Positions 1 through 64,000 of a stretch of 64,000 nt of DNA are shown here, one piece after another; within the stretch, counting starts at the first letter, position 1, and the number at the start of each line of letters is the position of its first letter. The translations under genes and the position numbers were made by a program. The stretch covers positions 192,001 through 256,000 of the forward strand of contig CAVVUN010000012.1 in NCBI GenBank assembly GCA_963751455.1, in the 5' to 3' direction. The notes under the pieces are model-generated. The model made no database searches. It was not told where the DNA came from and saw nothing but the letters and a program-made list of their open reading frames with translations. Source of the DNA: Nitrospirota bacterium (GTDB lineage Bacteria > Nitrospirota > UBA9217).

Positions 1-7
1 GGCCAAC

Positions 8-424
8 GTGGTTTTGACACTGCCGCTCCGGCCCGGCGTTCTGCGCCGTGCCGTGCAGCAGCTTCTGACGATTCCGGTAAGGGCCTTTTACCGTATTCCG
101 TTCAGCGCCCGCTGCTCAAAGCTGTCTGCGAGTGGTTCCTTCCAATGCGAGGCAGAGAATATCAGTATCACCGGCATACTTATTCAAGCAAAAGCGGATC
201 TGAACCAGGGCGACAGAATCAATTTTACACTGAGCCTGCCCTATGTGGGATCTTTTGAAACTCAGGCAGAGGTGATCAGAACGGTCAAGACCGCGGGTAA
301 TCGGCGCCAATATGGTCTCCGCTTTTCCCGGCTCGAACCCACGGCGCGGTACGCGATTAAGACGATCGTTGACTTGATAACATTTAAGCTGCCTCAGAGA
401 TTTCCAGGGAGTGTATTCAGATAA
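8..424 (+). CDS. PilZ-domain protein, C-terminal part (5' end probably outside window)
   Basis: RAFYR (RxxxR) followed by ENISITG (D/N-x-S-x-x-G), then AEVIR...YGLRFSRL as in PilZ domains. Confidence 0.75.
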   Translation: MVLTLPLRPGVLRRAVQQLLTIPVRAFYRIPFSARCSKLSASGSFQCEAENISITGILIQAKADLNQGDRINFTLSLPYVGSFETQAEVIRTVKTAGNRRQYGLRFSRLEPTARYAIKTIVDLITFKLPQRFPGSVFR

Positions 425-544
425 GAAAGCTACACAGCGCGTGGTCACGGGAGTAACCGGCTTGCCTGGAAATCGTCGATGCCTATCTCTTCAGCTATGT
501 GCATGGGCCAGCCGGGCTCCGTGAATTAAGGGCGGCACATGACA

Positions 545-1372
545 CTAAGATCTGCCGGACCTGATCGTCGTACCCGCGCCAGGGACAGTCCCTGTACCCG
601 GGGTAGTCCCTGTACCCGGAGTGGGTTGACCGCCTGGCGTTGGCTCTGTTCTCCCGCAGGCGGCATCCTCTGCAGCACGGGCCACGGCGAGAGCGCCTTC
701 CAGGGCCGCAACCGCGGCTTCCGCTGCCTGCAGGCCGGCTAACGCACTTGCATAGGCCGCCTCAGCAACTGCCGCCGCAACCGCAGCTGCGGCAGCCGCG
801 AGGACAGCGGCAAGCAATCCCGGCAGGTCCCAAATCGCAACAGCGCCGATGGCGGCAATCGCGGCATTCCTTGCGGCTCGGGCATTCAGCATGATGCGGC
901 GGCGCCGTTCCACCCGTTCCCGCTGCGCGTCCCGTTCCGCGCGCGCTCGAGCAAGCGCGGCTTCGGCCGCCTCACGGGCCGCGGTTGCAGCCTTACAGCT
1001 CAGGTTGCCCACGTCGATATCAAGGCCCTGTCCTATCTGCCCGGTAACGCCTGACACACCTCCAGCCGCTGCAGGCGCCTCCTCGCAACCAGAAAGGCAG
1101 ATTGCCAGGGTGCCGACTCCGGCCGCGGCCGCACCCACGATGGCGCCGATTATGGCGATGACGATACCTAAAACAGTGCCGAGACCGCATCCTACCAGAG
1201 CAGCGATGATCGCGGAAAGACCGCCGGTTGCAACGGCTATGGGCGCATCAATTATTTCAGCGGCGCCCACTCCGATAAGACAGGCAATCACCGCGCCGGC
1301 AAGAAATCCGATCCCCGCACCGAACAGCGCGGCAATAATCGCGTTAATGATGCATCGTGTTCGACAATCCAT
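545..1372 (-). CDS. Hypothetical Gly/Ala-rich membrane protein with paired cysteines and a coiled coil
   Basis: 275-aa ORF, GAGG-type RBS upstream, long GxxxG hydrophobic stretches, Ala/Arg/Glu coiled coil, PG/T-rich tail. Confidence 0.6.
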   Translation of the reverse strand: MDCRTRCIINAIIAALFGAGIGFLAGAVIACLIGVGAAEIIDAPIAVATGGLSAIIAALVGCGLGTVLGIVIAIIGAIVGAAAAGVGTLAICLSGCEEAPAAAGGVSGVTGQIGQGLDIDVGNLSCKAATAAREAAEAALARARAERDAQRERVERRRRIMLNARAARNAAIAAIGAVAIWDLPGLLAAVLAAAAAAVAAAVAEAAYASALAGLQAAEAAVAALEGALAVARAAEDAACGRTEPTPGGQPTPGTGTTPGTGTVPGAGTTIRSGRS

Positions 1373-1434
1373 GGCTTCACCTCGCGAAAAATTATTTATC
1401 GTTGCTAGCGCATTCTAGCGTCCGCGCCGGCGGC

Positions 1435-2331
1435 TTACGGGCGGCGCGCACATGCCGGCTCTTCCGGCGCGGCCCGGCAGAGCGCGCTCAAAACATCCTC
1501 TTCACTTGCGGTTTCGCGTTCGCAACTGATGCTCGCAATGTCTTCGTGGACGGCAACGGAGTCGCCGGGATTGAGGTGTTCGAACCTCTGCCCTATGGGC
1601 CGGTTCAACGTTACATTAATTGTATTTCGTCCGACGTTTTTGAGCTCCCGTGCGTGAGCGCCGTAGCACGGCTGGTCCACGGTACAGTCGAGGAAAGATT
1701 GCCGCAGCCGGCCTGAAAACTCCCACCCGGAACGGAACTGAATCTGAGCCGCCACAAGATCGGAGGGCCCACCGCCCGGCGCCGGTACCAGGAAATGATG
1801 GGTCGTAACCTGTTCCTCCGGCATGTTCGGCTGCTCCTCGAGGGGGCCCGATGCCCGGCGGTATCGAAGAACGCAAAGGTCGGTGTCTCCTACTGCTCCA
1901 CGGGCGGCAAAACTCTTTCGTTCGCTCCAGAACGCAAGCTCGTCTCCGTTTCGACGGTACAAAACTTTGAATCGGACATCGACAACCTGCTTGTCGAACA
2001 GGAGATAATCGCGGCCGATCATGAATTTCGCGTCGAATGGCGACCTGAGGGGCAATGAAACGGACGTCTCCGCTTCCGGTGAGGTCAGGAGAATGTTTCC
2101 ACTTCTCCAGAAAAGCGCGGGAGCATGCTCGAAGGTCGGTCGAACGCCGAACTCGGCTTCAATTCGTGTCACCTCTGTCTCATCCGGATCGATAACGGCA
2201 AAGACATGGCCTATTTGAGAATCGGCCTCCAGGGGACCTATCTTCGGTACTGTCTGGTGACAGCCGCAGAACTGAATCATGCAGGCCACGAGAAGGAGCT
2301 GGGAAAAGAGAGCGGCGCGATCGGTCATCAT
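1435..2331 (-). CDS. Hypothetical exported protein / lipoprotein
   Basis: 298-aa ORF, GGAG RBS, hydrophobic N-terminus ending FCGC (lipobox-like). Confidence 0.55.
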   Translation of the reverse strand: MMTDRAALFSQLLLVACMIQFCGCHQTVPKIGPLEADSQIGHVFAVIDPDETEVTRIEAEFGVRPTFEHAPALFWRSGNILLTSPEAETSVSLPLRSPFDAKFMIGRDYLLFDKQVVDVRFKVLYRRNGDELAFWSERKSFAARGAVGDTDLCVLRYRRASGPLEEQPNMPEEQVTTHHFLVPAPGGGPSDLVAAQIQFRSGWEFSGRLRQSFLDCTVDQPCYGAHARELKNVGRNTINVTLNRPIGQRFEHLNPGDSVAVHEDIASISCERETASEEDVLSALCRAAPEEPACARRP

Positions 2332-2686
2332 TGTTGGAATCTCCTGTTTGAACGCTTAACCGTCGGGTATAGTACTTTTGGATTTCCAGCAGTCGCATTA
2401 AAGAGATCTATTAATAGTATAATGCGGTCGGGTTAAAAAGTGAGACGTTGCGGATGTTATTGCTGTTTGATATATTGAGGGCGTTCCTTCGAATTATTAT
2501 TTAGAAGCGGCCCTCACTCCGGATTGCTTCCGTACCGCGCAACGGTCCTGTGGAGGCGCTCCTCTTCCACGAGGAGGACGAGGAGACAGGCGAACTATGT
2601 TTTGGCGTACGCGCGGCCAATATGCCCTGCTGTTGCCGTCACGCGGGCAAAGACAAATCGCACATAATCAGGCTGTCGTTTTCGAT

Positions 2687-3637
2687 TCAGGCCGCGCACT
2701 TTCGGGCAGCGACCCGGCGCTCAAGTGCAATGCGGTCCCATTTGCCGAGATCGGCAGCGGCTTCATAGGTGCTCTGCAGGAATTCGAGGAGCATGTCGTC
2801 CGGGGCTTTCGCGTTGCGGACGATGTCGTACGGCAGAATGAATTCCCGGAGATCGCTGCTGTAGAACGCCTCGCCCGGTTGGACTCGTGCTGTGGAAAAT
2901 CCGGCCGGCTGAGGATAGGCATAGGAATAAAACGCGGGATATGGAACAGGACCTCCGCCCGGCCAGAACCCGCAGCTGCTTACTTCGTGCGAATACGCCT
3001 CCCGCGTGACCCAGTCCGGCAGGTGCGGAATGCCGCCCGGATGTTCAGGTGCTTTTCGTCCCGAAAATCTCGTAACTGCGAGATCAGGGCCGCCCCAGAA
3101 AAAGTGAACCGGGCTGCACTTGCCGATGAACCGTGCGCGAAATTCCTTGAACACACGGTCGGCCTGTACGAGGATCCGCCAGAACCGGTTGGCATACCCG
3201 GGATCATAGGCCCAATGGATTTCGTCGCTGTCAAACGGAATAGGGTCCGCAACCTCGTTCGGTACTTTACATATACGCACCTGCAAGCCGAGTTTTTCCA
3301 TGGCCTCCATGAGCCGCGCATAGAAAGCCGACACCGGCTGCGGTTCGAGCGCAACCCGGCCAACACCGCCGTCGCTCGTCTGGACGGTGAGATGATGCCC
3401 GATGAAGTCGAAATCGATTTGGAAAGTCCGCCTGCCGTAAGGGATAGGCGAAGTAGTGAGTCCCCTGGCCGTGACATACAGCGTTACAGACCAGGAGTGA
3501 TTGGCCCACGGACTTTGAATTAGCCGGATCTTGCCGACAATCTGGGTCCACATATGCAAAGTCGCGTAGGTCTCGCTCCAGGCCTGGAGCGGCAGGCCCG
3601 GCCATGTTTCAAACTGTGAAGCATTCCGTATATTCAT
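2687..3637 (-). CDS. DUF5996 family protein
   Basis: WSETYATLHMWTQIVGKIRL, SPVHFFWGGPDLAVTRFSG, REAYSHEVSSCGFWPG motifs typical of the family. Confidence 0.85.
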   Translation of the reverse strand: MNIRNASQFETWPGLPLQAWSETYATLHMWTQIVGKIRLIQSPWANHSWSVTLYVTARGLTTSPIPYGRRTFQIDFDFIGHHLTVQTSDGGVGRVALEPQPVSAFYARLMEAMEKLGLQVRICKVPNEVADPIPFDSDEIHWAYDPGYANRFWRILVQADRVFKEFRARFIGKCSPVHFFWGGPDLAVTRFSGRKAPEHPGGIPHLPDWVTREAYSHEVSSCGFWPGGGPVPYPAFYSYAYPQPAGFSTARVQPGEAFYSSDLREFILPYDIVRNAKAPDDMLLEFLQSTYEAAADLGKWDRIALERRVAARKCAA

Positions 3638-3836
3638 TTTTCCCCTGAAAACCCCTCACCCCAGCCCTCTCCCACTTATAGTCCAAGTGTATCTCGTATT
3701 TGTTGTGGTCTTTGAGCATGAGTGTACGTGATGATGATACTTAAATCGAATTGACATCGCACTGGCGAAATATTTAATATGATGGGAGAAATCTGCGAGG
3801 ACCGGACTTTCTCCTCGTTGATGAAGGAGATGCAAT

Positions 3837-4121
3837 GTGAAAAGTGTAATCAAGAACAGGACAACGCTGATATGCGGGCACCTCGACCAGATCCGCGCGG
3901 TCCAGCCCCATACCATGGAAGGCTGCGAGGATTGCCTGAAGCTGGGGAGCCGGTGGGTCCATCTCCGGCTCTGTCTCTCGTGCGGCCACGTGGGATGCTG
4001 CGATTCTTCGCCAAACCGCCATGCGCGCGGGCATGCCCACGCCTCAGGACATCCGATTGCTCAATCCTTTGAACCGGGCGAGGACTGGCGCTGGTGCTTC
4101 TTCGATGAGATTGAGGTGTGA
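3837..4121 (+). CDS. UBP-type zinc finger protein
   Basis: CGHL..GCEDC..WVHLRLCLSCGHVGCCDSS..HARGH..EPGEDWRWC. Confidence 0.9.
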   Translation: MKSVIKNRTTLICGHLDQIRAVQPHTMEGCEDCLKLGSRWVHLRLCLSCGHVGCCDSSPNRHARGHAHASGHPIAQSFEPGEDWRWCFFDEIEV

Positions 4122-4176
4122 GCCGAGGTTGCATTTTGTTCGGGCGTCATGCGCTCGAAATCCGGTACTGAATTTA

Positions 4177-4207
4177 AGCCGACGTTCGGCTGAACGCCGG
4201 CTTTTTT
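4177..4207 (+). terminator. Probable intrinsic terminator after the zf-UBP gene
   Basis: AGCCGACGTTC-GGCT-GAACGCCGGCT stem followed by a T run; a similar copy lies at 11267-11297. Confidence 0.6.
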
Positions 4208-4479
4208 ATCGAAGTTAGGTCTTGGTTATATCCAGATGGGTGAGCCCGCACGGGATAAAGATTGACATCGAAAGGATGTAGGGATGTTGACGACTGCAAA
4301 AATATTGACGAGAAAATTATGGATGACCCTATAGCTTCAACTCAGTTTTGAAGGAAACTCTGTGCAAACTTAAAACCCGGGAGCCTCTTCTTTGCACTTG
4401 ATGATGCATGCCAATGAAAGAAGCGGCCCCTTTGATTTCTATTCTTTTTCCTGTTCTTTACGCCTTTCCCAACGACACT

Positions 4480-5070
4480 TTAGAACACAATTGCACGACA
4501 GTTATCTGTCTGCGGCCAGCTGGTTTGGCTGACATTCCTCTTGGCCGGGAATAGGGCGGGGTCCCCTGGCGCGGGGTCGTACAACAGTTGATATGAGATG
4601 GTATTGGCTTCCGACGCGCCATTGGCCGCACCGGTCGTGACCACGGCAACCGCGAGTCCGTTAATGCCTACCGTCTTGCCTGCGGGTATGAGAGTCGGAA
4701 CGGCCGTGAAAACACCGAGATCCTGCGCAAAGGTCAAGTTTGTTCTGACGAAGGCTTTAGGACTGCTGCCGGCTACAAAAAGTCGGGCTGGGTCAAAGTT
4801 AAAGTTCTTGCTCGAGTTCGTATTTCTAATCTCGACGATTCGAAAGACTACATATGCCTGGTTCGGACCCACACTGACCACGTTGATCGGACCGGCACCA
4901 CCCGGGCCGGACGTCTGCTGGTATCCGTTGCAAGCCCCCACCTGGTCAAAAACGATGCTTGCGGAATCCTCGATCAGAGGGCCTCCTCCCGGCTTGGGAG
5001 GACAACCGGTAAGAACCAGTCCCGCCACGACTGAAAGAAAAAGTGCACTTAATAGTCTTTGCCGAAGCAT
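4480..5070 (-). CDS. Hypothetical lipoprotein
   Basis: Signal peptide ending LTGC lipobox; GGAGG RBS. Confidence 0.75.
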   Translation of the reverse strand: MLRQRLLSALFLSVVAGLVLTGCPPKPGGGPLIEDSASIVFDQVGACNGYQQTSGPGGAGPINVVSVGPNQAYVVFRIVEIRNTNSSKNFNFDPARLFVAGSSPKAFVRTNLTFAQDLGVFTAVPTLIPAGKTVGINGLAVAVVTTGAANGASEANTISYQLLYDPAPGDPALFPAKRNVSQTSWPQTDNCRAIVF

Positions 5071-5720
5071 AGAGCGCCTCCTTTACTGCGGAATTGAAAG
5101 CTATTAAGTTCATATAACTATATTTATGTATTGTCAACCTGGGTAAGTTGAAAGCGGCCTGCGGACGTCGGAGTGACATCATACACTCCCCTTATTCCTA
5201 TAATTATAAGAAATGATCAAGCCTGGCCCCCGAACGGCTTTCGGGAAAGAATAAAATCTAACATTAGTCCTGACTCTCATCAGCATCGCTCGTAAAGAGC
5301 GACGTTAGTGCGAGGAAAAGATTGCTGTTTCTCATTTTTTTTACTTTTTTTCACTTATATTCGCAAAAAATAGCGGAGGGTGGTATATTCATTTTAAGGC
5401 GCTGCCAGACCAACACTGAAAAGTGTAAACGCATTTATTCTCCGTTGAGGGCCTGAAAGCGACTGACTTGGCGCGATCAAAAACCGGAAAGCCATGACGC
5501 CAACAGCGTTATAAAACTACCGGTTCAAAGATTACGAGAGGTCGGGAAAGCCGAAAGCTCCTCGACCAAAGGACGTGCGGTGAAGAAGGCGTAAGTTCTT
5601 CCGGGTTTGTGAAAGCAAAAACAGGAGGGTGAACGCCAGGAGCACTGCATGTTCCAAGGTTGTTCAACGGACGCAATAAGATGCGGGTCAAAGCAACGCC
5701 TTTTCTTCATACTCCAATGC

Positions 5721-5752
5721 AAAACCGCCAGGAATATCCTGGCGGTTTTTTT
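5721..5752. terminator. Bidirectional terminator hairpin (family of 3: 5721, 8687, 42313)
   Basis: AAAACCGCCAGGA-ATA-TCCTGGCGGTTTTTT; lies downstream of the minus-strand Big_2 gene. Confidence 0.7.
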
Positions 5753-5823
5753 ATTTTCTGTGTCAAAAAACTCGTTCCGGAATTCAAGACCGGTTCATGA
5801 GATGTCGTGCCGGCATCGCATCA

Positions 5824-8109
5824 TCAATCGACGATGAGCGTCGTGGTGCCTCCGAAAGAACCTTTCATCCTGGCCGTAATGTCTACAGTCCCCGGGCTCA
5901 CGCCTTTCGCAAGTCCCTTGTTCTTTGGTGGTTTATTTACGATCGTAGCGACAGCCGTGTTTGATGAAGACCAGGTAAGAGCTGTGGACCTGGAAAGGTC
6001 CCGTGTCGATCCATCTGAATAGTTCCCGGTCGCGGTGAACAGCAGGGTCGTCCCGGCTTTCAGGGTCTGATTCGCCGGCGTTACGTCGATGCTCATCAGC
6101 GCGGCCGAGGATACGGTGACCGCGGTCGATCCCGTTACGCTCGTCCCGGCGAATGCAGCGCTGATCATGGTCGTGCCTACTGTGAGGGGCGTCACGAGTC
6201 CCCGGGAGCCGTACGCATTGCTCACGGCTGCCACGGACTTGTTCGCCGGCTTCCACGCCACCTGGAAGGTAAGGTCCTGGGTGAATCCGTCGGAGAAACT
6301 TCCTGTTGCCGTGTACTGCACGGGTGCGCCGATTGCGAGACTCGCATCGGCCGGCGTAATGGTAATGGAGTCCAGAGTAGCCGCCGTGACAATGAGCGTC
6401 GCGGTGTTTGTCAGCTGCCCCAGCGCGGCAGTGATGGTGGTCGTGCCGGCGCCGATTGAGGTCGCCAGCCCTTTACTCGCGTCCGCGTTGCTTATGGCCG
6501 CGACGGAGCTGTTCGATGAGCTCCAGACCACCGACGCGGTGATGTCCTGTGTCGTATTGTCGCTGAACGTTCCGGTCGCAATGAACTGTTCCGCGGTTCC
6601 GAGCGCGACCTGGGCCGCGACCGGTGATATGCTGATGGATGTCAGCGACGCCGGGCTGACGGTAAGTGTCGATGATCCCGGCACACCATCGAACCACGCG
6701 GTAATGGTCGTTGTGCCCGGCGCAACGGGTACGGCAAGTCCGTTGGAGCCCGCTGCGTTGCTGACCCCCGCAACCCCCGTGTTCGTTGAGTTCCAGGTGA
6801 CCAGCGGCGTCAGGTCCTGAACGGATCCATCGGAGTAGACACCGTTCGCGGAGAACTGGAGAACAAGGTCGACCGGGATGGTCGGATCAGTCGGTGTAAC
6901 CTCGATCGAGACCAGCGACAGCGCGCTCACCGTGAGCTCCGTGCCGCCTGATATGTTGGCGAGCGTCGCCGTGATCGTGGCCGCTCCGGCCCCGACTGAG
7001 CCGGCAAGTCCCTCGGACCCCGGCGCGTTGCTGACCGTTGCAACCGTGGTTGATGAAGAACCCCAGAGGGCTGCCGCGGTCAGATCCCGGGTAGTGTTGT
7101 CCGAGTAGGTGCCGATAGCCGTGAACTGCTGCGCTGTTCCGAGGGCGATCCCCGTTTCGGCCGGCGTTACGTCGATCGAGACAAGCGTTGCGGTGGTCAC
7201 GGTCAGCGTGGTGCTGCCGGAGATTGACCCTGCCGTTGCCGTGATCACGGCCGAGCCCGCGGCTACGGAGGCGGCGAGCCCATGGGAGCCGGCGCTATCG
7301 CTTACCACCGCAACTGCGGTATCCGATGAGGTCCAGGTAACGGACGAGGTCAGATCCTGGGTAGTGTTGTCCGAGAAGGTGCCGATAGCAGTGAACTGCT
7401 GCGATGTTTCGCAAGCGATCCCCGGTGCTGTCGGCGTTACGTCGATCGAGACAAGCGTTGCGGTGGTCACGGTCAGCGTGGCGCTGCCGGAGATTGACCC
7501 TGCCGTTGCCGTGATCACGGCCGAGCCCGCGGCTGCGGAGGCGGCGAGCCCACGGGAGCCGGCGCTATTGCTTACCACGGCAACCGCGGTATCCGATGAG
7601 GTCCAGGTAACGGACGAGGTCAGGTCCTGGGTGGTGCGGTCGGAATAAATCCCGGTTGCAGTGAATTGCCTTGTTGTGGTGAGCGCGATCCTCGGCGCTT
7701 GCGACGTTACTTCTATCGATACGAGCGTAGCGGTCGTCACGGTCAGCGTGGCGCTGCCGGAGATTGACTCCGTCGTTGCCGTGATCACGGCCGAGCCCGC
7801 GGCTACGGAGGCGGCGAGCCCATTGGAGCCGGCGCTATTGCTTACCACGGCAACTGCCATATCCGATGAGGTCCAGGTAACGGACGAGGTCAGGTCCTGC
7901 GTGGTGTTGTCGGAATAAATCCCCGTTGCAGTGAACTGCCTGGTTGTGTTGAAAGCGATCCTCGGCGCTGTCGGGGTTACTTCTATCGAGACAAGGGATA
8001 CTGCTCCTGCGGTAATGCTTGCGCCGCCCTTTGACTTACATCCGAACGCAAAACTCAAGATGATTGCTGCACATATCAGGCCGTAAAAGCTCATGCTGCA
8101 TTTTCTCAT
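5824..8109 (-). CDS. Ig-like (Big_2) repeat surface lipoprotein, Lig-like adhesin
   Basis: AFGC lipobox; about 8 repeats of SI(E/D)VTP..QFTATG.YSD.TTQDLT..VTW.SS. Confidence 0.9.
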   Translation of the reverse strand: MRKCSMSFYGLICAAIILSFAFGCKSKGGASITAGAVSLVSIEVTPTAPRIAFNTTRQFTATGIYSDNTTQDLTSSVTWTSSDMAVAVVSNSAGSNGLAASVAAGSAVITATTESISGSATLTVTTATLVSIEVTSQAPRIALTTTRQFTATGIYSDRTTQDLTSSVTWTSSDTAVAVVSNSAGSRGLAASAAAGSAVITATAGSISGSATLTVTTATLVSIDVTPTAPGIACETSQQFTAIGTFSDNTTQDLTSSVTWTSSDTAVAVVSDSAGSHGLAASVAAGSAVITATAGSISGSTTLTVTTATLVSIDVTPAETGIALGTAQQFTAIGTYSDNTTRDLTAAALWGSSSTTVATVSNAPGSEGLAGSVGAGAATITATLANISGGTELTVSALSLVSIEVTPTDPTIPVDLVLQFSANGVYSDGSVQDLTPLVTWNSTNTGVAGVSNAAGSNGLAVPVAPGTTTITAWFDGVPGSSTLTVSPASLTSISISPVAAQVALGTAEQFIATGTFSDNTTQDITASVVWSSSNSSVAAISNADASKGLATSIGAGTTTITAALGQLTNTATLIVTAATLDSITITPADASLAIGAPVQYTATGSFSDGFTQDLTFQVAWKPANKSVAAVSNAYGSRGLVTPLTVGTTMISAAFAGTSVTGSTAVTVSSAALMSIDVTPANQTLKAGTTLLFTATGNYSDGSTRDLSRSTALTWSSSNTAVATIVNKPPKNKGLAKGVSPGTVDITARMKGSFGGTTTLIVD
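7100..7990. repeat. Near-identical 270-bp tandem units inside the Big_2 gene
   Basis: e.g. GTCGATCGAGACAAGCGTTGCGGTGGTCACGGTCAGCGTGG at 7171 and 7441. Confidence 0.85.
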
Positions 8110-8503
8110 GGTGGACCCTCCGTTTGATTTATTGGGTTTGGATGATAAGGCTCAATACATAAAGTCAAAGTGCAATCTAAAGGTACCTATTTTCCGTATC
8201 GGGAAGCAAAGTGAAGAGGATATTTTTAAGACAATAGCCTGATTTGTTCTTTAATTCCTTGGTATAGATATATTGTAATATCATAAAATAGTTTTGTCAT
8301 ATTTCTACGAAGAAGAACGCAATAAAAAAAGCATGCGATTAACTGGTGAAAGGAAAGCGAACAATAAATAGCGATTGTTGTGAGGAATTAGTTCGATATG
8401 TGGGTCTTATCTTGCCCTTATGGTCTTTCAGGGAGAAGGATAGGTGAAGTTACCGCGGACACAACGGAGAGAAACTAAAATGGTAACTACTCAGGTCATT
8501 TTT

Positions 8504-8591
8504 TATCCGCAGATTACGCAGATTTCGCAGATAAAAACAAAACCAGAATTCCGGTTTTAGAATCTGCGTCAATCTGCGAAATCTGCGGATA
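8504..8591. repeat. REP/MITE-like palindrome of (CGCAGAT)x3 ... (ATCTGCG)x3
   Basis: TATCCGCAGATTACGCAGATTTCGCAGAT ... ATCTGCGTCAATCTGCGAAATCTGCGGATA. Confidence 0.75.
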
Positions 8592-8686
8592 GAAGGGCTT
8601 TTTCTTAGATTTGTCTTAATGCTGTTCTGAAAAGAAGCTGAATAGTTACCTAAAATGGTACCTTTCAAGATTACTGCATGTTCCAT

Positions 8687-8721
8687 AAAAAAACCGCCAG
8701 GGTTAATCCCGGCGGTTTTTT
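8687..8721. terminator. Bidirectional terminator downstream of the htrA-like gene
   Basis: AAAAAAACCGCCAGGG-TTAAT-CCCGGCGGTTTTTT. Confidence 0.7.
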
Positions 8722-8774
8722 CTTTCATTTCATTTCGATACGCCCCTTTTCGTTCCAGTCCAGGGCAAGTCAAT

Positions 8775-9833
8775 TCAGGACACGATGCCCCGGATCTGTT
8801 TTTCATCGGGTACGATATTGAGGTGCAGCTTTTCCACACCCCGGAGAGCAACCATGGGATAGGTGACGCCGACCTTCTCCTCGGTCAGGATCCTGTGCAG
8901 CTCGTCAATGCCCGGGACCGGCGTCCCCCCGAAGCCCACGATGATGTCCCCTTTTCGCAGGCCTGCCCGCATGGCCGGGCTGTCCGGTTCGATCGCTTCG
9001 ATCATTACCCCTGTTTCAAGGGGAAGACCATGGAAACGTACGACGCGGCGCGGAAGCTGTATGTTCTGACCGCCCAGCCCGATAAAGCTGCGACGCACCC
9101 TCCCGTATTTCATCAGGCTCGTAACAACGAATTTGGCTGTATTGATGCTGATCGCGAAACAGATCCCCTGGGCGGGCGTGATCGCCGCGGTGTTCACCCC
9201 GATGACTTCCCCGCGGGACGTGACCAGTGGTCCGCCCGAATTTCCCGGATTGAGCGCTGCATCAGTCTGGATCACGCTGTCGATCAGCCTGCCGGAGAAT
9301 GAGCGCAGGGAACGGCCGAGCGCGCTCACCACACCCGCGGTCACGGTATATTGAAAACCAAAGGGATTGCCGATCGCGATAACAAGCTGACCGACGCGGA
9401 CTGACTGTGAATCTCCCAGGCGCGCAGCAGCAAGGTTCGAAGCATCGATCCTGATTACGGCAAGGTCCGTTCCCGGATCGTCCCCCACCTTGTCCGCGCG
9501 AAAACGACGTCCGTCCAGAAGGCTCACCTCGATCCGCTCAGCCCCATGCATCACATGGCTGTTGGTAAGAATGAAGCCGTCGGGCGTAAAAATGAAGCCC
9601 GATCCGCTTGACTGCAGCTCCCCGGGACCCTGCGGCGCGTGGCTGTTGCTTCGCACCGGCTTCCATACCTCTATGTTTACGACCGAAGGGCTCACCTTAT
9701 CTGCTGCGCCCACCACGGCCCGGGAATATGCATCCATCACCTCTTTTTCACTGTCCGGCAGCGACTGGACCGAAGACTGGTCAAAGCTCACAGAGTCATT
9801 CAAAAGTTTTTCAATCACGCTTTTCATATTCAA
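8775..9833 (-). CDS. HtrA/DegP-like trypsin serine protease with one PDZ domain
   Basis: GSGFI..ILTNSHV (His), DLAVIRI (Asp), TDAALNPGNSGGPL (Ser), C-terminal PDZ (SPAMRAGLRKGDII). Confidence 0.92.
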   Translation of the reverse strand: MNMKSVIEKLLNDSVSFDQSSVQSLPDSEKEVMDAYSRAVVGAADKVSPSVVNIEVWKPVRSNSHAPQGPGELQSSGSGFIFTPDGFILTNSHVMHGAERIEVSLLDGRRFRADKVGDDPGTDLAVIRIDASNLAAARLGDSQSVRVGQLVIAIGNPFGFQYTVTAGVVSALGRSLRSFSGRLIDSVIQTDAALNPGNSGGPLVTSRGEVIGVNTAAITPAQGICFAISINTAKFVVTSLMKYGRVRRSFIGLGGQNIQLPRRVVRFHGLPLETGVMIEAIEPDSPAMRAGLRKGDIIVGFGGTPVPGIDELHRILTEEKVGVTYPMVALRGVEKLHLNIVPDEKQIRGIVS

Positions 9834-9974
9834 CTCCTCTCATGCATAGTAACACTTCTGTCAAGAGGGAGATCGCCCGGCTCCTGAAACATCAGCATTC
9901 AGAGAATATCCGGTCCTTTCCTACGACATTGATAACCGTGAATGTAAAGGAAGGAGTGCTATACTCTAACCAAT

Positions 9975-11096
9975 ATGCAGATGCTATTTTTAACATCGAT
10001 CGCCGTCATTCTTGCGCCTTTGATCGCATTTGCCGAAGGCGTAAATTTCACGACTGAGAGAGGCAGCGTCTACTCGGCGGGCGGGAGTGTTGCGATCGCG
10101 GAAAGCGCCCCCAATGATATTGTTGCGGCAGGAGGGAACGTCAGCATAAGCGGCGATGCTGGAAACGAAGTGCTTGCAGCGGGCGGATCGATTACGATGT
10201 CCGGAAAAACCGGAGGAGACGCGCGAATAGCCGGAGGAAGCGTCGTGTTGGCCGGCACAATCGAAGGCGAGGCTGTTATCGGTGCAGGAAAAATAAATCT
10301 GCTGCCCAAAGCCATAATTAGAAGCGTCCTTATCGCTGCGTCCGGAGACATCACGATCGATGGGACCATAGGCGGAGGCGCAAGAATCTTCGCGGGCACG
10401 GTCACAATCAACGGGACGATCAATAAGGACGTGGATATAAAAGCCGAACACCTCGTTATCGGAAAAACCGCAAAGCTTAACGGCAATCTTCGCTATGAAG
10501 GGCCACAGGAGGCAAGGATAGACCCGGGGGCAATGGTGAGGGGGGAAAAGATATTCAAGAAAACGGAATTCAAGCAGCCGCACGAAAAATTCATAAAATT
10601 TGCGGCGGCCTTATGGGTCTTAAAATTACTTGCGGTCATGACGGCGGCCATCGTCATCTTCCTTCTGCTGCCGGAAAAAACCACGGAAGTGACGGCCCTT
10701 GGTGTGAACCGGTTCGGTCACGAACTACTTGTCGGGTTCCTCGTGTTTGTCGCAATTCCCGCCTTGATACTGCTGCTGTTTATCACAATACTGGGTTCGT
10801 TCCTCGCACTGTTGACCGTCTTTTTTTACATTGCCTTTGTCCTGTTGTCCACCGTATTCGGGGCCCTCATTTTCACCCGTTTGATCAGCGGCAGGGTCTT
10901 TAAAAAAACAGCGCTTTCCTGGCCGATAATCCTGGCGGGCGTCATGCTCTACCAGGTCATCGGCCTGATACCCTTCCTCGGATGGCTTTTCAAATTTGCG
11001 TTTTTCCTGGCAGCACTGGGTTCCCTGTCACATCTCGTGTATTCCGCAAAAGATAACCGCTCTGCCCTGCCGCCAGGTGCACAAACTTCCTTCTAA
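9975..11096 (+). CDS. Polymer-forming cytoskeletal (bactofilin-like) repeat membrane protein
   Basis: Signal peptide, repeated AAGG.V.I.G..G beta-solenoid units, several C-terminal TM helices. Confidence 0.75.
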   Translation: MQMLFLTSIAVILAPLIAFAEGVNFTTERGSVYSAGGSVAIAESAPNDIVAAGGNVSISGDAGNEVLAAGGSITMSGKTGGDARIAGGSVVLAGTIEGEAVIGAGKINLLPKAIIRSVLIAASGDITIDGTIGGGARIFAGTVTINGTINKDVDIKAEHLVIGKTAKLNGNLRYEGPQEARIDPGAMVRGEKIFKKTEFKQPHEKFIKFAAALWVLKLLAVMTAAIVIFLLLPEKTTEVTALGVNRFGHELLVGFLVFVAIPALILLLFITILGSFLALLTVFFYIAFVLLSTVFGALIFTRLISGRVFKKTALSWPIILAGVMLYQVIGLIPFLGWLFKFAFFLAALGSLSHLVYSAKDNRSALPPGAQTSF

Positions 11097-11174
11097 TGGA
11101 CCTCTTCCCAGGGATTTAGACCAGCTTGATCCATAGACGAATTTCAATTTTCAGGTCTGACCCCGGAGGCCACC

Positions 11175-11297
11175 CATTCGATGAAGTTGAGGTGTGAACC
11201 GAAGCTTGGGATACAACCCCTGATTCCCATCTCCTGTTCCCTCAAGGAGGATGGATACCTGAATCGAAGCCGACTTTTGACTGAACGCCGGCTTTTT
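11175..11297 (+). pseudogene. Remnant of a zf-UBP gene 3' end plus terminator
   Basis: TTCGATGAAGTTGAGGTGTGAACCGA matches 4101-4126; terminator matches 4177-4207; follows the GGTCTGACCCC motif at 11154. Confidence 0.6.
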
Positions 11298-11356
11298 CCC
11301 TTCCTTGCTATTTTCTGCCGGAGACCCTATAATAATTGAAGCGCTTTCCCTCTGTC

Positions 11357-12520
11357 ATGAAAAAAAGCCCGCGCGACTTTCTTCAGAAAGCCTGGATGAC
11401 CCTGTCCGAGGCATCTTCATTCTTCCGGCGGAACAACGACCTGACCGCCTCCTCCTCGCTCGCTTTCTCGGCCACCCTTGCGCTCATCCCCGCCCTGTTC
11501 CTGCTTACGTTCCTGCTCGGCGCAATCGTCGGATCGTCCGCCCGGGCGCTCGCGCAAACGCGTGAGTTCATTACCCAGCTGATTCCCGCGTACAGCCAGG
11601 TGATCCTGAAAGAAGTGGACTTTATCGCCCGCCATAAGCGGGCCATCGGCATGCTGAACCTGTTCGTATTGTTCTGGAGCATTACTCCGCTGGTCGCCGA
11701 TATGCGGGTCTCCGTGGGCGCAATCTTCCGGAAAAGACCGACCAGGCCCTTTCTTCTTGAGAAGCTCTTCGACGCCGCCATCAGCATGGTCTTCCTGGTG
11801 GGGCTCGCTGCGGTTGCCGTCGCTGGCGTGGCGTTCACGATCATAAAACGGATCCAGCCGCTGCGGCAGATGCCCGGCAGCCTCAACGATGTTGCCTTCT
11901 TCGTAGTGGTCATTGGCGTTATCTGCGCCCTCTACTTCACCTTCTCGAAGCGCGCACGGTTCTTCCATCTGCTCGCGGGTGCTCTTGCTGCCTCCCTGCT
12001 GTGGTTTGCGCTCCGCCCGGCCTTTCACCTGTTTCTCACTTTTAACCCGGGTTATGGGTTCGCTTTTGGTTCGTTCAAATCGCTGTTCGTCATCTTCATC
12101 TGGATCTACATCTCGATGGCCCTGTTTCTGTTCGGCGCCGAGATCGCGGCAAGCCTCGGGAGGAACGAGTCGGCCAGCCTCAAGGGTCTTCCGGAAGACA
12201 GCACTGTTCCCCCCGGCGTTCTTTATCGCCGCATTGTCCGTTTCGAAAAAGGGAGCGTTGTTTTCAAGGAGGGGGATCCCGGAAGCGGGATGTTCTGTGT
12301 GCTCAAGGGGAGCGTATCAATCCGCAAAGGCGGGACGGAGATCGAGGTGGTTCCTCAAGGCAAGAGCTTTGGCAGCGTGTCATCCGTCCCGCCGTCTGTT
12401 CATCACGTGACCGCCCTGGCGCTCGAGGACCTGGAGCTGGAACATCTTCAGGGCCAAGTCTTTTTCGTTGCATCATCATCTGTGATGACACAGGAAGCAA
12501 TTTCAAGGAATAAGACTTGA
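11357..12520 (+). CDS. YihY/BrkB family membrane protein with a C-terminal cNMP-binding domain truncated by a mini-element
   Basis: ASSLAFS..LALIP, FGSFKSLFVIFIWIY..LFLFGAEIAA; VVFKEGDPGSGMFCVLKGSVSI; last codons derive from the element at 12450; TATAAT at 11328. Confidence 0.8.
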   Translation: MKKSPRDFLQKAWMTLSEASSFFRRNNDLTASSSLAFSATLALIPALFLLTFLLGAIVGSSARALAQTREFITQLIPAYSQVILKEVDFIARHKRAIGMLNLFVLFWSITPLVADMRVSVGAIFRKRPTRPFLLEKLFDAAISMVFLVGLAAVAVAGVAFTIIKRIQPLRQMPGSLNDVAFFVVVIGVICALYFTFSKRARFFHLLAGALAASLLWFALRPAFHLFLTFNPGYGFAFGSFKSLFVIFIWIYISMALFLFGAEIAASLGRNESASLKGLPEDSTVPPGVLYRRIVRFEKGSVVFKEGDPGSGMFCVLKGSVSIRKGGTEIEVVPQGKSFGSVSSVPPSVHHVTALALEDLELEHLQGQVFFVASSSVMTQEAISRNKT

Positions 12521-12526
12521 CACCCC
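12450..12526. mobile_element. ~75-bp TIR mini-element, copy 1
   Basis: AGGGCCAAGTCTT ... AAGACTTGACACCCC; internal sequence shared with 21392-21466 and 23164-23238. Confidence 0.8.
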
Positions 12527-12595
12527 ACGCTTCTTCGCTTTTCCCATTCTTATAGGGATCTTTATGAACTCAGAGAAACAAATGAGAACACGCTG

Positions 12596-12808
12596 ATGGA
12601 AGAATTCAAGCTCGAAAACAGCGAATTCATCCAACTGAACAACCTGCTCAAGGTCATCGGGTTGTGCGATTCCGGCGGGATGGCAAATGTTGCGATTGCA
12701 GAAGGCCAGGTCAGGGTCGACAGCAAAGTGGAGCTGCGTAAACGAGCCAAGATCCGCTCGGGGCAGATCGTGGAATTCGAGGGAAGGAAAATTATTGTTC
12801 GATCATAA
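12596..12808 (+). CDS. S4-domain RNA-binding protein (YaaA/YbcJ family)
   Basis: FIQLNNLLKVIGLCDSGGMA..I.EGQVRVD..ELRKRAKIRSG. Confidence 0.88.
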   Translation: MEEFKLENSEFIQLNNLLKVIGLCDSGGMANVAIAEGQVRVDSKVELRKRAKIRSGQIVEFEGRKIIVRS

Positions 12809-12975
12809 TACAGCATCTAACTTCAAAAAAGTCGCAAGCCCATTTCGGTCACAACGTCTCTCGAAAGTTTGCGCAAGAGTTTGTGAGTGCTGATGTCTAT
12901 TAACATGAGTCTGTTTCGGGACGGGTGGTTATTTTACCTTTTAAAAACTTATGACCTAGGGGCGATTGTGTAATG

Positions 12976-13767
12976 CTACCATCCTCCTGAGGCACCGCCT
13001 CCGCCTCCACCTCCGCCGCCTCCACCACCGAAACTGCCCCCGCCAAATCCTCCAAATCCACCGCCGCCAAATCCGCCGCTTCCGAAATCACCATTACCTC
13101 CACCGATCCATACTTCTCTTAATTTCTTTTTGTTTTTTTCGACAGGGCAACGAACAAAAATAAATATAAATGGTATTAATAGCAAAATCATGAACAAAGT
13201 ACCTATTATATTTATTTGCGATTCATCGCCCGGGTGATAACCTGTAATAGGAATAGCAATAGGTGTTTTTCCGCCCGGTTGGTTTAATATTGTCATGCTC
13301 AAAGCCTGTATCGCTTGAGATATTCCGATGCTATAGTCCCCCTTTTTAAAGTTAGGAACCAGGTACACTCTTCCGAACGTTCCTACAACACTGTCCGGCA
13401 ATACACTTTCAAGCCCGTACCCGACCTCGAATCGATATTTCCTGTCTTTTACAGAAACAACGATAAGGACTCCGTTGTCCTTGCCCTTTTGTCCCAGTTT
13501 CCATTTTTCTTTTGTATTGAATGCGAACTCCTCAATGCTCTGACCATCCAGGCTCCGGACTGTAAGAACGAGCACTTGTGCAGTGGTGCTGCGTTCAAGA
13601 TCCTGGAGCGATGTATTAAGTTGATGACGAGCATCGTTTGTAAAGATTCCGGCAAGGTCTACTATGTAATCACGTGGCACTTGGGGAGGTTGCGGAGTCG
13701 AGGCACTGGCGTGAAAAACAATGACAGTTGCGAGGATAAGCGCAGATAGGGCTAGTCTTTTAAACAT
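12976..13767 (-). CDS. TPM-domain protein with Gly-rich C-terminus
   Basis: IVDLAGIF, WKLGQKGKDNGVLIVVS, RFEVGYGLE, GGGSFGGGG..GGASGGW tail; likely start MFKRL overlapping the upstream stop. Confidence 0.88.
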   Translation of the reverse strand: MFKRLALSALILATVIVFHASASTPQPPQVPRDYIVDLAGIFTNDARHQLNTSLQDLERSTTAQVLVLTVRSLDGQSIEEFAFNTKEKWKLGQKGKDNGVLIVVSVKDRKYRFEVGYGLESVLPDSVVGTFGRVYLVPNFKKGDYSIGISQAIQALSMTILNQPGGKTPIAIPITGYHPGDESQINIIGTLFMILLLIPFIFIFVRCPVEKNKKKLREVWIGGGNGDFGSGGFGGGGFGGFGGGSFGGGGGGGGGGGGASGGW

Positions 13768-14506
13768 GGAGATCGTCAATGATTTTTTCAACGGATTCCA
13801 GCACGCTATAATATTCTTCAAATAAGGAAAGCAGCTCTTGTTCGGTGGGCTTAATAGTTCCGGCCTTGAGCATAAGAAGTTTTTTGAAGATGTCGGTTTC
13901 TATTCCAGTCGCAACTCCGAGCGCGTTTATCACATCGTTTCTCGGTATGGACGGTTCCTTGCCGAGTAGAAAGACGATCGCCCTGAAAAGGGCCATAGTA
14001 CCCGTGATGGACCTGACAAGACCTCCGGCCAGATGTTCCTTCTGACCGAATGAGGAAAGGTATCCTTGCCGTAATCCGAAAAGCTTTGTCTTAATATCTC
14101 GCTCGCATTGCAGACGGAGAGATTGCTTCTCAATCTTTATATTGCTGAAAACATCTTCGCCATAGATTGTTTTGTGCATCAGTTTGAAGTCGAGAAATTC
14201 AACAGGGAATGCGTCAATGGATTTTTGGATGTACTCCGTGGTCATCAGAAGTGGTGCAGCGATCCGCTTCTTTGCGTATTTTTTTCCGAGCGGCGCAAGA
14301 AACGCAATAAACTTCAGGTCCATATTTTGAAGGATAACTACTGAATTGATGTCCGACAGTTTTTCATCGTAGTCGGGCATCACAGCGCTGCCGACAATAT
14401 GCATGGAATGAACGTTCTGCGGATACTCTTGGGTGATCTCTTCCACCATCGACGCTATTTTGTCAGCAATGGATGGAACTAGCCCGGAAAAGATTGGTTT
14501 TGCCAT
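13760..14506 (-). CDS. Nucleotidyltransferase-fold hypothetical usually found with TPM/LemA genes
   Basis: VGSAV..DY..SDINSVVI (GS-x-D motif), DAFPVEFLD, LRLQCERDIK; overlaps the TPM gene start. Confidence 0.7.
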   Translation of the reverse strand: MAKPIFSGLVPSIADKIASMVEEITQEYPQNVHSMHIVGSAVMPDYDEKLSDINSVVILQNMDLKFIAFLAPLGKKYAKKRIAAPLLMTTEYIQKSIDAFPVEFLDFKLMHKTIYGEDVFSNIKIEKQSLRLQCERDIKTKLFGLRQGYLSSFGQKEHLAGGLVRSITGTMALFRAIVFLLGKEPSIPRNDVINALGVATGIETDIFKKLLMLKAGTIKPTEQELLSLFEEYYSVLESVEKIIDDLHV

Positions 14507-14753
14507 AGTGTGTCCTATTATATTCACAGGAAGATTTCACTATCAGAAAGCGATACGCAACGGGTGCAACAACGTCCCCTTCGGGGTTCTTGACGGTTCC
14601 GGCTGAAATCTTAGTGGACGAAGACGGTTGAGCTATCTCCGGTTGCTGTTGCTCCCGTCAGCGGATGAAGGGACTAAACTGTTACCTTTCCGCACGTTCA
14701 AGCAAAGGCAAGTACACTTCGGACGGAATGTCCCCACGATGCTGAGGTAATAA

Positions 14754-17700
14754 TTAGTGTTCCAAAACAATTCGAATAGTTCTTAGTAGCTCTTCCATTT
14801 TAAATGGTTTCTGTAAAAAGTGAGAACAGTACTGCTTCCAAAGGATTTTGTCATGTTCAACATCATATGCACTCATTAGAATGATCTTTGCATTCTTGTT
14901 AACTTTCGAAATTCTCTGTGCTGTTTCAGGTCCACTAAGTTTCGGCATTAACATGTCCATAATGACAATATCTATATCCGTTGCTCGACTGTATTTTTCA
15001 AGTGCCTCTACGCCATCATACGCGGATACTATTTTATAGCCTAAATTAGACAAAGTAGCTACTATCATCTCATGCAATACGGCTTCATCTTCAACGACAA
15101 GAATTTTCTCTGATCCTGAAAGAGGTTGATTTATATCGACTTCAAGACTCTCTTTTGAAGACAATACTTGAGCTTTGGGAAAGTAAATCTGAAATGTAGT
15201 ACCCTTACTAAGTTCACTAATGACGTTGACGAAGCCGCCCAAACTTTTCATTATCCCATAGACTATAGATAAGCCCAATCCTGTGCCTTTACCGACATCC
15301 TTCGTTGTAAAAAAAGGTTCGAATATCTTTGATGAAACTGACCGATTCATTCCGATGCCTGTATCCGTTACGGATACCATTACGAAATCACCAGGCGGGA
15401 GGGTCGCTCCTTCGACAAGTGCGCTATTGAGCGATTTTAAATTATCCACCGCAATTTCAAACATGCCACCGTTCGGCATAGCATCACGAGCATTCACTGC
15501 CAGATTTAATAGCACTTGTTCAATTTGGGCAATGTCGCCATTTATTGGCCATATATCATCACCCAAATCAGTCTTGATTTTAATAGTTTCAGGGAACACA
15601 CGCGTCAAAAGCTCCATTAACGAGTCGATTATATCTGGAAGATTGACGGTAGTCTGCTCAATACCTCCCCGGTCGAGAGCGCCTTTCCTTGCAAACGCAA
15701 GGAGACTACGTACTAAATTACTTGCACGATCTGTTGTTTCGCTCACCCGCTCAAATATTTGTTTTAAATCTCCTATCTGATCACCAGCGACTTTACTTAA
15801 CGCTAGTGACGTATAACCTGAGATTGTCACAATCAAATTTGAGAAGTCATGTGCAATCCCCCCTGCAAGTTGCCCAACCGCTTCCATCTTTTGAGCTTGA
15901 AGTAGTTGACGTTCCAAATTACGAACTTGATTTTCCTTCTCTTCTCCATACATAATGCTTTTCTCGATTAACTCTTCGTCTGCTCGGCTAAACTTAACTT
16001 GTTGAGCATAATGTAATTTTAGGAAACGAGCTCTTTCGAGTGGAATTAATGTTCTGAGATTATTGCAAATACTTCGTTCATGCTCCATAACTTCAAGGAT
16101 TCGTCTAATCTCTCGCTCTTCATCAGAAATCCAATGATCTATTTGAGGAATCAAATAGTCATGAGTCAATTCGTAAGACGAACCCAGTTGGCCTTGCACA
16201 ACTCTAACGAGACGTTGATATACTAATATGTCGAGAACTGCTTTTATTTGCTCGACCGTAGACATTGGTTCAAGTTGAATTAATAGAGAATCCAAATTGA
16301 GATGTTTTCTTAAACTATCAGGGCTGACGAAACATTTGAGGATTTCACGGGCTACGTCTCTATCAGTATGTCTGAAACTGCTGAGAACATATCCAATGTA
16401 ACTGGATAACAATTTCTCTGCACCACCAAGATCCTTATAAACACCTATGTCGATCTTTTTACACTCGACTGGTAGGGCCTTGAATACAGCAGTGCAGACT
16501 ATCTGAAGCTGAGTCGGCTCGACTCCTTCACGGTCGAGATCAGTTATTACTCCATGAACAAATGAGTCATCACATTGAAGCCCCACAGATTGAGCGGGGC
16601 GTCGGATTGCTACCTCCGCGGAGGATGATTTCAGCGAAGTCAAATGATAGCGATTGTTGAAAACATCAGGGATTATATGAGTTAAGTCGTTTAGACGAAC
16701 GAAATAATCTTCACGAACGGAAAGAAGAACGTGACATTGCACCATTTCATGGTTAATGATTGTTTTTAAAAATTCGCAGATTGGATCAAATGAAGATTGT
16801 TCAAAATCTTTGAACATTTGTTCGACTTGATCAAGCAATAGTACAAATGATTTGCGAGAAAGACGAACTTTATCCAATAAAATATTTGCTGCTTCTTTTG
16901 GCACCGCTACCAACCTATCCAGTGACGTGCTTAGTAATTTGTCACATTCTACAAGAATAGATTCCAATTTTGGATCAGTAAGGCGGCAATAAATAACAGT
17001 ATAGTCGCGGTCAAGGAGTTGGGGAAATACACCTGCTTTAAGTAAAGACGTTTTTCCTACTCCTGACTGCCCAAACAATATTAATAGTTTATGTGCAAGA
17101 AGAGATTGAAGGATAGAAACTGTTTCCTCTTCGCGACCGAAAAAAAGATCCTTATCTTGTACATCGTAATAGTCCAAGAATTTGTAAGGGCATGGATGAA
17201 TAACCGGGGTTTCTGAAGTAGTTGATGTATGTCTTCTCCCTTTTAGGGTATTAACCTCTTTAATCAGCTTTAGTAAAAGTGCCTGTAACTCAGCATAATG
17301 ATTTTTAGATTCGTAAGGAAGTATGGTTATATTATATTTATCTTTGAATAATTTAGGGAGAATTTTCCCGGCGTTTGGAACGAGAGCAAAATGTCTTCTT
17401 CCGAAACCTTTAAAAACTGATACCTGCTCATTTAATATTAAATTCAAATCGGGATCACGAAGCCCATATCCAATAAAAACAAGGGTCTTCATAGTAAAGT
17501 AAGCTGAAAGAGCAGTGCGATATGCAGGATGATGAATAATATCTTGATAGTCGCGATGTGTGAGGATGATTGTATCCACATCATCAACATGACCATGCAT
17601 TTTTAAAATGAAAAATTTCTTGTCGCTTGTCAGTCGTGCAAGTTGTGCAATATTTTTTTGAGTGTAAACTGGGGGAATACCGTTATCCCTGTTTTTCACA

Positions 17701-18077
17701 AAAACCTGCTCCAACAATGTATCATAGTTTGTAGTTAAAATTGCGCTAAAAGGCAGCTGATAAAGCAATTGATGTGTCGCATTTGGTTTTAAAGTTACCG
17801 ATTGAAAGATTCTTTGAATAAAATCTCTGTAGAGAGATTTACCAAGACGTGAACTGCATTCATCCGCCACTTCTGAGAATAAACCATCTTTTAATAGTTC
17901 TCGGAGTTCATCTCCTTCCTGAAATTGAAAAATGTTTTGCTCGCATTCTTTTATTAGTAGCTCAAGAAGTTCCTTCCAAGTGGGTAGGCCCGACGCAACA
18001 GACAGCCCCGAGCCGACCACTGCTACAGCCTCGCCTGAAAACAGAGCATCTAATAAATCTTTAGGAAAGCTTTGCAC
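14754..18077 (-). CDS. SIR2-like domain + nSTAND1-type NTPase + hybrid histidine kinase-receiver fusion
   Basis: VVGSGLS..LPTW, TTNYD, KMHG, FIGYGLRD (SIR2_2); CPYKFL..FFGRE, GQSGVGKTS, LDQVE, SVREDY, YELTHDYL (nSTAND1); AGGIAHDFSN, NLAVNARDAM, DTGIGM, FFTTK, GTGLGL (kinase); VVEDE, MDMLMP, QKPF (receiver). Confidence 0.9.
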   Translation of the reverse strand: MQSFPKDLLDALFSGEAVAVVGSGLSVASGLPTWKELLELLIKECEQNIFQFQEGDELRELLKDGLFSEVADECSSRLGKSLYRDFIQRIFQSVTLKPNATHQLLYQLPFSAILTTNYDTLLEQVFVKNRDNGIPPVYTQKNIAQLARLTSDKKFFILKMHGHVDDVDTIILTHRDYQDIIHHPAYRTALSAYFTMKTLVFIGYGLRDPDLNLILNEQVSVFKGFGRRHFALVPNAGKILPKLFKDKYNITILPYESKNHYAELQALLLKLIKEVNTLKGRRHTSTTSETPVIHPCPYKFLDYYDVQDKDLFFGREEETVSILQSLLAHKLLILFGQSGVGKTSLLKAGVFPQLLDRDYTVIYCRLTDPKLESILVECDKLLSTSLDRLVAVPKEAANILLDKVRLSRKSFVLLLDQVEQMFKDFEQSSFDPICEFLKTIINHEMVQCHVLLSVREDYFVRLNDLTHIIPDVFNNRYHLTSLKSSSAEVAIRRPAQSVGLQCDDSFVHGVITDLDREGVEPTQLQIVCTAVFKALPVECKKIDIGVYKDLGGAEKLLSSYIGYVLSSFRHTDRDVAREILKCFVSPDSLRKHLNLDSLLIQLEPMSTVEQIKAVLDILVYQRLVRVVQGQLGSSYELTHDYLIPQIDHWISDEEREIRRILEVMEHERSICNNLRTLIPLERARFLKLHYAQQVKFSRADEELIEKSIMYGEEKENQVRNLERQLLQAQKMEAVGQLAGGIAHDFSNLIVTISGYTSLALSKVAGDQIGDLKQIFERVSETTDRASNLVRSLLAFARKGALDRGGIEQTTVNLPDIIDSLMELLTRVFPETIKIKTDLGDDIWPINGDIAQIEQVLLNLAVNARDAMPNGGMFEIAVDNLKSLNSALVEGATLPPGDFVMVSVTDTGIGMNRSVSSKIFEPFFTTKDVGKGTGLGLSIVYGIMKSLGGFVNVISELSKGTTFQIYFPKAQVLSSKESLEVDINQPLSGSEKILVVEDEAVLHEMIVATLSNLGYKIVSAYDGVEALEKYSRATDIDIVIMDMLMPKLSGPETAQRISKVNKNAKIILMSAYDVEHDKILWKQYCSHFLQKPFKMEELLRTIRIVLEH

Positions 18078-18234
18078 TTTTTGGCCTCAAATTAAAAGGT
18101 AATTCACTTTGTCATGTGGGGTCAAATCATATGACAAGTATTATTGTATGGGAGGTTTTGGCGGATGGGATAACTTCTCAATGTTGTTCTCCCGAGACTT
18201 TGCGCAGGCTAAAGGCGGTTCTCCTGATGAGGCG

Positions 18235-18263
18235 AGAATAACGTATTTTAAAGTAAGGGGCAA
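18235..18263 (-). promoter_or_regulatory. sigma70-like promoter TTGCCC-17-TATTCT facing the SIR2-STAND-kinase gene
   Basis: Hexamers and 17-bp spacing are identical in a homologous block at 56568-56596. Confidence 0.55.
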
Positions 18264-18458
18264 GGGAAAATATAAGGGGGCTTGCACAGTTATTAAAGGA
18301 TTCTGGGTGTTGCGAATATTTGAGCTCACCCATATTCTTCTGACCCTACATTCAAGGCGAAGATCGGGCCGAGATGCCGCCAGGAGACAGTAGAGTACGA
18401 GGACTCTTGAGAGTCAGTCAAGTCTTTCTCCGTGCATTTGCATATCGGCCATTTCAGA

Positions 18459-19178
18459 TCAAATGTTCGCTTGTAAGGTAATGAAATCTTCATCCAAATT
18501 TAATTTGTTCCTAAATTGCTTAACTCGGTTGGGCATGCCCGACAAATCTGAAAAAGTATCGATAAACTGGATTGCTGTCTCAACACCCCACTTGGCACAA
18601 GAATAACTCATGCATTTCATAGAAATTAAGTGTGCACCTTCATCGGCAAAAGGGCTACACTTAAATCTTGAAAGTATATCCTTTAATTCAATTCGTTTAT
18701 CTTCAGGCTCAAAATCCCAGTTTGGCTTAAAATGAGTTAATTCGTTTCTTATTATTATCAGACAATTGGCATCCTTATAAACCTGCTCCTTCTCAAAATC
18801 GTTATTAATATTCATAATGTTCAACGCCTTAAGATATTTTTTTAGAAGTGGCATAGCTTCTATTCCATTCCGGCCCCAGAATTTTTTATCGTAATTCTCA
18901 GTCTTTCCTCTTAACAGGCCGCCATGGTCAATGAATAATTCATTTATGTTAGCTTCGAGTGCAGCGGTAGATGCCATTATGGAAGCGCTTGCGTATGATC
19001 TAATCTCAGTAAAAAACTCACCGAATGGCTGTCCCAAGTTCTCGTGCTCAATTACTCCCACTCTGCGAGCAAAGAGCACTGCCGATATTAAGTGTTGTAA
19101 GATGAAGCTGCTGATAGAACGGCCATGAGCTTCTACTTTGAGCATCGGACGCACTGAATTAATATTCATTTTTTCCAT
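18459..19178 (-). CDS. Hypothetical protein with a HEPN-like R-x4-H motif
   Basis: All-helical-looking 239 aa; AALEANINE early Glu and IRNELTH motif; AT-rich. Confidence 0.55.
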   Translation of the reverse strand: MEKMNINSVRPMLKVEAHGRSISSFILQHLISAVLFARRVGVIEHENLGQPFGEFFTEIRSYASASIMASTAALEANINELFIDHGGLLRGKTENYDKKFWGRNGIEAMPLLKKYLKALNIMNINNDFEKEQVYKDANCLIIIRNELTHFKPNWDFEPEDKRIELKDILSRFKCSPFADEGAHLISMKCMSYSCAKWGVETAIQFIDTFSDLSGMPNRVKQFRNKLNLDEDFITLQANI

Positions 19179-19247
19179 TTGATCCTTGCGTTGTAACGAA
19201 GGGCGACAACTTTCGTTGATACGCGAAATGCTTTCCCCTTTTTCGCT

Positions 19248-19988
19248 TTACTGCACCTGCGGCGAAGCAGGCTGGATAACTTCATCTTTCGGTTTTGGCT
19301 TTGCTTTTCTTTTTCTCGTGATCTTTACATCACCGATATCTTCCCAGGTTTCCTTAGAGATCATCTTCCTGATGTTATCCACCAATTCCTGCTCATCCAC
19401 TCTGATGCCGTGACTATTTTTTAAGCACGCCCGAATTACTTTTAACGTACTTTCATGAAATACGGCACGGACGATACTCCTTGGCGAAAGAGTTTTTACT
19501 TTTTCATAAAATTGTTCTATCTCTCCCTTCAGAACGCTTTTCCTATGCAGGATTCCCAGTACCTGTGCAGCCTCTTTAATATCGCACTCTTTAAGATCGA
19601 CTGACAGAACGAGATCACTCTGTATCCCTTCATCAAAACTTAAATGGTAAAGCTGCCAATAAATACCGTTCGTTAATAAGACCCATGGAACTCCTGAATT
19701 GGCTGCATAGTTTTCTGCTTGTTCTATATGTTTTTCTTTCAAAGCTATTCCGGCTTGCTTAATTTCAATGAAAAATTTCACTTTCCCGTTAAGCTTGATC
19801 GCATAGTCTACATTTCTTTCCTTAACGACATGCTCTCTCGATATTTCAGTAAACACATCGTAACCCAAAACATCTTCGAAAAATTTATTAATACGTGTTG
19901 AGGTCTCCGCTTCATTAATGCCTTGATCGTGCGCTTGTTGAAAGATCGGCAGAAATTTTTTCAAGTCCTTCAAAATATCGATAGGCAT
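19248..19988 (-). CDS. Type I restriction HsdR N-terminal-like (PD-(D/E)xK) endonuclease
   Basis: INEAET, VLGYD, VDYAI..FIEIK, QAENYA, LLTNGIYW. Confidence 0.8.
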   Translation of the reverse strand: MPIDILKDLKKFLPIFQQAHDQGINEAETSTRINKFFEDVLGYDVFTEISREHVVKERNVDYAIKLNGKVKFFIEIKQAGIALKEKHIEQAENYAANSGVPWVLLTNGIYWQLYHLSFDEGIQSDLVLSVDLKECDIKEAAQVLGILHRKSVLKGEIEQFYEKVKTLSPRSIVRAVFHESTLKVIRACLKNSHGIRVDEQELVDNIRKMISKETWEDIGDVKITRKRKAKPKPKDEVIQPASPQVQ

Positions 19989-20110
19989 TAGAATACCCCC
20001 TGGTAAAGAAAATTTATTTCTTGTAATCGCAGCAAGTTTGGTAAATTGGTCCTACTCCTACGCGCAATGATCACGCGGGCCTCGCATATTACCTGTACCG
20101 CCAGCCCAAG

Positions 20111-20827
20111 TTACGGTGTCGTTTTTTCTCTCTCTTCTCTCAGAGTCTGCTGCATGGCGCTTGCTACCAAGCCTGCTGGAATGGCAATTACTCCTATTCC
20201 GACAATGAGAACCACGAAAGTAAATATTCTTCCGCCTGCGGTTACGGGATACGCGTCGCCGTAGCCTACTGTTGTTAGTGTTACTACAGCCCACCACATA
20301 CTATGGAAAATCGACTTAAATGCTTCTGGTTGAGCTTCTCGCTCGAAATAATAAATGCCCATTGATGCAAAAAAAATCAGAAATACACAGGCAATGATGA
20401 AAATAATTAACTCTTCTCGTATCATCCCTAAAGCCCGGCCGAATCGTTTAATAGCTTTGCTGTAGCGGAACAACTTTAACAAGCGGAACATTCTAAAAAG
20501 CCGGAGAACGCGAATGGATCGAAGATCAACCCCGGCCGTTACATAGAAAGGAAGCACGGCCAGCAAATCAACCATTCCGTAGAAACTGAAGATGAATCGG
20601 AGTTTCTGCCTGGTCACATAGATGCGAAGCAGGTATTCGATAGAGAAAATTATGACTGTAATTAATTCGAGGTACGCGAGAACTTTACGCGTTGTGGCAG
20701 TAAGATCAGGAAGCGTTTCAATGCAGAAGGAAATGAGCGAGACAATGATGAGCGCCTGTATAAAGAAGGCGAAAGCACGCCCGGCCTTCGTATCGCTCTC
20801 TTCGATTATTTGTCGGAGGTTCATCAC
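20111..20827 (-). CDS. Voltage-gated potassium channel / ion transporter
   Basis: S4 RSIRVLRLFRMFRLLKLFR; pore WWAVVTLTTVGYGD. Confidence 0.92.
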   Translation of the reverse strand: MMNLRQIIEESDTKAGRAFAFFIQALIIVSLISFCIETLPDLTATTRKVLAYLELITVIIFSIEYLLRIYVTRQKLRFIFSFYGMVDLLAVLPFYVTAGVDLRSIRVLRLFRMFRLLKLFRYSKAIKRFGRALGMIREELIIFIIACVFLIFFASMGIYYFEREAQPEAFKSIFHSMWWAVVTLTTVGYGDAYPVTAGGRIFTFVVLIVGIGVIAIPAGLVASAMQQTLREEREKTTP

Positions 20828-21056
20828 ACCTCAATTTGCAGAATTTGACAGCAAACCAGGGGACATTATTGTTATTTTGATAAAATTTCAGAGAACGCTG
20901 CTATCTTTGATGGGTGATCTGATTATATGCTTACGCATGTTGTTGTCAACAAATATGTTGTTTAAGTCTGTATTAAATGGGCGTTGATTTTCGGATTTCG
21001 AATTGCGGATTGCGGAATGTTGGTGAACAGACGGAATTGCGACGAAAGCGGCCTGA

Positions 21057-21371
21057 TTAATCCAGCTTAATGCTTCTCAGCTGTTCCGCAGCATCTTCAG
21101 GGGCGATGGTGTTTACTGACGGGCCTGATCCCATTTCGAACCCTGTCGGGATGTTCGTCCTCGGGCAGATTTCTATGTGCCAATGGAAAAACGAGGTGCT
21201 CCCCGCATATTCTGGACCGTGGGGCACTGAATGGATGAAGAAATTATACTGCGCTCCGCTCAATCTGCTGTTCAGTCTCGCCATGGTCCTTTTGAAAAGA
21301 ACGGCCAGATCTGCAAGGTCCTGATCGCTTGACGAGAGAAAATCAGCGGAGTGTGCAAGCGGCAGAATATG
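21057..21371 (-). pseudogene. galT: Galactose-1-phosphate uridylyltransferase, C-terminal fragment
   Basis: HILPLAHSADF..YNFFIH..FHWHIEICPR..GFEMGSG..PEDAAEQLR; no start, cut next to the mini-element at 21392. Confidence 0.8.
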
Positions 21372-21391
21372 AGCATCTTCAGAGCATCTTC

Positions 21392-21466
21392 AGGGTCAAG
21401 TCTTTTTCGTTGCATCATCATCGTTGATGACACCGGAGTCGATTTCAAGGAGAAAGACTTGACCCT
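21392..21466. mobile_element. ~75-bp TIR mini-element, copy 2 (perfect 14-bp TIR)
   Basis: AGGGTCAAGTCTTT ... AAAGACTTGACCCT. Confidence 0.85.
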
Positions 21467-21563
21467 GTGCCTCTGCTCCGTTCGCCCTCGGCTTGTCGAA
21501 GGACAAACGGAGGATTTTTTAACAGCGGCAAACGAGTGACCGATATTTTATTTCAATTATCTT

Positions 21564-21749
21564 TCAGGCGCTCTTCGTGCGGGTGCTTTTGTACCGCTCC
21601 AGGCACGGCTCACATACGCCGTCATGCTCGGACCAGCCAGGGAAGTCCCGCTTCATCCGGCTGATTACCAGTTCGTCGGCTGTACGGTGCAGCTCATAAA
21701 GCAACGCAGGAACTTTCTTTTTACACAATGGGCACTGTATCGTCTTCAT
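21564..21749 (-). CDS. Small putative zinc-binding protein
   Basis: CPLC..H..FPGW...DGVCEPC; AGGAA RBS. Confidence 0.55.
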   Translation of the reverse strand: MKTIQCPLCKKKVPALLYELHRTADELVISRMKRDFPGWSEHDGVCEPCLERYKSTRTKSA

Positions 21750-21822
21750 AGCAAAATTCCTTTTCGTTCATTACGACAGATTAAAAAACACTGAATCTCG
21801 ATTCTCCTTTTCAAATCTTTAG

Positions 21823-22014
21823 TTATTTGCACGCCTTACAGCTGGAAAAGCCGAACAGGGCATAGGGCGGGCACCAGCCGATCAGGCCGGTCGCAAGCGG
21901 GACAATTCCAAGACAGGCCCATGCTGATTGAGGCCCCGTAAAGGCCAGGGATAGAATAGCACTGCCTGCGATAATCCTGATTATTCTTTCAACTCCACCA
22001 ATGTTCTTTTTCAT
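21823..22014 (-). CDS. DUF2892 (YgaP-like) membrane protein
   Basis: NIGGVERIIR..GLIGWCPPYALFGFSSC; AGGAGG RBS. Confidence 0.9.
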   Translation of the reverse strand: MKKNIGGVERIIRIIAGSAILSLAFTGPQSAWACLGIVPLATGLIGWCPPYALFGFSSCKACK

Positions 22015-22276
22015 ACTGTCCTCCTTAAATAATTTTCGGCGCCGGCATGACTGCCGTACCGTTCTGTTGTACGGAAGATATCAGAAAGGACTAATGGAGT
22101 CTGTGACTAAGTCACAAAGAAGCTGAAAAAGAAAGACCTGGACGAGGGAGGTGAAATAGATATTCAAGGGCAGGACATCAGAGGGATTAGCCGCAAAAAA
22201 GCACAAAAGGCACAAAAGAGAAAATTCACTTTTGCGAATCCTGCGCAGCTTTGCGGGCCAAATCAAGGAAGGAGCT

Positions 22277-22909
22277 TTATTTTTTCAAAAGTGTAATCAT
22301 ATTCCGTGAGAGCTTGACAAGCAGGCTGCGTTCGAAGTCCTTCAGCAAGCGGCTTACGACCTCGCGTGAGGTGCCCAGATCATTTGCGATCTTCTGGTGC
22401 GTGATCTCGATCATGCCGTTCTCCGATTTTTCAACAAGGTAGTCCATAACCCGCTCGTCCATCCTCCCGAAGGCAATTTCTTCCACCAGTTCCATGACCA
22501 TTGTCATTCGTTCGGTCATTATGGAAAAGACGAAATTTCTCATCTGGTCGGATTCTGCCACCATATGCCGGAAATTCTGCGACGGGCAAAGCATGAGGTC
22601 AGTCTCGCTAAGGGTCAGGGCATACGCAGGATAGGATTTCCCCGAGAGGATGCACGATGCATTCAGGATGCAGGTCTCGCCCGGCCCGATCTCGTAAAGC
22701 GTAATCTCCCTGCCTGTTTCGCCGATTTTGTAAACGCGGATGTCTCCGGAAAAAACAAAGGCTATCGCTGAGCAGGCATCGCCCTCGCTGTAAAGCCGGC
22801 TCCCGGCCGGCACCTTTTTGCGGCTGCAGGCAGATAAAAAATCCTGCAGCAGCCCTTCGCTCACGCCCTTGAATGCGGGAAACGTTTTTAGGAAGTCATT
22901 TTGTTTCAT
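22277..22909 (-). CDS. Crp/Fnr family transcriptional regulator
   Basis: GREITLYEIGPGETCIL; HTH THQKIANDLGTSREVVSRLLK; start uncertain (22909 or 22948). Confidence 0.9.
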   Translation of the reverse strand: MKQNDFLKTFPAFKGVSEGLLQDFLSACSRKKVPAGSRLYSEGDACSAIAFVFSGDIRVYKIGETGREITLYEIGPGETCILNASCILSGKSYPAYALTLSETDLMLCPSQNFRHMVAESDQMRNFVFSIMTERMTMVMELVEEIAFGRMDERVMDYLVEKSENGMIEITHQKIANDLGTSREVVSRLLKDFERSLLVKLSRNMITLLKK

Positions 22910-22986
22910 AGCGAGAGGTATCTTAAGGGGAAGAACAATATTTGTCAATTAAAGATGAAGAGTTGAGGGTCAGGTCTACTTTGATG

Positions 22987-23153
22987 GGAGATCGCGGCGA
23001 GCCTCGGTAAGAACGAGTCGGCCAGCCTCAAGATCCTTCCGGAAGACAATACTGCTCCGCCCGGAGTTCCCGATCGCCGCATTGTCCGTTTCGAAAAAGG
23101 AAGCGTTGTTTTCAAGGAGGGGGATCCCGGAAGCGGGATGTTCTGTGTGCTCA
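22987..23153 (+). pseudogene. Internal fragment copy of the yihY-cNMP gene between two TIR motifs
   Basis: Matches 12140-12305; preceded by AGGGTCAGGTCTACTTTGATG (22966-22986), followed by the mini-element at 23164. Confidence 0.8.
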
Positions 23154-23163
23154 GAACATCTTC

Positions 23164-23238
23164 AGGGCCAAGTCTTTTTCGTTGCATCATCATCTGTGAT
23201 GACACCGGAGTCGATTTCAAAGAGAAACACTTGACCCT
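23164..23238. mobile_element. ~75-bp TIR mini-element, copy 3
   Basis: AGGGCCAAGTCTTT ... AAACACTTGACCCT. Confidence 0.8.
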
Positions 23239-23416
23239 ATTTATTGCGAAGAGGATGCATGAAGGGACGAAGATAATCCAGAGTTGTTTTTTCGGATTTC
23301 AGTATAAACGCCGATAAAAATGCCGCCATGTTAAATGTAAGGATCTGACCATATGATGTTTGCTCAAATAAAGAGCACGCTCCTGATCGGAGCGGGCTCT
23401 TTTGTTATAACCCTCA

Positions 23417-23653
23417 TTACTCGGGTTCAGGCAGGGGCTCGTTCATGGCCATATCCTTGATAAACTGGTCCACCTCTTCCCGGGCGATAATCCCATCCAG
23501 CGGCAATGCAAAGACTGTTTTTTTCATTCGGCTGTCTTCAGTATCCCCGGGTTCTATCATATCCACATCTACGACCGTCATCTGAACCGGTCCTGTTGCG
23601 TAAGCATCAATCACAGCTCCACTCTTTACTTTGAGAATGATCTGGTCGCTCAT
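23417..23653 (-). CDS. Small acidic hypothetical protein
   Basis: AAGGAGG RBS; hairpin terminator at 23367-23406 downstream. Confidence 0.65.
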   Translation of the reverse strand: MSDQIILKVKSGAVIDAYATGPVQMTVVDVDMIEPGDTEDSRMKKTVFALPLDGIIAREEVDQFIKDMAMNEPLPEPE

Positions 23654-24272
23654 CGTTCCTCCTTTCCGATTCGGCCCCTACTCGTTCAACGAATGCGGAG
23701 CCCATATTATCAAGATATGACGATCGAATTGCCGCGACTGTCATTCTGATCCTTGAGGCTCACTGAAAAGCGGGGCACGATCGTCACATTTAATGAATAT
23801 ATCATTTTATTTTTCGATTTGTCGCTTCTCACAAAGAATATAGGCATTTAGCCGCAAAGATGCTCACAATGCGCAAAGGAATATTTTTTATTTGGCGTTT
23901 TATGTGCCTTCGGAAGTAGCTGAGAGTAATCTAGAAATAAAACATCGGAACGACTGCTGAATGAGACACCTTTTGCTATCTATAAAAGCGAAAGGGGAAG
24001 GCACGGTGAGAACCAGTTATAAATAAGTAGAGCATGAAGATAAACTTCACAGCCAATAAAATCTTCTGTTAAGAATAAGCCGCTGACGTTGACATAGGCG
24101 ATGCTTTTCGAACTGTGCGTAAATAATTTGTTTAATCCATTGTTTTTGATAAAATTACATGCTACCGTTTAACTAGTATCTTGTTCTCTCCCTCACTGTC
24201 GGGAGTCATCCTGGAAGCAACGAGGAAGTAAAACTGAATCTAAAAACCGTCATTTACGGAAGGATAGAAACT

Positions 24273-24599
24273 ATGCCGCTCTATTTATCGAAATTCAGCT
24301 ACACGCCGGAGACGTGGGCCAGGTTGATCCGCAACCCGGAGGACCGCCGAAAAGCCGCTCAAGCGTACATTGAGTCGGTCGGCGGGAAACTGCACGGGTT
24401 CTGGTATGCCTTCGGTACGCACGACGGCTACAATCTGTGGGAGGCTCCCGACAACATCTCCATGGCCGCGGTTGCGTTGGCGATAAGTGGTGGAGGTGCA
24501 CTCAGCTCGTTCGAAACGACAGTCCTTTTGACCGTCGACGAAACCATGGAAGCCTTGCGCAAAGCCGGGCAAGTGCAATACCGGGCGCCGGGCGCTTAG
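24273..24599 (+). CDS. GYD domain protein
   Basis: YTPETWARLIRNPEDR..VGGKLHGFWYAFGTHDG..FETTVLLT. Confidence 0.85.
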   Translation: MPLYLSKFSYTPETWARLIRNPEDRRKAAQAYIESVGGKLHGFWYAFGTHDGYNLWEAPDNISMAAVALAISGGGALSSFETTVLLTVDETMEALRKAGQVQYRAPGA

Positions 24600-24675
24600 C
24601 AGTTCTCTTTAGGCTGGAATAAATTCTGAAAATAGCTGACATTGGCTAATTGTTCGGTATCATTTCGGCGGCAAA

Positions 24676-25239
24676 TCAGCGGCGGCGACGGATGGTCCGG
24701 AAGGTCACCGAATAGCGAAGAGAATCTACATCCGGGATACTGTGTTCCCACTTGATACGAGAGATGCCGCGGAGAAGGTAGGCGGAGCGTGGTTGGGCCG
24801 TAAGCGAATATCGCTCCCATGTCGAGTCGATTTTTCGCCTTAGCCGGAAGATGCAGGGCGAGACGAGAGAAATGCCGATTACGTCGCCGAAGACCGCTTT
24901 GTCCACGTGCCATCCAATACCTGCGCCAGGGCGGTACTCAGTGATCAGCGCGTGAGGCAGTTCTTCAGCAGCCAGATCCGCGAACCGGGCGGCGCGGTCT
25001 CTCAGCCTTATGAGGAACGCGGGGATCGGTTCTGCCGGGACCAGCCTGTGCGATTCGAAATCGTAGTCCCAGCCATAAGAGATCGTACGCCGCTTTGCGA
25101 TATAGCCCTGGAATTCAAACTCCTTAAGCGGAAGTTCTTTGATCCGTTCTGCAAGCTCCCGCTCCTCGTCAGGCGGCACGACCTCTTCTTGGTAACGGAA
25201 TCCTTCTGGCTCTGCTTGACCTGTTTCCTTCATAATCAT
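24676..25239 (-). CDS. AlkB-family 2OG-Fe(II) dioxygenase
   Basis: EYRPGAGIGWHVD (HxD), WEHSI, RYSVTFR. Confidence 0.88.
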   Translation of the reverse strand: MIMKETGQAEPEGFRYQEEVVPPDEERELAERIKELPLKEFEFQGYIAKRRTISYGWDYDFESHRLVPAEPIPAFLIRLRDRAARFADLAAEELPHALITEYRPGAGIGWHVDKAVFGDVIGISLVSPCIFRLRRKIDSTWERYSLTAQPRSAYLLRGISRIKWEHSIPDVDSLRYSVTFRTIRRRR

Positions 25240-25904
25240 GAACCCTTCCGCCTTCTGTTTGTAATTATCTCTCTATCTTGAGTTTAACAAAGACGGCTCT
25301 TCTTTTTTTATCCTGGTTAGACGTCACCCGGCGAAAATCTTTTACGGCATGCTCGGTCGTCCTCGTTACGATAGAAATTTCTTTGTCCACTAGCCCCTCT
25401 CCCTTCTGGGAGAGGGACTGGGTGCGGGCGGAAACAGCCTGCATTCGCGCTTTGCACAATACTTAGACTCATTGTCGTACCATCTCGCTGAGAACCGCGA
25501 GACGGGAATCAAGGGCCTCATAAGCGCTGGCCGCAGGCTCGCCAACCTTCGGGCTCAGACACCCTGCACTCGCGCGCGGCACTCGTGAACGCTGGGCTCA
25601 GACAGTCCGAAATGTTTAACCCTCGGATTCGGTCGCATGCCTATATTTTCGGATGGGAATTCCGACCGCAACGTCTTCAAATCGAAAAACTACCTTCATA
25701 AAACCCGGAAGACCCCACAAAAAGGTGCCAGCATTATAAACTCCCCCCTGGAGGCCGAGGACAGAACCATCCGCTTCCCCGGTTGTTTGAAAAGACGAGC
25801 AAAAATAGCGACGTTCTCCCATGCCAGGAAACGATGCGCACCGAGACAAGCAGATCGAATACATTTCCAGTGATTTACCCCGTCCGGTGTTCTATAATAG
25901 ACCC

Positions 25905-26732
25905 ATGGACAGGAAAGACTATTACAAGATACTGGGCGTAAGTGAGACTGCAGCGCCCGACGAAATAAAAAAAAGCTATCGCAATCTTGCATTCCGCTAT
26001 CATCCTGATAAAAATCCGGGCAGTCAGGAGCTGATGAAGGAGATCAATGAAGCGTATGCCGTCCTATCCAACCCGGAGAAGAGGCGGGACTATGATCATC
26101 TGAGGCAGAGTTTCGGCTCCACAGCGAGGGACCGGTTCAGACAGACCCATACGGACGAGGACATCTTCCGGAACTCGGACATCAACCAGATCTTTGAAGA
26201 ATTCAGCAGGATTTTCGGATTCAGCAGACCTGAAGATATCTTCAGCGGCAATAATTTTTACGGTCGCAATTACAGAGAGTTCAAATTCAAAGGCCCCGGC
26301 GTTTCCGGCAGGGGCTTCTTTTTTTTCGGACCACTGGGAAATGCCTATCGTTCCGATAGAGGGACCGCGCAAAAGGGTTCATTGGCCTCTAAAGTCATGC
26401 TGAAGGGACTCGAAATGTTCCAGAAGATGGCGGCAAAGAGGCTGGGCATAGTCCTGCCGGAAAAAGGGAAAAACCTTGGCGATTCACTCGCGGTAACGCC
26501 GGAGGAGGCTTCCTCCGGAGGAAAGGTCAAGTACATCCTCAATCAGCCCGGTAAATCCAGGGAAATCCTCATCACCGTTCCGCCTGGGATCGGAGAGGGG
26601 CAGAAGATCAAACTCAAAGGTCTGGGCGAAGAGGGAAAGCACGGGGGTGAAACAGGCGATCTTTTTCTCAAGGTCAGGATTCGCCGGCCCTTTTTTGAAT
26701 TCTGGAGAAAGCGGAGCGAACGGAGACGATAA
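25905..26732 (+). CDS. DnaJ-class (CbpA-like) co-chaperone
   Basis: [15 protein letters not shown]-domain; C-terminal IKLKGLG..GDLFLKV; TATAAT 7 nt upstream of ATG (possibly leaderless). Confidence 0.9.
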
Positions 26733-26839
26733 AGCTTCTCACCCTGAGAATCGAGCTCCCTGCAACTTATGAAAAGTCAAACATTATAGACCCTGCTGTT
26801 CTTGCGGCACAAGATGCTGTTGTTGTTATTGAAGCGCCC

Positions 26840-28345
26840 TTACCCCGCCGGCTGAGGCACCGATCCTGAGTAAAACGGCGCGCACTTTTCCCGCTGAATG
26901 AATTTCCTCGCGCTCTTGAGGGCGTTTGACATTGGCCCGGTAATTGACTTAAGCGCGCTTGCCTCGATCTCCGGCTTGAGCAATGGTCCATGCACTTTCT
27001 GCCTGTACACAGCGCACCCCCGCTTATCAAGCACTGCTACGGATGTGTCAATAAGCCGGTCGTTGACGAGATTCAATCCTCCCCTCATGGCGATCCTGTG
27101 CTTGTTTGAAGCAAGGGCCACATCCGACGCTTCCGCAATGCCGTGATCGACTTTCCAGATTGCAACGAGTTTTTTGATGCTCCCTTCTCCGCCTCGTGAC
27201 TCTTCGTGATACAGACGTCCGAAATTATAGCTCTTGGTGAGCAACGGTCCGAACGGGCCCGCAAGTAAGAACGCCCCGGCGTCCACAAGGTTGAAGTTCT
27301 GGCAGCGCTTGAATTTTGAGACAAGGGCATCGATATTGGCGCCGGAGAACGTAACATTTTCGCCTTTCAGGGAAACGTCGCCGCTGAGCGACCGTTTCAT
27401 CTCATCCATGCTCTTCCCCTTTGCAGTCAGGTTCGCGGAAAAGTCCGTCAGCCCTTCTATGGTTTTTGCAGGGATGTTTTTGGGCGAGAATTCCCGGATA
27501 AGGTCTGCGATTCTGAACCGGCTGAGAGCACAGAACACCCGGTAACGAGGGGCTGCACCCGTCGCGTCCAGGTGCAAGCTCCCTTTCCCGCTCCCCCCGA
27601 AAACGTTCATCCTGGCCCGTTCGATATCGAACATTCCCCTTCTTCCTGTTATTTTCATCGCGATGTTCGATACGGCGAGGTTGTTGCTCTTGACTGTCCT
27701 GCACCTGATATCCCCGGTGAATGAAATGTTCCTGAGCAGCTCCGCTGAATCCGACCCGCTGTATGAAACGTTTCGGAGGGTCAGATCAAGGCGTTCCGCT
27801 TCAATCTTTTCTCCGGATAACTTATCTGTAAAAACAAGCGTCCCCTGAAAGATGGACGACGCCGGTATCGAAAGCGGTTTTTCCGACGGCGCCGGCCCTG
27901 GTTTGTCAAAATTGAACGTTCCGTTCCGGTAACGGACTACGGACATGGCCGGCCTCACGAACTCGACCCGTCGTATCCGGACTTCGCCCCGCGCAAGGGG
28001 AATGAGTTCCAGGCCGATCGTCATCTTCTCAATAGTGGCGACATTGGTTCCCTTGTTTCGGACGCTGACGTCCTCCATCGATATCGCGAACCCGGGAGTA
28101 AAAACGATGCCCATCCTGCCGTTGATCCGGACATCCATTCCCGCAGCCTGCGAGGCAGCTGCTTCGACCTGCGGTTTAAAGGTTTTGATTTCGAGCAGGA
28201 GAGCCGCGATGATCGCTGCAACAAGGACGATTACGATCGTTGCTATAAATATTTTTTTTTCTTCTGTACTATCATTTTTCACATTCGTCGAACTTGACAA
28301 CGTAAATTTTGATTTGACGTTGGAATGGGTAGCGAGAGGGCGCAA
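26840..28345 (-). CDS. AsmA family protein, copy 1 (start region differs by 1 nt from copy 2)
   Basis: AsmA-like N-anchor and LSGDVSLKGEN..NLVDAGA region; near-identical to 57684-59120. Confidence 0.75.
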   Translation of the reverse strand: MRPLATHSNVKSKFTLSSSTNVKNDSTEEKKIFIATIVIVLVAAIIAALLLEIKTFKPQVEAAASQAAGMDVRINGRMGIVFTPGFAISMEDVSVRNKGTNVATIEKMTIGLELIPLARGEVRIRRVEFVRPAMSVVRYRNGTFNFDKPGPAPSEKPLSIPASSIFQGTLVFTDKLSGEKIEAERLDLTLRNVSYSGSDSAELLRNISFTGDIRCRTVKSNNLAVSNIAMKITGRRGMFDIERARMNVFGGSGKGSLHLDATGAAPRYRVFCALSRFRIADLIREFSPKNIPAKTIEGLTDFSANLTAKGKSMDEMKRSLSGDVSLKGENVTFSGANIDALVSKFKRCQNFNLVDAGAFLLAGPFGPLLTKSYNFGRLYHEESRGGEGSIKKLVAIWKVDHGIAEASDVALASNKHRIAMRGGLNLVNDRLIDTSVAVLDKRGCAVYRQKVHGPLLKPEIEASALKSITGPMSNALKSARKFIQREKCAPFYSGSVPQPAG

Positions 28346-28448
28346 TGCGGATCTCCTGCAAAACTGCAGTTGATGTTATTTTACGGGAGGGTTGGGGAAA
28401 AGTATGTGATTTCGATTACGGAGGTCGATGATATTTTTCCGGGGAACC

Positions 28449-28597
28449 AACTCAGGGGTCTGGGAGAAGAGGGAAAGCCCGGGGTGAACAGGCGATCGTT
28501 CTCTCAAGGTCCAATTCGCCTGTTTTTTTTGAATGCTGGAGAAAGCGGAGCGAACGGATACGAGAAAGCTTCTCACCCCTGAGAATCGAGCTCCCTG
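28449..28597 (+). pseudogene. Degenerate copy of dnaJ 3' end and downstream flank (copy A)
   Basis: Matches 26611-26762. Confidence 0.8.
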
Positions 28598-28671
28598 GTT
28601 TATCGGTGGCTCCATTCGATGACTCTTGATCAGTTTTCTCTACTCTACCTAAATGTTCGGTATCGCATTTT

Positions 28672-29931
28672 TTACAGCTCCCACGGGTACCCGATGAAAA
28701 TGCTCGGTGCAATCCCTTCGCTTCCTGTTGCCAGATCGGCCCTGAACACAACGCCGGATGCCGTTATCATCCGCAGCCCGACACCGGTCGTCGAACGCCA
28801 AGTGTCCCCGAGTTCGCTCCGCTGATCAGCGACGCTTCCCGTTTCGTAATAGAGCGCAATCTGCCATGACGTCCTCACGTCCTTCATTATGAAAATATCG
28901 TACGGCGTCGATTCGTCCGTCAGGTTCCAGCGGACTTCAGAGCCGAAGAAGAGGGTATGCGCGCCCGAGAACCGTCCCGCGGGATACGACCGGAGCTGAT
29001 TGAATCCGCCAAGCGAGCGCGCGGTCCCGTAGGTGTTGTTCGCGACGGTATTGTACAGAAAATCCTGGCAGAGCTGCCGCTCTCCGGGATCCGCGATCGA
29101 GCCGCAATCAACGCCCTGCTCCGTTGCGACGAGTGCCGCGTTCGTTTCGCCCTGTCGCACCACGTGGGCGTCCGAGCGGAATAAGTTGAACACCCAGGTG
29201 CTCCGTTTTCCCAGGGAAACATAGGCAGTCGCATTATAGTCCATGACATAATAACGCGGCCCGTGTTCCAGGGGCGGACTGGAAGACCAGTTGGTGTCTA
29301 GCCGTACCCCTCTTCGCGGGTCCCGATAATCGTCCGTCAGATCGATCCGCGTGCCGAACATGCTGACGTACCCCCGTTCAACAGCCGCATTCTCCGCTTC
29401 TATGATGACATTGCCGGCCCGGTCCCGGATGCTCCTGAGCTGCTGTGTCCCATGGTAATATGCTCCGTAAAATTCCAGCCGGCGCTCCAGAAATGTCGCG
29501 GTAAGACGCGTCCCGATATAGGCCATGCCTCCCATCTCTATATTGGTAAAATCATTCTTCCCCGACTTCATTCCCCGCTGGCTGTAGTTCTGGGCCGTCG
29601 CTGCGCTCAGTCCGCTGTAGCCCGCATCAAGAATAAGGTTTTCAGGCAGGACCTGGACATCGGCGACGCTCAGGGCCAGACCTCTTACGTCCCCGCCGAA
29701 GACCATGCCATAGGCATCGGTCGTCGTGTTCTTGATGTTCATCAGTCCTCCGACCACACCAATCCCCTGGCCGATCCCCGGCAGACTGTAGGGATAGGGG
29801 AAAAGGGCGTAGCCCAGGGTTGTCTCGAATTGAGGTTTTCGCCGGTCCGGGATCGAAAGAGCATGAGCAATCGGTGCGACAAGGGAAACAACGATCAGAC
29901 CGATGATGAAACCGAACAATTTTCTTTTCAT
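28672..29931 (-). CDS. Outer-membrane beta-barrel protein (Omp85/BamA-TamA-like)
   Basis: Signal peptide, LRSYPAGRF (VRGY-like loop), GVGLR, terminal FIGYPW strand. Confidence 0.65.
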   Translation of the reverse strand: MKRKLFGFIIGLIVVSLVAPIAHALSIPDRRKPQFETTLGYALFPYPYSLPGIGQGIGVVGGLMNIKNTTTDAYGMVFGGDVRGLALSVADVQVLPENLILDAGYSGLSAATAQNYSQRGMKSGKNDFTNIEMGGMAYIGTRLTATFLERRLEFYGAYYHGTQQLRSIRDRAGNVIIEAENAAVERGYVSMFGTRIDLTDDYRDPRRGVRLDTNWSSSPPLEHGPRYYVMDYNATAYVSLGKRSTWVFNLFRSDAHVVRQGETNAALVATEQGVDCGSIADPGERQLCQDFLYNTVANNTYGTARSLGGFNQLRSYPAGRFSGAHTLFFGSEVRWNLTDESTPYDIFIMKDVRTSWQIALYYETGSVADQRSELGDTWRSTTGVGLRMITASGVVFRADLATGSEGIAPSIFIGYPWEL

Positions 29932-29935
29932 AGTT

Positions 29936-30142
29936 TTATTTCTCCTTTAAACCGCGAACTTTCGCTTTGATCTTTGAGCTATTTCCCGGCGCTTCCTTCT
30001 CCGCCAGATCGAGGATTCTAATAAGTTCCCCGGCGCACGCAAAACTCTTAATTTGACCGCGTTCTATAAACTCGACCTGACCCGCGGCTTTGCCCGGATT
30101 CCTTTTATCGCGTCGATAGATCCGTATTACATAGCTGTCCAT
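29936..30142 (-). CDS. Small hypothetical protein between the regulator and the outer-membrane gene
   Basis: GGAG RBS; MDSYVIRIYRR..GQVE..F..EL..IL pattern. Confidence 0.65.
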   Translation of the reverse strand: MDSYVIRIYRRDKRNPGKAAGQVEFIERGQIKSFACAGELIRILDLAEKEAPGNSSKIKAKVRGLKEK

Positions 30143-30376
30143 ATTTTCTCCGCTTCCTGGGTAACCGTGAAACGATGGGACAAACTAAAATAGAATTAAA
30201 TCAACTGGGGGACACAATACGGTGCACGTACCCACGGATTACCCACGCATTGCCATGAATTTTTGGCGTAACGATATGCAAGTGAATTCAAGGAATTAAG
30301 AGCAATACTGAGAAATTCGGGGATGAAAGAGAAGGGACTTATTAAGAAAAGATTTAAAGATAGGCGAAGAAAGGGC

Positions 30377-33300
30377 CTAGGTGTCCTGATGGAGGGAAGA
30401 ATAGATCTCTTGCGTGCGCCTGGAAGGTTCGAGCCCCAGCGCATCACGCAGGGCGGAACGGCAGCGTTGGTAGGTTTTGGCGGCTTCGGCCCGGTTACCC
30501 AGCTTGTCATGGCAGATCATGAGATGCTGATAGAACTCCTCGGATGCCGCGTCTTTCTCGAGCCCGAGCTCGAAACAATCGACAGCTCTTTTCCATTCGC
30601 CGTCATGCTCATACTGTTCGCCCGCTTTCGTTATGAGCCGGAGAAACTTGCTTCGCAGACGCTCGCGCGTGACTGCGCTCCAGGGATGGCGGGTGTCAGC
30701 AGGAAGGAAATTACCTTTGTAGATCGTCATGGCCCTTTCGAGCCGCTGCAGCGCTGCAGATTTATCTGCTTTGCTTTTTTCGTCATCACTCTGCATTGCC
30801 GTTTCAAACGCCCGGACATCCACCCAGCATTGCCTGAGATCCAGGCTGACCTGGCCGTTATGAAGAAGAACGACACTATCGCGCCCGATCAACTTCCGTA
30901 AACGCTGGAGTGCCATCTCAAACGACTTATGCGCCAGGTCCCCGGTTGCTTCAGGCCAGAGCTCGTCAACGATCCTCTCCTCACTCACATCCGCCCCCCC
31001 GAACGCGATCAGCACCTTGAGGAGGTCCAGGGGCTTTTTCTGCACCTTGCCTGAAAACTCCACGGTCTTGTCGTCGACAAGCAGTTTGAATCCGCCAAGG
31101 GTCAATATTTTTATTGGCCACGGCCAATTGTCGAGATGGAGCGGAGGGTCGTCGGGGACGAAGTTATAGGTACGGATCATTTTTTTCACATGTTCAATCT
31201 CGATATCCGACTCCAGCGCTCTCAAGCAGAGGCCGTACATGCGAGGGACGGGCGGCCACTCGAAACTGAAAACATATCCTTTTTCCCTGCCGAGAGCCAG
31301 ACCGTCTTTCAATAACGCCGTTCCTTTTTCCTGATTGCCGTCTTCAAATAAATAAGAGGCTTCGGTCAACAAACAGATAAATTCAAGAAAACCGCTTTTT
31401 ATCCCACGGGCTATCCGGTAACTCTCAGCCAGATGCTCTTCCGCCTTTTCCTTCTTACGCGCTGAGCGCAGGACCAGCGAAAGCGTACAATGACTGATGG
31501 CCTCCGGGTACCATAAGCCCATGGCCACTGCAATCGAATGCGCTTCCTGAAAATGAATTGCCGCCGCAGAAAGCTGCTTGGTTAATACAAATCTCCTTGC
31601 GAGCTGCCGATGATAATAATACCTGTCAAAAGGACGCGCCCGGTCAATCGTTGTTCTGAATTTTTCAATCATTGCTTCGGCGTTCGCGTTGTCGTTCCTG
31701 TCCATACATGCACCTATCCCCATGACCAGGAGCATATGATCCCACATGTGGACGCCGCTGTCGTTCGCCTTGTTCAGCCCCTCCAATACCGTCTCATACG
31801 AATCGCGCAAAGAACCGCTTGCACGCGAGAGCCAGCCGTCCGACATGCTGACGAGAATGTCGGCAAGAGGAGACAGCCCTTTCGTCGAATCCGCAATGCG
31901 TCTCATGATTTCGACTACGTGGTCCGCCTCGATAAATTCTCCCGTCCAGATATCAAAAGAAAGAAGATAGAAAGCTGTTATTATCCTCAAGCTGCTGTCT
32001 CCTTTGCCTTTCACGATTGCAAGCGCTTTTTCCTTCGCTGCAGGAAGCTTCGGATGATGCGGCTGCCTTAAGGCAAGAGCAAAAAACAGCGAGGAGGAAA
32101 CCCGGGCTTCGATTTCAGGACTGGGAAAAGAATAGGCAGTCTCAAGATCATCGAGAATGGAAATCCACGGGTCAAGTTGTCTTAAATCTCCAAGCTCATG
32201 GATAAGCGATTCAACGATGCCTGACCAGGAAAGATAAATTCCTGCCGTCTCGTTTCTGTCCCTGAATGAAGTGAATGACCTTTCAAATAAATCCTTTCCC
32301 TCGCTGAGATCGAAGGGCATCCGGCACACACCCATCCAGTATTGAAGCCATGGCTCCTGTTGAATGATGTCGGGAGGGAGATATTTCAACCACTGGTCAA
32401 GCAGTTGGAGCCTGCCTTGCGATATGACAGGTTTAGCCTTCGAAAGGATCAGCCCGATGAGACTTTTCCAGTCTTCAGATAATCGGTAAAGCTCAACCGC
32501 ATCTTCGATCTGACCTGATCTTTCGAGAAGCACGCCGGCCCGCCGCATGATAACAAGGAGTTCGTCATGCGGATAAACTTCCCGGGACCTGGACTGAAGG
32601 TATTCCCGGAAGAGAGGGTGATACCGAAAATGGACCTCGGATATGCCGTGCTTTTCGGTAAAAAAGTTATTGCGGCTCAAGCGCGCAAGGATTTGTCCGG
32701 CGCGCTCATTGCCGGTGAGTTCTTCGGCGTTGTGCACCGTCATGTTCGGCAGGAAAGAGCTTATGAGGAGAAATTCGCGGATTTCACCATTCAGGTTGTT
32801 CAGGATTTCTCCGGCAAAATACGCAAAAATATTTTCATGCGAAAAGTCTCCCTTGGGCTGCACAATATTGGAGCCGGTTTTCGATCCGCTGGTCATCAGC
32901 ACCAAACCCGCGGCCCAGCCCTGCGCCTTTTCGTATATCCCTTTAACCGCAGCCTGAGGGATTTTCTTGTTTTTTATTTGCAGCATGGCGCGCGCTTCAC
33001 GGTCAGTAAATCGAAGTTCGTCCCAATCAAGGGTTTCCATGCCGCTCTTTGCAGAGAGATCGGATAGTTGCACAGGAGGCGAGGTTCTGCTGAGGACCAT
33101 AACATTGAATTCGTCCGGAATATTCGACATCCCGTGCTTGATCATTTCGTGAAAGGGCGATGTTTCCGCTACATCCTGGTAGTTGTCGAAGACCAGGATA
33201 AAGCCGTCAGGGGTTCCCCGTGATGCGGACGAGGCAGCGAGCTTCAGCCTGCGTGCAGTTGAGAAGTGAGACGATGATAGGCCGAGAAACAATTCCTCGA

Positions 33301-33642
33301 AATATCTTCTCGTAAACGTCGGAATGCCGAGGCGGTATTCAGGCGTCAGGAGGGGCAGAGGTTTTTTGAATCGGGACGCGGCCTTCTTTGCCGCAAGGCC
33401 CATATAGTAGAAAAAAGTAGCGATGTCTGCATCGCCTTCGTCAAGACGATACCATAAGCAGGGAAGCTTCCGGGCATCAAGGTAGCTCGCAACGAGGGTT
33501 GTCTTCCCCGAGCCCCCGGGTCCTGAAATCCAGGTTACCGGCGCTTTTCGACTGAGGTCGAGCAGATGAAAAAGCCGGGAGCGCTCAAGGACATCCGATA
33601 TCCGGGGACGTGTTATCTTGGTAATGGCAGTTTTGTTCAGCA
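30377..33642 (-). CDS. MalT-like STAND ATPase with TPR region and C-terminal BTAD (SARP) domain
   Basis: KITRP..RSRL, GPGGSGKTTL, GWAAGL, FRYHPLFREYL, ILTLGGF..DELWP..WVDVRAF..LGLEPS; start uncertain (up to 33760). Confidence 0.9.
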
Positions 33643-33865
33643 TGCTATAGCGCATCGACCGGGATAGTTCTTTCCCCAGTGCATTATCAGCGTGAAGAAA
33701 GGCAAACGCAAAATCTTGGTGGGAATTCCAGAGAAAGGGGAAATATAAACGCTTCGACAAGCACCTTCATTATATCACTTAATCCGCGTCTTGCAAGAAA
33801 CATATTGCGGGGGGGCGGGATTGCGTGCGATTTGTATTTCGATACTTTAATTCGACGCCGGTCAA

Positions 33866-34006
33866 AGAAGATCAAACTGAGAGGTCTGTGCGAGAGGGAA
33901 AAAACCGAGTGAAGCGGGCGATCTTTTTCTCAAGGTCAGGATCCGCTCCCCTTTTTTGATAGGGTAAAAGGAATATTTGAGGAGATGAGTCAAACATTAA
34001 AGACCC
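33866..34006 (+). pseudogene. Degenerate copy of dnaJ 3' end (copy B) followed by a TIR-like end
   Basis: AGAAGATCAAACT..GGCGATCTTTTTCTCAAGGTCAGGAT matches 26603-26680; ends GTCAAACATTAAAGACCC. Confidence 0.75.
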
Positions 34007-34117
34007 TATATAGGTTGTTACGGACAGGACTGGTCGGGGGTCGGCGTAACCTTCCCCCGATCCTGTCCGTCTCGAAGTTGTTCTCACGCTGCATAGGTGA
34101 TTCGTCTCATTGATCTG

Positions 34118-34834
34118 CTAGTACCCAGGCGAAGAAACACCTCCCGTCGCCATTCCTCTCTCGCCTATTTGAGCACGCGTCTGCTCGGCCGCAGCCAGCA
34201 TCGGTTTCGAGTCTATTATTATCTGCTGGCCGTCAGCAATGGTTTTTTGGGCAACAGGAGTGATCGCATCGATTCCTGAAGCTGACAGGTCGCTCGATAG
34301 ATAGGTTTCTATCTCCTTTGTCCGAGACAGATAAGTGTTAACTCGCTCTATTACTCCCGTGCTGGGTCCCGCTATTTTATCGAATGTGTCCATGAGGCGG
34401 GATTGTCTCTCCTCACTGAGCTTCTGCAGTTGGGGATCGGAGTAGAACTTAGTCCACTCTCTGAAGTAGTCAGTACCTCTTGCCGTCATCTGGTCACTGT
34501 CCCTGAGGAACACTGCCGCGGCTTTATCCATTTTCAAAACATTTCTCGAATATTCATCGAAAGCTCTTTTTCCCTCAAGTGTCCCTTTCAACTGGATTAC
34601 CTGGTTCAGGGACGCGTTGGTCGTGTTAATCTGGGACGTCACGGCCCTGATGTCTCTTTCGACCGTCGCAATCGATGCTATGGTTTTATCCGCAGTCGTC
34701 TGGCCGAGTGATGTACCAGCCTGCGCTGGTGGTGCACTAGCCTGGACCGGCGCTGCCTTCTTCTCCGCACAGCCTCCGAAAAGCAAAACAGAACTGAGGA
34801 GAAGCACTATCGTTATTTCTCTTCGGACTATCAT
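34118..34834 (-). CDS. DUF2959-like helical lipoprotein
   Basis: LFGGC lipobox, AGGAG RBS, MTARGTDYFREW, YLSSDLSASGI. Confidence 0.7.
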   Translation of the reverse strand: MIVRREITIVLLLSSVLLFGGCAEKKAAPVQASAPPAQAGTSLGQTTADKTIASIATVERDIRAVTSQINTTNASLNQVIQLKGTLEGKRAFDEYSRNVLKMDKAAAVFLRDSDQMTARGTDYFREWTKFYSDPQLQKLSEERQSRLMDTFDKIAGPSTGVIERVNTYLSRTKEIETYLSSDLSASGIDAITPVAQKTIADGQQIIIDSKPMLAAAEQTRAQIGERGMATGGVSSPGY

Positions 34835-35021
34835 GATTGATCTCCTTTGTAACATACTTACCGTTCAGCAATTTACATCCATGCCATTTGAAAACGTATC
34901 CTACCTATATTATGACACAGCCTCTAAGTATGATTATCGCTGCTTTCTTCGTTCATCGTCCTTCAGCCGGGGACAAATTAGTTTCTAAGGAATCAAATTC
35001 TTCTCAAAACGGAAAGAAATT

Positions 35022-35140
35022 TTTCTCGCAAAGCCGCAAAGGACGCGAAGGAAAAGTTAAATCAAAAGCTTCAGTTCTTGGGTTTTAAAACCAGAATCAA
35101 GCCGTGCCCTTCTTTGCGAACTTTGCGGCTTTGCGAGAGA
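35022..35140. repeat. REP/MITE-like palindrome (CGCAAAG)n ... (CTTTGCG)n
   Basis: TCTCGCAAAGCCGCAAAG ... CTTTGCGGCTTTGCGAGA; related decayed copies at about 22186-22260 and 23847-23910. Confidence 0.7.
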
Positions 35141-35556
35141 TGCCTTTTGCTTCCGATTTTTGATTCCGGCTTGTCCGGGTTAGGGGTTTCTATTATGCTT
35201 TCCTTTGTCGACCCATTTTGAAAGACTCAAAACCCGATTGGTCTTGCGGCTTGATTTTTCTCATGGAACAGCTTTCGGTTGCAGTGATATTCTTTAAGTA
35301 TGAGAAGCTCTTTCGGAGCCGCTGCAGCACCAGAAAGGAGATCTCCAATGTTCACGGAGATTACGAATGGTACATCAAGCATCTGACAGTGCATTCGGGC
35401 CTGAAGTTTTGAGTTCCAGTTCGTGGACAGTATAGCATCCTGGTGCCGGCAGCACGGAATCGACGAGCCGGATGAGCACAAACCGCTCAAGATCGTGACC
35501 GGGAACGGGGCTTGATGTTTGACATCTATGTCAAGCTAAAGAATTGACCTTTAATG

Positions 35557-36114
35557 CTACTGCGGCTCATAGACCAGTAAAACATTACCTCCCTTGAAGG
35601 ACCTGGTCCTCACAAGATTCAATTTGATTTTTTCGCTGAACAGCGTCTTGCCAGTCCCCAAGGCAATGGGGTTTACCATGAACTGGTACTCGTCGATCAA
35701 TCCTGCGACGGCGAGCTGCCTCACTATGGTTCCACTTCCATAAATAACGACGTCGCGGCCTGTTTCCTGCTTTAATTTGCCGACTTCGCCTTCGAGGTTG
35801 GCATGAATGAGCCGGGAGTTATTCCAAGTGACCTTGCTGAGCGACGTCGAAAAAACAATCTTTTTCATTTGATTTATTCTGCCTGCAATTATTCTGTCTT
35901 CTTTTGAAGTAGCGGGGTCCAGCGCCGCCTTCGGCCAATAGCCCTCAAACAACTCGTATGTTATGCGGCCGAACAATATCGTATCGAACTGCTCAATCAT
36001 CTCAGTTGCCGCCTCATCAAATTCCTCATCAACGTTGTGCCAGTCTATTTCTCCTTTTGGCCCGGCAAAAAAGCCGTCAAGTGAAACCAGGTTGAACATT
36101 ACGACTTTTCTCAT
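35557..36114 (-). CDS. Dihydrofolate reductase / RibD C-terminal family protein
   Basis: SLDGFFAGP, LFGRITYE, YGSGTIV, IDEY..NPIALGTGK. Confidence 0.9.
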   Translation of the reverse strand: MRKVVMFNLVSLDGFFAGPKGEIDWHNVDEEFDEAATEMIEQFDTILFGRITYELFEGYWPKAALDPATSKEDRIIAGRINQMKKIVFSTSLSKVTWNNSRLIHANLEGEVGKLKQETGRDVVIYGSGTIVRQLAVAGLIDEYQFMVNPIALGTGKTLFSEKIKLNLVRTRSFKGGNVLLVYEPQ

Positions 36115-36411
36115 TTATTCCCCCCTTAATCTCAAGTAATGGTGCCTTTATACATAGTATAGGACATTGAGGATAGTTAGAAGGGAGAACTTTGGGGACG
36201 TTGTGGCCCGAGTGTCAAAAAAAATCAGTATCAAATCAAGGGCCAAATTCGGGGACGTTGTTTCTATTTATGCTTTCCTTTGTCGACCCATTCTGAAAAG
36301 ACTCAGAACCGAGCAGATCGAGCCTGTCGTTTCGAATCAAACCAGAACGAAATACCTGCAGGTATAATTTAATTATCAGGAATCTGAAAACCCTGATAAG
36401 GAGGTAATCAC

Positions 36412-36684
36412 ATGAGAAAACTGGTGGTAGGTACATTCCTGACACTTGACGAAGTGATGCAGGCGCCTGGAGGTCCTGAGGAAGACCGTAGCGGCGGGTT
36501 CGAACATGGCGGCTGGATAGTCCCGTATTCTGACGAGATGATGATGCAAGTCATGATCGAATGGATCCGGAGGGCGGACGCACTCCTGCTCGGGCGGAAA
36601 ACGTATGAGATATTTGCCGCCTATTGGCCACATGTTACCGAAGCCGATCCGATCGCTGCGAAATTCAACGCCGCGCGCAACTTC
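36412..36684 (+). pseudogene. DHFR/RibD-family gene, 3' truncated
   Basis: TLDEVMQAPGGPEED..LLGRKTYEIFAAYWP; homology stops at AAKFNAAR just before CGGGACGTAGTG (36685). Confidence 0.8.
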
Positions 36685-36712
36685 CGGGACGTAGTGACCG
36701 AAATGGACTATT

Positions 36713-37027
36713 CTATGCCGCTTTTTTCCCCTGTAGCGGTTTAATCCCATCTATTGTCTTTTTTGATTTCACCATCGCCCAGTAAAGATCGTAGTCGGCT
36801 TGGAGGCCGAGCCAGACATCCGGCGTTGTTCCCAAATAACGGGACAGGCGAAGCGCCATGTCCGGGCTGACGCTCCGCTTCTCGTTCAGAATCTCGTTGA
36901 TCGTCCGAAACGAGGTTTTAAGCGCCTTTGCGAGGTCTGTCTGTGTGATTCCGAGAGGCGATATAAAATCTTCTTTCAATATTAATCCGGGATGTGTGGG
37001 CGGTCTTTTCAACTGAAACTTGGCCAT
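36713..37027 (-). CDS. higA: HigA family antitoxin
   Basis: PTHPGLILKEDF..TQTDLAKAL..MALRLSRYLGTTPDVWLGLQ. Confidence 0.92.
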   Translation of the reverse strand: MAKFQLKRPPTHPGLILKEDFISPLGITQTDLAKALKTSFRTINEILNEKRSVSPDMALRLSRYLGTTPDVWLGLQADYDLYWAMVKSKKTIDGIKPLQGKKAA

Positions 37028-37119
37028 AAAATCTCCTTAATCAATCCAAGAACGAAATACAAAGTTTTTTGAGTCTTTTTTTATCCGTGCCTATCCGTGT
37101 TCATCCGTGGTTAAAACAG

Positions 37120-37182
37120 TTAATGATAATCCGTCACTTCGACTTCAGATGCTTCGCCGCTGCTGAACCTGAAAACGATATG
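37120..37182 (-). pseudogene. higB: HigB toxin C-terminal remnant
   Basis: Translates IVFRFSSGEASEVEVTDYH*, the typical HigB C-terminus, upstream of higA. Confidence 0.75.
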
Positions 37183-37189
37183 GAGAACA

Positions 37190-37210
37190 TTATAACACAT
37201 AGGGTTATAA
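37190..37210. promoter_or_regulatory. Putative higBA operator palindrome
   Basis: TTATAAC-N7-GTTATAA directly upstream of the higB remnant. Confidence 0.55.
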
Positions 37211-37332
37211 GGCAAGAACTATTTACAAGGATGTCAAGCTAAAGTACGATGCAATCTCCCGTCCTTATTGAAGACCAGGCCCGTCCTGTTTTTTATAAAG
37301 GGTGTATAATCGAAAAATAAAGGACGAAAGGG

Positions 37333-37719
37333 GTGGTTTATATGAAATCAGAAACCAGGACACCAGAACTGAAGCATTTCGAAAAGCCTGATGAGGTGAG
37401 AGAGTTCCCGAAAGGGAAGGTAGAGGTGGTAAAAATCGCCGAAAAATCGATCGGCCGGCTGAGCTTGGAGCCGGGATGGAAGTGGTCTACGGCAGTCCAG
37501 CCCATTGTAAAAACGAAGAGCTGCCAGTTCTCGCATTTTATTTATCAGATCTCGGGGACCCTGATGGTGCAGATGGATGACGGCGCCAGGATTGAGATAA
37601 AGCCGGGCGACGTGACCCTGGTGCCGGGCGGGCATGACGCCTGGGTTGTAGGGGATGAGCCGGTTCTTTCCGTGGATTTCCAGGGGATGGCCGAATATGC
37701 GCTGAAAAAAGCGGCGTAA
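37333..37719 (+). CDS. Cupin domain protein
   Basis: LEPGWKWS..SCQFSH..GHDAWVVGDEP. Confidence 0.88.
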   Translation: MVYMKSETRTPELKHFEKPDEVREFPKGKVEVVKIAEKSIGRLSLEPGWKWSTAVQPIVKTKSCQFSHFIYQISGTLMVQMDDGARIEIKPGDVTLVPGGHDAWVVGDEPVLSVDFQGMAEYALKKAA

Positions 37720-38104
37720 AGGAGCTCGTTCAGCGGAATAACCCGAAATCAAGGAAGCTTACGGGTCACCTCAATGGAATATGGTGATTCAGGTGAACTT
37801 CGGGAAATTGATAAAGAATACCTTAGCAGGAGCAGGGGGGCGCTTCTTTACTTTTGAGGTATGTCAGCTAAAGAAGCGACCTCCCCATGCTATACCAGCC
37901 ATCAGGCGAAGCGTGCCGGTTGCCTTCTAAGATTCAGAATCCGATTGTCTGCGGACTCCTCGGAACAGGGGTTCATGCTGCGCTGCCTATGATACACGAT
38001 GCAAGATGCATGATACAGGATGCATGATGGAAGCGGCGAAGCTCGAGATACCATTGTACGATATCGAAGTCGGACCACGCTAAGATATTTAGCTTGGTCC
38101 GATC

Positions 38105-38287
38105 CCTAATACTTTAAGTCAGTCCGTTCGTAATAATGCGGACGATAAGCAAGTTAAATCAAAGCAGGCGCCGACAGGGCCATCGTCTGAAGCGAGACTT
38201 CAGGAACTCAAGAATCTAAAGGCAAAAGGCCTGATAACCGGGAAGGAATACGAAGCAAAAAGAAACGAGATTTTAAAAAAATTATGA
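38105..38287 (+). pseudogene. 5'-truncated SHOCT-domain gene
   Basis: Frame reads ..EARLQELKNLKAKGLITGKEYEAKRNEILKKL*; no start, begins at the TGGTCCGATCCC end motif. Confidence 0.7.
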
Positions 38288-38547
38288 TACGACTGATTGA
38301 ATCGGATGTCGATTTCTAGTTGTTGCCCGTTCCTTGACTTTAGGAGTTGCATAATATAGAATCTTAGTCACCTGCTAGATAGCCCGTCTTTAGCCACGAT
38401 AGCTACTCATAGACACTCGCTTAATTTAACAAAAAGCAAGCATAGAAACGCGATCGGATCGAATAACAGAGGGGAAGCATTTTGAGGACCAACTCCCCCA
38501 AAGCTCTTTTCGGGATTCATACTTTGACATACCAGGAGGATTCTTAC

Positions 38548-41364
38548 GTGAACAGAGTGATCGTGATGTTAGTGTCGGTTCTTCTTGTAACTATGACTGC
38601 GTGCAGCGGAAAGAATGGAGGAGGGGGAACAACAAGTCAAGTAGGAGTAGGATTCCCGGTCGGCGGGACAGTAAGCGGGCTTTCGGGCGCGGGCCTGGTC
38701 CTCCAGAACAACGGCGGCGACGACCTCGCCGTTTCGGCCAACGGCAGCTTCACTTTCGGCACCGCGATGGCAGACGGCAGCAGCTATGCTGTCACCGTCG
38801 CCACCCAACCGACAGGCCAGACCTGCACGGTTAATAACGGAACCGGCACCATATCAGGCGCATCTGTCACTAACGTCTCGGTAGTATGCGCCGTGACATC
38901 CTATTCCGTGGGCGGTACGGTGAGCGGACTTACGGGCAGCGGTTTGGTCCTCCGGAACAACGGAGCTGACGATCTCAGCATAAGCAGCAGCGGTTCTTTC
39001 ACGTTCACAACCAATGTGGCGGACAATGCAGGATATACGGTGACGGTCAAGACACAACCTGGCGGGCAGACCTGCGTGGTAAGTAACGGCACAGGGACAA
39101 TATCCGGAGCGAACATCACGAATGTTTCGTTATCGTGCACGGACAATCCGTATACGGTAGGCGGCGCAGTGAGCGGTCTCACGGGCAGCGGCCTGGTCCT
39201 TCAGAACAACGGGAGAGACGACCTCAGCGTGACTGCGGGCAATTTCACCTTTACTTGGCGGCTGGCTGACGGCGATTCATATGCTGTTACGGTCAAGACC
39301 CAGCCCACGGGACAGTTGTGTGCAGTCTCGAACGGAATCAGCACAATCCAGGGCGCACATGTAACGGATGTGGCCGTTCAGTGCGGCGTTAATTTAGGTT
39401 CCGTTTCGCCGTTTTATCCCACGAACGGCGCAGACTGGAACGACTATGTGAAAAACAATGGAGGGACCGTTTACAGCGCTGACGATACGGCTTGTGCTGG
39501 AACAGAGACAGGAGGCTACAGCGCGTGTCTTCACGGCGGGGAGATGCGGGTGGCAACAGTTACGGGCAAGTCCTCCTGCACGGCGCTTACGGCCTCTGAT
39601 GCCCTCGGAGCATTCGACTGGACTTGTGATGCTTCGACCGGCGCTGCCAGGTTCATCTCAACCGGGCTTAAGAATGAAAAAAACCTTTCTGACCTTATTG
39701 ATTTCACTGCTCCCGGCTGGGGGGCGAACTCCGTCATCGTATATGACGGAGGGACCGTTTACGGTACAACAATGTCATCCGTATGGTGGCAGAATCCCGT
39801 GACCATTGACAACGACGGAGGCCCGCTCGATGCTGCCGGGACCATTTATGTCGTGACAAACGATGCCCTCGCTCAAGGTTACACGATAAACGCCTCATCC
39901 GTGGGCCTCATGGGAAAGCCCGGGGTGATTATCAACGGTCCCGGGGGAGGCTCCTATTCACGCGTCATAAAGGCGGATGGTTCGGCGGACGGCGCAAAGG
40001 ACTTTCTCTGGATAGAAGGCAGCGTGGATGGAGCTGGCGATGCCACAGGTATTTATCTCAATACCGTAAGATTTTCGGTCCTCAGAAACGTCGAGGCCAA
40101 CAAAGCAGGTAATGGGGTTTATCTTCTCTTTTCCGACAACAATAAGCTTTCCCGCATCGCTGCTTCAAACAACACCGACACCGGAGTCTGGCTTGACGCT
40201 TCGCGGAGCAACAGTCTATCGGATATTACGACCTCAAACAGCACTGATGGCATTCAGCTTCGCAGCACTCCGCCTGCCGGCAATCCGTATGCCATGCCTA
40301 CCGTCCATCCGCATGGCAACAAGCTATCGGGTATAACCGCTATCGGCAACATAAGGGGGCTCTATCTCCGCGTAAGCAACAACAACATCCTGACGGACAT
40401 TACGGCATCAGACAACAGGTACGGAATTTCTTTTGAAGACGCGGATCGCAACTGTCTGATCGGAATAACGGCTTCGAATAATACAGTCTACGGGCTTCAT
40501 GCCGTATACGGCTCATACAATACCCTGTCCCAGCTTGCAACCTTGAACAGCGGCACCGGGGTTTATTTTGACGAGTCTTGGTACAATACGTTTTCCGATG
40601 TAGCGGTCTCCGATAATGAGCACGTCGGGATCAAGCTCGACACTTCCGGTGGAAACAAATTCACCGGTTTCCTGAGGGTTGGAAATAATGGAGCCGGTAA
40701 CTGTTCCGTAACCGGAGCCACAAACCCGTCCGCGGGGCTTTTCAGCGGGTGCGGCAACAATGGTTCTTCCGACGCAGTTCTTTTGACCGGCGTAACTCTT
40801 GGTTCTTCCTTCAAAGGTAAAGAGACCTCGGACGACGCTGTTAATGCAAACGATACAAACGGTTCTGCTTCTTTCAGCAGTATTACCGACTGGACGGGGT
40901 TTGAGAACAGGTACAGAGGCTGGGGCAACGACGGGAGCGCATTCCCGAACGCCGACAACCGGGGACCGTGTGAAACAGGCACATGCCGCATATGGGATTG
41001 GAGCCTCACGAGTTCAGACACGGTGATACAGGATGTGCTGAGCTTCCCCACAGGCTCGGCTTATTTGACCCACGTGTGGTACGTAAGCCCTGCGCCCAGC
41101 CAGCAATCGGACTGTGACAACGCTGTACCGGGCTCCGCCTTTGTCACGGACCACTGCGAGAGCGCCTTCCTCCGCCGCGCGGTGGAGATCGAGGGCGACG
41201 GAATAGGAAACGATAATACACTTTGCGAATCGAACGAGACGTGCCTCTCTACCCTGAACATAGGCGCCTATCAGGGCCATGGAAACCTCGTAGATGCAGG
41301 CGCAATCACCGACGGCGCGATAACCGGCGTAACGCTCAAGAGATACCAGACAAACGGCTACTAA
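38548..41364 (+). CDS. Large surface lipoprotein: three Ig-like repeats plus right-handed parallel beta-helix
   Basis: AGGAGG RBS + GTG, MTAC lipobox, 3x VGGTVSGL.GSGLVL.NNG.DDL, repeated NN..GI.L..S.NN units. Confidence 0.85.
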   Translation: MNRVIVMLVSVLLVTMTACSGKNGGGGTTSQVGVGFPVGGTVSGLSGAGLVLQNNGGDDLAVSANGSFTFGTAMADGSSYAVTVATQPTGQTCTVNNGTGTISGASVTNVSVVCAVTSYSVGGTVSGLTGSGLVLRNNGADDLSISSSGSFTFTTNVADNAGYTVTVKTQPGGQTCVVSNGTGTISGANITNVSLSCTDNPYTVGGAVSGLTGSGLVLQNNGRDDLSVTAGNFTFTWRLADGDSYAVTVKTQPTGQLCAVSNGISTIQGAHVTDVAVQCGVNLGSVSPFYPTNGADWNDYVKNNGGTVYSADDTACAGTETGGYSACLHGGEMRVATVTGKSSCTALTASDALGAFDWTCDASTGAARFISTGLKNEKNLSDLIDFTAPGWGANSVIVYDGGTVYGTTMSSVWWQNPVTIDNDGGPLDAAGTIYVVTNDALAQGYTINASSVGLMGKPGVIINGPGGGSYSRVIKADGSADGAKDFLWIEGSVDGAGDATGIYLNTVRFSVLRNVEANKAGNGVYLLFSDNNKLSRIAASNNTDTGVWLDASRSNSLSDITTSNSTDGIQLRSTPPAGNPYAMPTVHPHGNKLSGITAIGNIRGLYLRVSNNNILTDITASDNRYGISFEDADRNCLIGITASNNTVYGLHAVYGSYNTLSQLATLNSGTGVYFDESWYNTFSDVAVSDNEHVGIKLDTSGGNKFTGFLRVGNNGAGNCSVTGATNPSAGLFSGCGNNGSSDAVLLTGVTLGSSFKGKETSDDAVNANDTNGSASFSSITDWTGFENRYRGWGNDGSAFPNADNRGPCETGTCRIWDWSLTSSDTVIQDVLSFPTGSAYLTHVWYVSPAPSQQSDCDNAVPGSAFVTDHCESAFLRRAVEIEGDGIGNDNTLCESNETCLSTLNIGAYQGHGNLVDAGAITDGAITGVTLKRYQTNGY

Positions 41365-41509
41365 AATTAAGCATCGGGGGAGCGCTGCTGCGCCCCCCCG
41401 ATGCCAGCTTAAGTTTCAAGTTGCAGGTTTCAAGTTTTTAAGAGATCGGACTTGGTAGCCGCAGGCTTCAGCCTGCGTACTTTTGAAGGGTTCCGGAAAT
41501 GCAAGGTAC

Positions 41510-41578
41510 GATATCGGGGTCGGACCACGCTAAACTACTGGTTTTCAAAAATTTATCATTCCAATAATAGGCATTTTC
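41510..41578. repeat. 69-bp dispersed repeat starting at the GGGGTCGGACCA end motif
   Basis: Near-identical at 57585-57653, partial at 38060-38085. Confidence 0.85.
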
Positions 41579-41600
41579 GGAGCCCATAGGGTCAGGTCTA

Positions 41601-41730
41601 CTGGGGTTGTTGCCTAAATCAAATTTGTGCTTCGACAGGCTCAGCACTAACGGAATAGTTTATGATTTCAAATGCAATGCCGTTCGCCCTGAGCTTGTCG
41701 AAGGGTGAACGGGGTTTAGGCAACGGCCCG
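41601..41730. mobile_element. 130-bp MITE with TA duplication, inserted in a RAYT terminal repeat
   Basis: GTTGCCTAAA...TTTAGGCAAC ends, internal TTCGACAGGCTCAG / CTGAGCTTGTCGAA palindrome; removal restores GGGTCAGGTCTACTTTGATG. Confidence 0.75.
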
Positions 41731-41745
41731 TACTTTGATGTCATT

Positions 41746-42070
41746 CTACTTCTTCGCGTTCACAATCCTGCTGATCGAAGTAAAATACATGCCTAGATGA
41801 TCAGCAACCTCACGCTGACGGTAGCCGTGCTTCTCAACCAATTGTTTGATTGCTTTATTGCGTTTCGTCATGTTCCCGAGTGTTTTCTTACTGAATAGCT
41901 TCTCGAGGGAAGGCCTGTCTACATACCGCTGACTCCGGGAAATCTCAGGGATATCTTTGTTTTTCTTGAGATGATACACGAATTGATCGACAAAGCCCTC
42001 CTCCCCCAGGAGTGATTGACCTCTCACCTCTGTCCAGATCGTTGGCTTCCCTATTCCCCAGCTTACGAAC
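41746..42070 (-). pseudogene. RAYT-like (Y1) transposase C-terminal HTH fragment
   Basis: VRGQSLLGEEGFV..EISRSQR..HGYRQREVADHLGMYFTSISRIV; followed by the terminal repeat. Confidence 0.8.
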
Positions 42071-42094
42071 TGGCGGTATTGCCATAGCTGGACC

Positions 42095-42230
42095 ACTTCC
42101 AGTCGTCAACCGAATCGACAATAACATCCCGCAGTACATGATCGGCGCAGATGGGGCGCTCACAACCATGACCCCGGCCACAGTCGCAGGAGCACGGGTC
42201 CCTACTCCATCACGACTGTCGGCAGCTATC
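42095..42230 (+). pseudogene. Beta-propeller (lactonase-like) gene 3' remnant
   Basis: VVNRIDNNIPQYMIGADGALTTMTPATV. Confidence 0.5.
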
Positions 42231-42566
42231 AATAAAAGGAGAACAGCCAAGGGAAGCATTACGATGCGCATCAAAGCAATGCCTTCTGACTTATTCTTCT
42301 TATTCTCCAATCAAAAAACCGCCAGGGATATTGATCCTTGGCGGTTTTTTTCTTCAGCTCATCGTTTTTCGTCGCGGCCTCCAAAGAGCCTAAGATGTTT
42401 CCAGAAAAAATCATTCCTAAACTGAAAAGTGATTTTCAAGACACGATCCTATTTGGTTCCGGCCCCATTTGGTTCGCACGTGCGCGGTTCATGATTAACG
42501 GATTTCCGGTTTTACGTTGCTTATTTCGTAAGTCCATTTCCGCGTCACTTCAAAATGATGCACGAT

Positions 42567-43040
42567 CTAGCCTGCGAGATAGTTAATTCCCCACGGCCCT
42601 TCTACATTGAGCTCCAAGATGGTTTCCTTGTCAGTCGTAAACGCATACATCTGGTCTCCAGCCGGGATTGAAAAGAAACTACCTGGTCCGAAAACCTTGG
42701 CATGCTTATCCACCTTTGGCCCGAGGCCGAACGATAACTTCCCCGAAAGAACAGTGAATCGTTCATCCCCGGGATGGGTATGCGGTCGTAACGTCGCGCC
42801 TGCGGGAATTTTAAGCCGCATGGTAAGCGGACCTGGCTGGTCGGGAGTGCCCTTGAGTACTGCGATTTTCGTTCCGGGCGGCAGGTCTTTGGATGCCTCT
42901 TTCCATACTATATCTTTCTGGTTCAACATGATCGCCGAATCGTCTGCCTTCGTCGTATCCTTAACGGCAGCGTTCACTGCGGTCGACATTAGACCGATCA
43001 CGAACAGGACCGGCAAAAGGCGTACTATTTTTAATTTCAT
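42567..43040 (-). CDS. Exported cupin domain protein
   Basis: Signal peptide; MRLKIPAG..PHTHPGDE..VLSG..GPWGINY. Confidence 0.85.
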   Translation of the reverse strand: MKLKIVRLLPVLFVIGLMSTAVNAAVKDTTKADDSAIMLNQKDIVWKEASKDLPPGTKIAVLKGTPDQPGPLTMRLKIPAGATLRPHTHPGDERFTVLSGKLSFGLGPKVDKHAKVFGPGSFFSIPAGDQMYAFTTDKETILELNVEGPWGINYLAG

Positions 43041-43356
43041 TTCAGTTTCTCCTCTCAGAAGCATTTTAAATCGGATAACCTATCCTTATTTAGGATAGCA
43101 TGCATTATTGACTCTTGTCAAAAACCTAGGGTCACCCATTTATTTTATAAATAGCACGATCGTTTCAGATCAGGTTCAAGAAGCAAATAGCAGAGGTCAG
43201 AGCGAGGAGACGAATATAGGATGCAGGATAAAGGGTTTAAAGATGACCAGGACCGGAATTAATTTCTTAACAGTGACCTTTTCCCTACTTGCTTGGTTCG
43301 CCCCTGGCTCCTTGATTTTTCCTGTTAAACTGAGAGCCCATAGCAAGCCCATAGAA

Positions 43357-43566
43357 TCAGGTCTACTGGGATTGTATCGCTTATTGACGTGCTGAAGGGT
43401 GTTTAGAAAGGTTTGGCGATCTGTGTCACTCTTAAAGACGGGCCTTTTCTCGTTTCCACGGGAAGTGACATGATAGACTGCGCCAGCGTATTCGATGCGA
43501 AGCGGACGGCCATGGAGCGGCTATAGCACAGAATGGACGCAATGGCACGAAAGTAGACCTGACCCT
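43357..43566 (-). mobile_element. TIR-bounded RAYT-like N-terminal remnant
   Basis: 43513-43371 reads MAVRFASNT in one frame and IEYAGAVYHVTSRGNEKRPVFKSD..LNTLQHVNKRYN in the homologous frame; ends TCAGGTCTACT (43357) and AAAGTAGACCTGACCCT (43550-43566). Confidence 0.8.
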
Positions 43567-43949
43567 ATGATGTTCCTAAAGGTTCCTGGTTTTTAGATGC
43601 AGAAAGTTGCGTTTACTGTCAGGCCGCGGGCTAAACATTCGGCGTGAGTATAGAAGAAACCTTCCAAAGAAGAGGGACGTCACCGGAGTTGAACCAGCAG
43701 ACTACGCGACCGTATAGAAAGGTAACACATTTCACTAGAGAGAATTATCAGATTGATTGATAGCTGTAATTAGAATTTGACAAAGGGAAGCGGCTTGAGT
43801 TATACGAACTGTAAATGATTAAACTTCGCAACAATTGATTTGAATGACGTAACGTATATTTTCGAAAATAAAGCTCGCTTCCATCCGGAGAAAAATGGCC
43901 GGGCTGCGGAAGGAAATCGTTCGGCGCGGCTGGTCTTTTTTACCATACA

Positions 43950-44125
43950 CCGATTACGCCAGTCAGGTGCTGGAGCTCATGACGAACAATCATATACGCC
44001 ATCTCACGGCCCTGGGCGGGAATACGTTATGGTCATCCCTCGTGAGCATCGGAGATGTGGTCAAAGCGATAATTACCCATCACGGATGCCATCAAGAACT
44101 CTGGAAAGCTATATCACGCGTGCGT
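43950..44125 (+). pseudogene. CBS-domain gene remnant
   Basis: LELMTNNHIRHL..VSIGDVVKAII. Confidence 0.65.
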
Positions 44126-44127
44126 TA

Positions 44128-44257
44128 TTAATGATGGACTCTAAAATTGCCAGTCCTGTCATTTCGAGCGAAGCGAGAAATCCTGGTTTTCCAGCCTGTT
44201 GAAATTCCGCTCTCTTCGTTCGGGGTGACACGTCCGGACTTTTTACGAGATCATCAA
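44128..44257. repeat. Decayed REP/MITE-like palindrome
   Basis: TGTCATTTCGAGCGAAGCGAGAAATC ... TTCGTTCGGGGTGACA inside an outer ..TTTTTACGAGATCATCAA end. Confidence 0.6.
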
Positions 44258-44383
44258 GATTTGCGCATTCAAAACAGGGATGTTCCTACCACTCGATTCT
44301 CGAGACCGGAGAATGCTTCACGGGAATCTTCTTTACGGCTTCGATTTTTTCAAAATCCTCACTTTCACTAGGAGCCACAATAT

Positions 44384-46165
44384 ATGAATAATAACCTACG
44401 CAAAAACCCTGGCATTATCCCGCTAAATAATCTCTACCCGCATGTTCTTGAGAGCATTGCAGAAGGAATCATTGTGTTAGGGATGGACAGAAAAATTCTG
44501 TTTATCAATAAGATGGCAAAGGAGCTTATAGGGCTGCAGGGTGAGCTTGCAGAGGGAATGGCCTGTAATAAGATCTTGAAGACTGATCTTTGCTCAAGGG
44601 GTTGTCCCTTTGAATCAATGAGTAACAATGACACAAACTGTAGCCACGCTGCTCACTTCATGAATATTAATCTGTACAAAAAGGATAATTCATCAATCCC
44701 GCTCTGTCTCAATGTAGCCGCTTTATACGATCAAGGCGGGATCGTGGTTGGCTTTATAGAGAACTTTCGGCCTATGAGCGAAGTTATTAAGACGATAGAA
44801 GCCCTGGAAAAAAGTAATATAATGCTCACCCAGGAAAAAAGCAGAATAGATTCGATTATTAATAGTCTCGCTGACGGAGTATTTACGGTCGATAAAGAGC
44901 TTCGTATCACGAGCTTCAATAAAGGAATGGAGAATCTTACGGGCCTCAAGAGTTCAGACGTCACAGGACATCTCTGTAGAGAGGTATTGACTGCTGATAA
45001 CTGTGATTGCGATTGTCCCCTTTCATATACATTAAAAAATGATTATGGTTTAGCAAATATCAGGGAGCGAATCACAGGAAAAAACGGAAAGATGATTTCA
45101 GCATCCATCAGCACTGCATTTATTAAGGATGGCGCCGTGGATATAGGATTGATCGCTATAATAAGAGACACCACGGAGATCGAAATGCTGAAGAAAGAGG
45201 TAAATGATAGATATCACTTCTCCAACATTATCGGCAAAAGCAATCAGATGCAGAAGATTTTTGAGTTAATAGAATGCCTGAGCGATACAGACTGTGCAAT
45301 ACTTATCGAGGGGGAAAGCGGGACAGGAAAAGAACTTGTAGCAAGGGCTATTCACCATGAGAGTTATAGAAGGAATAAGCCTTTTTTAAAGGTCAACTGC
45401 AGCGCCATAGTTGAGGGGCTTTTTGAGAGCGAGCTTTTTGGACATGTAAAAGGAGCTTTTACCGGTGCGATAAAGGATAAGATAGGAAAATTGGAACTTG
45501 CTGACGGCGGCACAATCTTCCTTGATGAAATAGGTGACATGTCTCTTGCATTACAGCCGAAGCTTTTAAGGGTCCTCCAGGACAAAGAGTTAGAAAGGGT
45601 TGGCGATACTAAAACAAGAAAAGTGGACGTAAGGATCCTTACCGCTACAAACAGAAACCTTAAGAACAGGATAAAGATCAATAAATTCAGGGAGGACCTT
45701 TATTACCGGCTCTGCGTTGTGCCCATTGAAATGCCTCCGCTGAGAGAGAGAAAAGAAGATATGCCTCTGCTTATCAACCATTTTTTAGAAAAATGTTATA
45801 TGAAGATACCAAAAAGGCAAAGAATTATAGAAGTAACACAAGAGGCGCTCACAGCCCTCATGGATTATAACTGGCCGGGGAATATAAGAGAACTGGAGAA
45901 CACAATAGAGCATGCCTATATACGTTCAAAAACAAACATGATTGATCTTAAATCTCTCCCGTCTTCGATAACAGGCGTCTCTGAACAGGAGGTCTCAGGA
46001 ATTGAAACAAAAGGGTTGCCGAGGTATAGAGAAGAATCGGAAAAGTTCTGTATTGAAACGCTGCTCGAAAAATATAATGGTAATAGAACGAAAGTAGCAA
46101 AAGATCTTGGCCTTAGCCGGACTACCCTTTGGAGAAAATTTAAAAAACATAATTTGTCAGCTTGA
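44384..46165 (+). CDS. sigma54-dependent activator with two PAS domains and Fis-type HTH
   Basis: GESGTGKE, ESELFGH.KGAFTGA, FLDEIG, WPGNIRELEN, LGLSRTTLWRK. Confidence 0.95.
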   Translation: MNNNLRKNPGIIPLNNLYPHVLESIAEGIIVLGMDRKILFINKMAKELIGLQGELAEGMACNKILKTDLCSRGCPFESMSNNDTNCSHAAHFMNINLYKKDNSSIPLCLNVAALYDQGGIVVGFIENFRPMSEVIKTIEALEKSNIMLTQEKSRIDSIINSLADGVFTVDKELRITSFNKGMENLTGLKSSDVTGHLCREVLTADNCDCDCPLSYTLKNDYGLANIRERITGKNGKMISASISTAFIKDGAVDIGLIAIIRDTTEIEMLKKEVNDRYHFSNIIGKSNQMQKIFELIECLSDTDCAILIEGESGTGKELVARAIHHESYRRNKPFLKVNCSAIVEGLFESELFGHVKGAFTGAIKDKIGKLELADGGTIFLDEIGDMSLALQPKLLRVLQDKELERVGDTKTRKVDVRILTATNRNLKNRIKINKFREDLYYRLCVVPIEMPPLRERKEDMPLLINHFLEKCYMKIPKRQRIIEVTQEALTALMDYNWPGNIRELENTIEHAYIRSKTNMIDLKSLPSSITGVSEQEVSGIETKGLPRYREESEKFCIETLLEKYNGNRTKVAKDLGLSRTTLWRKFKKHNLSA

Positions 46166-46223
46166 TGTTTCAACGAAACATTGTTTTCTGCCCGGTGTTT
46201 CAATTCTAAAACAGATTGAAACA
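46165..46223. promoter_or_regulatory. Candidate upstream activator sites
   Basis: ATGTTTC-AAC-GAAACAT (46165-46181) and TGTTTCAAT-N10-ATTGAAACA (46196-46223). Confidence 0.5.
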
Positions 46224-46330
46224 GGGGTCTTCAGCCCGCTGTATCCATTTCATAAATCCCGCCACATATATTCTGCGTGTTTTCTAAGACCTATAAAACA
46301 GGTGATAAAACTAAATACTTCGGACTAAAT

Positions 46331-46346
46331 TGGTATTAGAGTTGCT
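46331..46346 (+). promoter_or_regulatory. sigma54 -24/-12 promoter
   Basis: TGGTATTAGAGTTGCT has the GG-N10-GC spacing of TGGCACG-N4-TTGCW. Confidence 0.75.
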
Positions 46347-46590
46347 TTACTTTGCAAGGTATTACGCTGAATTCTGCTGCAGCCCGGCCCAAAGCGCCCC
46401 GCAACAAGCCGCTGCAGCAAACAACCTCGCCGGCAAGTAACCCTGGCCACCGGCCCGTTGCTGTTCTGCCGCGGGATGCTCAAAGACTCAGGCGGCATGA
46501 CATAAATAAAAAAAATCAAAAAGGAGGGAAGAATTTTTAATGGTCTTCACAATTTGTTTAAAGAAGAATTAATAATAAAAGGAGGAAAAA

Positions 46591-47850
46591 ATGAGTTATT
46601 TAAAGAATTACAGATGGATGATGTTGCTGACAGTATCAGTTTCTCTAATACTGGTACCGGTGTTTTCCTATGCAGGTAAGCCGCCAGCACCTGCGCCAAA
46701 TATTTTTATAGAGGCGTCTACGCTGAATAGCTGGATACAGAATGGGTATAACAATGGTGTACCGGACAGCAATGGCTATTCACAAATGGTTGTAATCAGC
46801 GCTACAACAAGCGCAGTATACGCGGCTGGTCATCCGACCGGGTCATATCTCTGGGATTACAATACTGAAATGAGAACTACCAGGTCGGACGGCGTACTCC
46901 CGACATCGCAGGGTGTTCTTACAAAGCCAATGATGAATGCCTTCTTTTCAAAGACCGGAATAGACGGCGCGAAAGTCGTCGTGCTTATCAGCGATGACTG
47001 GATGCACATGGGTTCAGCGTATTATGATCTCAGGTATTGGGGAATTCCCAAAAAGCAGCTGAAAGTTGTAAACGGGCTTATCAAGGATTATAAAACCGCA
47101 GGGTATGCATGGGACACAAATACCCCTGCGCCTGCAGGAGGCACTTACAGTGTCTGCAACCTGGATCAAAGTACATCAATTGATGAAGTGAGGGCCCCTT
47201 TACAAGAGATGATGAGCGTTGCAAAGGACAATGACGCAAATACCGTGATACTAGACGTCAGGAACCTGAATGAATATAACGGTGAAAATGCAACCTCGGA
47301 TACCAGCTTCTCAGGGCGTATCAGAACTGCCGTATTGGCTACCTATACGGACATGATAACAAACGGCAGTTCAAATGCTGCAGGCGCAAAAATTAAGAGC
47401 GCTGCAGACCTTAAAACATATTTAGAGGCAAAGGGTGCAAGCAGCGCTAAACAGCATTACGTTCATTGCCGAACATCCATAAGGGCAGGGGTTGGCTTCC
47501 TTGCAATTGACGCTATGCTCGGCTGGAAGGTAAAAAAGTTTGAAGGTTCATGGATAGTCTGGGGCAATTTGTCTGATGAGGAAGGCATATTGGCATCAGA
47601 CAGTCCTTGGAGGACAAATAAACCAGAGTACAGTGAAGTAATAAACGCGTCCGTTTCTACCAATAAATCTCAAACCATCCCAGGCTATGGAATCACGGTC
47701 GGCTGTTCGTATGCTAAGTTGGCAAATCGTACCAATGCCAATGACAAGCAGATTTGCGGTAGTAACAGCAGTGCGTGTATTTCCGTTGACCCCTGTGTGC
47801 CGTTTGAAGGTTGTACACAAACTTACGATTGCAAATTTAACCCGCAATAA
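46591..47850 (+). CDS. Exported tandem-rhodanese sulfurtransferase (ExtH-like)
   Basis: Signal peptide, GHPTGS, ILDVR..EYNG, active loop HCRTSIRA, FEGSWIVW. Confidence 0.8.
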   Translation: MSYLKNYRWMMLLTVSVSLILVPVFSYAGKPPAPAPNIFIEASTLNSWIQNGYNNGVPDSNGYSQMVVISATTSAVYAAGHPTGSYLWDYNTEMRTTRSDGVLPTSQGVLTKPMMNAFFSKTGIDGAKVVVLISDDWMHMGSAYYDLRYWGIPKKQLKVVNGLIKDYKTAGYAWDTNTPAPAGGTYSVCNLDQSTSIDEVRAPLQEMMSVAKDNDANTVILDVRNLNEYNGENATSDTSFSGRIRTAVLATYTDMITNGSSNAAGAKIKSAADLKTYLEAKGASSAKQHYVHCRTSIRAGVGFLAIDAMLGWKVKKFEGSWIVWGNLSDEEGILASDSPWRTNKPEYSEVINASVSTNKSQTIPGYGITVGCSYAKLANRTNANDKQICGSNSSACISVDPCVPFEGCTQTYDCKFNPQ

Positions 47851-47928
47851 GGGAGCAATAGTGATGAACCGATTTTTTAAGATTTTTTTAAGCTTGAAAA
47901 GTATCAAAAAATACAAAGGAGGTAAAAA

Positions 47929-49353
47929 ATGAAGTCTACTATAAGCATTATAACAATAATGCTGGTCGTCATTGCGGTAATGGCCGGTCCAGCATCAGCA
48001 CACCATCAAAAAATTGGGAACAAAACTATTGTTCATAGCCTGCCCGCTGCTAACCCAAACCTGACATATGACGGAAATCTGACAGCTAAAGAAGCATATG
48101 AACTGTTGATCTACAACAACCCCGACGATGTAATATTACTTGATATCAGATCTCCCATGGAGAGGAACGGCAGTCACGGCGGCTGTATAGCGCAAGTCGC
48201 ATTGGGCATATGGATAGATCCTTTGAACGCGGGAACTCCCTATTGGCAGAACCGGACATATTGTACAGCGGACATAACGAATCCAATCATGCCGGTTCAC
48301 GCGCAAGCCCAGATAGGCGTTGCTTTCAATGCGCAGGCTTCAGACGGCACTGACCTGGTTGGTTGGCCCTTCAGGGCTGCCGGCTTCATGATCATGAACC
48401 CGGACTTCGATAACTATTTGTCGGCGCTTGAAGCAGAAGGCATAATGGCCAAGAGCAAGCCCACCATAGTGATGTGCGCAAGCGGATGGCGCGCCAAATA
48501 TATAGCTCACTACCTTAAAACGCAGAAGGCTTATCAAAAAGTCTATGTTATGGATGGCGGCCTTTCGGCATGGGTTAAGTCAGGGTTGCCGGTTTCCACA
48601 AACGAAACTGCTTGGATAGGCTGGGATCGCAGGAAACTCTATGACCCGGCGCGTCTTGACGCATATGGCGGAGCGAGGTGGCCTAATTCCCAGTTCTTGA
48701 CAGGCGGCGACCCGGTAATGCCGGAGTGGATGGGACAGTATGTGCCGTCCAGCGATCTGGTCGGATATCCTGATCCGACTTGTCCTGCTCCGGGGAACCT
48801 GGTAGGATTGAATGGACCATGGGCAAGGGACAAAAAGATAGAAGACCTCGGCATCGTTCCAACCCTGACAAGTATTAAATTGCCCGCAGGCTGGGACGGA
48901 CCAACCCTGAACAGCCAGTGCATTCAAACCATGATGGGATTTAAAGGCATGACCTATGAACAAGCCGTAGCAGCATGCGCATCTGCCCCGGCAGTCGTGC
49001 CGGGCTACTTTGATGCATGGCCTATTGCGAAAGGGATAATGATAGAAGGCGCCGAGCTTCCGTTCAAGGGAGCAGACGACCCCTGTGGAGACATGTATAC
49101 AGAGTTCTTCGGAGAGGGATGGTATCCAAGGAATCTGAACCAATGTGAGATAAGATCTATCGAAAGCACAGATAGCCTGACGAATACCAGGTATTGCAAT
49201 GTTGGCGACCCCCTGTGCATAGGTACGAGGACTTACTGCTTTGCAAATCCGCCATTCGGCGCCGGCGGTTTCACAAAAATGACTGCGCCGGACGGGACTT
49301 TTAAGACTCCGGCCATGACATTAAATTGCGATTTCATGAAGTTTGCTGAGTAG
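47929..49353 (+). CDS. Exported rhodanese-domain protein with Cys-rich extension
   Basis: Signal peptide ASA-HH, LLDIRSPME, MCASGWRA, MDGGLSAW..GLP. Confidence 0.8.
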   Translation: MKSTISIITIMLVVIAVMAGPASAHHQKIGNKTIVHSLPAANPNLTYDGNLTAKEAYELLIYNNPDDVILLDIRSPMERNGSHGGCIAQVALGIWIDPLNAGTPYWQNRTYCTADITNPIMPVHAQAQIGVAFNAQASDGTDLVGWPFRAAGFMIMNPDFDNYLSALEAEGIMAKSKPTIVMCASGWRAKYIAHYLKTQKAYQKVYVMDGGLSAWVKSGLPVSTNETAWIGWDRRKLYDPARLDAYGGARWPNSQFLTGGDPVMPEWMGQYVPSSDLVGYPDPTCPAPGNLVGLNGPWARDKKIEDLGIVPTLTSIKLPAGWDGPTLNSQCIQTMMGFKGMTYEQAVAACASAPAVVPGYFDAWPIAKGIMIEGAELPFKGADDPCGDMYTEFFGEGWYPRNLNQCEIRSIESTDSLTNTRYCNVGDPLCIGTRTYCFANPPFGAGGFTKMTAPDGTFKTPAMTLNCDFMKFAE

Positions 49354-49436
49354 TACAAAGCGCACAAATAACTCTCTCTATCCCCTCTTCCAAAAGGGAA
49401 TAGAGAGAGTGTTTTAAAGAACCACAAGAATATAAT

Positions 49437-51188
49437 ATGTTTGAAAATTCCTCGTCTTTGAATAAAATTCGTTCATCCCTGATAGTTTCCGTGGTTACAC
49501 TATCTGTTTTTTTTACGCAGTTCATCTTCCGTTCTCACGACGACAATACACTCACCCGGTGGGCATGGACCTTTGCTGATGTAAATATAATCAGGATTTT
49601 TCTTTTTCTCTTCCTCGGGATAATTATTGCCTATGCCTTTTCAAAGTTTTCTTTTCCTGAACGGTACCCTGCGATATTCCTCTTTCTTTCATCCATCGGA
49701 ATCGGCGCTCTTTTCTGGAGTGAGCCGGAAGTCATCATTGATGCTTCGAGGTATTTTACCCAGGCCAAACATCTTGAACTGTACGGAGTAAAATATTTTA
49801 TTCAGGAATGGGGCAGAGGCATTAATGCATGGACAGACCTGCCGCTTATTCCTTTTTTATACGGCTTGATTTTTAAGTTCCTCGGAGAATCCAGACTCTC
49901 CATCCAGATATTCACAACCTTTCTCTTCTCAACGACTCTTGTCCTGACCTGCAAGACAGGGAAGATACTCTGGGACGAGGAGACGGGTCTTATTGCCGGC
50001 GTATCATTGCTGGGAATGCCTTACCTTTTTACGCAGGTTCCTATCATGCTTATTGACGTGCCCACGATGTTTTTTTTCATGCTTTCAATTTATACCTTTA
50101 TCAGGGCTTTAAATGAGGGCGGCGTTGGGATGATCACTTTCTCAGCTATTGCCCTGTTCTTGGCGTTCTTTTCAAAATATTCAATATGGTTAATGCTCTC
50201 GGTTTTGTTAGTTATCTATATTGTTTACATAATGAATAAATCAGGGAACAGAAAGCGTTATGTTTTTCGAGGGGGCCTGGTTGCCTTGATCGCCGGATTG
50301 CTAATCGGGATTGCAATACTTGCCAAATTCGGTGTCATTTCAGGCCAAATCAAGTTCCTCCAGGAGTATCAAATGCCTGGACTCAAACAGTGGGGAGAGA
50401 GTTTTATCTCTACCTTTCTTTTTCAGATACATCCATTTATTACAGTTGCCGCCCTTTACTCATTCTATGTTGCCTTCAAAAAAAGGGATTTTAAATATGC
50501 AATTATAAGCTGGTTGATAATCCTTGTATTTATAGTGCAGATCAGGAGAATCCGATACATCATAATGGTGTTCCCTCTGTTGGCGCTGATGGCCTCCTAT
50601 GGACTGCAGCAAATCAGGGACAAAGGGATGAGGAGGTTTATTATTGGGAGCGCTATCGCGTCTTCGCTGGTTGTCGCAATTTTCACCTATCTGCCTTACT
50701 TGGAGAAACTGAGCGCCGTAAATATGAAAAATGCTGGTCAGTATCTGAATTCTCTTGAAATAGAAAAAGTTGAGGTTTTCACTCCCCCGCAGACGATGCC
50801 TATTGTAAACCCGGCGATTAATGTGCCGATTCTTGACCTTTCTACGGATAAGAAAATAACCTATAACTATGAACAACCTCTTCTCACGCAATGGGCCAGG
50901 CACACTCGGGTCAGGTTCACCTGGGAATATAAAAACCCTGAATATTACAGTATGGACATCAAAGATTCGGAAAAGGCCGATGCAGTAGTGGTTATATCAG
51001 ACAGCGCCGATCCGCCCCTTCCCGATTATCTCAGGCAGAGAGTGGAAGGGTACCATGTTTCCAGAGTATTCAGGACTGGTGCAGAAATGAGTTACACGAC
51101 GGTTGTAATTGTGTACGAAAAAATCAGTGACGCGAATTCATCTCGAAGTGCAACGCTTGAGTCCGCGAGCTCCAATGGCGTTTTTTAG
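49437..51188 (+). CDS. GT-C fold (family 39 / ArnT-like) membrane glycosyltransferase
   Basis: IIDASRY, TDLPLIPFLY, MLIDVPTMFF, FFSKY; many TM helices. Confidence 0.8.
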   Translation: MFENSSSLNKIRSSLIVSVVTLSVFFTQFIFRSHDDNTLTRWAWTFADVNIIRIFLFLFLGIIIAYAFSKFSFPERYPAIFLFLSSIGIGALFWSEPEVIIDASRYFTQAKHLELYGVKYFIQEWGRGINAWTDLPLIPFLYGLIFKFLGESRLSIQIFTTFLFSTTLVLTCKTGKILWDEETGLIAGVSLLGMPYLFTQVPIMLIDVPTMFFFMLSIYTFIRALNEGGVGMITFSAIALFLAFFSKYSIWLMLSVLLVIYIVYIMNKSGNRKRYVFRGGLVALIAGLLIGIAILAKFGVISGQIKFLQEYQMPGLKQWGESFISTFLFQIHPFITVAALYSFYVAFKKRDFKYAIISWLIILVFIVQIRRIRYIIMVFPLLALMASYGLQQIRDKGMRRFIIGSAIASSLVVAIFTYLPYLEKLSAVNMKNAGQYLNSLEIEKVEVFTPPQTMPIVNPAINVPILDLSTDKKITYNYEQPLLTQWARHTRVRFTWEYKNPEYYSMDIKDSEKADAVVVISDSADPPLPDYLRQRVEGYHVSRVFRTGAEMSYTTVVIVYEKISDANSSRSATLESASSNGVF

Positions 51189-51447
51189 CCGAGACACTTT
51201 CTCGGTCTGTATTCAGTACATATTCGATTGAGCTGTAAGCTTAGGGGCATTCTTACAAAAAGTCAGCCGCCTAAAATAATTCCGTTCCGGATAAGCAGCT
51301 GATTCATTGAAAAGGGACACCGGACAATTGCCGACGCCCTTTTAGGTGTGACCGTCAGACTTGGCGGTTAAAAGCCGAACGGCAAGAAGACCGGTCACAG
51401 AGAGAATTGACCGTTTCTGCCGCATGCTGTATCAAACGAAGTCTATG

Positions 51448-51945
51448 TCAGGAAGCAAATCGTTCCATTAAAGACTCTATAAATTTGCCGGCATATTGTC
51501 CATTCCCAGTGGGTTCAGCAAACAGCTTTACATCGCCGGTGACCCGTGCATTGCCAAAGAGCAGGGCGTTTCCGGCGCCTTCAGCTTTTGCCAACACCTC
51601 GGCAGCCCCGGTTATGACTGCATCGCCGTGCACACGCGCACATCCGTGGATTTTGGCATCGTCCTGGACTTTGGCATTGCCGAAAACCCTCGCACTCCCG
51701 AAGATTTGCGCGCTGCCCGACACTTCCGCCCTGTCCGATATCGAGGCGCTCCCGAATACAATCACATCGTCGCTGACTTTGCAATGACCGCAGACCTTTG
51801 AGCAAGGACCGACATAGACTGTGTCCGCTACTTGTGCAGTCTCTGCAATCAGGCCTCCCCCGTTCGGATGGTGGTGATATTTTACTCCGTCGATTTCTAA
51901 AACCGGTCCCTTCGAGACGTTGAGGGTCAGGTCTACTTTAAACAC
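51448..51945 (-). CDS. Hexapeptide-repeat (left-handed beta-helix) protein with an N-terminus derived from a TIR
   Basis: HPNGGG..VYVGP, repeated (V/I)xGxAx; first residues MFKVDLTL are the translated terminal repeat. Confidence 0.7.
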   Translation of the reverse strand: MFKVDLTLNVSKGPVLEIDGVKYHHHPNGGGLIAETAQVADTVYVGPCSKVCGHCKVSDDVIVFGSASISDRAEVSGSAQIFGSARVFGNAKVQDDAKIHGCARVHGDAVITGAAEVLAKAEGAGNALLFGNARVTGDVKLFAEPTGNGQYAGKFIESLMERFAS

Positions 51946-52239
51946 CGTTCAACTGACGCATGCCGAGAGCAAGGTTGCCGTCCGGAGTCTCGATGAGAAG
52001 ATGATAATGGTTGGTCATGAGACAGTAGGCATGACAAATCCAGTTGTAGCGTTTGTTGACGTGCTGAAGCGTGTTCAAAAAGTTCTGACGGTCCGCGTCA
52101 CTCTTAAAGACGGGCTTTTTCTCGTTTCCACGGGAGGTGACATGATAGACTGCGCCGGGGTATTCGATGCGGAGAGGACGGGCCATGGAGCAACTATAGC
52201 AGAAAGTGGACACAATGACAAGAAAGTAGACCTGACCCT
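51923..52239 (-). mobile_element. 317-bp element: perfect 17-bp TIRs around a truncated RAYT-like transposase (52186-51938)
   Basis: AGGGTCAGGTCTACTTT...AAAGTAGACCTGACCCT; MARPLRIEYPGAVYHVTSRGN..YCLMTNHYHLL (HUH), catalytic Tyr region missing. Confidence 0.92.
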
Positions 52240-52283
52240 GAAAGTTGCTTCCCATCAATAAGCAGCAAGACAAAGCCCATCAT

Positions 52284-52311
52284 AAAAAAAGCGGGGCCGA
52301 AGCCCCGCTTT
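52284..52311 (-). terminator. Intrinsic terminator of the NHL gene
   Basis: AAAAAAAGCGGGGC-CGAA-GCCCCGCTTT. Confidence 0.8.
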
Positions 52312-52335
52312 CATGAAGCTGCAACTATTAATGAA

Positions 52336-55300
52336 TTATTTTCTTTGATCGTGGGGGACAATCACGGTCGCCGTCTCAGTCGACTGATTCCCCGCCCTGT
52401 CGGTAACAACGGCAGTAATCGTATATACTCTGCCGTCTTTGTCCGTCCCTTCACGCCACGCTTCGAGTGCGATGAAACTATTGAACCCGCTTATTGATGG
52501 CTGTACCAGGCCGTATTCATCGGTAACGGTAAATACGATCGATTCAATGCCTGAATCCGTATCAATGACTCCTCCGTTTATTTTTACGTTTACCATCTTA
52601 TGGTTCGGCGGCCAGAGTATATTTGTTGACGGGAAGAGATCTATTTCGGGTTTTGCTTTGTCGATCTTCACCGTAACCGTTGCATCCTTCGAATTGCCCG
52701 CCTTATCGGTAGCTGTGACGGTTATGGTGTGCTCCGCGTCGGTATTAAACGTTTGCGGTTCGGGGCAGGTGTCGATGCCCGATCCGCCCGTGTTGTCAGT
52801 GCAGGTGAAAGTCACCGTTACATCAGTGTTGTTCCATCCGTTTGCGTTCGGAGAAGGTGATATCGAAGGAGTGATCACGGGCTTTGTTTTGTCGATGTTC
52901 ACAGTTACCGTCTCATCTCCTGTGTTGCCGGCTTTATCGTGAGCCGTGATGGTTATGACATGCCGCCCGTCTGTGGTAAGGGTTAGCGGTTCCGGGCAAG
53001 TGTCGATGCCCGATCCGCCCGTGTTGTCAGTGCAGGTGAAAGTCACCGTTACATCAGTGTTGCTCCATCCGTTTGCGTTCGGAGACGGTGATATCGAAGG
53101 AGTGATCACGGGCTTTGTTTTGTCGATGTTCACAGTTACCGTCTCATCTCCTGTGTTGCCGGCTTTATCGTGAGCCGTGACGGTTATGACATGCCGCCCG
53201 TCTGTGGTAAGGGTTAGCGGTTCCGGGCAAGTGTCGATGCCTGATCCGCCGATGTTGTCGGTGCAGGTGAAAGTCACGGTTACATCGGTGTTGTTCCAAC
53301 CGAAGCTATTAGGGGCGGGAACTGCCGATGGCGTGATCGTCGGCGGCGTCTTGTCGATGTTTACCATGATCGATGTGTCAGCCGAATTATCCGCGTTGTC
53401 CTTTGCATGGCCGGGTATGACAGTTCCCGTGACCTCGGTCGTAAGATGAACGGGGGACGTACAGGTATCTATGTCCGACCGGTCATCCTTGCATTCGAAA
53501 CTCACCGTAACATCCGAATTATTCCAGCCGTTCCTGTTCGGATCGGGCGAAATCTTCGGGTCGATTGAGGGAGGCGTCTTGTCGATGCTCACAGTAGTCG
53601 AGCCGGAACCAGGATTGCCCGCCTTATCAGCCCCTGCTCCGGTCACCGTTTGATTGCTGACTTCATTCGTGACCGTCACACGTTGAGCACACGTTGCAAT
53701 GCCGGACAGCGTGTCGTCGCAATGGAAGCCGACTGTTACATCAGTCTTGTTCCATCCTTTCCCATTGGGAAGAGGATCCTTATCCGCGGTAACCGTGGGC
53801 GGGGTTTTATCTATTTTGACCGGCCTGGAGTCAACGTCTTCCTGGTTGCCGGCGTTGTCTTTCGCATTAAAGAAAACGATATGAGCGCCTTCCGAGGCAA
53901 GGGTAAAGGATATTTCGTCTCCCGCTTTCTTGATCTCCGCAGCTTGATCTATGCGGTACGCGATCTCTCTGACACCCGATCCGGAATCCGATGCGTTTAA
54001 AGAGAAGATCACATCGGAAGAATACCAATTCTCCATTCCGGACGTGCCGCTGATCAAAGGCGTCGTGTCCGGCGGTATTGTATCCCGGACCGTGATCGTA
54101 ACCGTATCGGATGCCGTCTCCAATCCGATTGACACCGTAAGAGTCACTGTTGTGGTGCCGGCGGATAGCAGGACTGCCGGATTTGCACCAGCCGCAGACC
54201 CGCCGGGCCAGGACCATGCGTAGATCATGTCTCCCGTACATCCTTCCTGTGTCGCCGAGCCGTTCAGCTCAACGGTCGCGCCGTCCGAAGAGGTCTGTTC
54301 CACAAACTGATCGGGACCCGCATGCGCGGTAACTACACAGCTCTGAAAGCCTGCAAAAACCTGCACATTATTGTTATACGGATTCGAATCGGTGATAAAT
54401 ACCTTTTTCCCGTCCGGTGAAACTGCTATGCCGTAGGGAGTATTAAACTGTCCATCGCCCGCACCTTGCGAGCCCCACTTCCCCAAATAATTCCCCATGC
54501 TATCGAAAACCTGCGCTCTGTAGTGGCCGGCATCGATTACATAAAGATTCCCTGCGTAATCCACTGTCAGACCGGAAGGGCGAAGAAACTGTCCATCGCC
54601 GCTTCCCGACGATCCGACGGTTCTCAGAAAAGTTCCCGTGTCGGAATAAACCTTGATGGTGTTATCTGCACTGCTCAAGTAGACGTTGTTTCGTGCGTCC
54701 AGGGCGATGAACGAACTGACGCCAGTTCCCCATGCGCTCAGTAAATTTCCGCCGGTATCGAGAATCACAAGCTTGCCGCCGTCACTTACGAATATATTAT
54801 CATTTGAATCTATTGCTACCCCGGTTGGATTCGAAAATGCAGTTTCATCGGCGCCGTAAGAGGTCCATTTTGCTTTGAATGTGCAGGTATTGTCGAATAC
54901 CTGTACTCTCTTGTTCTCTCTATCGGTCACGTACACGTTTCCATTCGAATCCAGCGTTACTTGAGCAGGTGATCTAAATTGCCCATCGCCTGTCCCGCCG
55001 GGATATTCTGATCCGCACGTATGGATGAATCCGCCGGTACTGTCGAAAACCTGCACTCTGTTCTTGCCGGTATCAACTACGTACACGTTTCCGTTCATGT
55101 CGGTAGCAACACCCTGGGGCTGCTTCAAAATGCCATCGCCCATTATATGATGCCACATTCTTATGTAGGACCCCTCATTGGTGAAAAGCTGGACATTCTG
55201 GTAATCCGTCACATAGACGTTTCCTGATGAATTAACGGCTATGCCTGCGGGATGCGCAAACTGTCCTGCCAGGTTGCCTTGAGATCCCCATTTTCTGAGG

Positions 55301-56100
55301 AATGTACCGTCGCTGTTAAAAACCTCCACGCGGTATTTCGTATGATCCGTAACAAAAACATTGCCGTTTGAATCAACCGCGACGCCTTCCGGATATCCCA
55401 ATTGATTATCGCCGGTACCACTCCATTTCTTGATAAAATTACCCTCACTATCAAAAACCTGTATCCTCTTGTTGCCGGAATCAGCTACGTACACGTATCC
55501 GCTTTGGTCCACAGCAATGCCTCTCGGAACTATAAAATCGCCGTCATCGATGCCGTATTCACCCCATCTCCGCAGGAATTTACCGTCAGCATCAAAGACC
55601 TGTACATAGTCGTTTCCCGAGTCGGTCACATAAACATTATCATTTGCATCTATGGCAATCCCGTTCGGCTGATAAAATTTCCCGTCCCCTTTGCCCATAG
55701 AACCCCATTCTCTCAGGAACTCGCCCGTTCTGCTGAAGACCTTTATCCGGATATATGCCGACATATTGCCGCCGCTCGTGACGTACACGTCTCCTTTCGA
55801 ATCCACTGCGATGCCTCTGGGGATCGCATATTTGCCGAACCCTCCCCATGTTCTTAATAACCTGCCTTTATTGTCGAAAGCCGTCACTTGCTTGGCGGAA
55901 TAATCGATTACGAACATATTGCCGTTTGAATCGACCGCGACTCCGTTTGCATAGAAAAAGGTATAGTCTTCGACACCCCATTTATATAAAAAATCGCCTG
56001 GTGCGGCATGGACCGGCGGACAAAGGAACGCTAGGAACAATGTGAAAAGAAAGATGAAACGAGATACCCGATATCTATACATAGCTGTGATGGTCAACAT
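52336..56100 (-). CDS. Secreted NHL-repeat beta-propeller protein with C-terminal Ig-like repeats
   Basis: Signal peptide; about 12 P.GIAVD..GNVYV.D..N.RVQVF units; IDKT.P..PN.NGWNNTDVTV.FTC.D repeats with 231-bp period (52771/53002). Confidence 0.92.
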   Translation of the reverse strand: MLTITAMYRYRVSRFIFLFTLFLAFLCPPVHAAPGDFLYKWGVEDYTFFYANGVAVDSNGNMFVIDYSAKQVTAFDNKGRLLRTWGGFGKYAIPRGIAVDSKGDVYVTSGGNMSAYIRIKVFSRTGEFLREWGSMGKGDGKFYQPNGIAIDANDNVYVTDSGNDYVQVFDADGKFLRRWGEYGIDDGDFIVPRGIAVDQSGYVYVADSGNKRIQVFDSEGNFIKKWSGTGDNQLGYPEGVAVDSNGNVFVTDHTKYRVEVFNSDGTFLRKWGSQGNLAGQFAHPAGIAVNSSGNVYVTDYQNVQLFTNEGSYIRMWHHIMGDGILKQPQGVATDMNGNVYVVDTGKNRVQVFDSTGGFIHTCGSEYPGGTGDGQFRSPAQVTLDSNGNVYVTDRENKRVQVFDNTCTFKAKWTSYGADETAFSNPTGVAIDSNDNIFVSDGGKLVILDTGGNLLSAWGTGVSSFIALDARNNVYLSSADNTIKVYSDTGTFLRTVGSSGSGDGQFLRPSGLTVDYAGNLYVIDAGHYRAQVFDSMGNYLGKWGSQGAGDGQFNTPYGIAVSPDGKKVFITDSNPYNNNVQVFAGFQSCVVTAHAGPDQFVEQTSSDGATVELNGSATQEGCTGDMIYAWSWPGGSAAGANPAVLLSAGTTTVTLTVSIGLETASDTVTITVRDTIPPDTTPLISGTSGMENWYSSDVIFSLNASDSGSGVREIAYRIDQAAEIKKAGDEISFTLASEGAHIVFFNAKDNAGNQEDVDSRPVKIDKTPPTVTADKDPLPNGKGWNKTDVTVGFHCDDTLSGIATCAQRVTVTNEVSNQTVTGAGADKAGNPGSGSTTVSIDKTPPSIDPKISPDPNRNGWNNSDVTVSFECKDDRSDIDTCTSPVHLTTEVTGTVIPGHAKDNADNSADTSIMVNIDKTPPTITPSAVPAPNSFGWNNTDVTVTFTCTDNIGGSGIDTCPEPLTLTTDGRHVITVTAHDKAGNTGDETVTVNIDKTKPVITPSISPSPNANGWSNTDVTVTFTCTDNTGGSGIDTCPEPLTLTTDGRHVITITAHDKAGNTGDETVTVNIDKTKPVITPSISPSPNANGWNNTDVTVTFTCTDNTGGSGIDTCPEPQTFNTDAEHTITVTATDKAGNSKDATVTVKIDKAKPEIDLFPSTNILWPPNHKMVNVKINGGVIDTDSGIESIVFTVTDEYGLVQPSISGFNSFIALEAWREGTDKDGRVYTITAVVTDRAGNQSTETATVIVPHDQRK

Positions 56101-56567
56101 ATGATCCTCCCGGGGAAAGAAATTTTGCAGACTCTCAACTGCTGTTTTAAAATAGAAATTTTACTAATTGAAAGACAATCAGAAAATCCCGATTTCCGGG
56201 CGCCAAAGATTTTTAGCAATAATAAAATACGGAAAGATAGTTAAGGTAAGATTGAAAAAGAATTTATTACAAACTCGAACAATAAAAATTATACGCAAGA
56301 GAAAATTGGAAGTCAACATAATTTTATTTGTAATTTCCATAAAAAATGTACCAAAACTGAAACAAAATTTCTTTGTTCCCGAGGGGGATTTCCGGAAAGA
56401 ACTTTGGGGAACGTTGGTTCTCAAAATGCTTTCCTCCGTTTTCATTTTGATAGATGAATTGCTGGGAGGTGTTCGGCGACATGGAAAAACTTCTCAAGGT
56501 GTTCTCCCGAGGCTACTACGCTGAGTTCCGAGTTTCAATTTCCAAGCTTAATTGTGCTAATGAGGCG

Positions 56568-56596
56568 AGAATACTATTTTTAAGAGAAAGGGGCAA
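56568..56596 (-). promoter_or_regulatory. sigma70-like promoter TTGCCC-17-TATTCT, second copy
   Basis: Within block 56464-56602 homologous to 18149-18270. Confidence 0.5.
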
Positions 56597-57683
56597 GGGA
56601 AAGTTAAAGCAGACGTGAGACGACAATTAGTCGACCAAGAAGCGACACACTGCACTCCCGCTAGTGCAGTCGTAACCGACTGGGTTGCAGGCGAGGTGAT
56701 GGGGTGACGCCGAGCGTTACGAATGCACCTTCGCCACCTGGTGAGTTCCCTTCGGCAGGAGCCGGTGCCTTCCTTTGCAAGTCGCGGGATTCAATCCGGC
56801 TAAGCCGCACGCCGTATTGGGCTTAATTTCTTTTTGACCTCTCTTGCCGAGCACTTTGTCTTCGATCGGCTTTTTCCATCCGGACCCGGATGAGAGTCTT
56901 TGTCGCTCAGGCAACGAACATGGCCAAAGGAACGTAACGTAGTACTGCGGAATTGATTTTCATAAGTTTGACCTCCTGGCGCATTTCCCGGCGCCTTATG
57001 CTTCTGAATTTAGCGCTCATCGGAGGCGAGTCAATTGACCCAATGTATTAGCCGGCCGTGGGCTTTTGACCCGACGAAAGACAAGGAGGATAAGCCAACA
57101 GATTTTCGCCGCGTGCATCTTCTGAGGAGATCCGCCAGCAGCTGAATACGCCCTATAATGCGACCTCCCCGCGACTGACCCCTTCCCCGTCCAAAGCCGG
57201 GATCATATGTCGCAGCGGGATTGGGTCACTTTCTTGCCCTGACGCAGGTTTTAGCGTCGCTTAGGGTTCTCGCGCCCAGCGGGTGCGAGAGCGCAGGATG
57301 GCACGCAAGAAAGGCGACAAAAAGAGCTGTGAAGAATGAGAAATGCAAAAAGTTCCACTCATTATGGAGAAGAGCCAAAAGAAAAGATCTCGAACATCAA
57401 GGCATGAAGTTCAGCCTGTATTCGCGCTTTGGCTCATGTTCACTGGCCGCAAGCAAGATCCTTATCTTTTTCGCACCAGCCGCTCGCAGCACCACCCAGA
57501 CATGCCAAAGACTCAGAACCCGATTGTCTGCGGACTCCTCGGACACGCGATTACATCGCTGATATTCTGCATATCCAGATACTGGATATCGGGGTCGGGC
57601 CACGCTAAACTACTGGTTTTCAAAAATTTATCATTCCAATAATAGGCATTTTCTTAAAGATTCTCCCTTCAATTGAAGCGCCC

Positions 57684-59120
57684 TTACCCCGCCGGCTGAG
57701 GCACCGATCCTGAGTAAAACGGCGCGCACTTTTCTCGCTGAATGAATTTCCTCGCGCTCTTGAGGGCGTTTGACATTGGCCCGGTAATTGACTTAAGCGC
57801 GCTTGCCTCGATCTCCGGCTTGAGCAATGGTCCATGCACTTTCTGCCTGTACACAGCGCACCCCCGCTTATCAAGCACTGCTACGGATGTGTCAATAAGC
57901 CGGTCGTTGACGAGATTCAATCCTCCCCTCATGGCGATCCTGTGCTTGTTTGAAGCAAGGGCCACATCCGACGCTTCCGCAATGCCGTGATCGACTTTCC
58001 AGATTGCAACGAGTTTTTTGATGCTCCCTTCTCCGCCTCGTGACTCTTCGTGATACAGACGTCCGAAATTATAGCTCTTGGTGAGCAACGGTCCGAACGG
58101 GCCCGCAAGTAAGAACGCCCCGGCGTCCACAAGGTTGAAGTTCTGGCAGCGCTTGAATTTTGAGACAAGGGCATCGATATTGGCGCCGGAGAACGTAACA
58201 TTTTCGCCTTTCAGGGAAACGTCGCCGCTGAGCGACCGTTTCATCTCATCCATGCTCTTCCCCTTTGCAGTCAGGTTCGCGGAAAAGTCCGTCAGCCCTT
58301 CTATGGTTTTTGCAGGGATGTTTTTGGGCGAGAATTCCCGGATAAGATCTGCGATTCTGAACCGGCTGAGAGCACAGAACACCCGGTAACGAGGGGCTGC
58401 ACCCGTCGCGTCCAGGTGCAAGCTCCCTTTCCCGCTCCCCCCGAAAACGTTCATCCTGGCCCGTTCGATATCGAACATTCCCCTTCTTCCTGTTATTTTC
58501 ATCGCGATGTTCGATACGGCGAGGTTGTTGCTCTTGACTGTCCTGCACCTGATATCCCCGGTGAATGAAATGTTCCTGAGCAGCTCCGCTGAATCCGACC
58601 CGCTGTATGAAACGTTTCGGAGGGTCAGATCAAGGCGTTCCGCTTCAATCTTTTCTCCGGATAACTTATCTGTAAAAACAAGCGTCCCCTGAAAGATGGA
58701 CGACGCCGGTATCGAAAGCGGTTTTTCCGACGGCGCCGGCCCTGGTTTGTCAAAATTGAACGTTCCGTTCCGGTAACGGACTACGGACATGGCCGGCCTC
58801 ACGAACTCGACCCGTCGTATCCGGACTTCGCCCCGCACGAGGGGAATGAGTTCCAGGCAGATCGTCATCTTCTCAATAGTGGCGACATTGGTTCCCTTGT
58901 TTCGGACGCTGACGTCCTCCATCGATATCGCGAACCCGGGAGTAAAAACGATGCCCATCCTGCCGTTGATCCGGACATCCATTCCCGCAGCCTGCGAGGC
59001 AGCTGCTTCGACCTGCGGTTTAAAGGTTTTGATTTCGAGCAGGAGAGCCGCGATGATCGCTGCAACAAGGACGATTACGATCGTTGCTATAAATATTATT
59101 TTTTTCTTCTGTACTATCAT
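57684..59120 (-). CDS. AsmA family protein, copy 2
   Basis: MIVQKKKIIF + TM anchor; 57672-59288 near-identical to 26828-28443. Confidence 0.8.
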   Translation of the reverse strand: MIVQKKKIIFIATIVIVLVAAIIAALLLEIKTFKPQVEAAASQAAGMDVRINGRMGIVFTPGFAISMEDVSVRNKGTNVATIEKMTICLELIPLVRGEVRIRRVEFVRPAMSVVRYRNGTFNFDKPGPAPSEKPLSIPASSIFQGTLVFTDKLSGEKIEAERLDLTLRNVSYSGSDSAELLRNISFTGDIRCRTVKSNNLAVSNIAMKITGRRGMFDIERARMNVFGGSGKGSLHLDATGAAPRYRVFCALSRFRIADLIREFSPKNIPAKTIEGLTDFSANLTAKGKSMDEMKRSLSGDVSLKGENVTFSGANIDALVSKFKRCQNFNLVDAGAFLLAGPFGPLLTKSYNFGRLYHEESRGGEGSIKKLVAIWKVDHGIAEASDVALASNKHRIAMRGGLNLVNDRLIDTSVAVLDKRGCAVYRQKVHGPLLKPEIEASALKSITGPMSNALKSARKFIQREKCAPFYSGSVPQPAG

Positions 59121-59471
59121 TTTTCACATTCGTCGAACTTGACAACGTAAATTTTGATTTGACGTTGGAATGGGTAGCGAGAGGGCGCAATGCGGACCTC
59201 CTGCAAAACTGCAGTTGATGTTATTTTACGGGCGGGTTAGGGGAAAGTATGTGATTTTGATTACGGAGGTCGCTGATATTTTTCCGGGAACAGGTGGTTG
59301 AGATAAAAGGGCTCATAGGACATAATGACATTCCGGACACGACATCCCAAAGTTCCCCATGGCGGGAATAGTTACGGACAGGATTTTGTCGGGGGTCAGC
59401 GTAACCTTCCCCCGATCCTGTCCGCCTCGAAGTTTTCTCACGCTGCATGGACGATTCTTCTCAGTGATCGG

Positions 59472-60163
59472 CTAGTTCCCAGGCGAAGAAACACCTCCCG
59501 TCGCCGCTCCTATCTCGCCTATTTGAGCATGCGCCTGTTCGGCGGCAGCCAACATCGGTTGCGCGTCAGTTATTATCTGCTGGCCGTCATTAATCGTTTT
59601 TTGGACAACAGAACTGATCGCATCGACTCCTGAAGCTGACAGGTCATTCGATAGATAGGTTTTTATCTGCTTGAGCTGAGACAGATAGGTGTTAACCTGG
59701 GCTTTTACTCCCCAGCTGGGTCCCGCTATTTGGCTGAACGTGTCCATGAGCTGGGAGCGTCTCTCGTCACTGAGCTGCTGTATCTGGGGATTAGTGTATG
59801 TATCGCCCGACTTACTCCACTCTGCGAAGTAGTCAATACCTCTTGCCGTCATCTGGTCACTGTCCTTGATGAACGCTGCTGCGGCTTTATCCATTTGCGA
59901 AACATTTATCGAATATGCATCGAAAGCAGTTTTCGCGGCAGGTGTACCTTTCAACTGGATTACCCGATTCAGGGACGCGTTTGTCGTGTTAATCTGTGAC
60001 GTCATTGCCTCATTGCCCTGATATCGCCTTCGACTGCCTCAATCGAGGTTGTGGTTTTTTCCGCACTCGTCTGGACGGGCGGTGTCTTCTTTTCTGCACA
60101 GCTTCCGACAAGCAAGACAGAAACGAGGAGAAGCATTATCGTTATCTCTCTTCGGACTATCAT
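59472..60163 (-). pseudogene. DUF2959-like lipoprotein paralogue, frameshifted
   Basis: Homologous to 34118-34834; 8-bp tandem duplication TCATTGCC at 60002-60017 splits the frame. Confidence 0.8.
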
Positions 60164-60399
60164 GATTGATCTCCTTTCCTTAAATGTATTTCCATTAATC
60201 AAATTCTGCGAAATACATCCATGCCTTATGGAAAACGTCATCCTACCCATATTATGACACCGCTGCCTGTAAGACGTCTTATGTCGTACAGATGCTCTCA
60301 TAACCCCAATATTTGCCGCAATCAAAGTCGAGCATGAAGATCATAACGCTCCGACAAAAGTATTTGCGCATTAAGGTTCACTGGCAATCACGCCGCCCG

Positions 60400-60643
60400 G
60401 GGGGAGGCTTCGTCCGGAGGAAAGGTCAAGTACATCCTCAATCAGCCGGTAAATCCAGGAAATCTTCATCACCGTTCCGCCTGGGATCAGAGAGGGGCAG
60501 AAGATCAAACTCAAAGGTCTGGGTGAAGAGGGAAAGCACGGGGGTGAAGCGGGCGATCTTTTTCTCAAGGTCAAGAATTCGACGGCCGCTTTTTGAAAGG
60601 GTAAAAGGAATATTGAGGGGATGAGTCAAACATTACAGACCTG
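60400..60643 (+). pseudogene. Copy of dnaJ 3' end (copy C) followed by a TIR-like end
   Basis: Matches 26501-26700 with indels; ends GTCAAACATTACAGACCTG. Confidence 0.85.
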
Positions 60644-60816
60644 CCTCTATTGATTCTAAGATGCTCCCCGTTTAAACAAAAGTCCAACAGTATGGACCTG
60701 ACCCCAGGGTTGTTTTGAATGGATATTATGAATGCAGACGATGAAGTCAACGCAAAAAAAGCAAATATAAACATTAAAGACCCTGACCCGATATATTCTC
60801 CTCAGGGAGGTATCGA

Positions 60817-61011
60817 ATGGCTGTATGGTTTCCTTTACTGAAAGCTTCGCTTCCTTACATAACGCAATTGGTAACAGCAGCGATCCCTGCTTTTATCTCT
60901 AAATCCACCACTGAAAAAGATGCGGACATTGTCCCAAAGCAAATCGCAGAACTCAGTGAAGGCGTTGGCTGCAAGGCACTATCCCGCTTCCTGCTACTTT
61001 TCCTGCATTGA
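60817..61011 (+). pseudogene. Short or truncated hypothetical gene
   Basis: GGAGG RBS; MAVWFPLLKASLPYI..KQIAEL then composition changes abruptly. Confidence 0.4.
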
Positions 61012-61060
61012 CAGAAAAGGATCCCTTTGCTTTATATGAAGAAGGGAAAGGAGATATGTC

Positions 61061-61495
61061 ATGACCGAGCAGGAAAAAAATATAGAGATTGTGAAAGATA
61101 TGTTCTCCGCGTACGGCAGGAAAGACCTGAAGACTCTCGTTGCCCATGTGGCGGAAGACAAGGTCGACTGGAAGTGCCCCGTGACCGGCGATATCTCCGG
61201 CATGGGCTTCGCGAAACCCCGGCACAACCGGCATGAGGTGGAAAGCTTTTTCAAGGAATTCCTGGACGCGGTCGAGCCTATCGAAGAAAAGCCCGTGCGC
61301 TTCACCGCCCAGGATGACCGCGTGATCGTGGAAGGGATCGAGCACAGCAAGGTCAGGTCCACGGGCGTCGAATACAAGGCCGACTTCGTGATGGTGATCG
61401 AGCTGAAGGATGGGAAAGTGACGCAGTTTCACTATTACCTGGACACGGAAGATATGAGGCGGGCGCTGCGGGGGGAAGTCAGCAAGGCGGCCTGA
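61061..61495 (+). CDS. SnoaL-like / NTF2 family protein
   Basis: NIEIVKDMFSAY..DRVIVEG..STG..LKDGKVTQFHYYLDT. Confidence 0.88.
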   Translation: MTEQEKNIEIVKDMFSAYGRKDLKTLVAHVAEDKVDWKCPVTGDISGMGFAKPRHNRHEVESFFKEFLDAVEPIEEKPVRFTAQDDRVIVEGIEHSKVRSTGVEYKADFVMVIELKDGKVTQFHYYLDTEDMRRALRGEVSKAA

Positions 61496-61560
61496 CAACG
61501 AACGCGAGGCCGGCAAAATCAACTTAAAGGAAAAGGAGAGGGATTATCCCTTAAAACAGT

Positions 61561-61956
61561 ATGAAGAACAGAGAACAAATATATAAAGAGATGGAAGAGA
61601 AGCTCGGGCTCGTCCCGGGTTTCCTCAAAACAATTCCGGACTCGACTCTTGAGCATGAGTGGGAGCTTTTCAAGGAAATACAGCTCGGGGATGGCGCAGT
61701 CCCGAACAAATACCGCGAGCTTATAGGCTTGGGGATATCGGCAGTTTCCAAATGCAGTTACTGCACGCTCTACCATACCGAGATGGCGAAGCTGTTCGGC
61801 GCTACCGATAAGGAAATTGAGGAGGCCGTGCATTATGCCAAGGCAAGCGCCGGGTGGAGCGCATACTTGAACGGCATGCAGGTCGATCATGAACAGTTCA
61901 GGGACGAACTGAGGCGCGCCGGAGAACATGTTAAGAAAATGAAGAAAGCCGCGTGA
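61561..61956 (+). CDS. Carboxymuconolactone decarboxylase / AhpD family protein
   Basis: KYRELIGLGISAVSKCSYCTLYH (CxxC), GATDKEIEEA. Confidence 0.9.
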   Translation: MKNREQIYKEMEEKLGLVPGFLKTIPDSTLEHEWELFKEIQLGDGAVPNKYRELIGLGISAVSKCSYCTLYHTEMAKLFGATDKEIEEAVHYAKASAGWSAYLNGMQVDHEQFRDELRRAGEHVKKMKKAA

Positions 61957-62383
61957 CCACACCATTAAAGAGCGAGGCCAGAAAGGAACTCTGAGCATTT
62001 ACCCTGTGCTCAGGGTTCCTTTTGTCCAACCGTGACAGCAAGAGAAAATAATCCGGAATTTCATGGATAACCATATCGACATTGACTTTAAAAAGACTAT
62101 TGTGATTAAGAGGAAGAGAAGTTGAAGCGATCCGGGAAGTTCCGCTCGGATAAAGCAATCTTCGGACAGCAGAAAAGATTTCACTACTATGCACGTTGAC
62201 TCAAGTGAAACGGCTATCGATTAAGAATTGAAGGATGAGAAAAACCCCAGCTATTCTCTAGCCATTTCGGTCACTACGTCCGCAACGGCGTCCCCGGTCG
62301 AACCGCCAGATTACCAATGTTCTTCCTCTGGAATCTTCCGTCCCCAAAGTTCTTCAGGCCTCACAGTCTCCGCGTCAGTCTCA

Positions 62384-62872
62384 TCACGCTGCTTCCCGCT
62401 GATCATAGGCCTGCTGCAGCTTCTTCATGTCGAGCTTGGTCATTTTGAGCACCGCCTTCATGACCCGCTTCGCTCCCTCCCTGTCCTTCATCAGCTCTCC
62501 GAGAACAGCGGGGGCGACCTGCCACGACACGCCGTACTTATCTTTCAACCAGCCGCAAACGTTCTTCTCTCCGCCCTCGGACAGCTTCTCCCAGAGCAGG
62601 TCGATCTCTTCCTGCGTATCGCACTTGATCATGAACGAGATCGCCGGCGAGAAGGAAAATGTCGGACCGCCGTTCAGAGCCATAAAATCCTGCCCATTCA
62701 GATGGAACTCGACGGTCATCACCGACCCGGCAGGCATACCCGCCGCTGCTGCGGCCTCCTCGGTGTAGCGGGTGGTCGTGATGATCTTCGAATTCTTGAT
62801 AAGGGAAACATAGAATTTTACGGCTTCTTCGGCCTGGGTATCAAACCATAAGAAGGGGGTAATGTTCTTCAT
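62384..62872 (-). CDS. VOC / PhnB family (3-demethylubiquinone-9 3-methyltransferase-like)
   Basis: ITPFLWFDTQAEEA..MALNGGP..CGWLKDKYGVSWQV. Confidence 0.92.
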   Translation of the reverse strand: MKNITPFLWFDTQAEEAVKFYVSLIKNSKIITTTRYTEEAAAAAGMPAGSVMTVEFHLNGQDFMALNGGPTFSFSPAISFMIKCDTQEEIDLLWEKLSEGGEKNVCGWLKDKYGVSWQVAPAVLGELMKDREGAKRVMKAVLKMTKLDMKKLQQAYDQREAA

Positions 62873-63023
62873 GGCGAATTTCTCCTTTCGATTGTTTCGT
62901 TAATTTAATTATACATGCTGGAGGACAGAGGTGCCTTGTCGGTGTCGCTTCGCGTCTGTAGGGACATGATGAGGACCTGGCAATCAGTGAAGCGGTCAGG
63001 AGTGGATTGGAAATGTAACTGGC

Positions 63024-63523
63024 CTATTTAACAAGGCCACTCGGGACACTACGTCCCCGCTCCGGTTCCGAAAGCTTTTTCATGGCTTTTATTTTAACAG
63101 GGTTCAAGTGAATGTAGCGTGAGAGGACGGAAAGATATTCGTTCTTATCCACGAGAACGCTTTTGTATCTGCCTTGGTACAGATGTCCGACCCGGTCATG
63201 GCGACGATTGTAATAACCGGTATAGGTTATGTTAAACTTGCGCATAAACTCGGAAAGGTTGGCTTTGGGGGTTTCGAGAAGCAGATGAAAATGGTTGGAC
63301 ATAAGGACGTAACTGTAAAACTTGATTGAGTAGATATTTATCGACTGAACCAGGTATCTGAAGAAACCGTTTCCGATCCTCATCATCCTTGAATATAGCC
63401 TGTCGTTCATTTCCGCGGCAAGTAACATGATAGACTGCATTGGGGTATTGTATTCGAAGGGGGCGCGCCATGTCCGATCATGGCAGAAAGGAGTAAACTT
63501 GTCAACAGCAAAGATTTGACCCT
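63024..63523 (-). mobile_element. RAYT-like Y1 transposase pseudogene (63471-63024) with upstream TIR
   Basis: MARPLRIQYPNAVYHVTCRGN, 1-nt frameshift near 63354, MSNHFHLL (HUH), GHLYQGRYKS, YIHLNP (catalytic Tyr); AAAGATTTGACCCT at 63510-63523; cut at CACTACGTCCCC (63047-63058). Confidence 0.9.
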
Positions 63524-63940
63524 AATGACCTCAAGATGCTCATCAGTCATTTCATGGATCCGGATGCCGTGCGAGGGATTGTCGATGATGACTTCATGCC
63601 GGCCGTATCCGTCAATGGCCTGCTGGAGTCCGAAAGCGAAGTTCGGATTCTCTTTGTCGTCGCCCAGGACCGGAAACATATTCTCCACGATCCTGATCTG
63701 CCATGCTCCTTCACGGGGAAATACCGCGATAGGCGCAGGTGTCTTGTCCTCGTTTCCCGTGCAAAAGGGACAGGCCTCCACATACGGGCGCGCGTCGTGC
63801 GGCACAGGGGGCTCTTCTTTTTTCGGGCGCATACTGCGCGCTGTGGCCACAAGCACCGACTCGGTCGGCACGATCGGGTTTATTCTGATTTCCCGAATCG
63901 CCTTTTTCTGTTCTGTCTTCTCTGAGTCACGCATCAGCAT
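63524..63940 (-). pseudogene. galT: Galactose-1-phosphate uridylyltransferase, N-terminal fragment
   Basis: EIRINP..ATARSMRP..CPFCTGNE..IVENMFP..GYGRHEVIIDNP; homology stops at the TIR at 63523, before the catalytic HxH motif. Confidence 0.85.
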
Positions 63941-64000
63941 GTTCCCCGTTCCGCGAGCACTAAAAATAGCGATCTACTGAAAGGCGAGGATAACGCATTT

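Follow-up and report, generated by a model that had tools for sequence, protein, structure and literature searches.

The window, the whole 64,000-nt stretch of Nitrospirota DNA analysed here, carries about 30 ends of TIRtrons, the elements of the TIRYT transposase, within 53 kb. This is the densest cluster of such ends in the genome, with 18 strict end matches compared with 10 in the next-densest cluster. The repeated motifs are the terminal inverted repeats (TIRs) of these elements and are interspersed with genes, gene fragments, non-autonomous TIR pairs (MITE copies) and TIRYT remnants, as follows.

11342..12440 (+): yihY/BrkB-cNMP gene truncated at its C-terminus, 11-12 nt outside the GGG at 12451
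12439..12526: MITE copy 1, a non-autonomous 75-bp TIR pair with its outer 10-11 nt
12835..12860 (-): B-type end, degenerate, its inner side pointing to the 3' end of an S4-domain gene
14555..14579 (-): B-like end upstream of nucleotidyltransferase-like/TPM genes
18118..18445 (+): C-type end (18118) and TIRYT right-end remnant (18415); 18346 is weak
21057..21371 (-): galT C-terminal piece, aa ~268-370 of a 371-aa homologue
21371..21466: MITE copy 2; its outer 11 nt are tandemly duplicated in front of it
22957..22987 (+): solo end stub, inner side joined to a yihY fragment
22988..23153 (+): internal yihY fragment of 166 bp, 91% identical to 12140-12305, with ends on both sides
23153..23238: MITE copy 3
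26770..26798 (-): TIR-like end, slipped, following dnaJ; the ends at ~33985-34011 and ~60625-60650 are similar
36194..36277 (+): two B-like ends (36194, 36251)
36412..36678 (+): N-terminal half of DHFR/RibD_C, truncated on the outer side of the end at 36686
36676..37235: higA (36713-37027, -) fused to a B-type right end, with higB remnant and promoter
38057..38287: inward-facing 39-bp pair of GGGTCGGACC-type ends, followed by a SHOCT remnant lacking its start
41506..41578 (+): fragment of a GGGGTCGGACC-type end, truncated 11 nt outside the next end; 57585-57653 is a second copy
41578..41745 (+): right end of a TIRtron, interrupted by an unrelated repeat element of 128 bp (41603-41730) with a 4-nt direct repeat
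41746..42107 (-): C-terminal TIRYT remnant, internally deleted at ~42083; neither break at an end
42108..42241 (+): C-terminal part of a gene of beta-propeller repeats, not zf-UBP
43330..43575 (-): shrunken TIRtron, left end 43566 plus TIRYT aa 2-48
~43354: degenerate copy of the 41588 end in the shrunken TIRtron, outer bases reiterated
51448..51912 (-): hexapeptide-repeat gene truncated at its N-terminus, 11-12 nt outside the end at 51924
51913..52249 (-): mini-TIRtron, TIRYT aa 1-82 between perfect 17-bp inverted ends
56396..56435 (+): degenerate B-like end
60670..60800 (-): two ends, 60705 of left-end type and 60789 of right-end type
62257..62356 (-): B-type end at 62282, plus another, degenerate end at ~62345 recognised by eye
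63036..63532 (-): C-family TIRYT N-terminal remnant (to aa 138) with left end 63523, cut directly at the B-like end 63058 (offset -1)
63532..63940 (-): N-terminal piece of galT reaching aa ~140, truncated 10 nt outside the end at 63522

The window also holds a 1.6-kb duplication in AsmA, 99.3% identical and with no end at its borders. No tRNA anchor was found in the window or the adjoining 40 kb, and no Rfam family within the window.

TIRtron ends and their transposases

Both motif families described in the first-pass annotation are real, with some members removed. The GGGTCA-type pattern of the first occurs 12 times in the window, far above the 0.3-0.9 expected, two of the matches being chance occurrences inside AsmA. 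AGGGTCAGGTCTACTTT is present without mismatch at 22966(+), 51923(+), 43550-43566(-) and 52223-52239(-), and with two mismatches in the 41588 end; the sites listed at 11154 and 18346 are weak and gave no score in our end scan, and those at 41746 and 63024 are ORF ends, not motifs. The second family, GGGGACGT(A/T)GT, was counted four times against 0.2-0.4 expected, with exact matches at 14569, 36194, 36251 and 63048, one mismatch at 36685 and a more degenerate match at 56406. The end scan, which employed end sequences from outside the window and a score cut-off of >=36, returned 19 matches in the window and 0 in three 64-kb controls. It added the ends at 12860, 18415, ~26793, ~34006, 60647 and 62282; the one at ~62345 was spotted by eye.

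The window ends belong to at least four TIRtron end families. The sequences AGGGTCAG, AGGGTCAA, GGGGTCAA, GGGGTCGG and GGGGACGT each differ at 1-2 positions from GGGGWSAS, which the original account gives for the TIRs of most, not all, TIRtron examples (PMC3733652). Across 13 family-A ends of the genome, the sequence hardly varies from -9 to -1, consists mostly of purines from -10 to -12, and is mixed farther out. REP-like hairpins at single ends were ruled out, as the six that were folded did no better than shuffled sequences (z -0.3 to 1.5).

TIRtrons and TIRYT were described by Di Nocera et al. 2013 (PMC3733652), and they are the TIR-flanked RAYT relatives that the first-pass annotation had named. 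The ends fit GGGGWSAS only loosely. Judged by domain layout, the TIRYT found here probably corresponds to TnpA-Y1 subclass 2.1 (Quentin et al. 2018, PMC6006769) and RAYT group 1 (Bertels et al. 2017, PMC5581495). As that annotation stated, the window contains no intact transposase; its TIRYT copies are fragments, 57-91% identical to three intact proteins of the genome. A search for intact copies, which the annotation had suggested, found nine full-length TIRYT frames elsewhere in the genome, whose existence it had missed. The intact enzymes cover three end families, and four family-A copies at different loci are 95-98% identical. TIRYT matches PF01797 and NF047646, and H60, H62, Y119 and N123-P124 (the HUH and Y-x-x-x-NP motifs) are invariant across three intact proteins. 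The C-terminal helix-turn-helix (HTH) matches HTH_28/HTH_23 in family A and, weakly, HTH_38/Bac_DnaA_C in family B; none was detected in family C. An AlphaFold model of low confidence (three-sequence alignment, pLDDT 57), used only to confirm the fold, lay closest to E. coli TnpA-REP (4ER8), and no solved structure matched by sequence. TIRs flank the TIRYT gene in this genome and in 54 of the 67 relatives inspected. The gene is widespread: TIRYT search patterns matched about 9,700 stretches stored in the GTDB collection, and the plasmid collection yielded one record.

Breaks, duplications and cargo at the ends

Coding breaks coincide with ends far more often than expected by chance: 10 of 16 mapped breaks, compared with 10% expected (p about 5e-7), in an automatic list curated by hand by the analyst and with a null built on 32 end anchors that do not include the counted end 43354. 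The proportion becomes 10/17 once a later-found higB deletion is counted. The uncurated automatic list, in which natural gene ends are mixed with true breaks, gives 12/60. The earlier statement that most broken genes end at motifs is upheld by the curated breaks. Homologue alignment placed breaks at ends for yihY (12440), the galT C-half (21371) and N-half (63532), the hexapeptide gene (51912) and the RAYT at 63058. DHFR is also cut at an end, its exact base being ambiguous (-8 to -1), and SHOCT fits such a cut, its break being unmappable. A zf-UBP remnant, claimed without coordinates, had no counterpart among the frames; the only candidate found, at 42108-42241, proved to be the beta-propeller gene C-terminus, on the + strand and >500 bp away from the nearest scored end. 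Six or seven of the breaks lack an end.

Breaks on the outer side of ends lie 10-12 nt beyond the GGG and not at the GGG itself, an offset of about 10 nt that had previously been missed. Seven mapped window joins lie at -10 to -12 or, via a duplicated unit, at -22; the break at 63058, with its offset of -1, is unlike them. A strict 'join after C' rule was rejected, as C is present in 4/8 window joins and T or an ambiguous base in the other four. Pfam domains are cut at the outer edges of ends in this genome and in other phyla. At locus L079, intact-looking PIN and Phd genes lie one on each flank, and this may be a clean intergenic insertion.

Tandem duplications were found at 24 of 90 GTDB ends from unrelated genomes, compared with 90/13,400 random sites (0.7%) and 34/1,839 look-alike sites. 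In 20 of the 24 cases the duplication starts at -8 to -13, with variable stop points, and a metagenome repeat gave 23/98 ends versus 1.5% in controls; within the window, only 1/21 motif matches passed the strict test. Target site duplication was ruled out, as 33 two-ended elements show none and match mismatched pairs. Copying of outer bases between both ends of one element was considered and is weak across GTDB. No empty-site allele was found: 122 metagenome loci contained no filled/empty pair, and none of the relatives retrieved was of the same genus.

The same B-type end-higA junction occurs in three genomes (G000, G005, G021), two of which share a genus, with unrelated flanks. This single comparative example, a unit present in three unrelated contexts, is evidence of cargo movement, although separate deletions on each side could mimic it. 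The higA(B) toxin-antitoxin module was likely carried along with the end.

Origin of the mosaic

We consider it probable that the window is an island of accessory genes, broken at its TIRtron ends by TIRYT supplied in trans, with one end joined at a time to foreign DNA. The breaks are likely one-ended, given the offset joins, the duplications at the same offset, the lack of target duplication and the end-higA unit in three contexts. TIRYT would come from the intact copies elsewhere in the genome, and its C-terminal HTH would bind the hairpin-less TIR as double-stranded DNA. The scars suggest a nick ~9-12 nt outside the TIR, on the strand reading into the element, which would leave a 5'-phosphotyrosine and a free 3'-OH able to prime copying. 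Short extension and resealing would produce a tandem duplication; joining of the 5' end to a 3'-OH of foreign DNA would truncate the target gene, its other half being lost or moved; longer copying could move the element, a stub or inner-side DNA, as in one-ended transposition of IS91 and Helitrons. The mosaic would have arisen incidentally, through repeated local events together with ordinary deletion and duplication, and not through a programmed cassette system.

An ordinary graveyard of insertion sequences (IS), in which clean two-ended TIRtron or MITE insertion was followed by host recombination or slippage deleting up to the borders, including ~10 extra bases, is an unlikely source of this pattern. 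Random erosion would not halt at one offset, and the outer 10 nt are barely more alike between the two ends of one element (0.37) than between unrelated elements (0.29), yet duplications begin there across phyla. Moreover, cut domains are never resumed on the opposite flank among 19 flank frames with Pfam matches, and TIRYT was not detected alongside 25 of 30 B-type end loci. Such an account does draw support from the near-identical whole copies at several loci, which indicate whole-element movement, from the many breaks and duplications without any end, and from other end clusters lying among IS, group II intron and restriction-modification remnants. Misassembly or chimeric binning at short repeats is extremely improbable: although contamination is 5.4% and the AsmA copies are nearly identical, the contig spans 706 kb, repeats of only 17-75 bp could not hold joins to a single offset, and independent assemblies show the same offset, the duplications and the end-higA junction again.

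The first-pass annotation read the ends as recombination sites of an integron-like array that acquires and reorders single genes; they are indeed break-and-join sites, far above chance, but an integron-like single-gene array is not supported. That they are dedicated sites capturing, ordering and exchanging single-gene cassettes under selection appears quite improbable. The ends show no polarity (15 + and 17 -), mix at least four families, and often destroy genes instead of preserving them; at least six breaks and the AsmA duplication involve no end. Up to four genes lie between successive ends, and only 3 of 30 intact genes are flanked on both sides by ends at <=200 bp, in no case facing inward. 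No integron integrase family is present among the 66 ORFs and 275 short frames of the window. No end-bracketed homologue of AsmA, dnaJ, CMD, SnoaL, VOC, hexapeptide or galT was found in 20 relative loci, by a bracketing pattern that is not exhaustive (it missed a B end in L009); homologues stand there without flanking ends, which speaks against a shared cassette pool. A 2-kb inverted pair on C3, considered as host-cargo capture, is a TIRtron with a group II intron-type gene. In favour of cassette capture are the density of the cluster, the end-plus-higA unit in three contexts, the reported association of subclass 2.1 with the procA array, on which its authors later placed a caveat (10.1101/2020.03.09.984088), and the collinear galT halves, which bracket the central 42 kb of the window with inward-facing ends, of different families, at both joins. 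Synteny of galT with relatives is absent on both sides, so the 42-kb block cannot be dated as a single insertion. It is likewise rather unlikely that TIRtron ends form an integrase-free gene-acquisition device, in which a 25-bp end and TIRYT in trans would move inner-side DNA, new joins would be drawn to existing ends, and the island would grow by accretion (42 kb in the split galT) and be kept for imported toxin-antitoxin, defence-like and signalling genes.

Comparison with known systems

The TIRtron is a known element, for which the literature we found contains no bench test and leaves activity open; intact enzymes and many scars in one genome predict the cleavage strand, its position (9-12 nt outside the TIR) and its outcome. 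Like published TIRtrons, those described here combine a Y1 HUH transposase bearing a C-terminal HTH with inverted repeats starting with a G run, and have dispersed single, dimeric and grouped ends without REP hairpins; the window ends differ in their loose match to the GGGGWSAS consensus. The available portions of the published accounts (PMC3733652, PMC6006769, PMC5581495) describe no cleavage position, outer duplications, gene truncation or cargo.

REPtrons (TnpA-REP groups 2 and 3) have a related enzyme and 5'-phosphotyrosine cleavage away from the bound site; their 3'-OH is able either to prime copying or to act as the attacking group during strand transfer (Corneloup et al. 2021, PMC8266576). 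They need a GTAG-tagged single-stranded hairpin cut at CT or CA (PMC8266576), whereas the single ends here do not fold. Picocyanobacterial tnpA-REP/procA loci also contain subclass 2.1 genes and fragments within a variable gene array and were proposed as a diversifier, a causal claim later withdrawn by the authors in a note; they differ in that no inverted repeats were found and in carrying one gene family at fixed spacing (10.1101/2020.03.09.984088). Integron arrays resemble the window as a variable row of accessory genes punctuated by short repeats. Integrons possess an integrase with attI and co-oriented attC-like hairpin sites, one per cassette, and preserve their genes; here integrase, attC-like hairpins and a common orientation are absent, and genes are broken.

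If one-ended movement by TIRYT is true, TIRtrons join IS91 and Helitrons as HUH elements that move or break neighbouring genes. The enzymes of IS91 and Helitrons belong to other HUH families. Shared features are HUH chemistry and the absence of target duplication; TIRtrons may also share the movement of adjacent DNA when termination fails, known from one-ended rolling-circle transposition (PMC13181058; see also PMC4778049). In IS91, the ori and ter ends differ from each other and carry palindromes, and the target is a tetranucleotide (PMC13181058), whereas the two ends of TIRtrons are alike, inverted and hairpin-less, and either may join.

Terminal repeats and their elements

The source genome (G000; 5.72 Mb, 15 contigs), in which the window occupies C12:192001-256000, yielded 33 Y1_Tnp matches, of which nine are full-length transposase frames (~280-326 aa) bordered by inverted repeats. 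Intact transposase genes include those at C1:545597-546463, C9:160374-161342 and C6:112471-113448. HUH and Y-x-x-x-NP motifs are present in the proteins, and a C-terminal HTH was detectable in two of three. These elements match the TIRYT/TIRtron type, a Y1 HUH transposase gene between terminal inverted repeats (TIRs, here "ends"), and subclass 2.1, as both are described in the accessible parts of PMC3733652 and PMC6006769, respectively; RAYT group 1, together with group 6, is the most IS-like according to the accessible text of PMC5581495. The closest named relatives of the transposases are from Nitrospirota MAGs. None of the relatives retrieved is another genome of the same genus as G000. A flanking inverted repeat was found in 54 of 67 relatives examined, namely those of the 79 retrieved whose coverage begins at the protein start and extends for at least 200 aa. 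Four family-A copies, each at its own locus, share 95-98% identity, indicating that whole elements moved recently. Individual copies are also rearranged: a head-to-tail dimer has a single right end between its two copies (L111, C1:184297-186125), a 454-aa ORF, read from its translation as a group II intron-type reverse transcriptase, interrupts a TIRtron after codon 44 (L118, C3:359725-361812), and a further copy, on C1, is split by an IS200.

The two motif families proposed in the first-pass annotation are real: the 17-mer and the second motif each have four exact matches in the window, the patterns are over ten times as frequent as expected, and an intact owner of each family was found in G000. 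Scanning the window by alignment with 33 end probes from outside it gave 19 matches scoring at least 36, compared with none in three 64-kb controls, one a shuffled version and two taken from elsewhere; together with the strict-pattern matches, these formed a working set of 32 anchors. The ends in the window form the densest cluster of G000, with 18 strict matches in 53 kb; the next clusters have 10 and 7, and the median over 115 bins is 0. One strict pattern is present in 52/60 family genomes.

Past 11 kb, the window consists of accessory DNA whose genes are unrelated and run in both directions, with no tRNA or Rfam matches found. The following genes and repeats were observed there:

14754-18077 (-), 1107-aa protein joining SIR2, nSTAND1 NTPase, histidine kinase and receiver domains, GC ~39%
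19620-19762, internal 143-bp piece of HSDR_N, again at C12:260501-260640 just past the window (94% identity)
25905-26732, intact dnaJ; decayed copies of its 3' part at 28449, 33866 and 60377-60641
26828-28443 and 57672-59288, duplicated AsmA-family segment, 1617 bp, 99.3% identity
30377-33760 (-), intact 1127-aa NTPase-TPR-BTAD protein; related pieces just outside the window

Three near-full-length homologues (44-47% identity) among the top hits mark the SIR2 fusion as rare but real; it may be a defence-like sensor coupled to a two-component pathway. No end lies exactly at the borders of the AsmA duplication, a slipped TIR-like end follows the intact dnaJ and two of its three decayed copies, and the bases near the HSDR_N repeat resemble, by eye, IS200-type ends. 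In G041, a genome of another genus, dnaJ, VOC and DUF2959 are 85-92% identical in DNA sequence to their counterparts in the window (L131-L133), which suggests a shared accessory pool.

Gene breaks at TIR ends in the window

Break positions were set against homologues that continue past the break. Offsets are counted from the GGG run of the end, with negative values lying outside the element.

Gene stops (from homologue alignment) and non-coding joins next to ends
12438-12440, yihY stop
21371, galT C-piece stop
23153, yihY fragment stop
51911-51913, hexapeptide gene stop
63532, galT N-piece stop
41578 and 34017, non-coding joins

All seven lie at -10 to -12 from the neighbouring GGG, or at -22 via one duplicated 11-mer. 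The cut in DHFR falls somewhere from -8 to -1, that in the RAYT at 63058 at -1, and inner-side joins occur 15-27 nt inside the end (22988, 43371, 51939 and, for higA, 36710). Altogether, 10 of 16 curated coding breaks are at an end, whereas in DNA outside intact genes 10% would be expected to fall within 30 nt of an anchor by chance (p ~5e-7). For the uncurated list (12/60 at ends), p is 0.016 against this null and 1.5e-6 against the whole region. Six curated breaks are without an end (28449, 33866, 60400, 35508, 42083 and 42108), and a higB deletion adds a seventh case. Directly after the pseudogene break at 35508 lies a possible, very degenerate end pair (35505-35560), which did not score in the scan, so this break was counted as lacking an end. 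The search for the zf-UBP remnant previously listed among the broken genes was negative, and the candidate proved to be the tail of a beta-propeller gene distant from every end.

The outer 10 nt (21371-21381) of a MITE, a 75-bp non-autonomous TIR pair, agree at 9/10 positions with the final 10 nt of the galT N-piece (63532-63541); this match may be target-derived or a coincidence, as similar outer bases occur at other ends. One TIR is interrupted at 41603-41730 by a 128-bp inverted-repeat element of unrelated type, inserted with a 4-nt direct repeat and with relatives at seven other places in G000; the end copy at ~43354 keeps the first bases of this element, which gives the order of events.

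Duplications and possibly captured DNA across genomes

In GTDB, 24 of 90 ends flanking TIRYT genes show a tandem duplication of the bases just outside the TIR, compared with 0.7% of random sites, 1.8% of look-alike sites and 0-7.8% at shifted positions. The runs begin at -8 to -13 in 20 of the 24, while their stops are spread from -3 to +17. Among loose-pattern matches in G000, 16/305 carry a duplication (12 beginning at -9 to -12), and in the window only 1/21 does; a metagenome scan under relaxed criteria found 23/98, some of the 98 being chance coding hits, versus 1.5%. The 13 family-A ends of G000, not independent of one another, are nearly invariant at -9 to -1, mostly purine at -10 to -12 and mixed elsewhere. 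The outer bases show no conservation across species and are only slightly alike between both ends of one element, and a search of 33 two-ended elements revealed no target duplication. Flank frames matched Pfam in 19/81 cases in GTDB, with domains cut at the join five times clearly and three times probably; no cut domain among the 19 continued on the opposite flank, several of the opposite flanks being short. In G000, 11/60 flank frames matched, mostly cut transposases plus an HsdM fragment.

One case suggests that an end can capture DNA, a B-type end at 36686 fused to the higA 3' end. The junction recurs in G005 and G021, out of 12 further family genomes in which higA was matched. Its outer side is the cut DHFR in G000, the end of a putative restriction-modification methylase gene in G005, and a cut putative HNH nuclease frame with a tandem duplication in G021, the latter two labels being assigned by reading, with no family hit; past the higB promoter, all three genomes differ. 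This unit without a second end fits one-ended movement. The 166-bp yihY fragment between two ends provides a second, internal example. The galT pieces are collinear and 42 kb apart, both abut an end that faces inward, and the assembly lacks the 130 codons between them; the 42-kb block may have grown inside galT, though its two ends belong to different families. At B-type end loci of the family, 25/30 are without a detected TIRYT alongside and 4/22 examined have a clear partner end nearby, so solo stubs are common.

Possible mechanism and relation to known systems

HUH cleavage leaves a 5'-phosphotyrosine and a 3'-OH able to prime copying or to attack in strand transfer, according to the accessible text of PMC8266576. 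We infer a scheme in which nicking near -10, followed by brief extension and resealing, would produce a duplication with a fixed start and a variable stop; if that 5' end were instead joined to a 3'-OH on foreign DNA, the gene would be truncated at -10 and its remaining half would lie elsewhere. Hairpin folding of single ends was not found; thus, the double-stranded TIR is probably what the HTH recognises.

The ends had been proposed to act as integron-like sites capturing, truncating and reordering single genes. Their orientation is mixed (15 versus 17), only 3/30 intact genes are flanked on both sides by an end at most 200 bp away, in no case inward-facing, homologues in 20 loci of relatives are not flanked by ends, and no integrase is present in the window; the integron reading is unlikely. 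The closest published idea concerns subclass 2.1 genes among procA arrays; the study found no inverted repeats there, and its authors qualified the idea (10.1101/2020.03.09.984088).

The scheme would resemble the one-ended transposition of IS91, as far as the accessible part of PMC13181058 describes it, but TIRtrons are not members of the IS91 family. A literature search over mainly open-access main texts, including a word search of the available text of PMC3733652, turned up no earlier account of a cut outside the TIR, of the duplications or of cargo. The element type has been known since 2013, and the window is a new, unusually dense example of this known kind, with testable mechanistic footprints.

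Follow-up and report, generated by a model that had tools for sequence, protein, structure and literature searches.

The window that we analysed, a stretch of 64,000 nucleotides from a Nitrospirota genome, contains a long gene whose predicted product joins a SIR2 domain, an nSTAND1 NTPase, a histidine kinase and a receiver in a single chain. The gene, its domains and the adjacent features are as follows (nucleotide coordinates of the window; aa, residues of the 1107-aa protein).

14754..18077, minus strand: SIR2-nSTAND1-linker-histidine kinase-receiver gene; 1107 aa, GTG start
17238..18077, minus strand: SIR2 domain, predicted NADase of the ThsA/DSR type (aa 1-280; N117, D119, H161)
16104..17189, minus strand: nSTAND1 NTPase module (aa 297-658; Walker A K342, Walker B D416/E419; Pfam E 6e-44)
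15924..16127, minus strand: STAND-derived helical linker (aa 651-718), retained by most STAND-less relatives
15681..15923, minus strand: coiled coil and HisKA/DHp (aa 719-799; phospho-His H743)
15171..15539, minus strand: HATPase_c kinase domain, CckA-like (aa 847-969)
14775..15104, minus strand: receiver domain (aa 992-1101; D1041, K1090)
18108..18138, no strand: hairpin with a 12-bp stem that holds GGGGTCAAATC, at most a candidate element end
18459..19178, minus strand: upstream neighbour of 239 aa in the low-GC stretch, with an RxxxxH motif (a lead only)
19248..19988, minus strand: upstream neighbour of 246 aa with a restriction-enzyme-like HSDR_N domain (Pfam HSDR_N_2, E 2e-8; PADLOC type IIG REase, E 2e-10)

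The five domains that an earlier note had read in this frame were borne out by Pfam, in which SIR2_2 (aa 112-252), HisKA (735-799), HATPase_c (847-969) and Response_reg (992-1101) each exceeded the cut-off and nSTAND1 (297-658) passed as the fifth, with 151.6 bits against a cut-off of 27.1; the same NTPase scored 21.8 bits as nSTAND3, under the 27.2 set for that family. The catalytic motifs are also present, including H743, N747, N862 and D905 of the kinase, with its H, N, G1, F and G2 boxes, and E996, D997, D1041, S1069 and K1090 of the receiver. No transmembrane helix is evident, as had been claimed, because the best 19-residue hydropathy in the protein is only 1.39. An AlphaFold2 model of the protein (mean pLDDT 75, pTM 0.39) predicts one continuous helix from residue 698 to residue 762, into the DHp. 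By sequence, the SIR2 domain has its closest solved relatives in ThsA, KomC and DSR2, all NADases of defence systems, and its predicted fold matches that of SeThsA (Z 22.2, rmsd 3.0, 254 residues aligned). The SIR2-STAND part matches a chain of the AVAST5 filament (9nc9; Z 17.8, 446 aligned, rmsd 20.8) and the kinase domain matches CckA (5idj/5idm). A Foldseek search with the whole chain returned almost exclusively kinases, and an Atlas search with residues 1-809 gave no usable match.

The gene has a GC content of 0.392, compared with 0.514 for the genome, and its GC3 of 0.323 is undercut by only 0.3% of 787 long frames. The earlier statement that it is AT-richer than its flanks holds for the left flank and fails on the upstream side, where positions 18459-20827 are likewise AT-rich (0.414), so that the low-GC stretch continues upstream of the gene. 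The two short motifs that had been proposed as the ends of an element were rejected as such, since their frequencies are at chance level: the genome has 489 copies of TGTCCCC against 698 expected from uniform composition, and 7 of GGGGTCAAATC against 2.7 expected. No tRNA gene was found in the window. The 239-aa upstream neighbour has no Pfam match; its RxxxxH motif is one that we take to be HEPN-like, and in the Atlas it lies closest, among named clusters, to YopA_C (0.93) and HEPN_RiboL-PSP (0.82).

The position of the kinase within the chain can be judged from sister proteins. Residues 3-713 of the window protein (P0001), a span that takes in the linker, are colinear with P0128, a SIR2-nSTAND1-FGE-sulfatase protein (30% identity, E 8e-85), and in this alignment the kinase sets in where the sensor of the sister protein does, in keeping with the earlier proposal that a hybrid kinase has replaced the sensor. 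No TPR, WD40, HEAT or FGE-sulfatase match was found in the 1107-aa protein at E<=0.01; the kinase fills that slot, and the C-terminus is a 390-aa kinase-receiver, with no short sensor. In a census of 80 Pfam-scanned proteins out of 138 new matches, most sisters carry HEAT, TPR, WD40 or FGE-sulfatase domains in the slot, and distant sisters carry Hsp70/DnaK (2), an FtsK motor (1), TatC (1) or a non-family kinase/HATPase (2); one SIR2-DnaA protein belongs to the same set. These fusions to housekeeping domains are single clusters seen at the protein level, and the SIR2 motifs are degenerate in most of them. P0334 represents a separate SIR2-nSTAND1-kinase fusion outside the family clade.

The search for homologues recovered four full-length proteins with the same domain order, on other contigs, which disposes of the possibility that the gene is a chimera of assembly. 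The 28 SIR2 domains of the family form one clade and all retain the catalytic Asn and His, residues that have been lost in many sister SIR2-nSTAND1 proteins. The STANDs of the family also form one clade (SH-aLRT 100), and the central role that the earlier note gave to this domain is not supported, in that 18 of the 25 members with scorable architecture are devoid of it. The STAND has probably been lost repeatedly, to judge from the sequences, to leave SIR2-linker-kinase proteins. A profile made from five STAND-less linkers finds the linker of the window protein at E 2e-21, and a wider linker profile also picks up the helix that follows the STAND in nSTAND1 proteins without a kinase. Among the sequences compared, SIR2 plus kinase is the constant core of the family: all members of the SIR2 clade that are complete enough retain a kinase. 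The kinase-bearing members number 24, with SIR2 identities to the window protein of 47-66% where measured; their phospho-His is invariant (24/24), as is the G1 box (23/23), and the canonical HDFNN H-box occurs in 14 of the 24 members compared with 117 of 119 ordinary kinases, a control set biased toward consensus. Of 18 direct fusions, 17 have 36 residues between the linker and the phospho-His. This register fits signalling in either direction and is not independent proof of coupling, because recombination within the conserved H-box region would keep the spacing by default. Four members carry PAS domains (with one PAS-like insert identified by eye), the receiver is missing from L168 and P0348, and P0347 and P0348 show drift in their kinase motifs. 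Broken or split copies (L085, L168, P0122/P0008 and P0366) also occur, and these breaks may be errors of metagenome assembly.

The kinase-receiver modules have a history different from that of the SIR2 domains. Their monophyly is rejected (AU p=2.35e-6), their tree requires 8 changes, and a single clade appears in 0% of bootstrap trees; the modules have therefore probably been replaced several times, as far as these trees can tell. The module of P0008, for example, shares 71% identity with an ordinary kinase and 40% with the module of the window protein, and the SIR2 domain of P0122, presumed to be the N-terminal half of P0008, is 66% identical to the window SIR2. In all of 10 compared pairs the SIR2 domain is better conserved than the kinase part. 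Recent capture from among the kinases of the same genome is not supported, as the window kinase groups apart from them, which weakens the idea of a recent mimic of the host.

The SIR2-kinase family is rare. The window gene is patchy in distribution, with matches in 0 of 60 relatives and 1 of 400 genomes of the phylum. Additional genome samples, in which 2-3 candidates were scored per genome, gave matches at E<=1e-60 in 0/401, 2/401 and 1/301 genomes, and the two of these three matches that were inspected (all except L203) are both non-kinase nSTAND1 proteins. No family-level match was found in viral contigs (32 loci with distant SIR2 only), in plasmids (0 of 66 matching records at 80% coverage) or in phage records (1 weak STAND match). 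In 4 of the 5 genomic contexts, the family gene has a higher AT content than the DNA around it. A check for defence islands, which the earlier note had called for, turned up one clearly defensive context among the five: L005 immediately precedes a Drt8-like RT (E 2e-117), within an element of ~19.9 kb that is flanked by a 47-bp tRNA-Pro repeat and carries an integrase and a Toprim-AAA_25 gene. L168 lies between cstA and PilZ/TfoX genes, and a PilZ gene is the sole neighbour of note for L085. No other receiver gene was found in the 64-kb window, the L005 element, or near L085, L086 or L168; the genome of the window has 141 receiver-bearing frames that are possible phosphate acceptors.

We consider it rather probable that the protein is an abortive-infection NADase in which a captured host-type hybrid kinase occupies the sensor slot as bait or guard. 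The NADase activity and the role against phages, like the direction of the signal and the nature of the trigger, we infer from sequence. Before infection, the SIR2 domains would be restrained by the dimeric kinase-receiver module, acting through the unbroken helix from linker to DHp. Binding of a phage protein to the kinase as bait, or a change in the ATP or phosphorylation state of the kinase upon infection, would then shift the helix and allow the SIR2 domains to assemble, aided by the STAND where it exists, with depletion of NAD+ as the outcome. Of the two options in the earlier note, gating of an NADase by the kinase fits better than a phosphorelay driven by STAND oligomerisation, because most scorable members have no STAND and none of the five members with context has a partner receiver gene close by. 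Several observations count against this reading. A pure decoy need not keep the phospho-His and the G1 box that the family kinases keep, some members bear PAS domains, and the context is clearly defensive in only one case of five. The N-terminal side of the DHp helix is the normal input position of kinases, and among the papers listed by one literature search none gave a clear example of such kinases being attacked by a phage protein.

The main alternative, which we regard as unlikely, places the input in the SIR2 domain, together with the STAND in members that have one. This part would respond to NAD+, ADP-ribose or a sign of infection and so set the activity of the kinase, from which phosphate would pass to host regulators encoded elsewhere in the genome. 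The N-terminal SIR2 and the single predicted helix that runs into the DHp suit such an arrangement, as do the fixed 36-residue register, the mostly intact motifs of kinase and receiver, the PAS variants and the many receiver-bearing frames that could accept phosphate; the swaps could have matched kinases to host partners. However, there is no partner receiver gene near any of the five members with context, the kinase is the least conserved part (with the H-box deviating from that of the consensus-biased control), the SIR2 domain retains catalytic residues beyond those for binding, the ancestor is a STAND protein of the conflict type and the DRT8 context is defensive. It seems improbable that the protein is bifunctional, so that infection both activates the NADase and sends a phospho-alarm to host signalling, as a mixture of Avs5 and Detocs in one chain. 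Both catalytic sets are kept over about 35-65% divergence, and Detocs shows that defence can need His-to-Asp transfer (10.1101/2023.01.24.525353), but receivers are missing or kinase motifs drifted in the three members named above, and no output regulator is encoded nearby. We give very little credence to the view that the fusion is a transient, uncoupled and decaying product of domain shuffling. Its great rarity, its broken or split copies and the repeated STAND loss might suggest as much, whereas the number and divergence of kinase-bearing members, the invariance of the catalytic residues, the retention of a kinase despite the swaps and the separate fusion P0334 argue otherwise, and the breaks may be artefacts of assembly.

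The window protein can be set beside several known systems. It resembles Avs5 (AVAST type 5), a system characterised by filaments and NAD+ depletion that phage triggers, in its N-terminal SIR2, central STAND and C-terminal domain at the sensor position, in its SIR2 Asn and Walker motifs, and in the fold match to 9nc9. It differs in that Avs5, whose NTPase is described as nSTAND3 (PMC11897194), combines it with a short sensor, while the window protein has nSTAND1 together with an entire hybrid kinase, and the STAND is absent from most members of its family. With the nSTAND1 conflict proteins it shares the NTPase with its Walker A and B motifs and not their repeat or FGS sensors. Like Detocs, it ties His-Asp phosphotransfer parts to a metabolite-depleting defence effector. 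Detocs is presented, however, as three genes, for the kinase DtcA, the receiver DtcB and the receiver-effector DtcC, with a TPR-bearing kinase and an effector C-terminal to the receiver that is a PNP in 80% (10.1101/2023.01.24.525353); the window protein is a single chain that begins with SIR2 and lacks both a TPR and a buffer receiver. The STAND-less majority form recalls Dsr1/DSR2 and ThsA as a SIR2 with a C-terminal module; sequence similarity is limited to the SIR2, and their sensors are not kinases. Avs7 and Dsr1 are reported to have a common sensor with and without a STAND (PMC12803255). CckA-like kinases share the DHp-CA-receiver core (37-46% identity, with a fold match) and have PAS, GAF or TM inputs in place of SIR2(-STAND); no partner genes lie near the window gene, and CckA orthology is not indicated, with 363 and 280 bits against cut-offs of 1000. 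Ambrosia, as described in its preprint, also uses a kinase-like ATPase and a receiver against phages; its RM-like operon of five genes includes a REC-wHTH regulator and neither SIR2 nor STAND (10.1101/2025.09.30.679545).

Plant NLRs with integrated decoy domains are immune receptors with built-in bait, whose binding or modification by a protein of the pathogen sets off the effector. Both these and the bNACHT proteins have in common with the window protein the notion of an immune STAND protein that watches a host function or presents a copy of a host target, and the family of the window protein shows one mark of an integrated decoy, in that a host-type domain has probably been gained repeatedly at the sensor end. 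As described, bNACHT25 is of the guard type and works with DnaJ in trans, and for bNACHT11 mimicry of a host partner is no more than a proposal (PMC12169576, PMC11702601); the window protein differs from them in having a recognisable host-type protein fused in the sensor slot. More tentatively, and with some doubt, it is possible that the SIR2-nSTAND1 clan as a whole contains integrated-decoy NLRs of bacteria, which would time and again fuse copies of host proteins (hybrid kinases, DnaK, FtsK, TatC and DnaA) at the sensor position as bait for phage takeover proteins; in the present family the kinase dimer would have become the switch and the STAND dispensable.

The literature searches found no published description of a SIR2-(nSTAND1)-kinase-receiver family, in which two branches of bacterial immunity, the SIR2-STAND NADases and phosphotransfer defence, are united in one chain. 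Its members provide a natural series of deletions and swaps, with and without STAND, PAS and receiver, for dissecting how the state of a kinase might gate an NADase. If the SIR2 domain should prove to be the input, the kinase would be one that monitors NAD+ metabolism by means of a sirtuin, and of this too the literature searched held no description. If the kinases are integrated decoys, the swapped ones would be a guide to phage proteins, so far unknown, that inhibit two-component signalling. If they act as bait, the principle of the integrated decoy would extend from plants to bacteria, and the fused domains would amount to a list of the host proteins that phages attack.

The protein considered here (P0001) was scanned against Pfam, which placed SIR2_2, nSTAND1, HisKA, HATPase_c and Response_reg above their cut-offs in the order that the earlier note had read from the sequence.

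14754-18077, - strand: SIR2-nSTAND1-kinase-receiver ORF, 1107 aa

The protein has the residues predicted to serve NAD+ cleavage, nucleotide binding, autophosphorylation and phospho-acceptance, and it has no hydrophobic stretch of TM level, in line with the lack of an evident TM helix noted earlier. The catalytic His of the SIR2 domain is assigned provisionally, with the names of PDB mutants as a guide. The role of the catalytic Asn is supported by the N141A mutant of EfAvs5 (PMC11897194). The gene is indeed AT-rich (GC 0.392 versus 0.514 for the genome; GC3 in the lowest 0.3% among 787 long frames), but so is its upstream flank, where low GC extends through three genes, one possibly HEPN-like, one with an HSDR_N domain and one for a channel; the two motifs proposed as its boundaries are unremarkable.

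A search with aa 1-730 recovered four full-length homologues (P0003-P0006, 46-51% identity) that share the identical five domains, and further members were gathered from loci, clusters and a 50%-identity library with a kinase-free alignment. At least 28 SIR2 domains of the family form one clade (SH-aLRT 100) that is partly built in, as members were gathered by similarity; what is telling is that a kinase is present in every member that is complete enough. The collection scans covered 30 and 27 of 64 parts, making the following counts lower bounds. At least eight members bear STAND: five whole proteins, one whose receiver lies in a different frame (L085), one cut N-terminally (P0124), and P0122 and P0008, presumed from the equal length of their contigs to be two halves of one gene. 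At least 18 are STAND-less, and there are at least three fragments. Among those members that have a source label are Nitrospirae, Acidobacteriota, Ignavibacteriota and one Hodarchaeales archaeon. The gene is rare, being found in 0 of 60 relatives and in 1 of 400 other genomes of the phylum.

The window protein is colinear over aa 3-713 with P0128, a sister SIR2-nSTAND1-FGE-sulfatase protein, as far as a helical linker reaches, so that the kinase begins where the sensor region of the sister begins, which agrees with the earlier proposal that a hybrid kinase has replaced the sensor. The family linker profile matches the helix that follows STAND in nSTAND1 proteins without a kinase, some of the match coming from the end of STAND that both share, and the linker is, as judged from sequence, STAND-derived. 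Its retention in most STAND-less members suggests that these forms arose by deletion of the NTPase rather than that others gained it by insertion. On the SIR2 tree, five changes in STAND presence or absence are needed, and STAND-less P0333 is the sister of STAND-bearing P0006 (support 99). An AlphaFold2 model from 13 sequences (pLDDT 75, pTM 0.39, values that leave domain packing unresolved) predicts one helix spanning aa 698-762 and passing H743; in 17 of 18 direct fusions, 36 residues separate the linker from the His.

The kinase is the variable part of these proteins. Full-length SIR2 domains are 47-66% identical to that of the window protein; the corresponding values are 43-60% for STAND, 37-45% for the kinase and 26-45% for the receiver. 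The best 119 non-self matches of its kinase-receiver portion are all ordinary kinases (37-46%), none with a SIR2 domain. Forcing 16 family modules into one group against 35 selected ordinary modules cost 292 log units (AU p 2.35e-6), and a bootstrap tree built from 22 modules of the family and 21 ordinary ones requires eight changes, at least three of them forced by starred branches; these trees used LG+G4 without mixture, and the ordinary set was drawn from matches to the window protein and from its genome, best hits only. The clearest single cases are P0008, which shares 71% identity with an ordinary kinase, and, at 55-57%, P0004 and P0333. The phospho-His and G1 box are invariant in the family, and the H-box departs from HDFNN in 10 of 24 members versus 2 of 119 controls, a comparison between related sequences with a biased control.

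Flanking DNA accompanies five members (the window and loci L005, L086, L168 and L085), and only that of P0005, at L005, is clearly defensive. There the gene comes after a tRNA-Pro and an integrase spread over two frames and immediately before a Drt8-like reverse transcriptase (E 2e-117). The next gene is of Toprim-AAA_25 type, and the element, of ~19.9 kb, is closed by a 47-bp repeat that copies the tRNA end.

L005:5848-18169 plus L205:1-9180: tRNA-Pro-integrated element, ~19.9 kb, with integrase, family gene, Drt8-like reverse transcriptase and Toprim-AAA_25

The other four contexts are not clearly defensive. The window offers two defence-like neighbours (the possible HEPN-like and the HSDR_N-domain genes); L086 adjoins a D12 adenine methylase on the opposite strand, at the locus end; L168, broken in frame after SIR2 and lacking the receiver, is flanked by cstA on one side and PilZ/TfoX genes on the other and has no neighbour of defence type; and L085, a contig of 5 kb, also carries a PilZ gene. 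No further receiver gene was detected by the receiver profile in any of the five contexts, the same profile finding 141 receiver-bearing frames in the genome. Elsewhere the window holds a second large regulator-like gene (30377-33760, 1127 aa, TPR + BTAD), a near-identical duplication of an AsmA-family gene region (26828-28443 and 57672-59288, ~30.8 kb apart), a repeat pair (12140-12305 and 22988-23153) and palindromic repeats scattered between genes (e.g. 12437-12524, 21379-21466, 23151-23238).

We consider it probable that the window protein is a predicted defence NADase gated by its kinase module, given the effector-STAND-sensor ancestry, the invariant SIR2 catalytic residues, a kinase that occupies the sensor slot and is swapped like a sensor, the orphan status of the gene and the one clear defence island. 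The kinase might then, tentatively, be bait for a phage protein; a gate set by phosphorylation or ATP state is a comparable, slightly less favoured candidate. Precedent for both comes from EfAvs5, whose NADase is inhibited by ATP (PMC11897194), and from Detocs, which requires His-Asp transfer (10.1101/2023.01.24.525353). The DHp dimer could replace STAND as switch or scaffold, as its repeated loss suggests. As the main alternative, SIR2 might be an input to the kinase, with the linker-DHp helix signaling in the usual direction; the intact kinase motifs, the PAS variants in the family and the four contexts that are not clearly defensive speak for this arrangement, which we nevertheless think unlikely.

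In the wider SIR2-nSTAND1 clan, the Pfam scan took in 80 of 138 new proteins among the matches listed. Most of these carry HEAT, TPR, WD40, FGE-sulfatase or no recognised domain after STAND. Two others, P0334 (with a kinase) and P0456 (with a HATPase), lie outside the family clade, so a kinase was probably captured on more than one occasion; the STAND of P0456 also contains an EAD7. A few proteins have host-type domains: Hsp70 after STAND in P0351 (54% identity with a gene of the window genome, over 497 aa) and P0386, an FtsK motor in P0443 (39%), TatC in P0359 and NUDIX in P0331, and P0449 is a SIR2-DnaA fusion (47%) with intact SIR2 motifs. The DnaK, FtsK motor, TatC and DnaA fusions are candidate integrated-decoy sensors, a lead and not proof; most host-domain fusions have degenerate SIR2 motifs, and each is a single cluster. 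In the large FGE-sulfatase/HEAT group (P0015-P0024, P0128-P0132 and others) the catalytic Asn or His is often replaced, which suggests inactive sirtuin domains. Other layouts are guanylate/adenylate cyclase-SIR2-nSTAND1(-TPR) (P0343, P0382, P0399, P0406, P0407, P0450), an unusual 1837-aa SIR2-NACHT-like-HEAT protein with a C-terminal histone deacetylase domain (L006:426-5939; E 2e-62), and many stand-alone SIR2 genes of ~285 aa related to the SIR2 domain of the window protein (L007, L009, L010, L012-L019, L021, L022; ~7980-8870).

The freely available full texts searched describe neither a SIR2-kinase nor a SIR2-STAND-kinase fusion, in keeping with the earlier statement that no such system was known. 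In their available portions, PMC7159879 names vWA-associated effectors that include no histidine kinases, PMC8195603 defines nSTAND1 and has receivers without kinases, and 10.64898/2026.10.19.760177 presents a kinase-Schlafen effector. PMC12803255 surveys 589 STAND clades, and its supplements might list the SIR2-STAND-kinase architecture. Also compared, in part, were 10.1101/2022.07.19.500537, 10.1101/2025.09.30.679545, PMC9503650, PMC11564622, PMC11702601 and PMC12169576. The family resembles Avs5 or DSR in domain syntax and Detocs in its use of His-Asp parts, but it lacks defining features of both kinds of system. It is a genuine and rare variant of SIR2-STAND immunity, apparently undescribed and putative in function, in which a hybrid kinase has been captured and can be exchanged.
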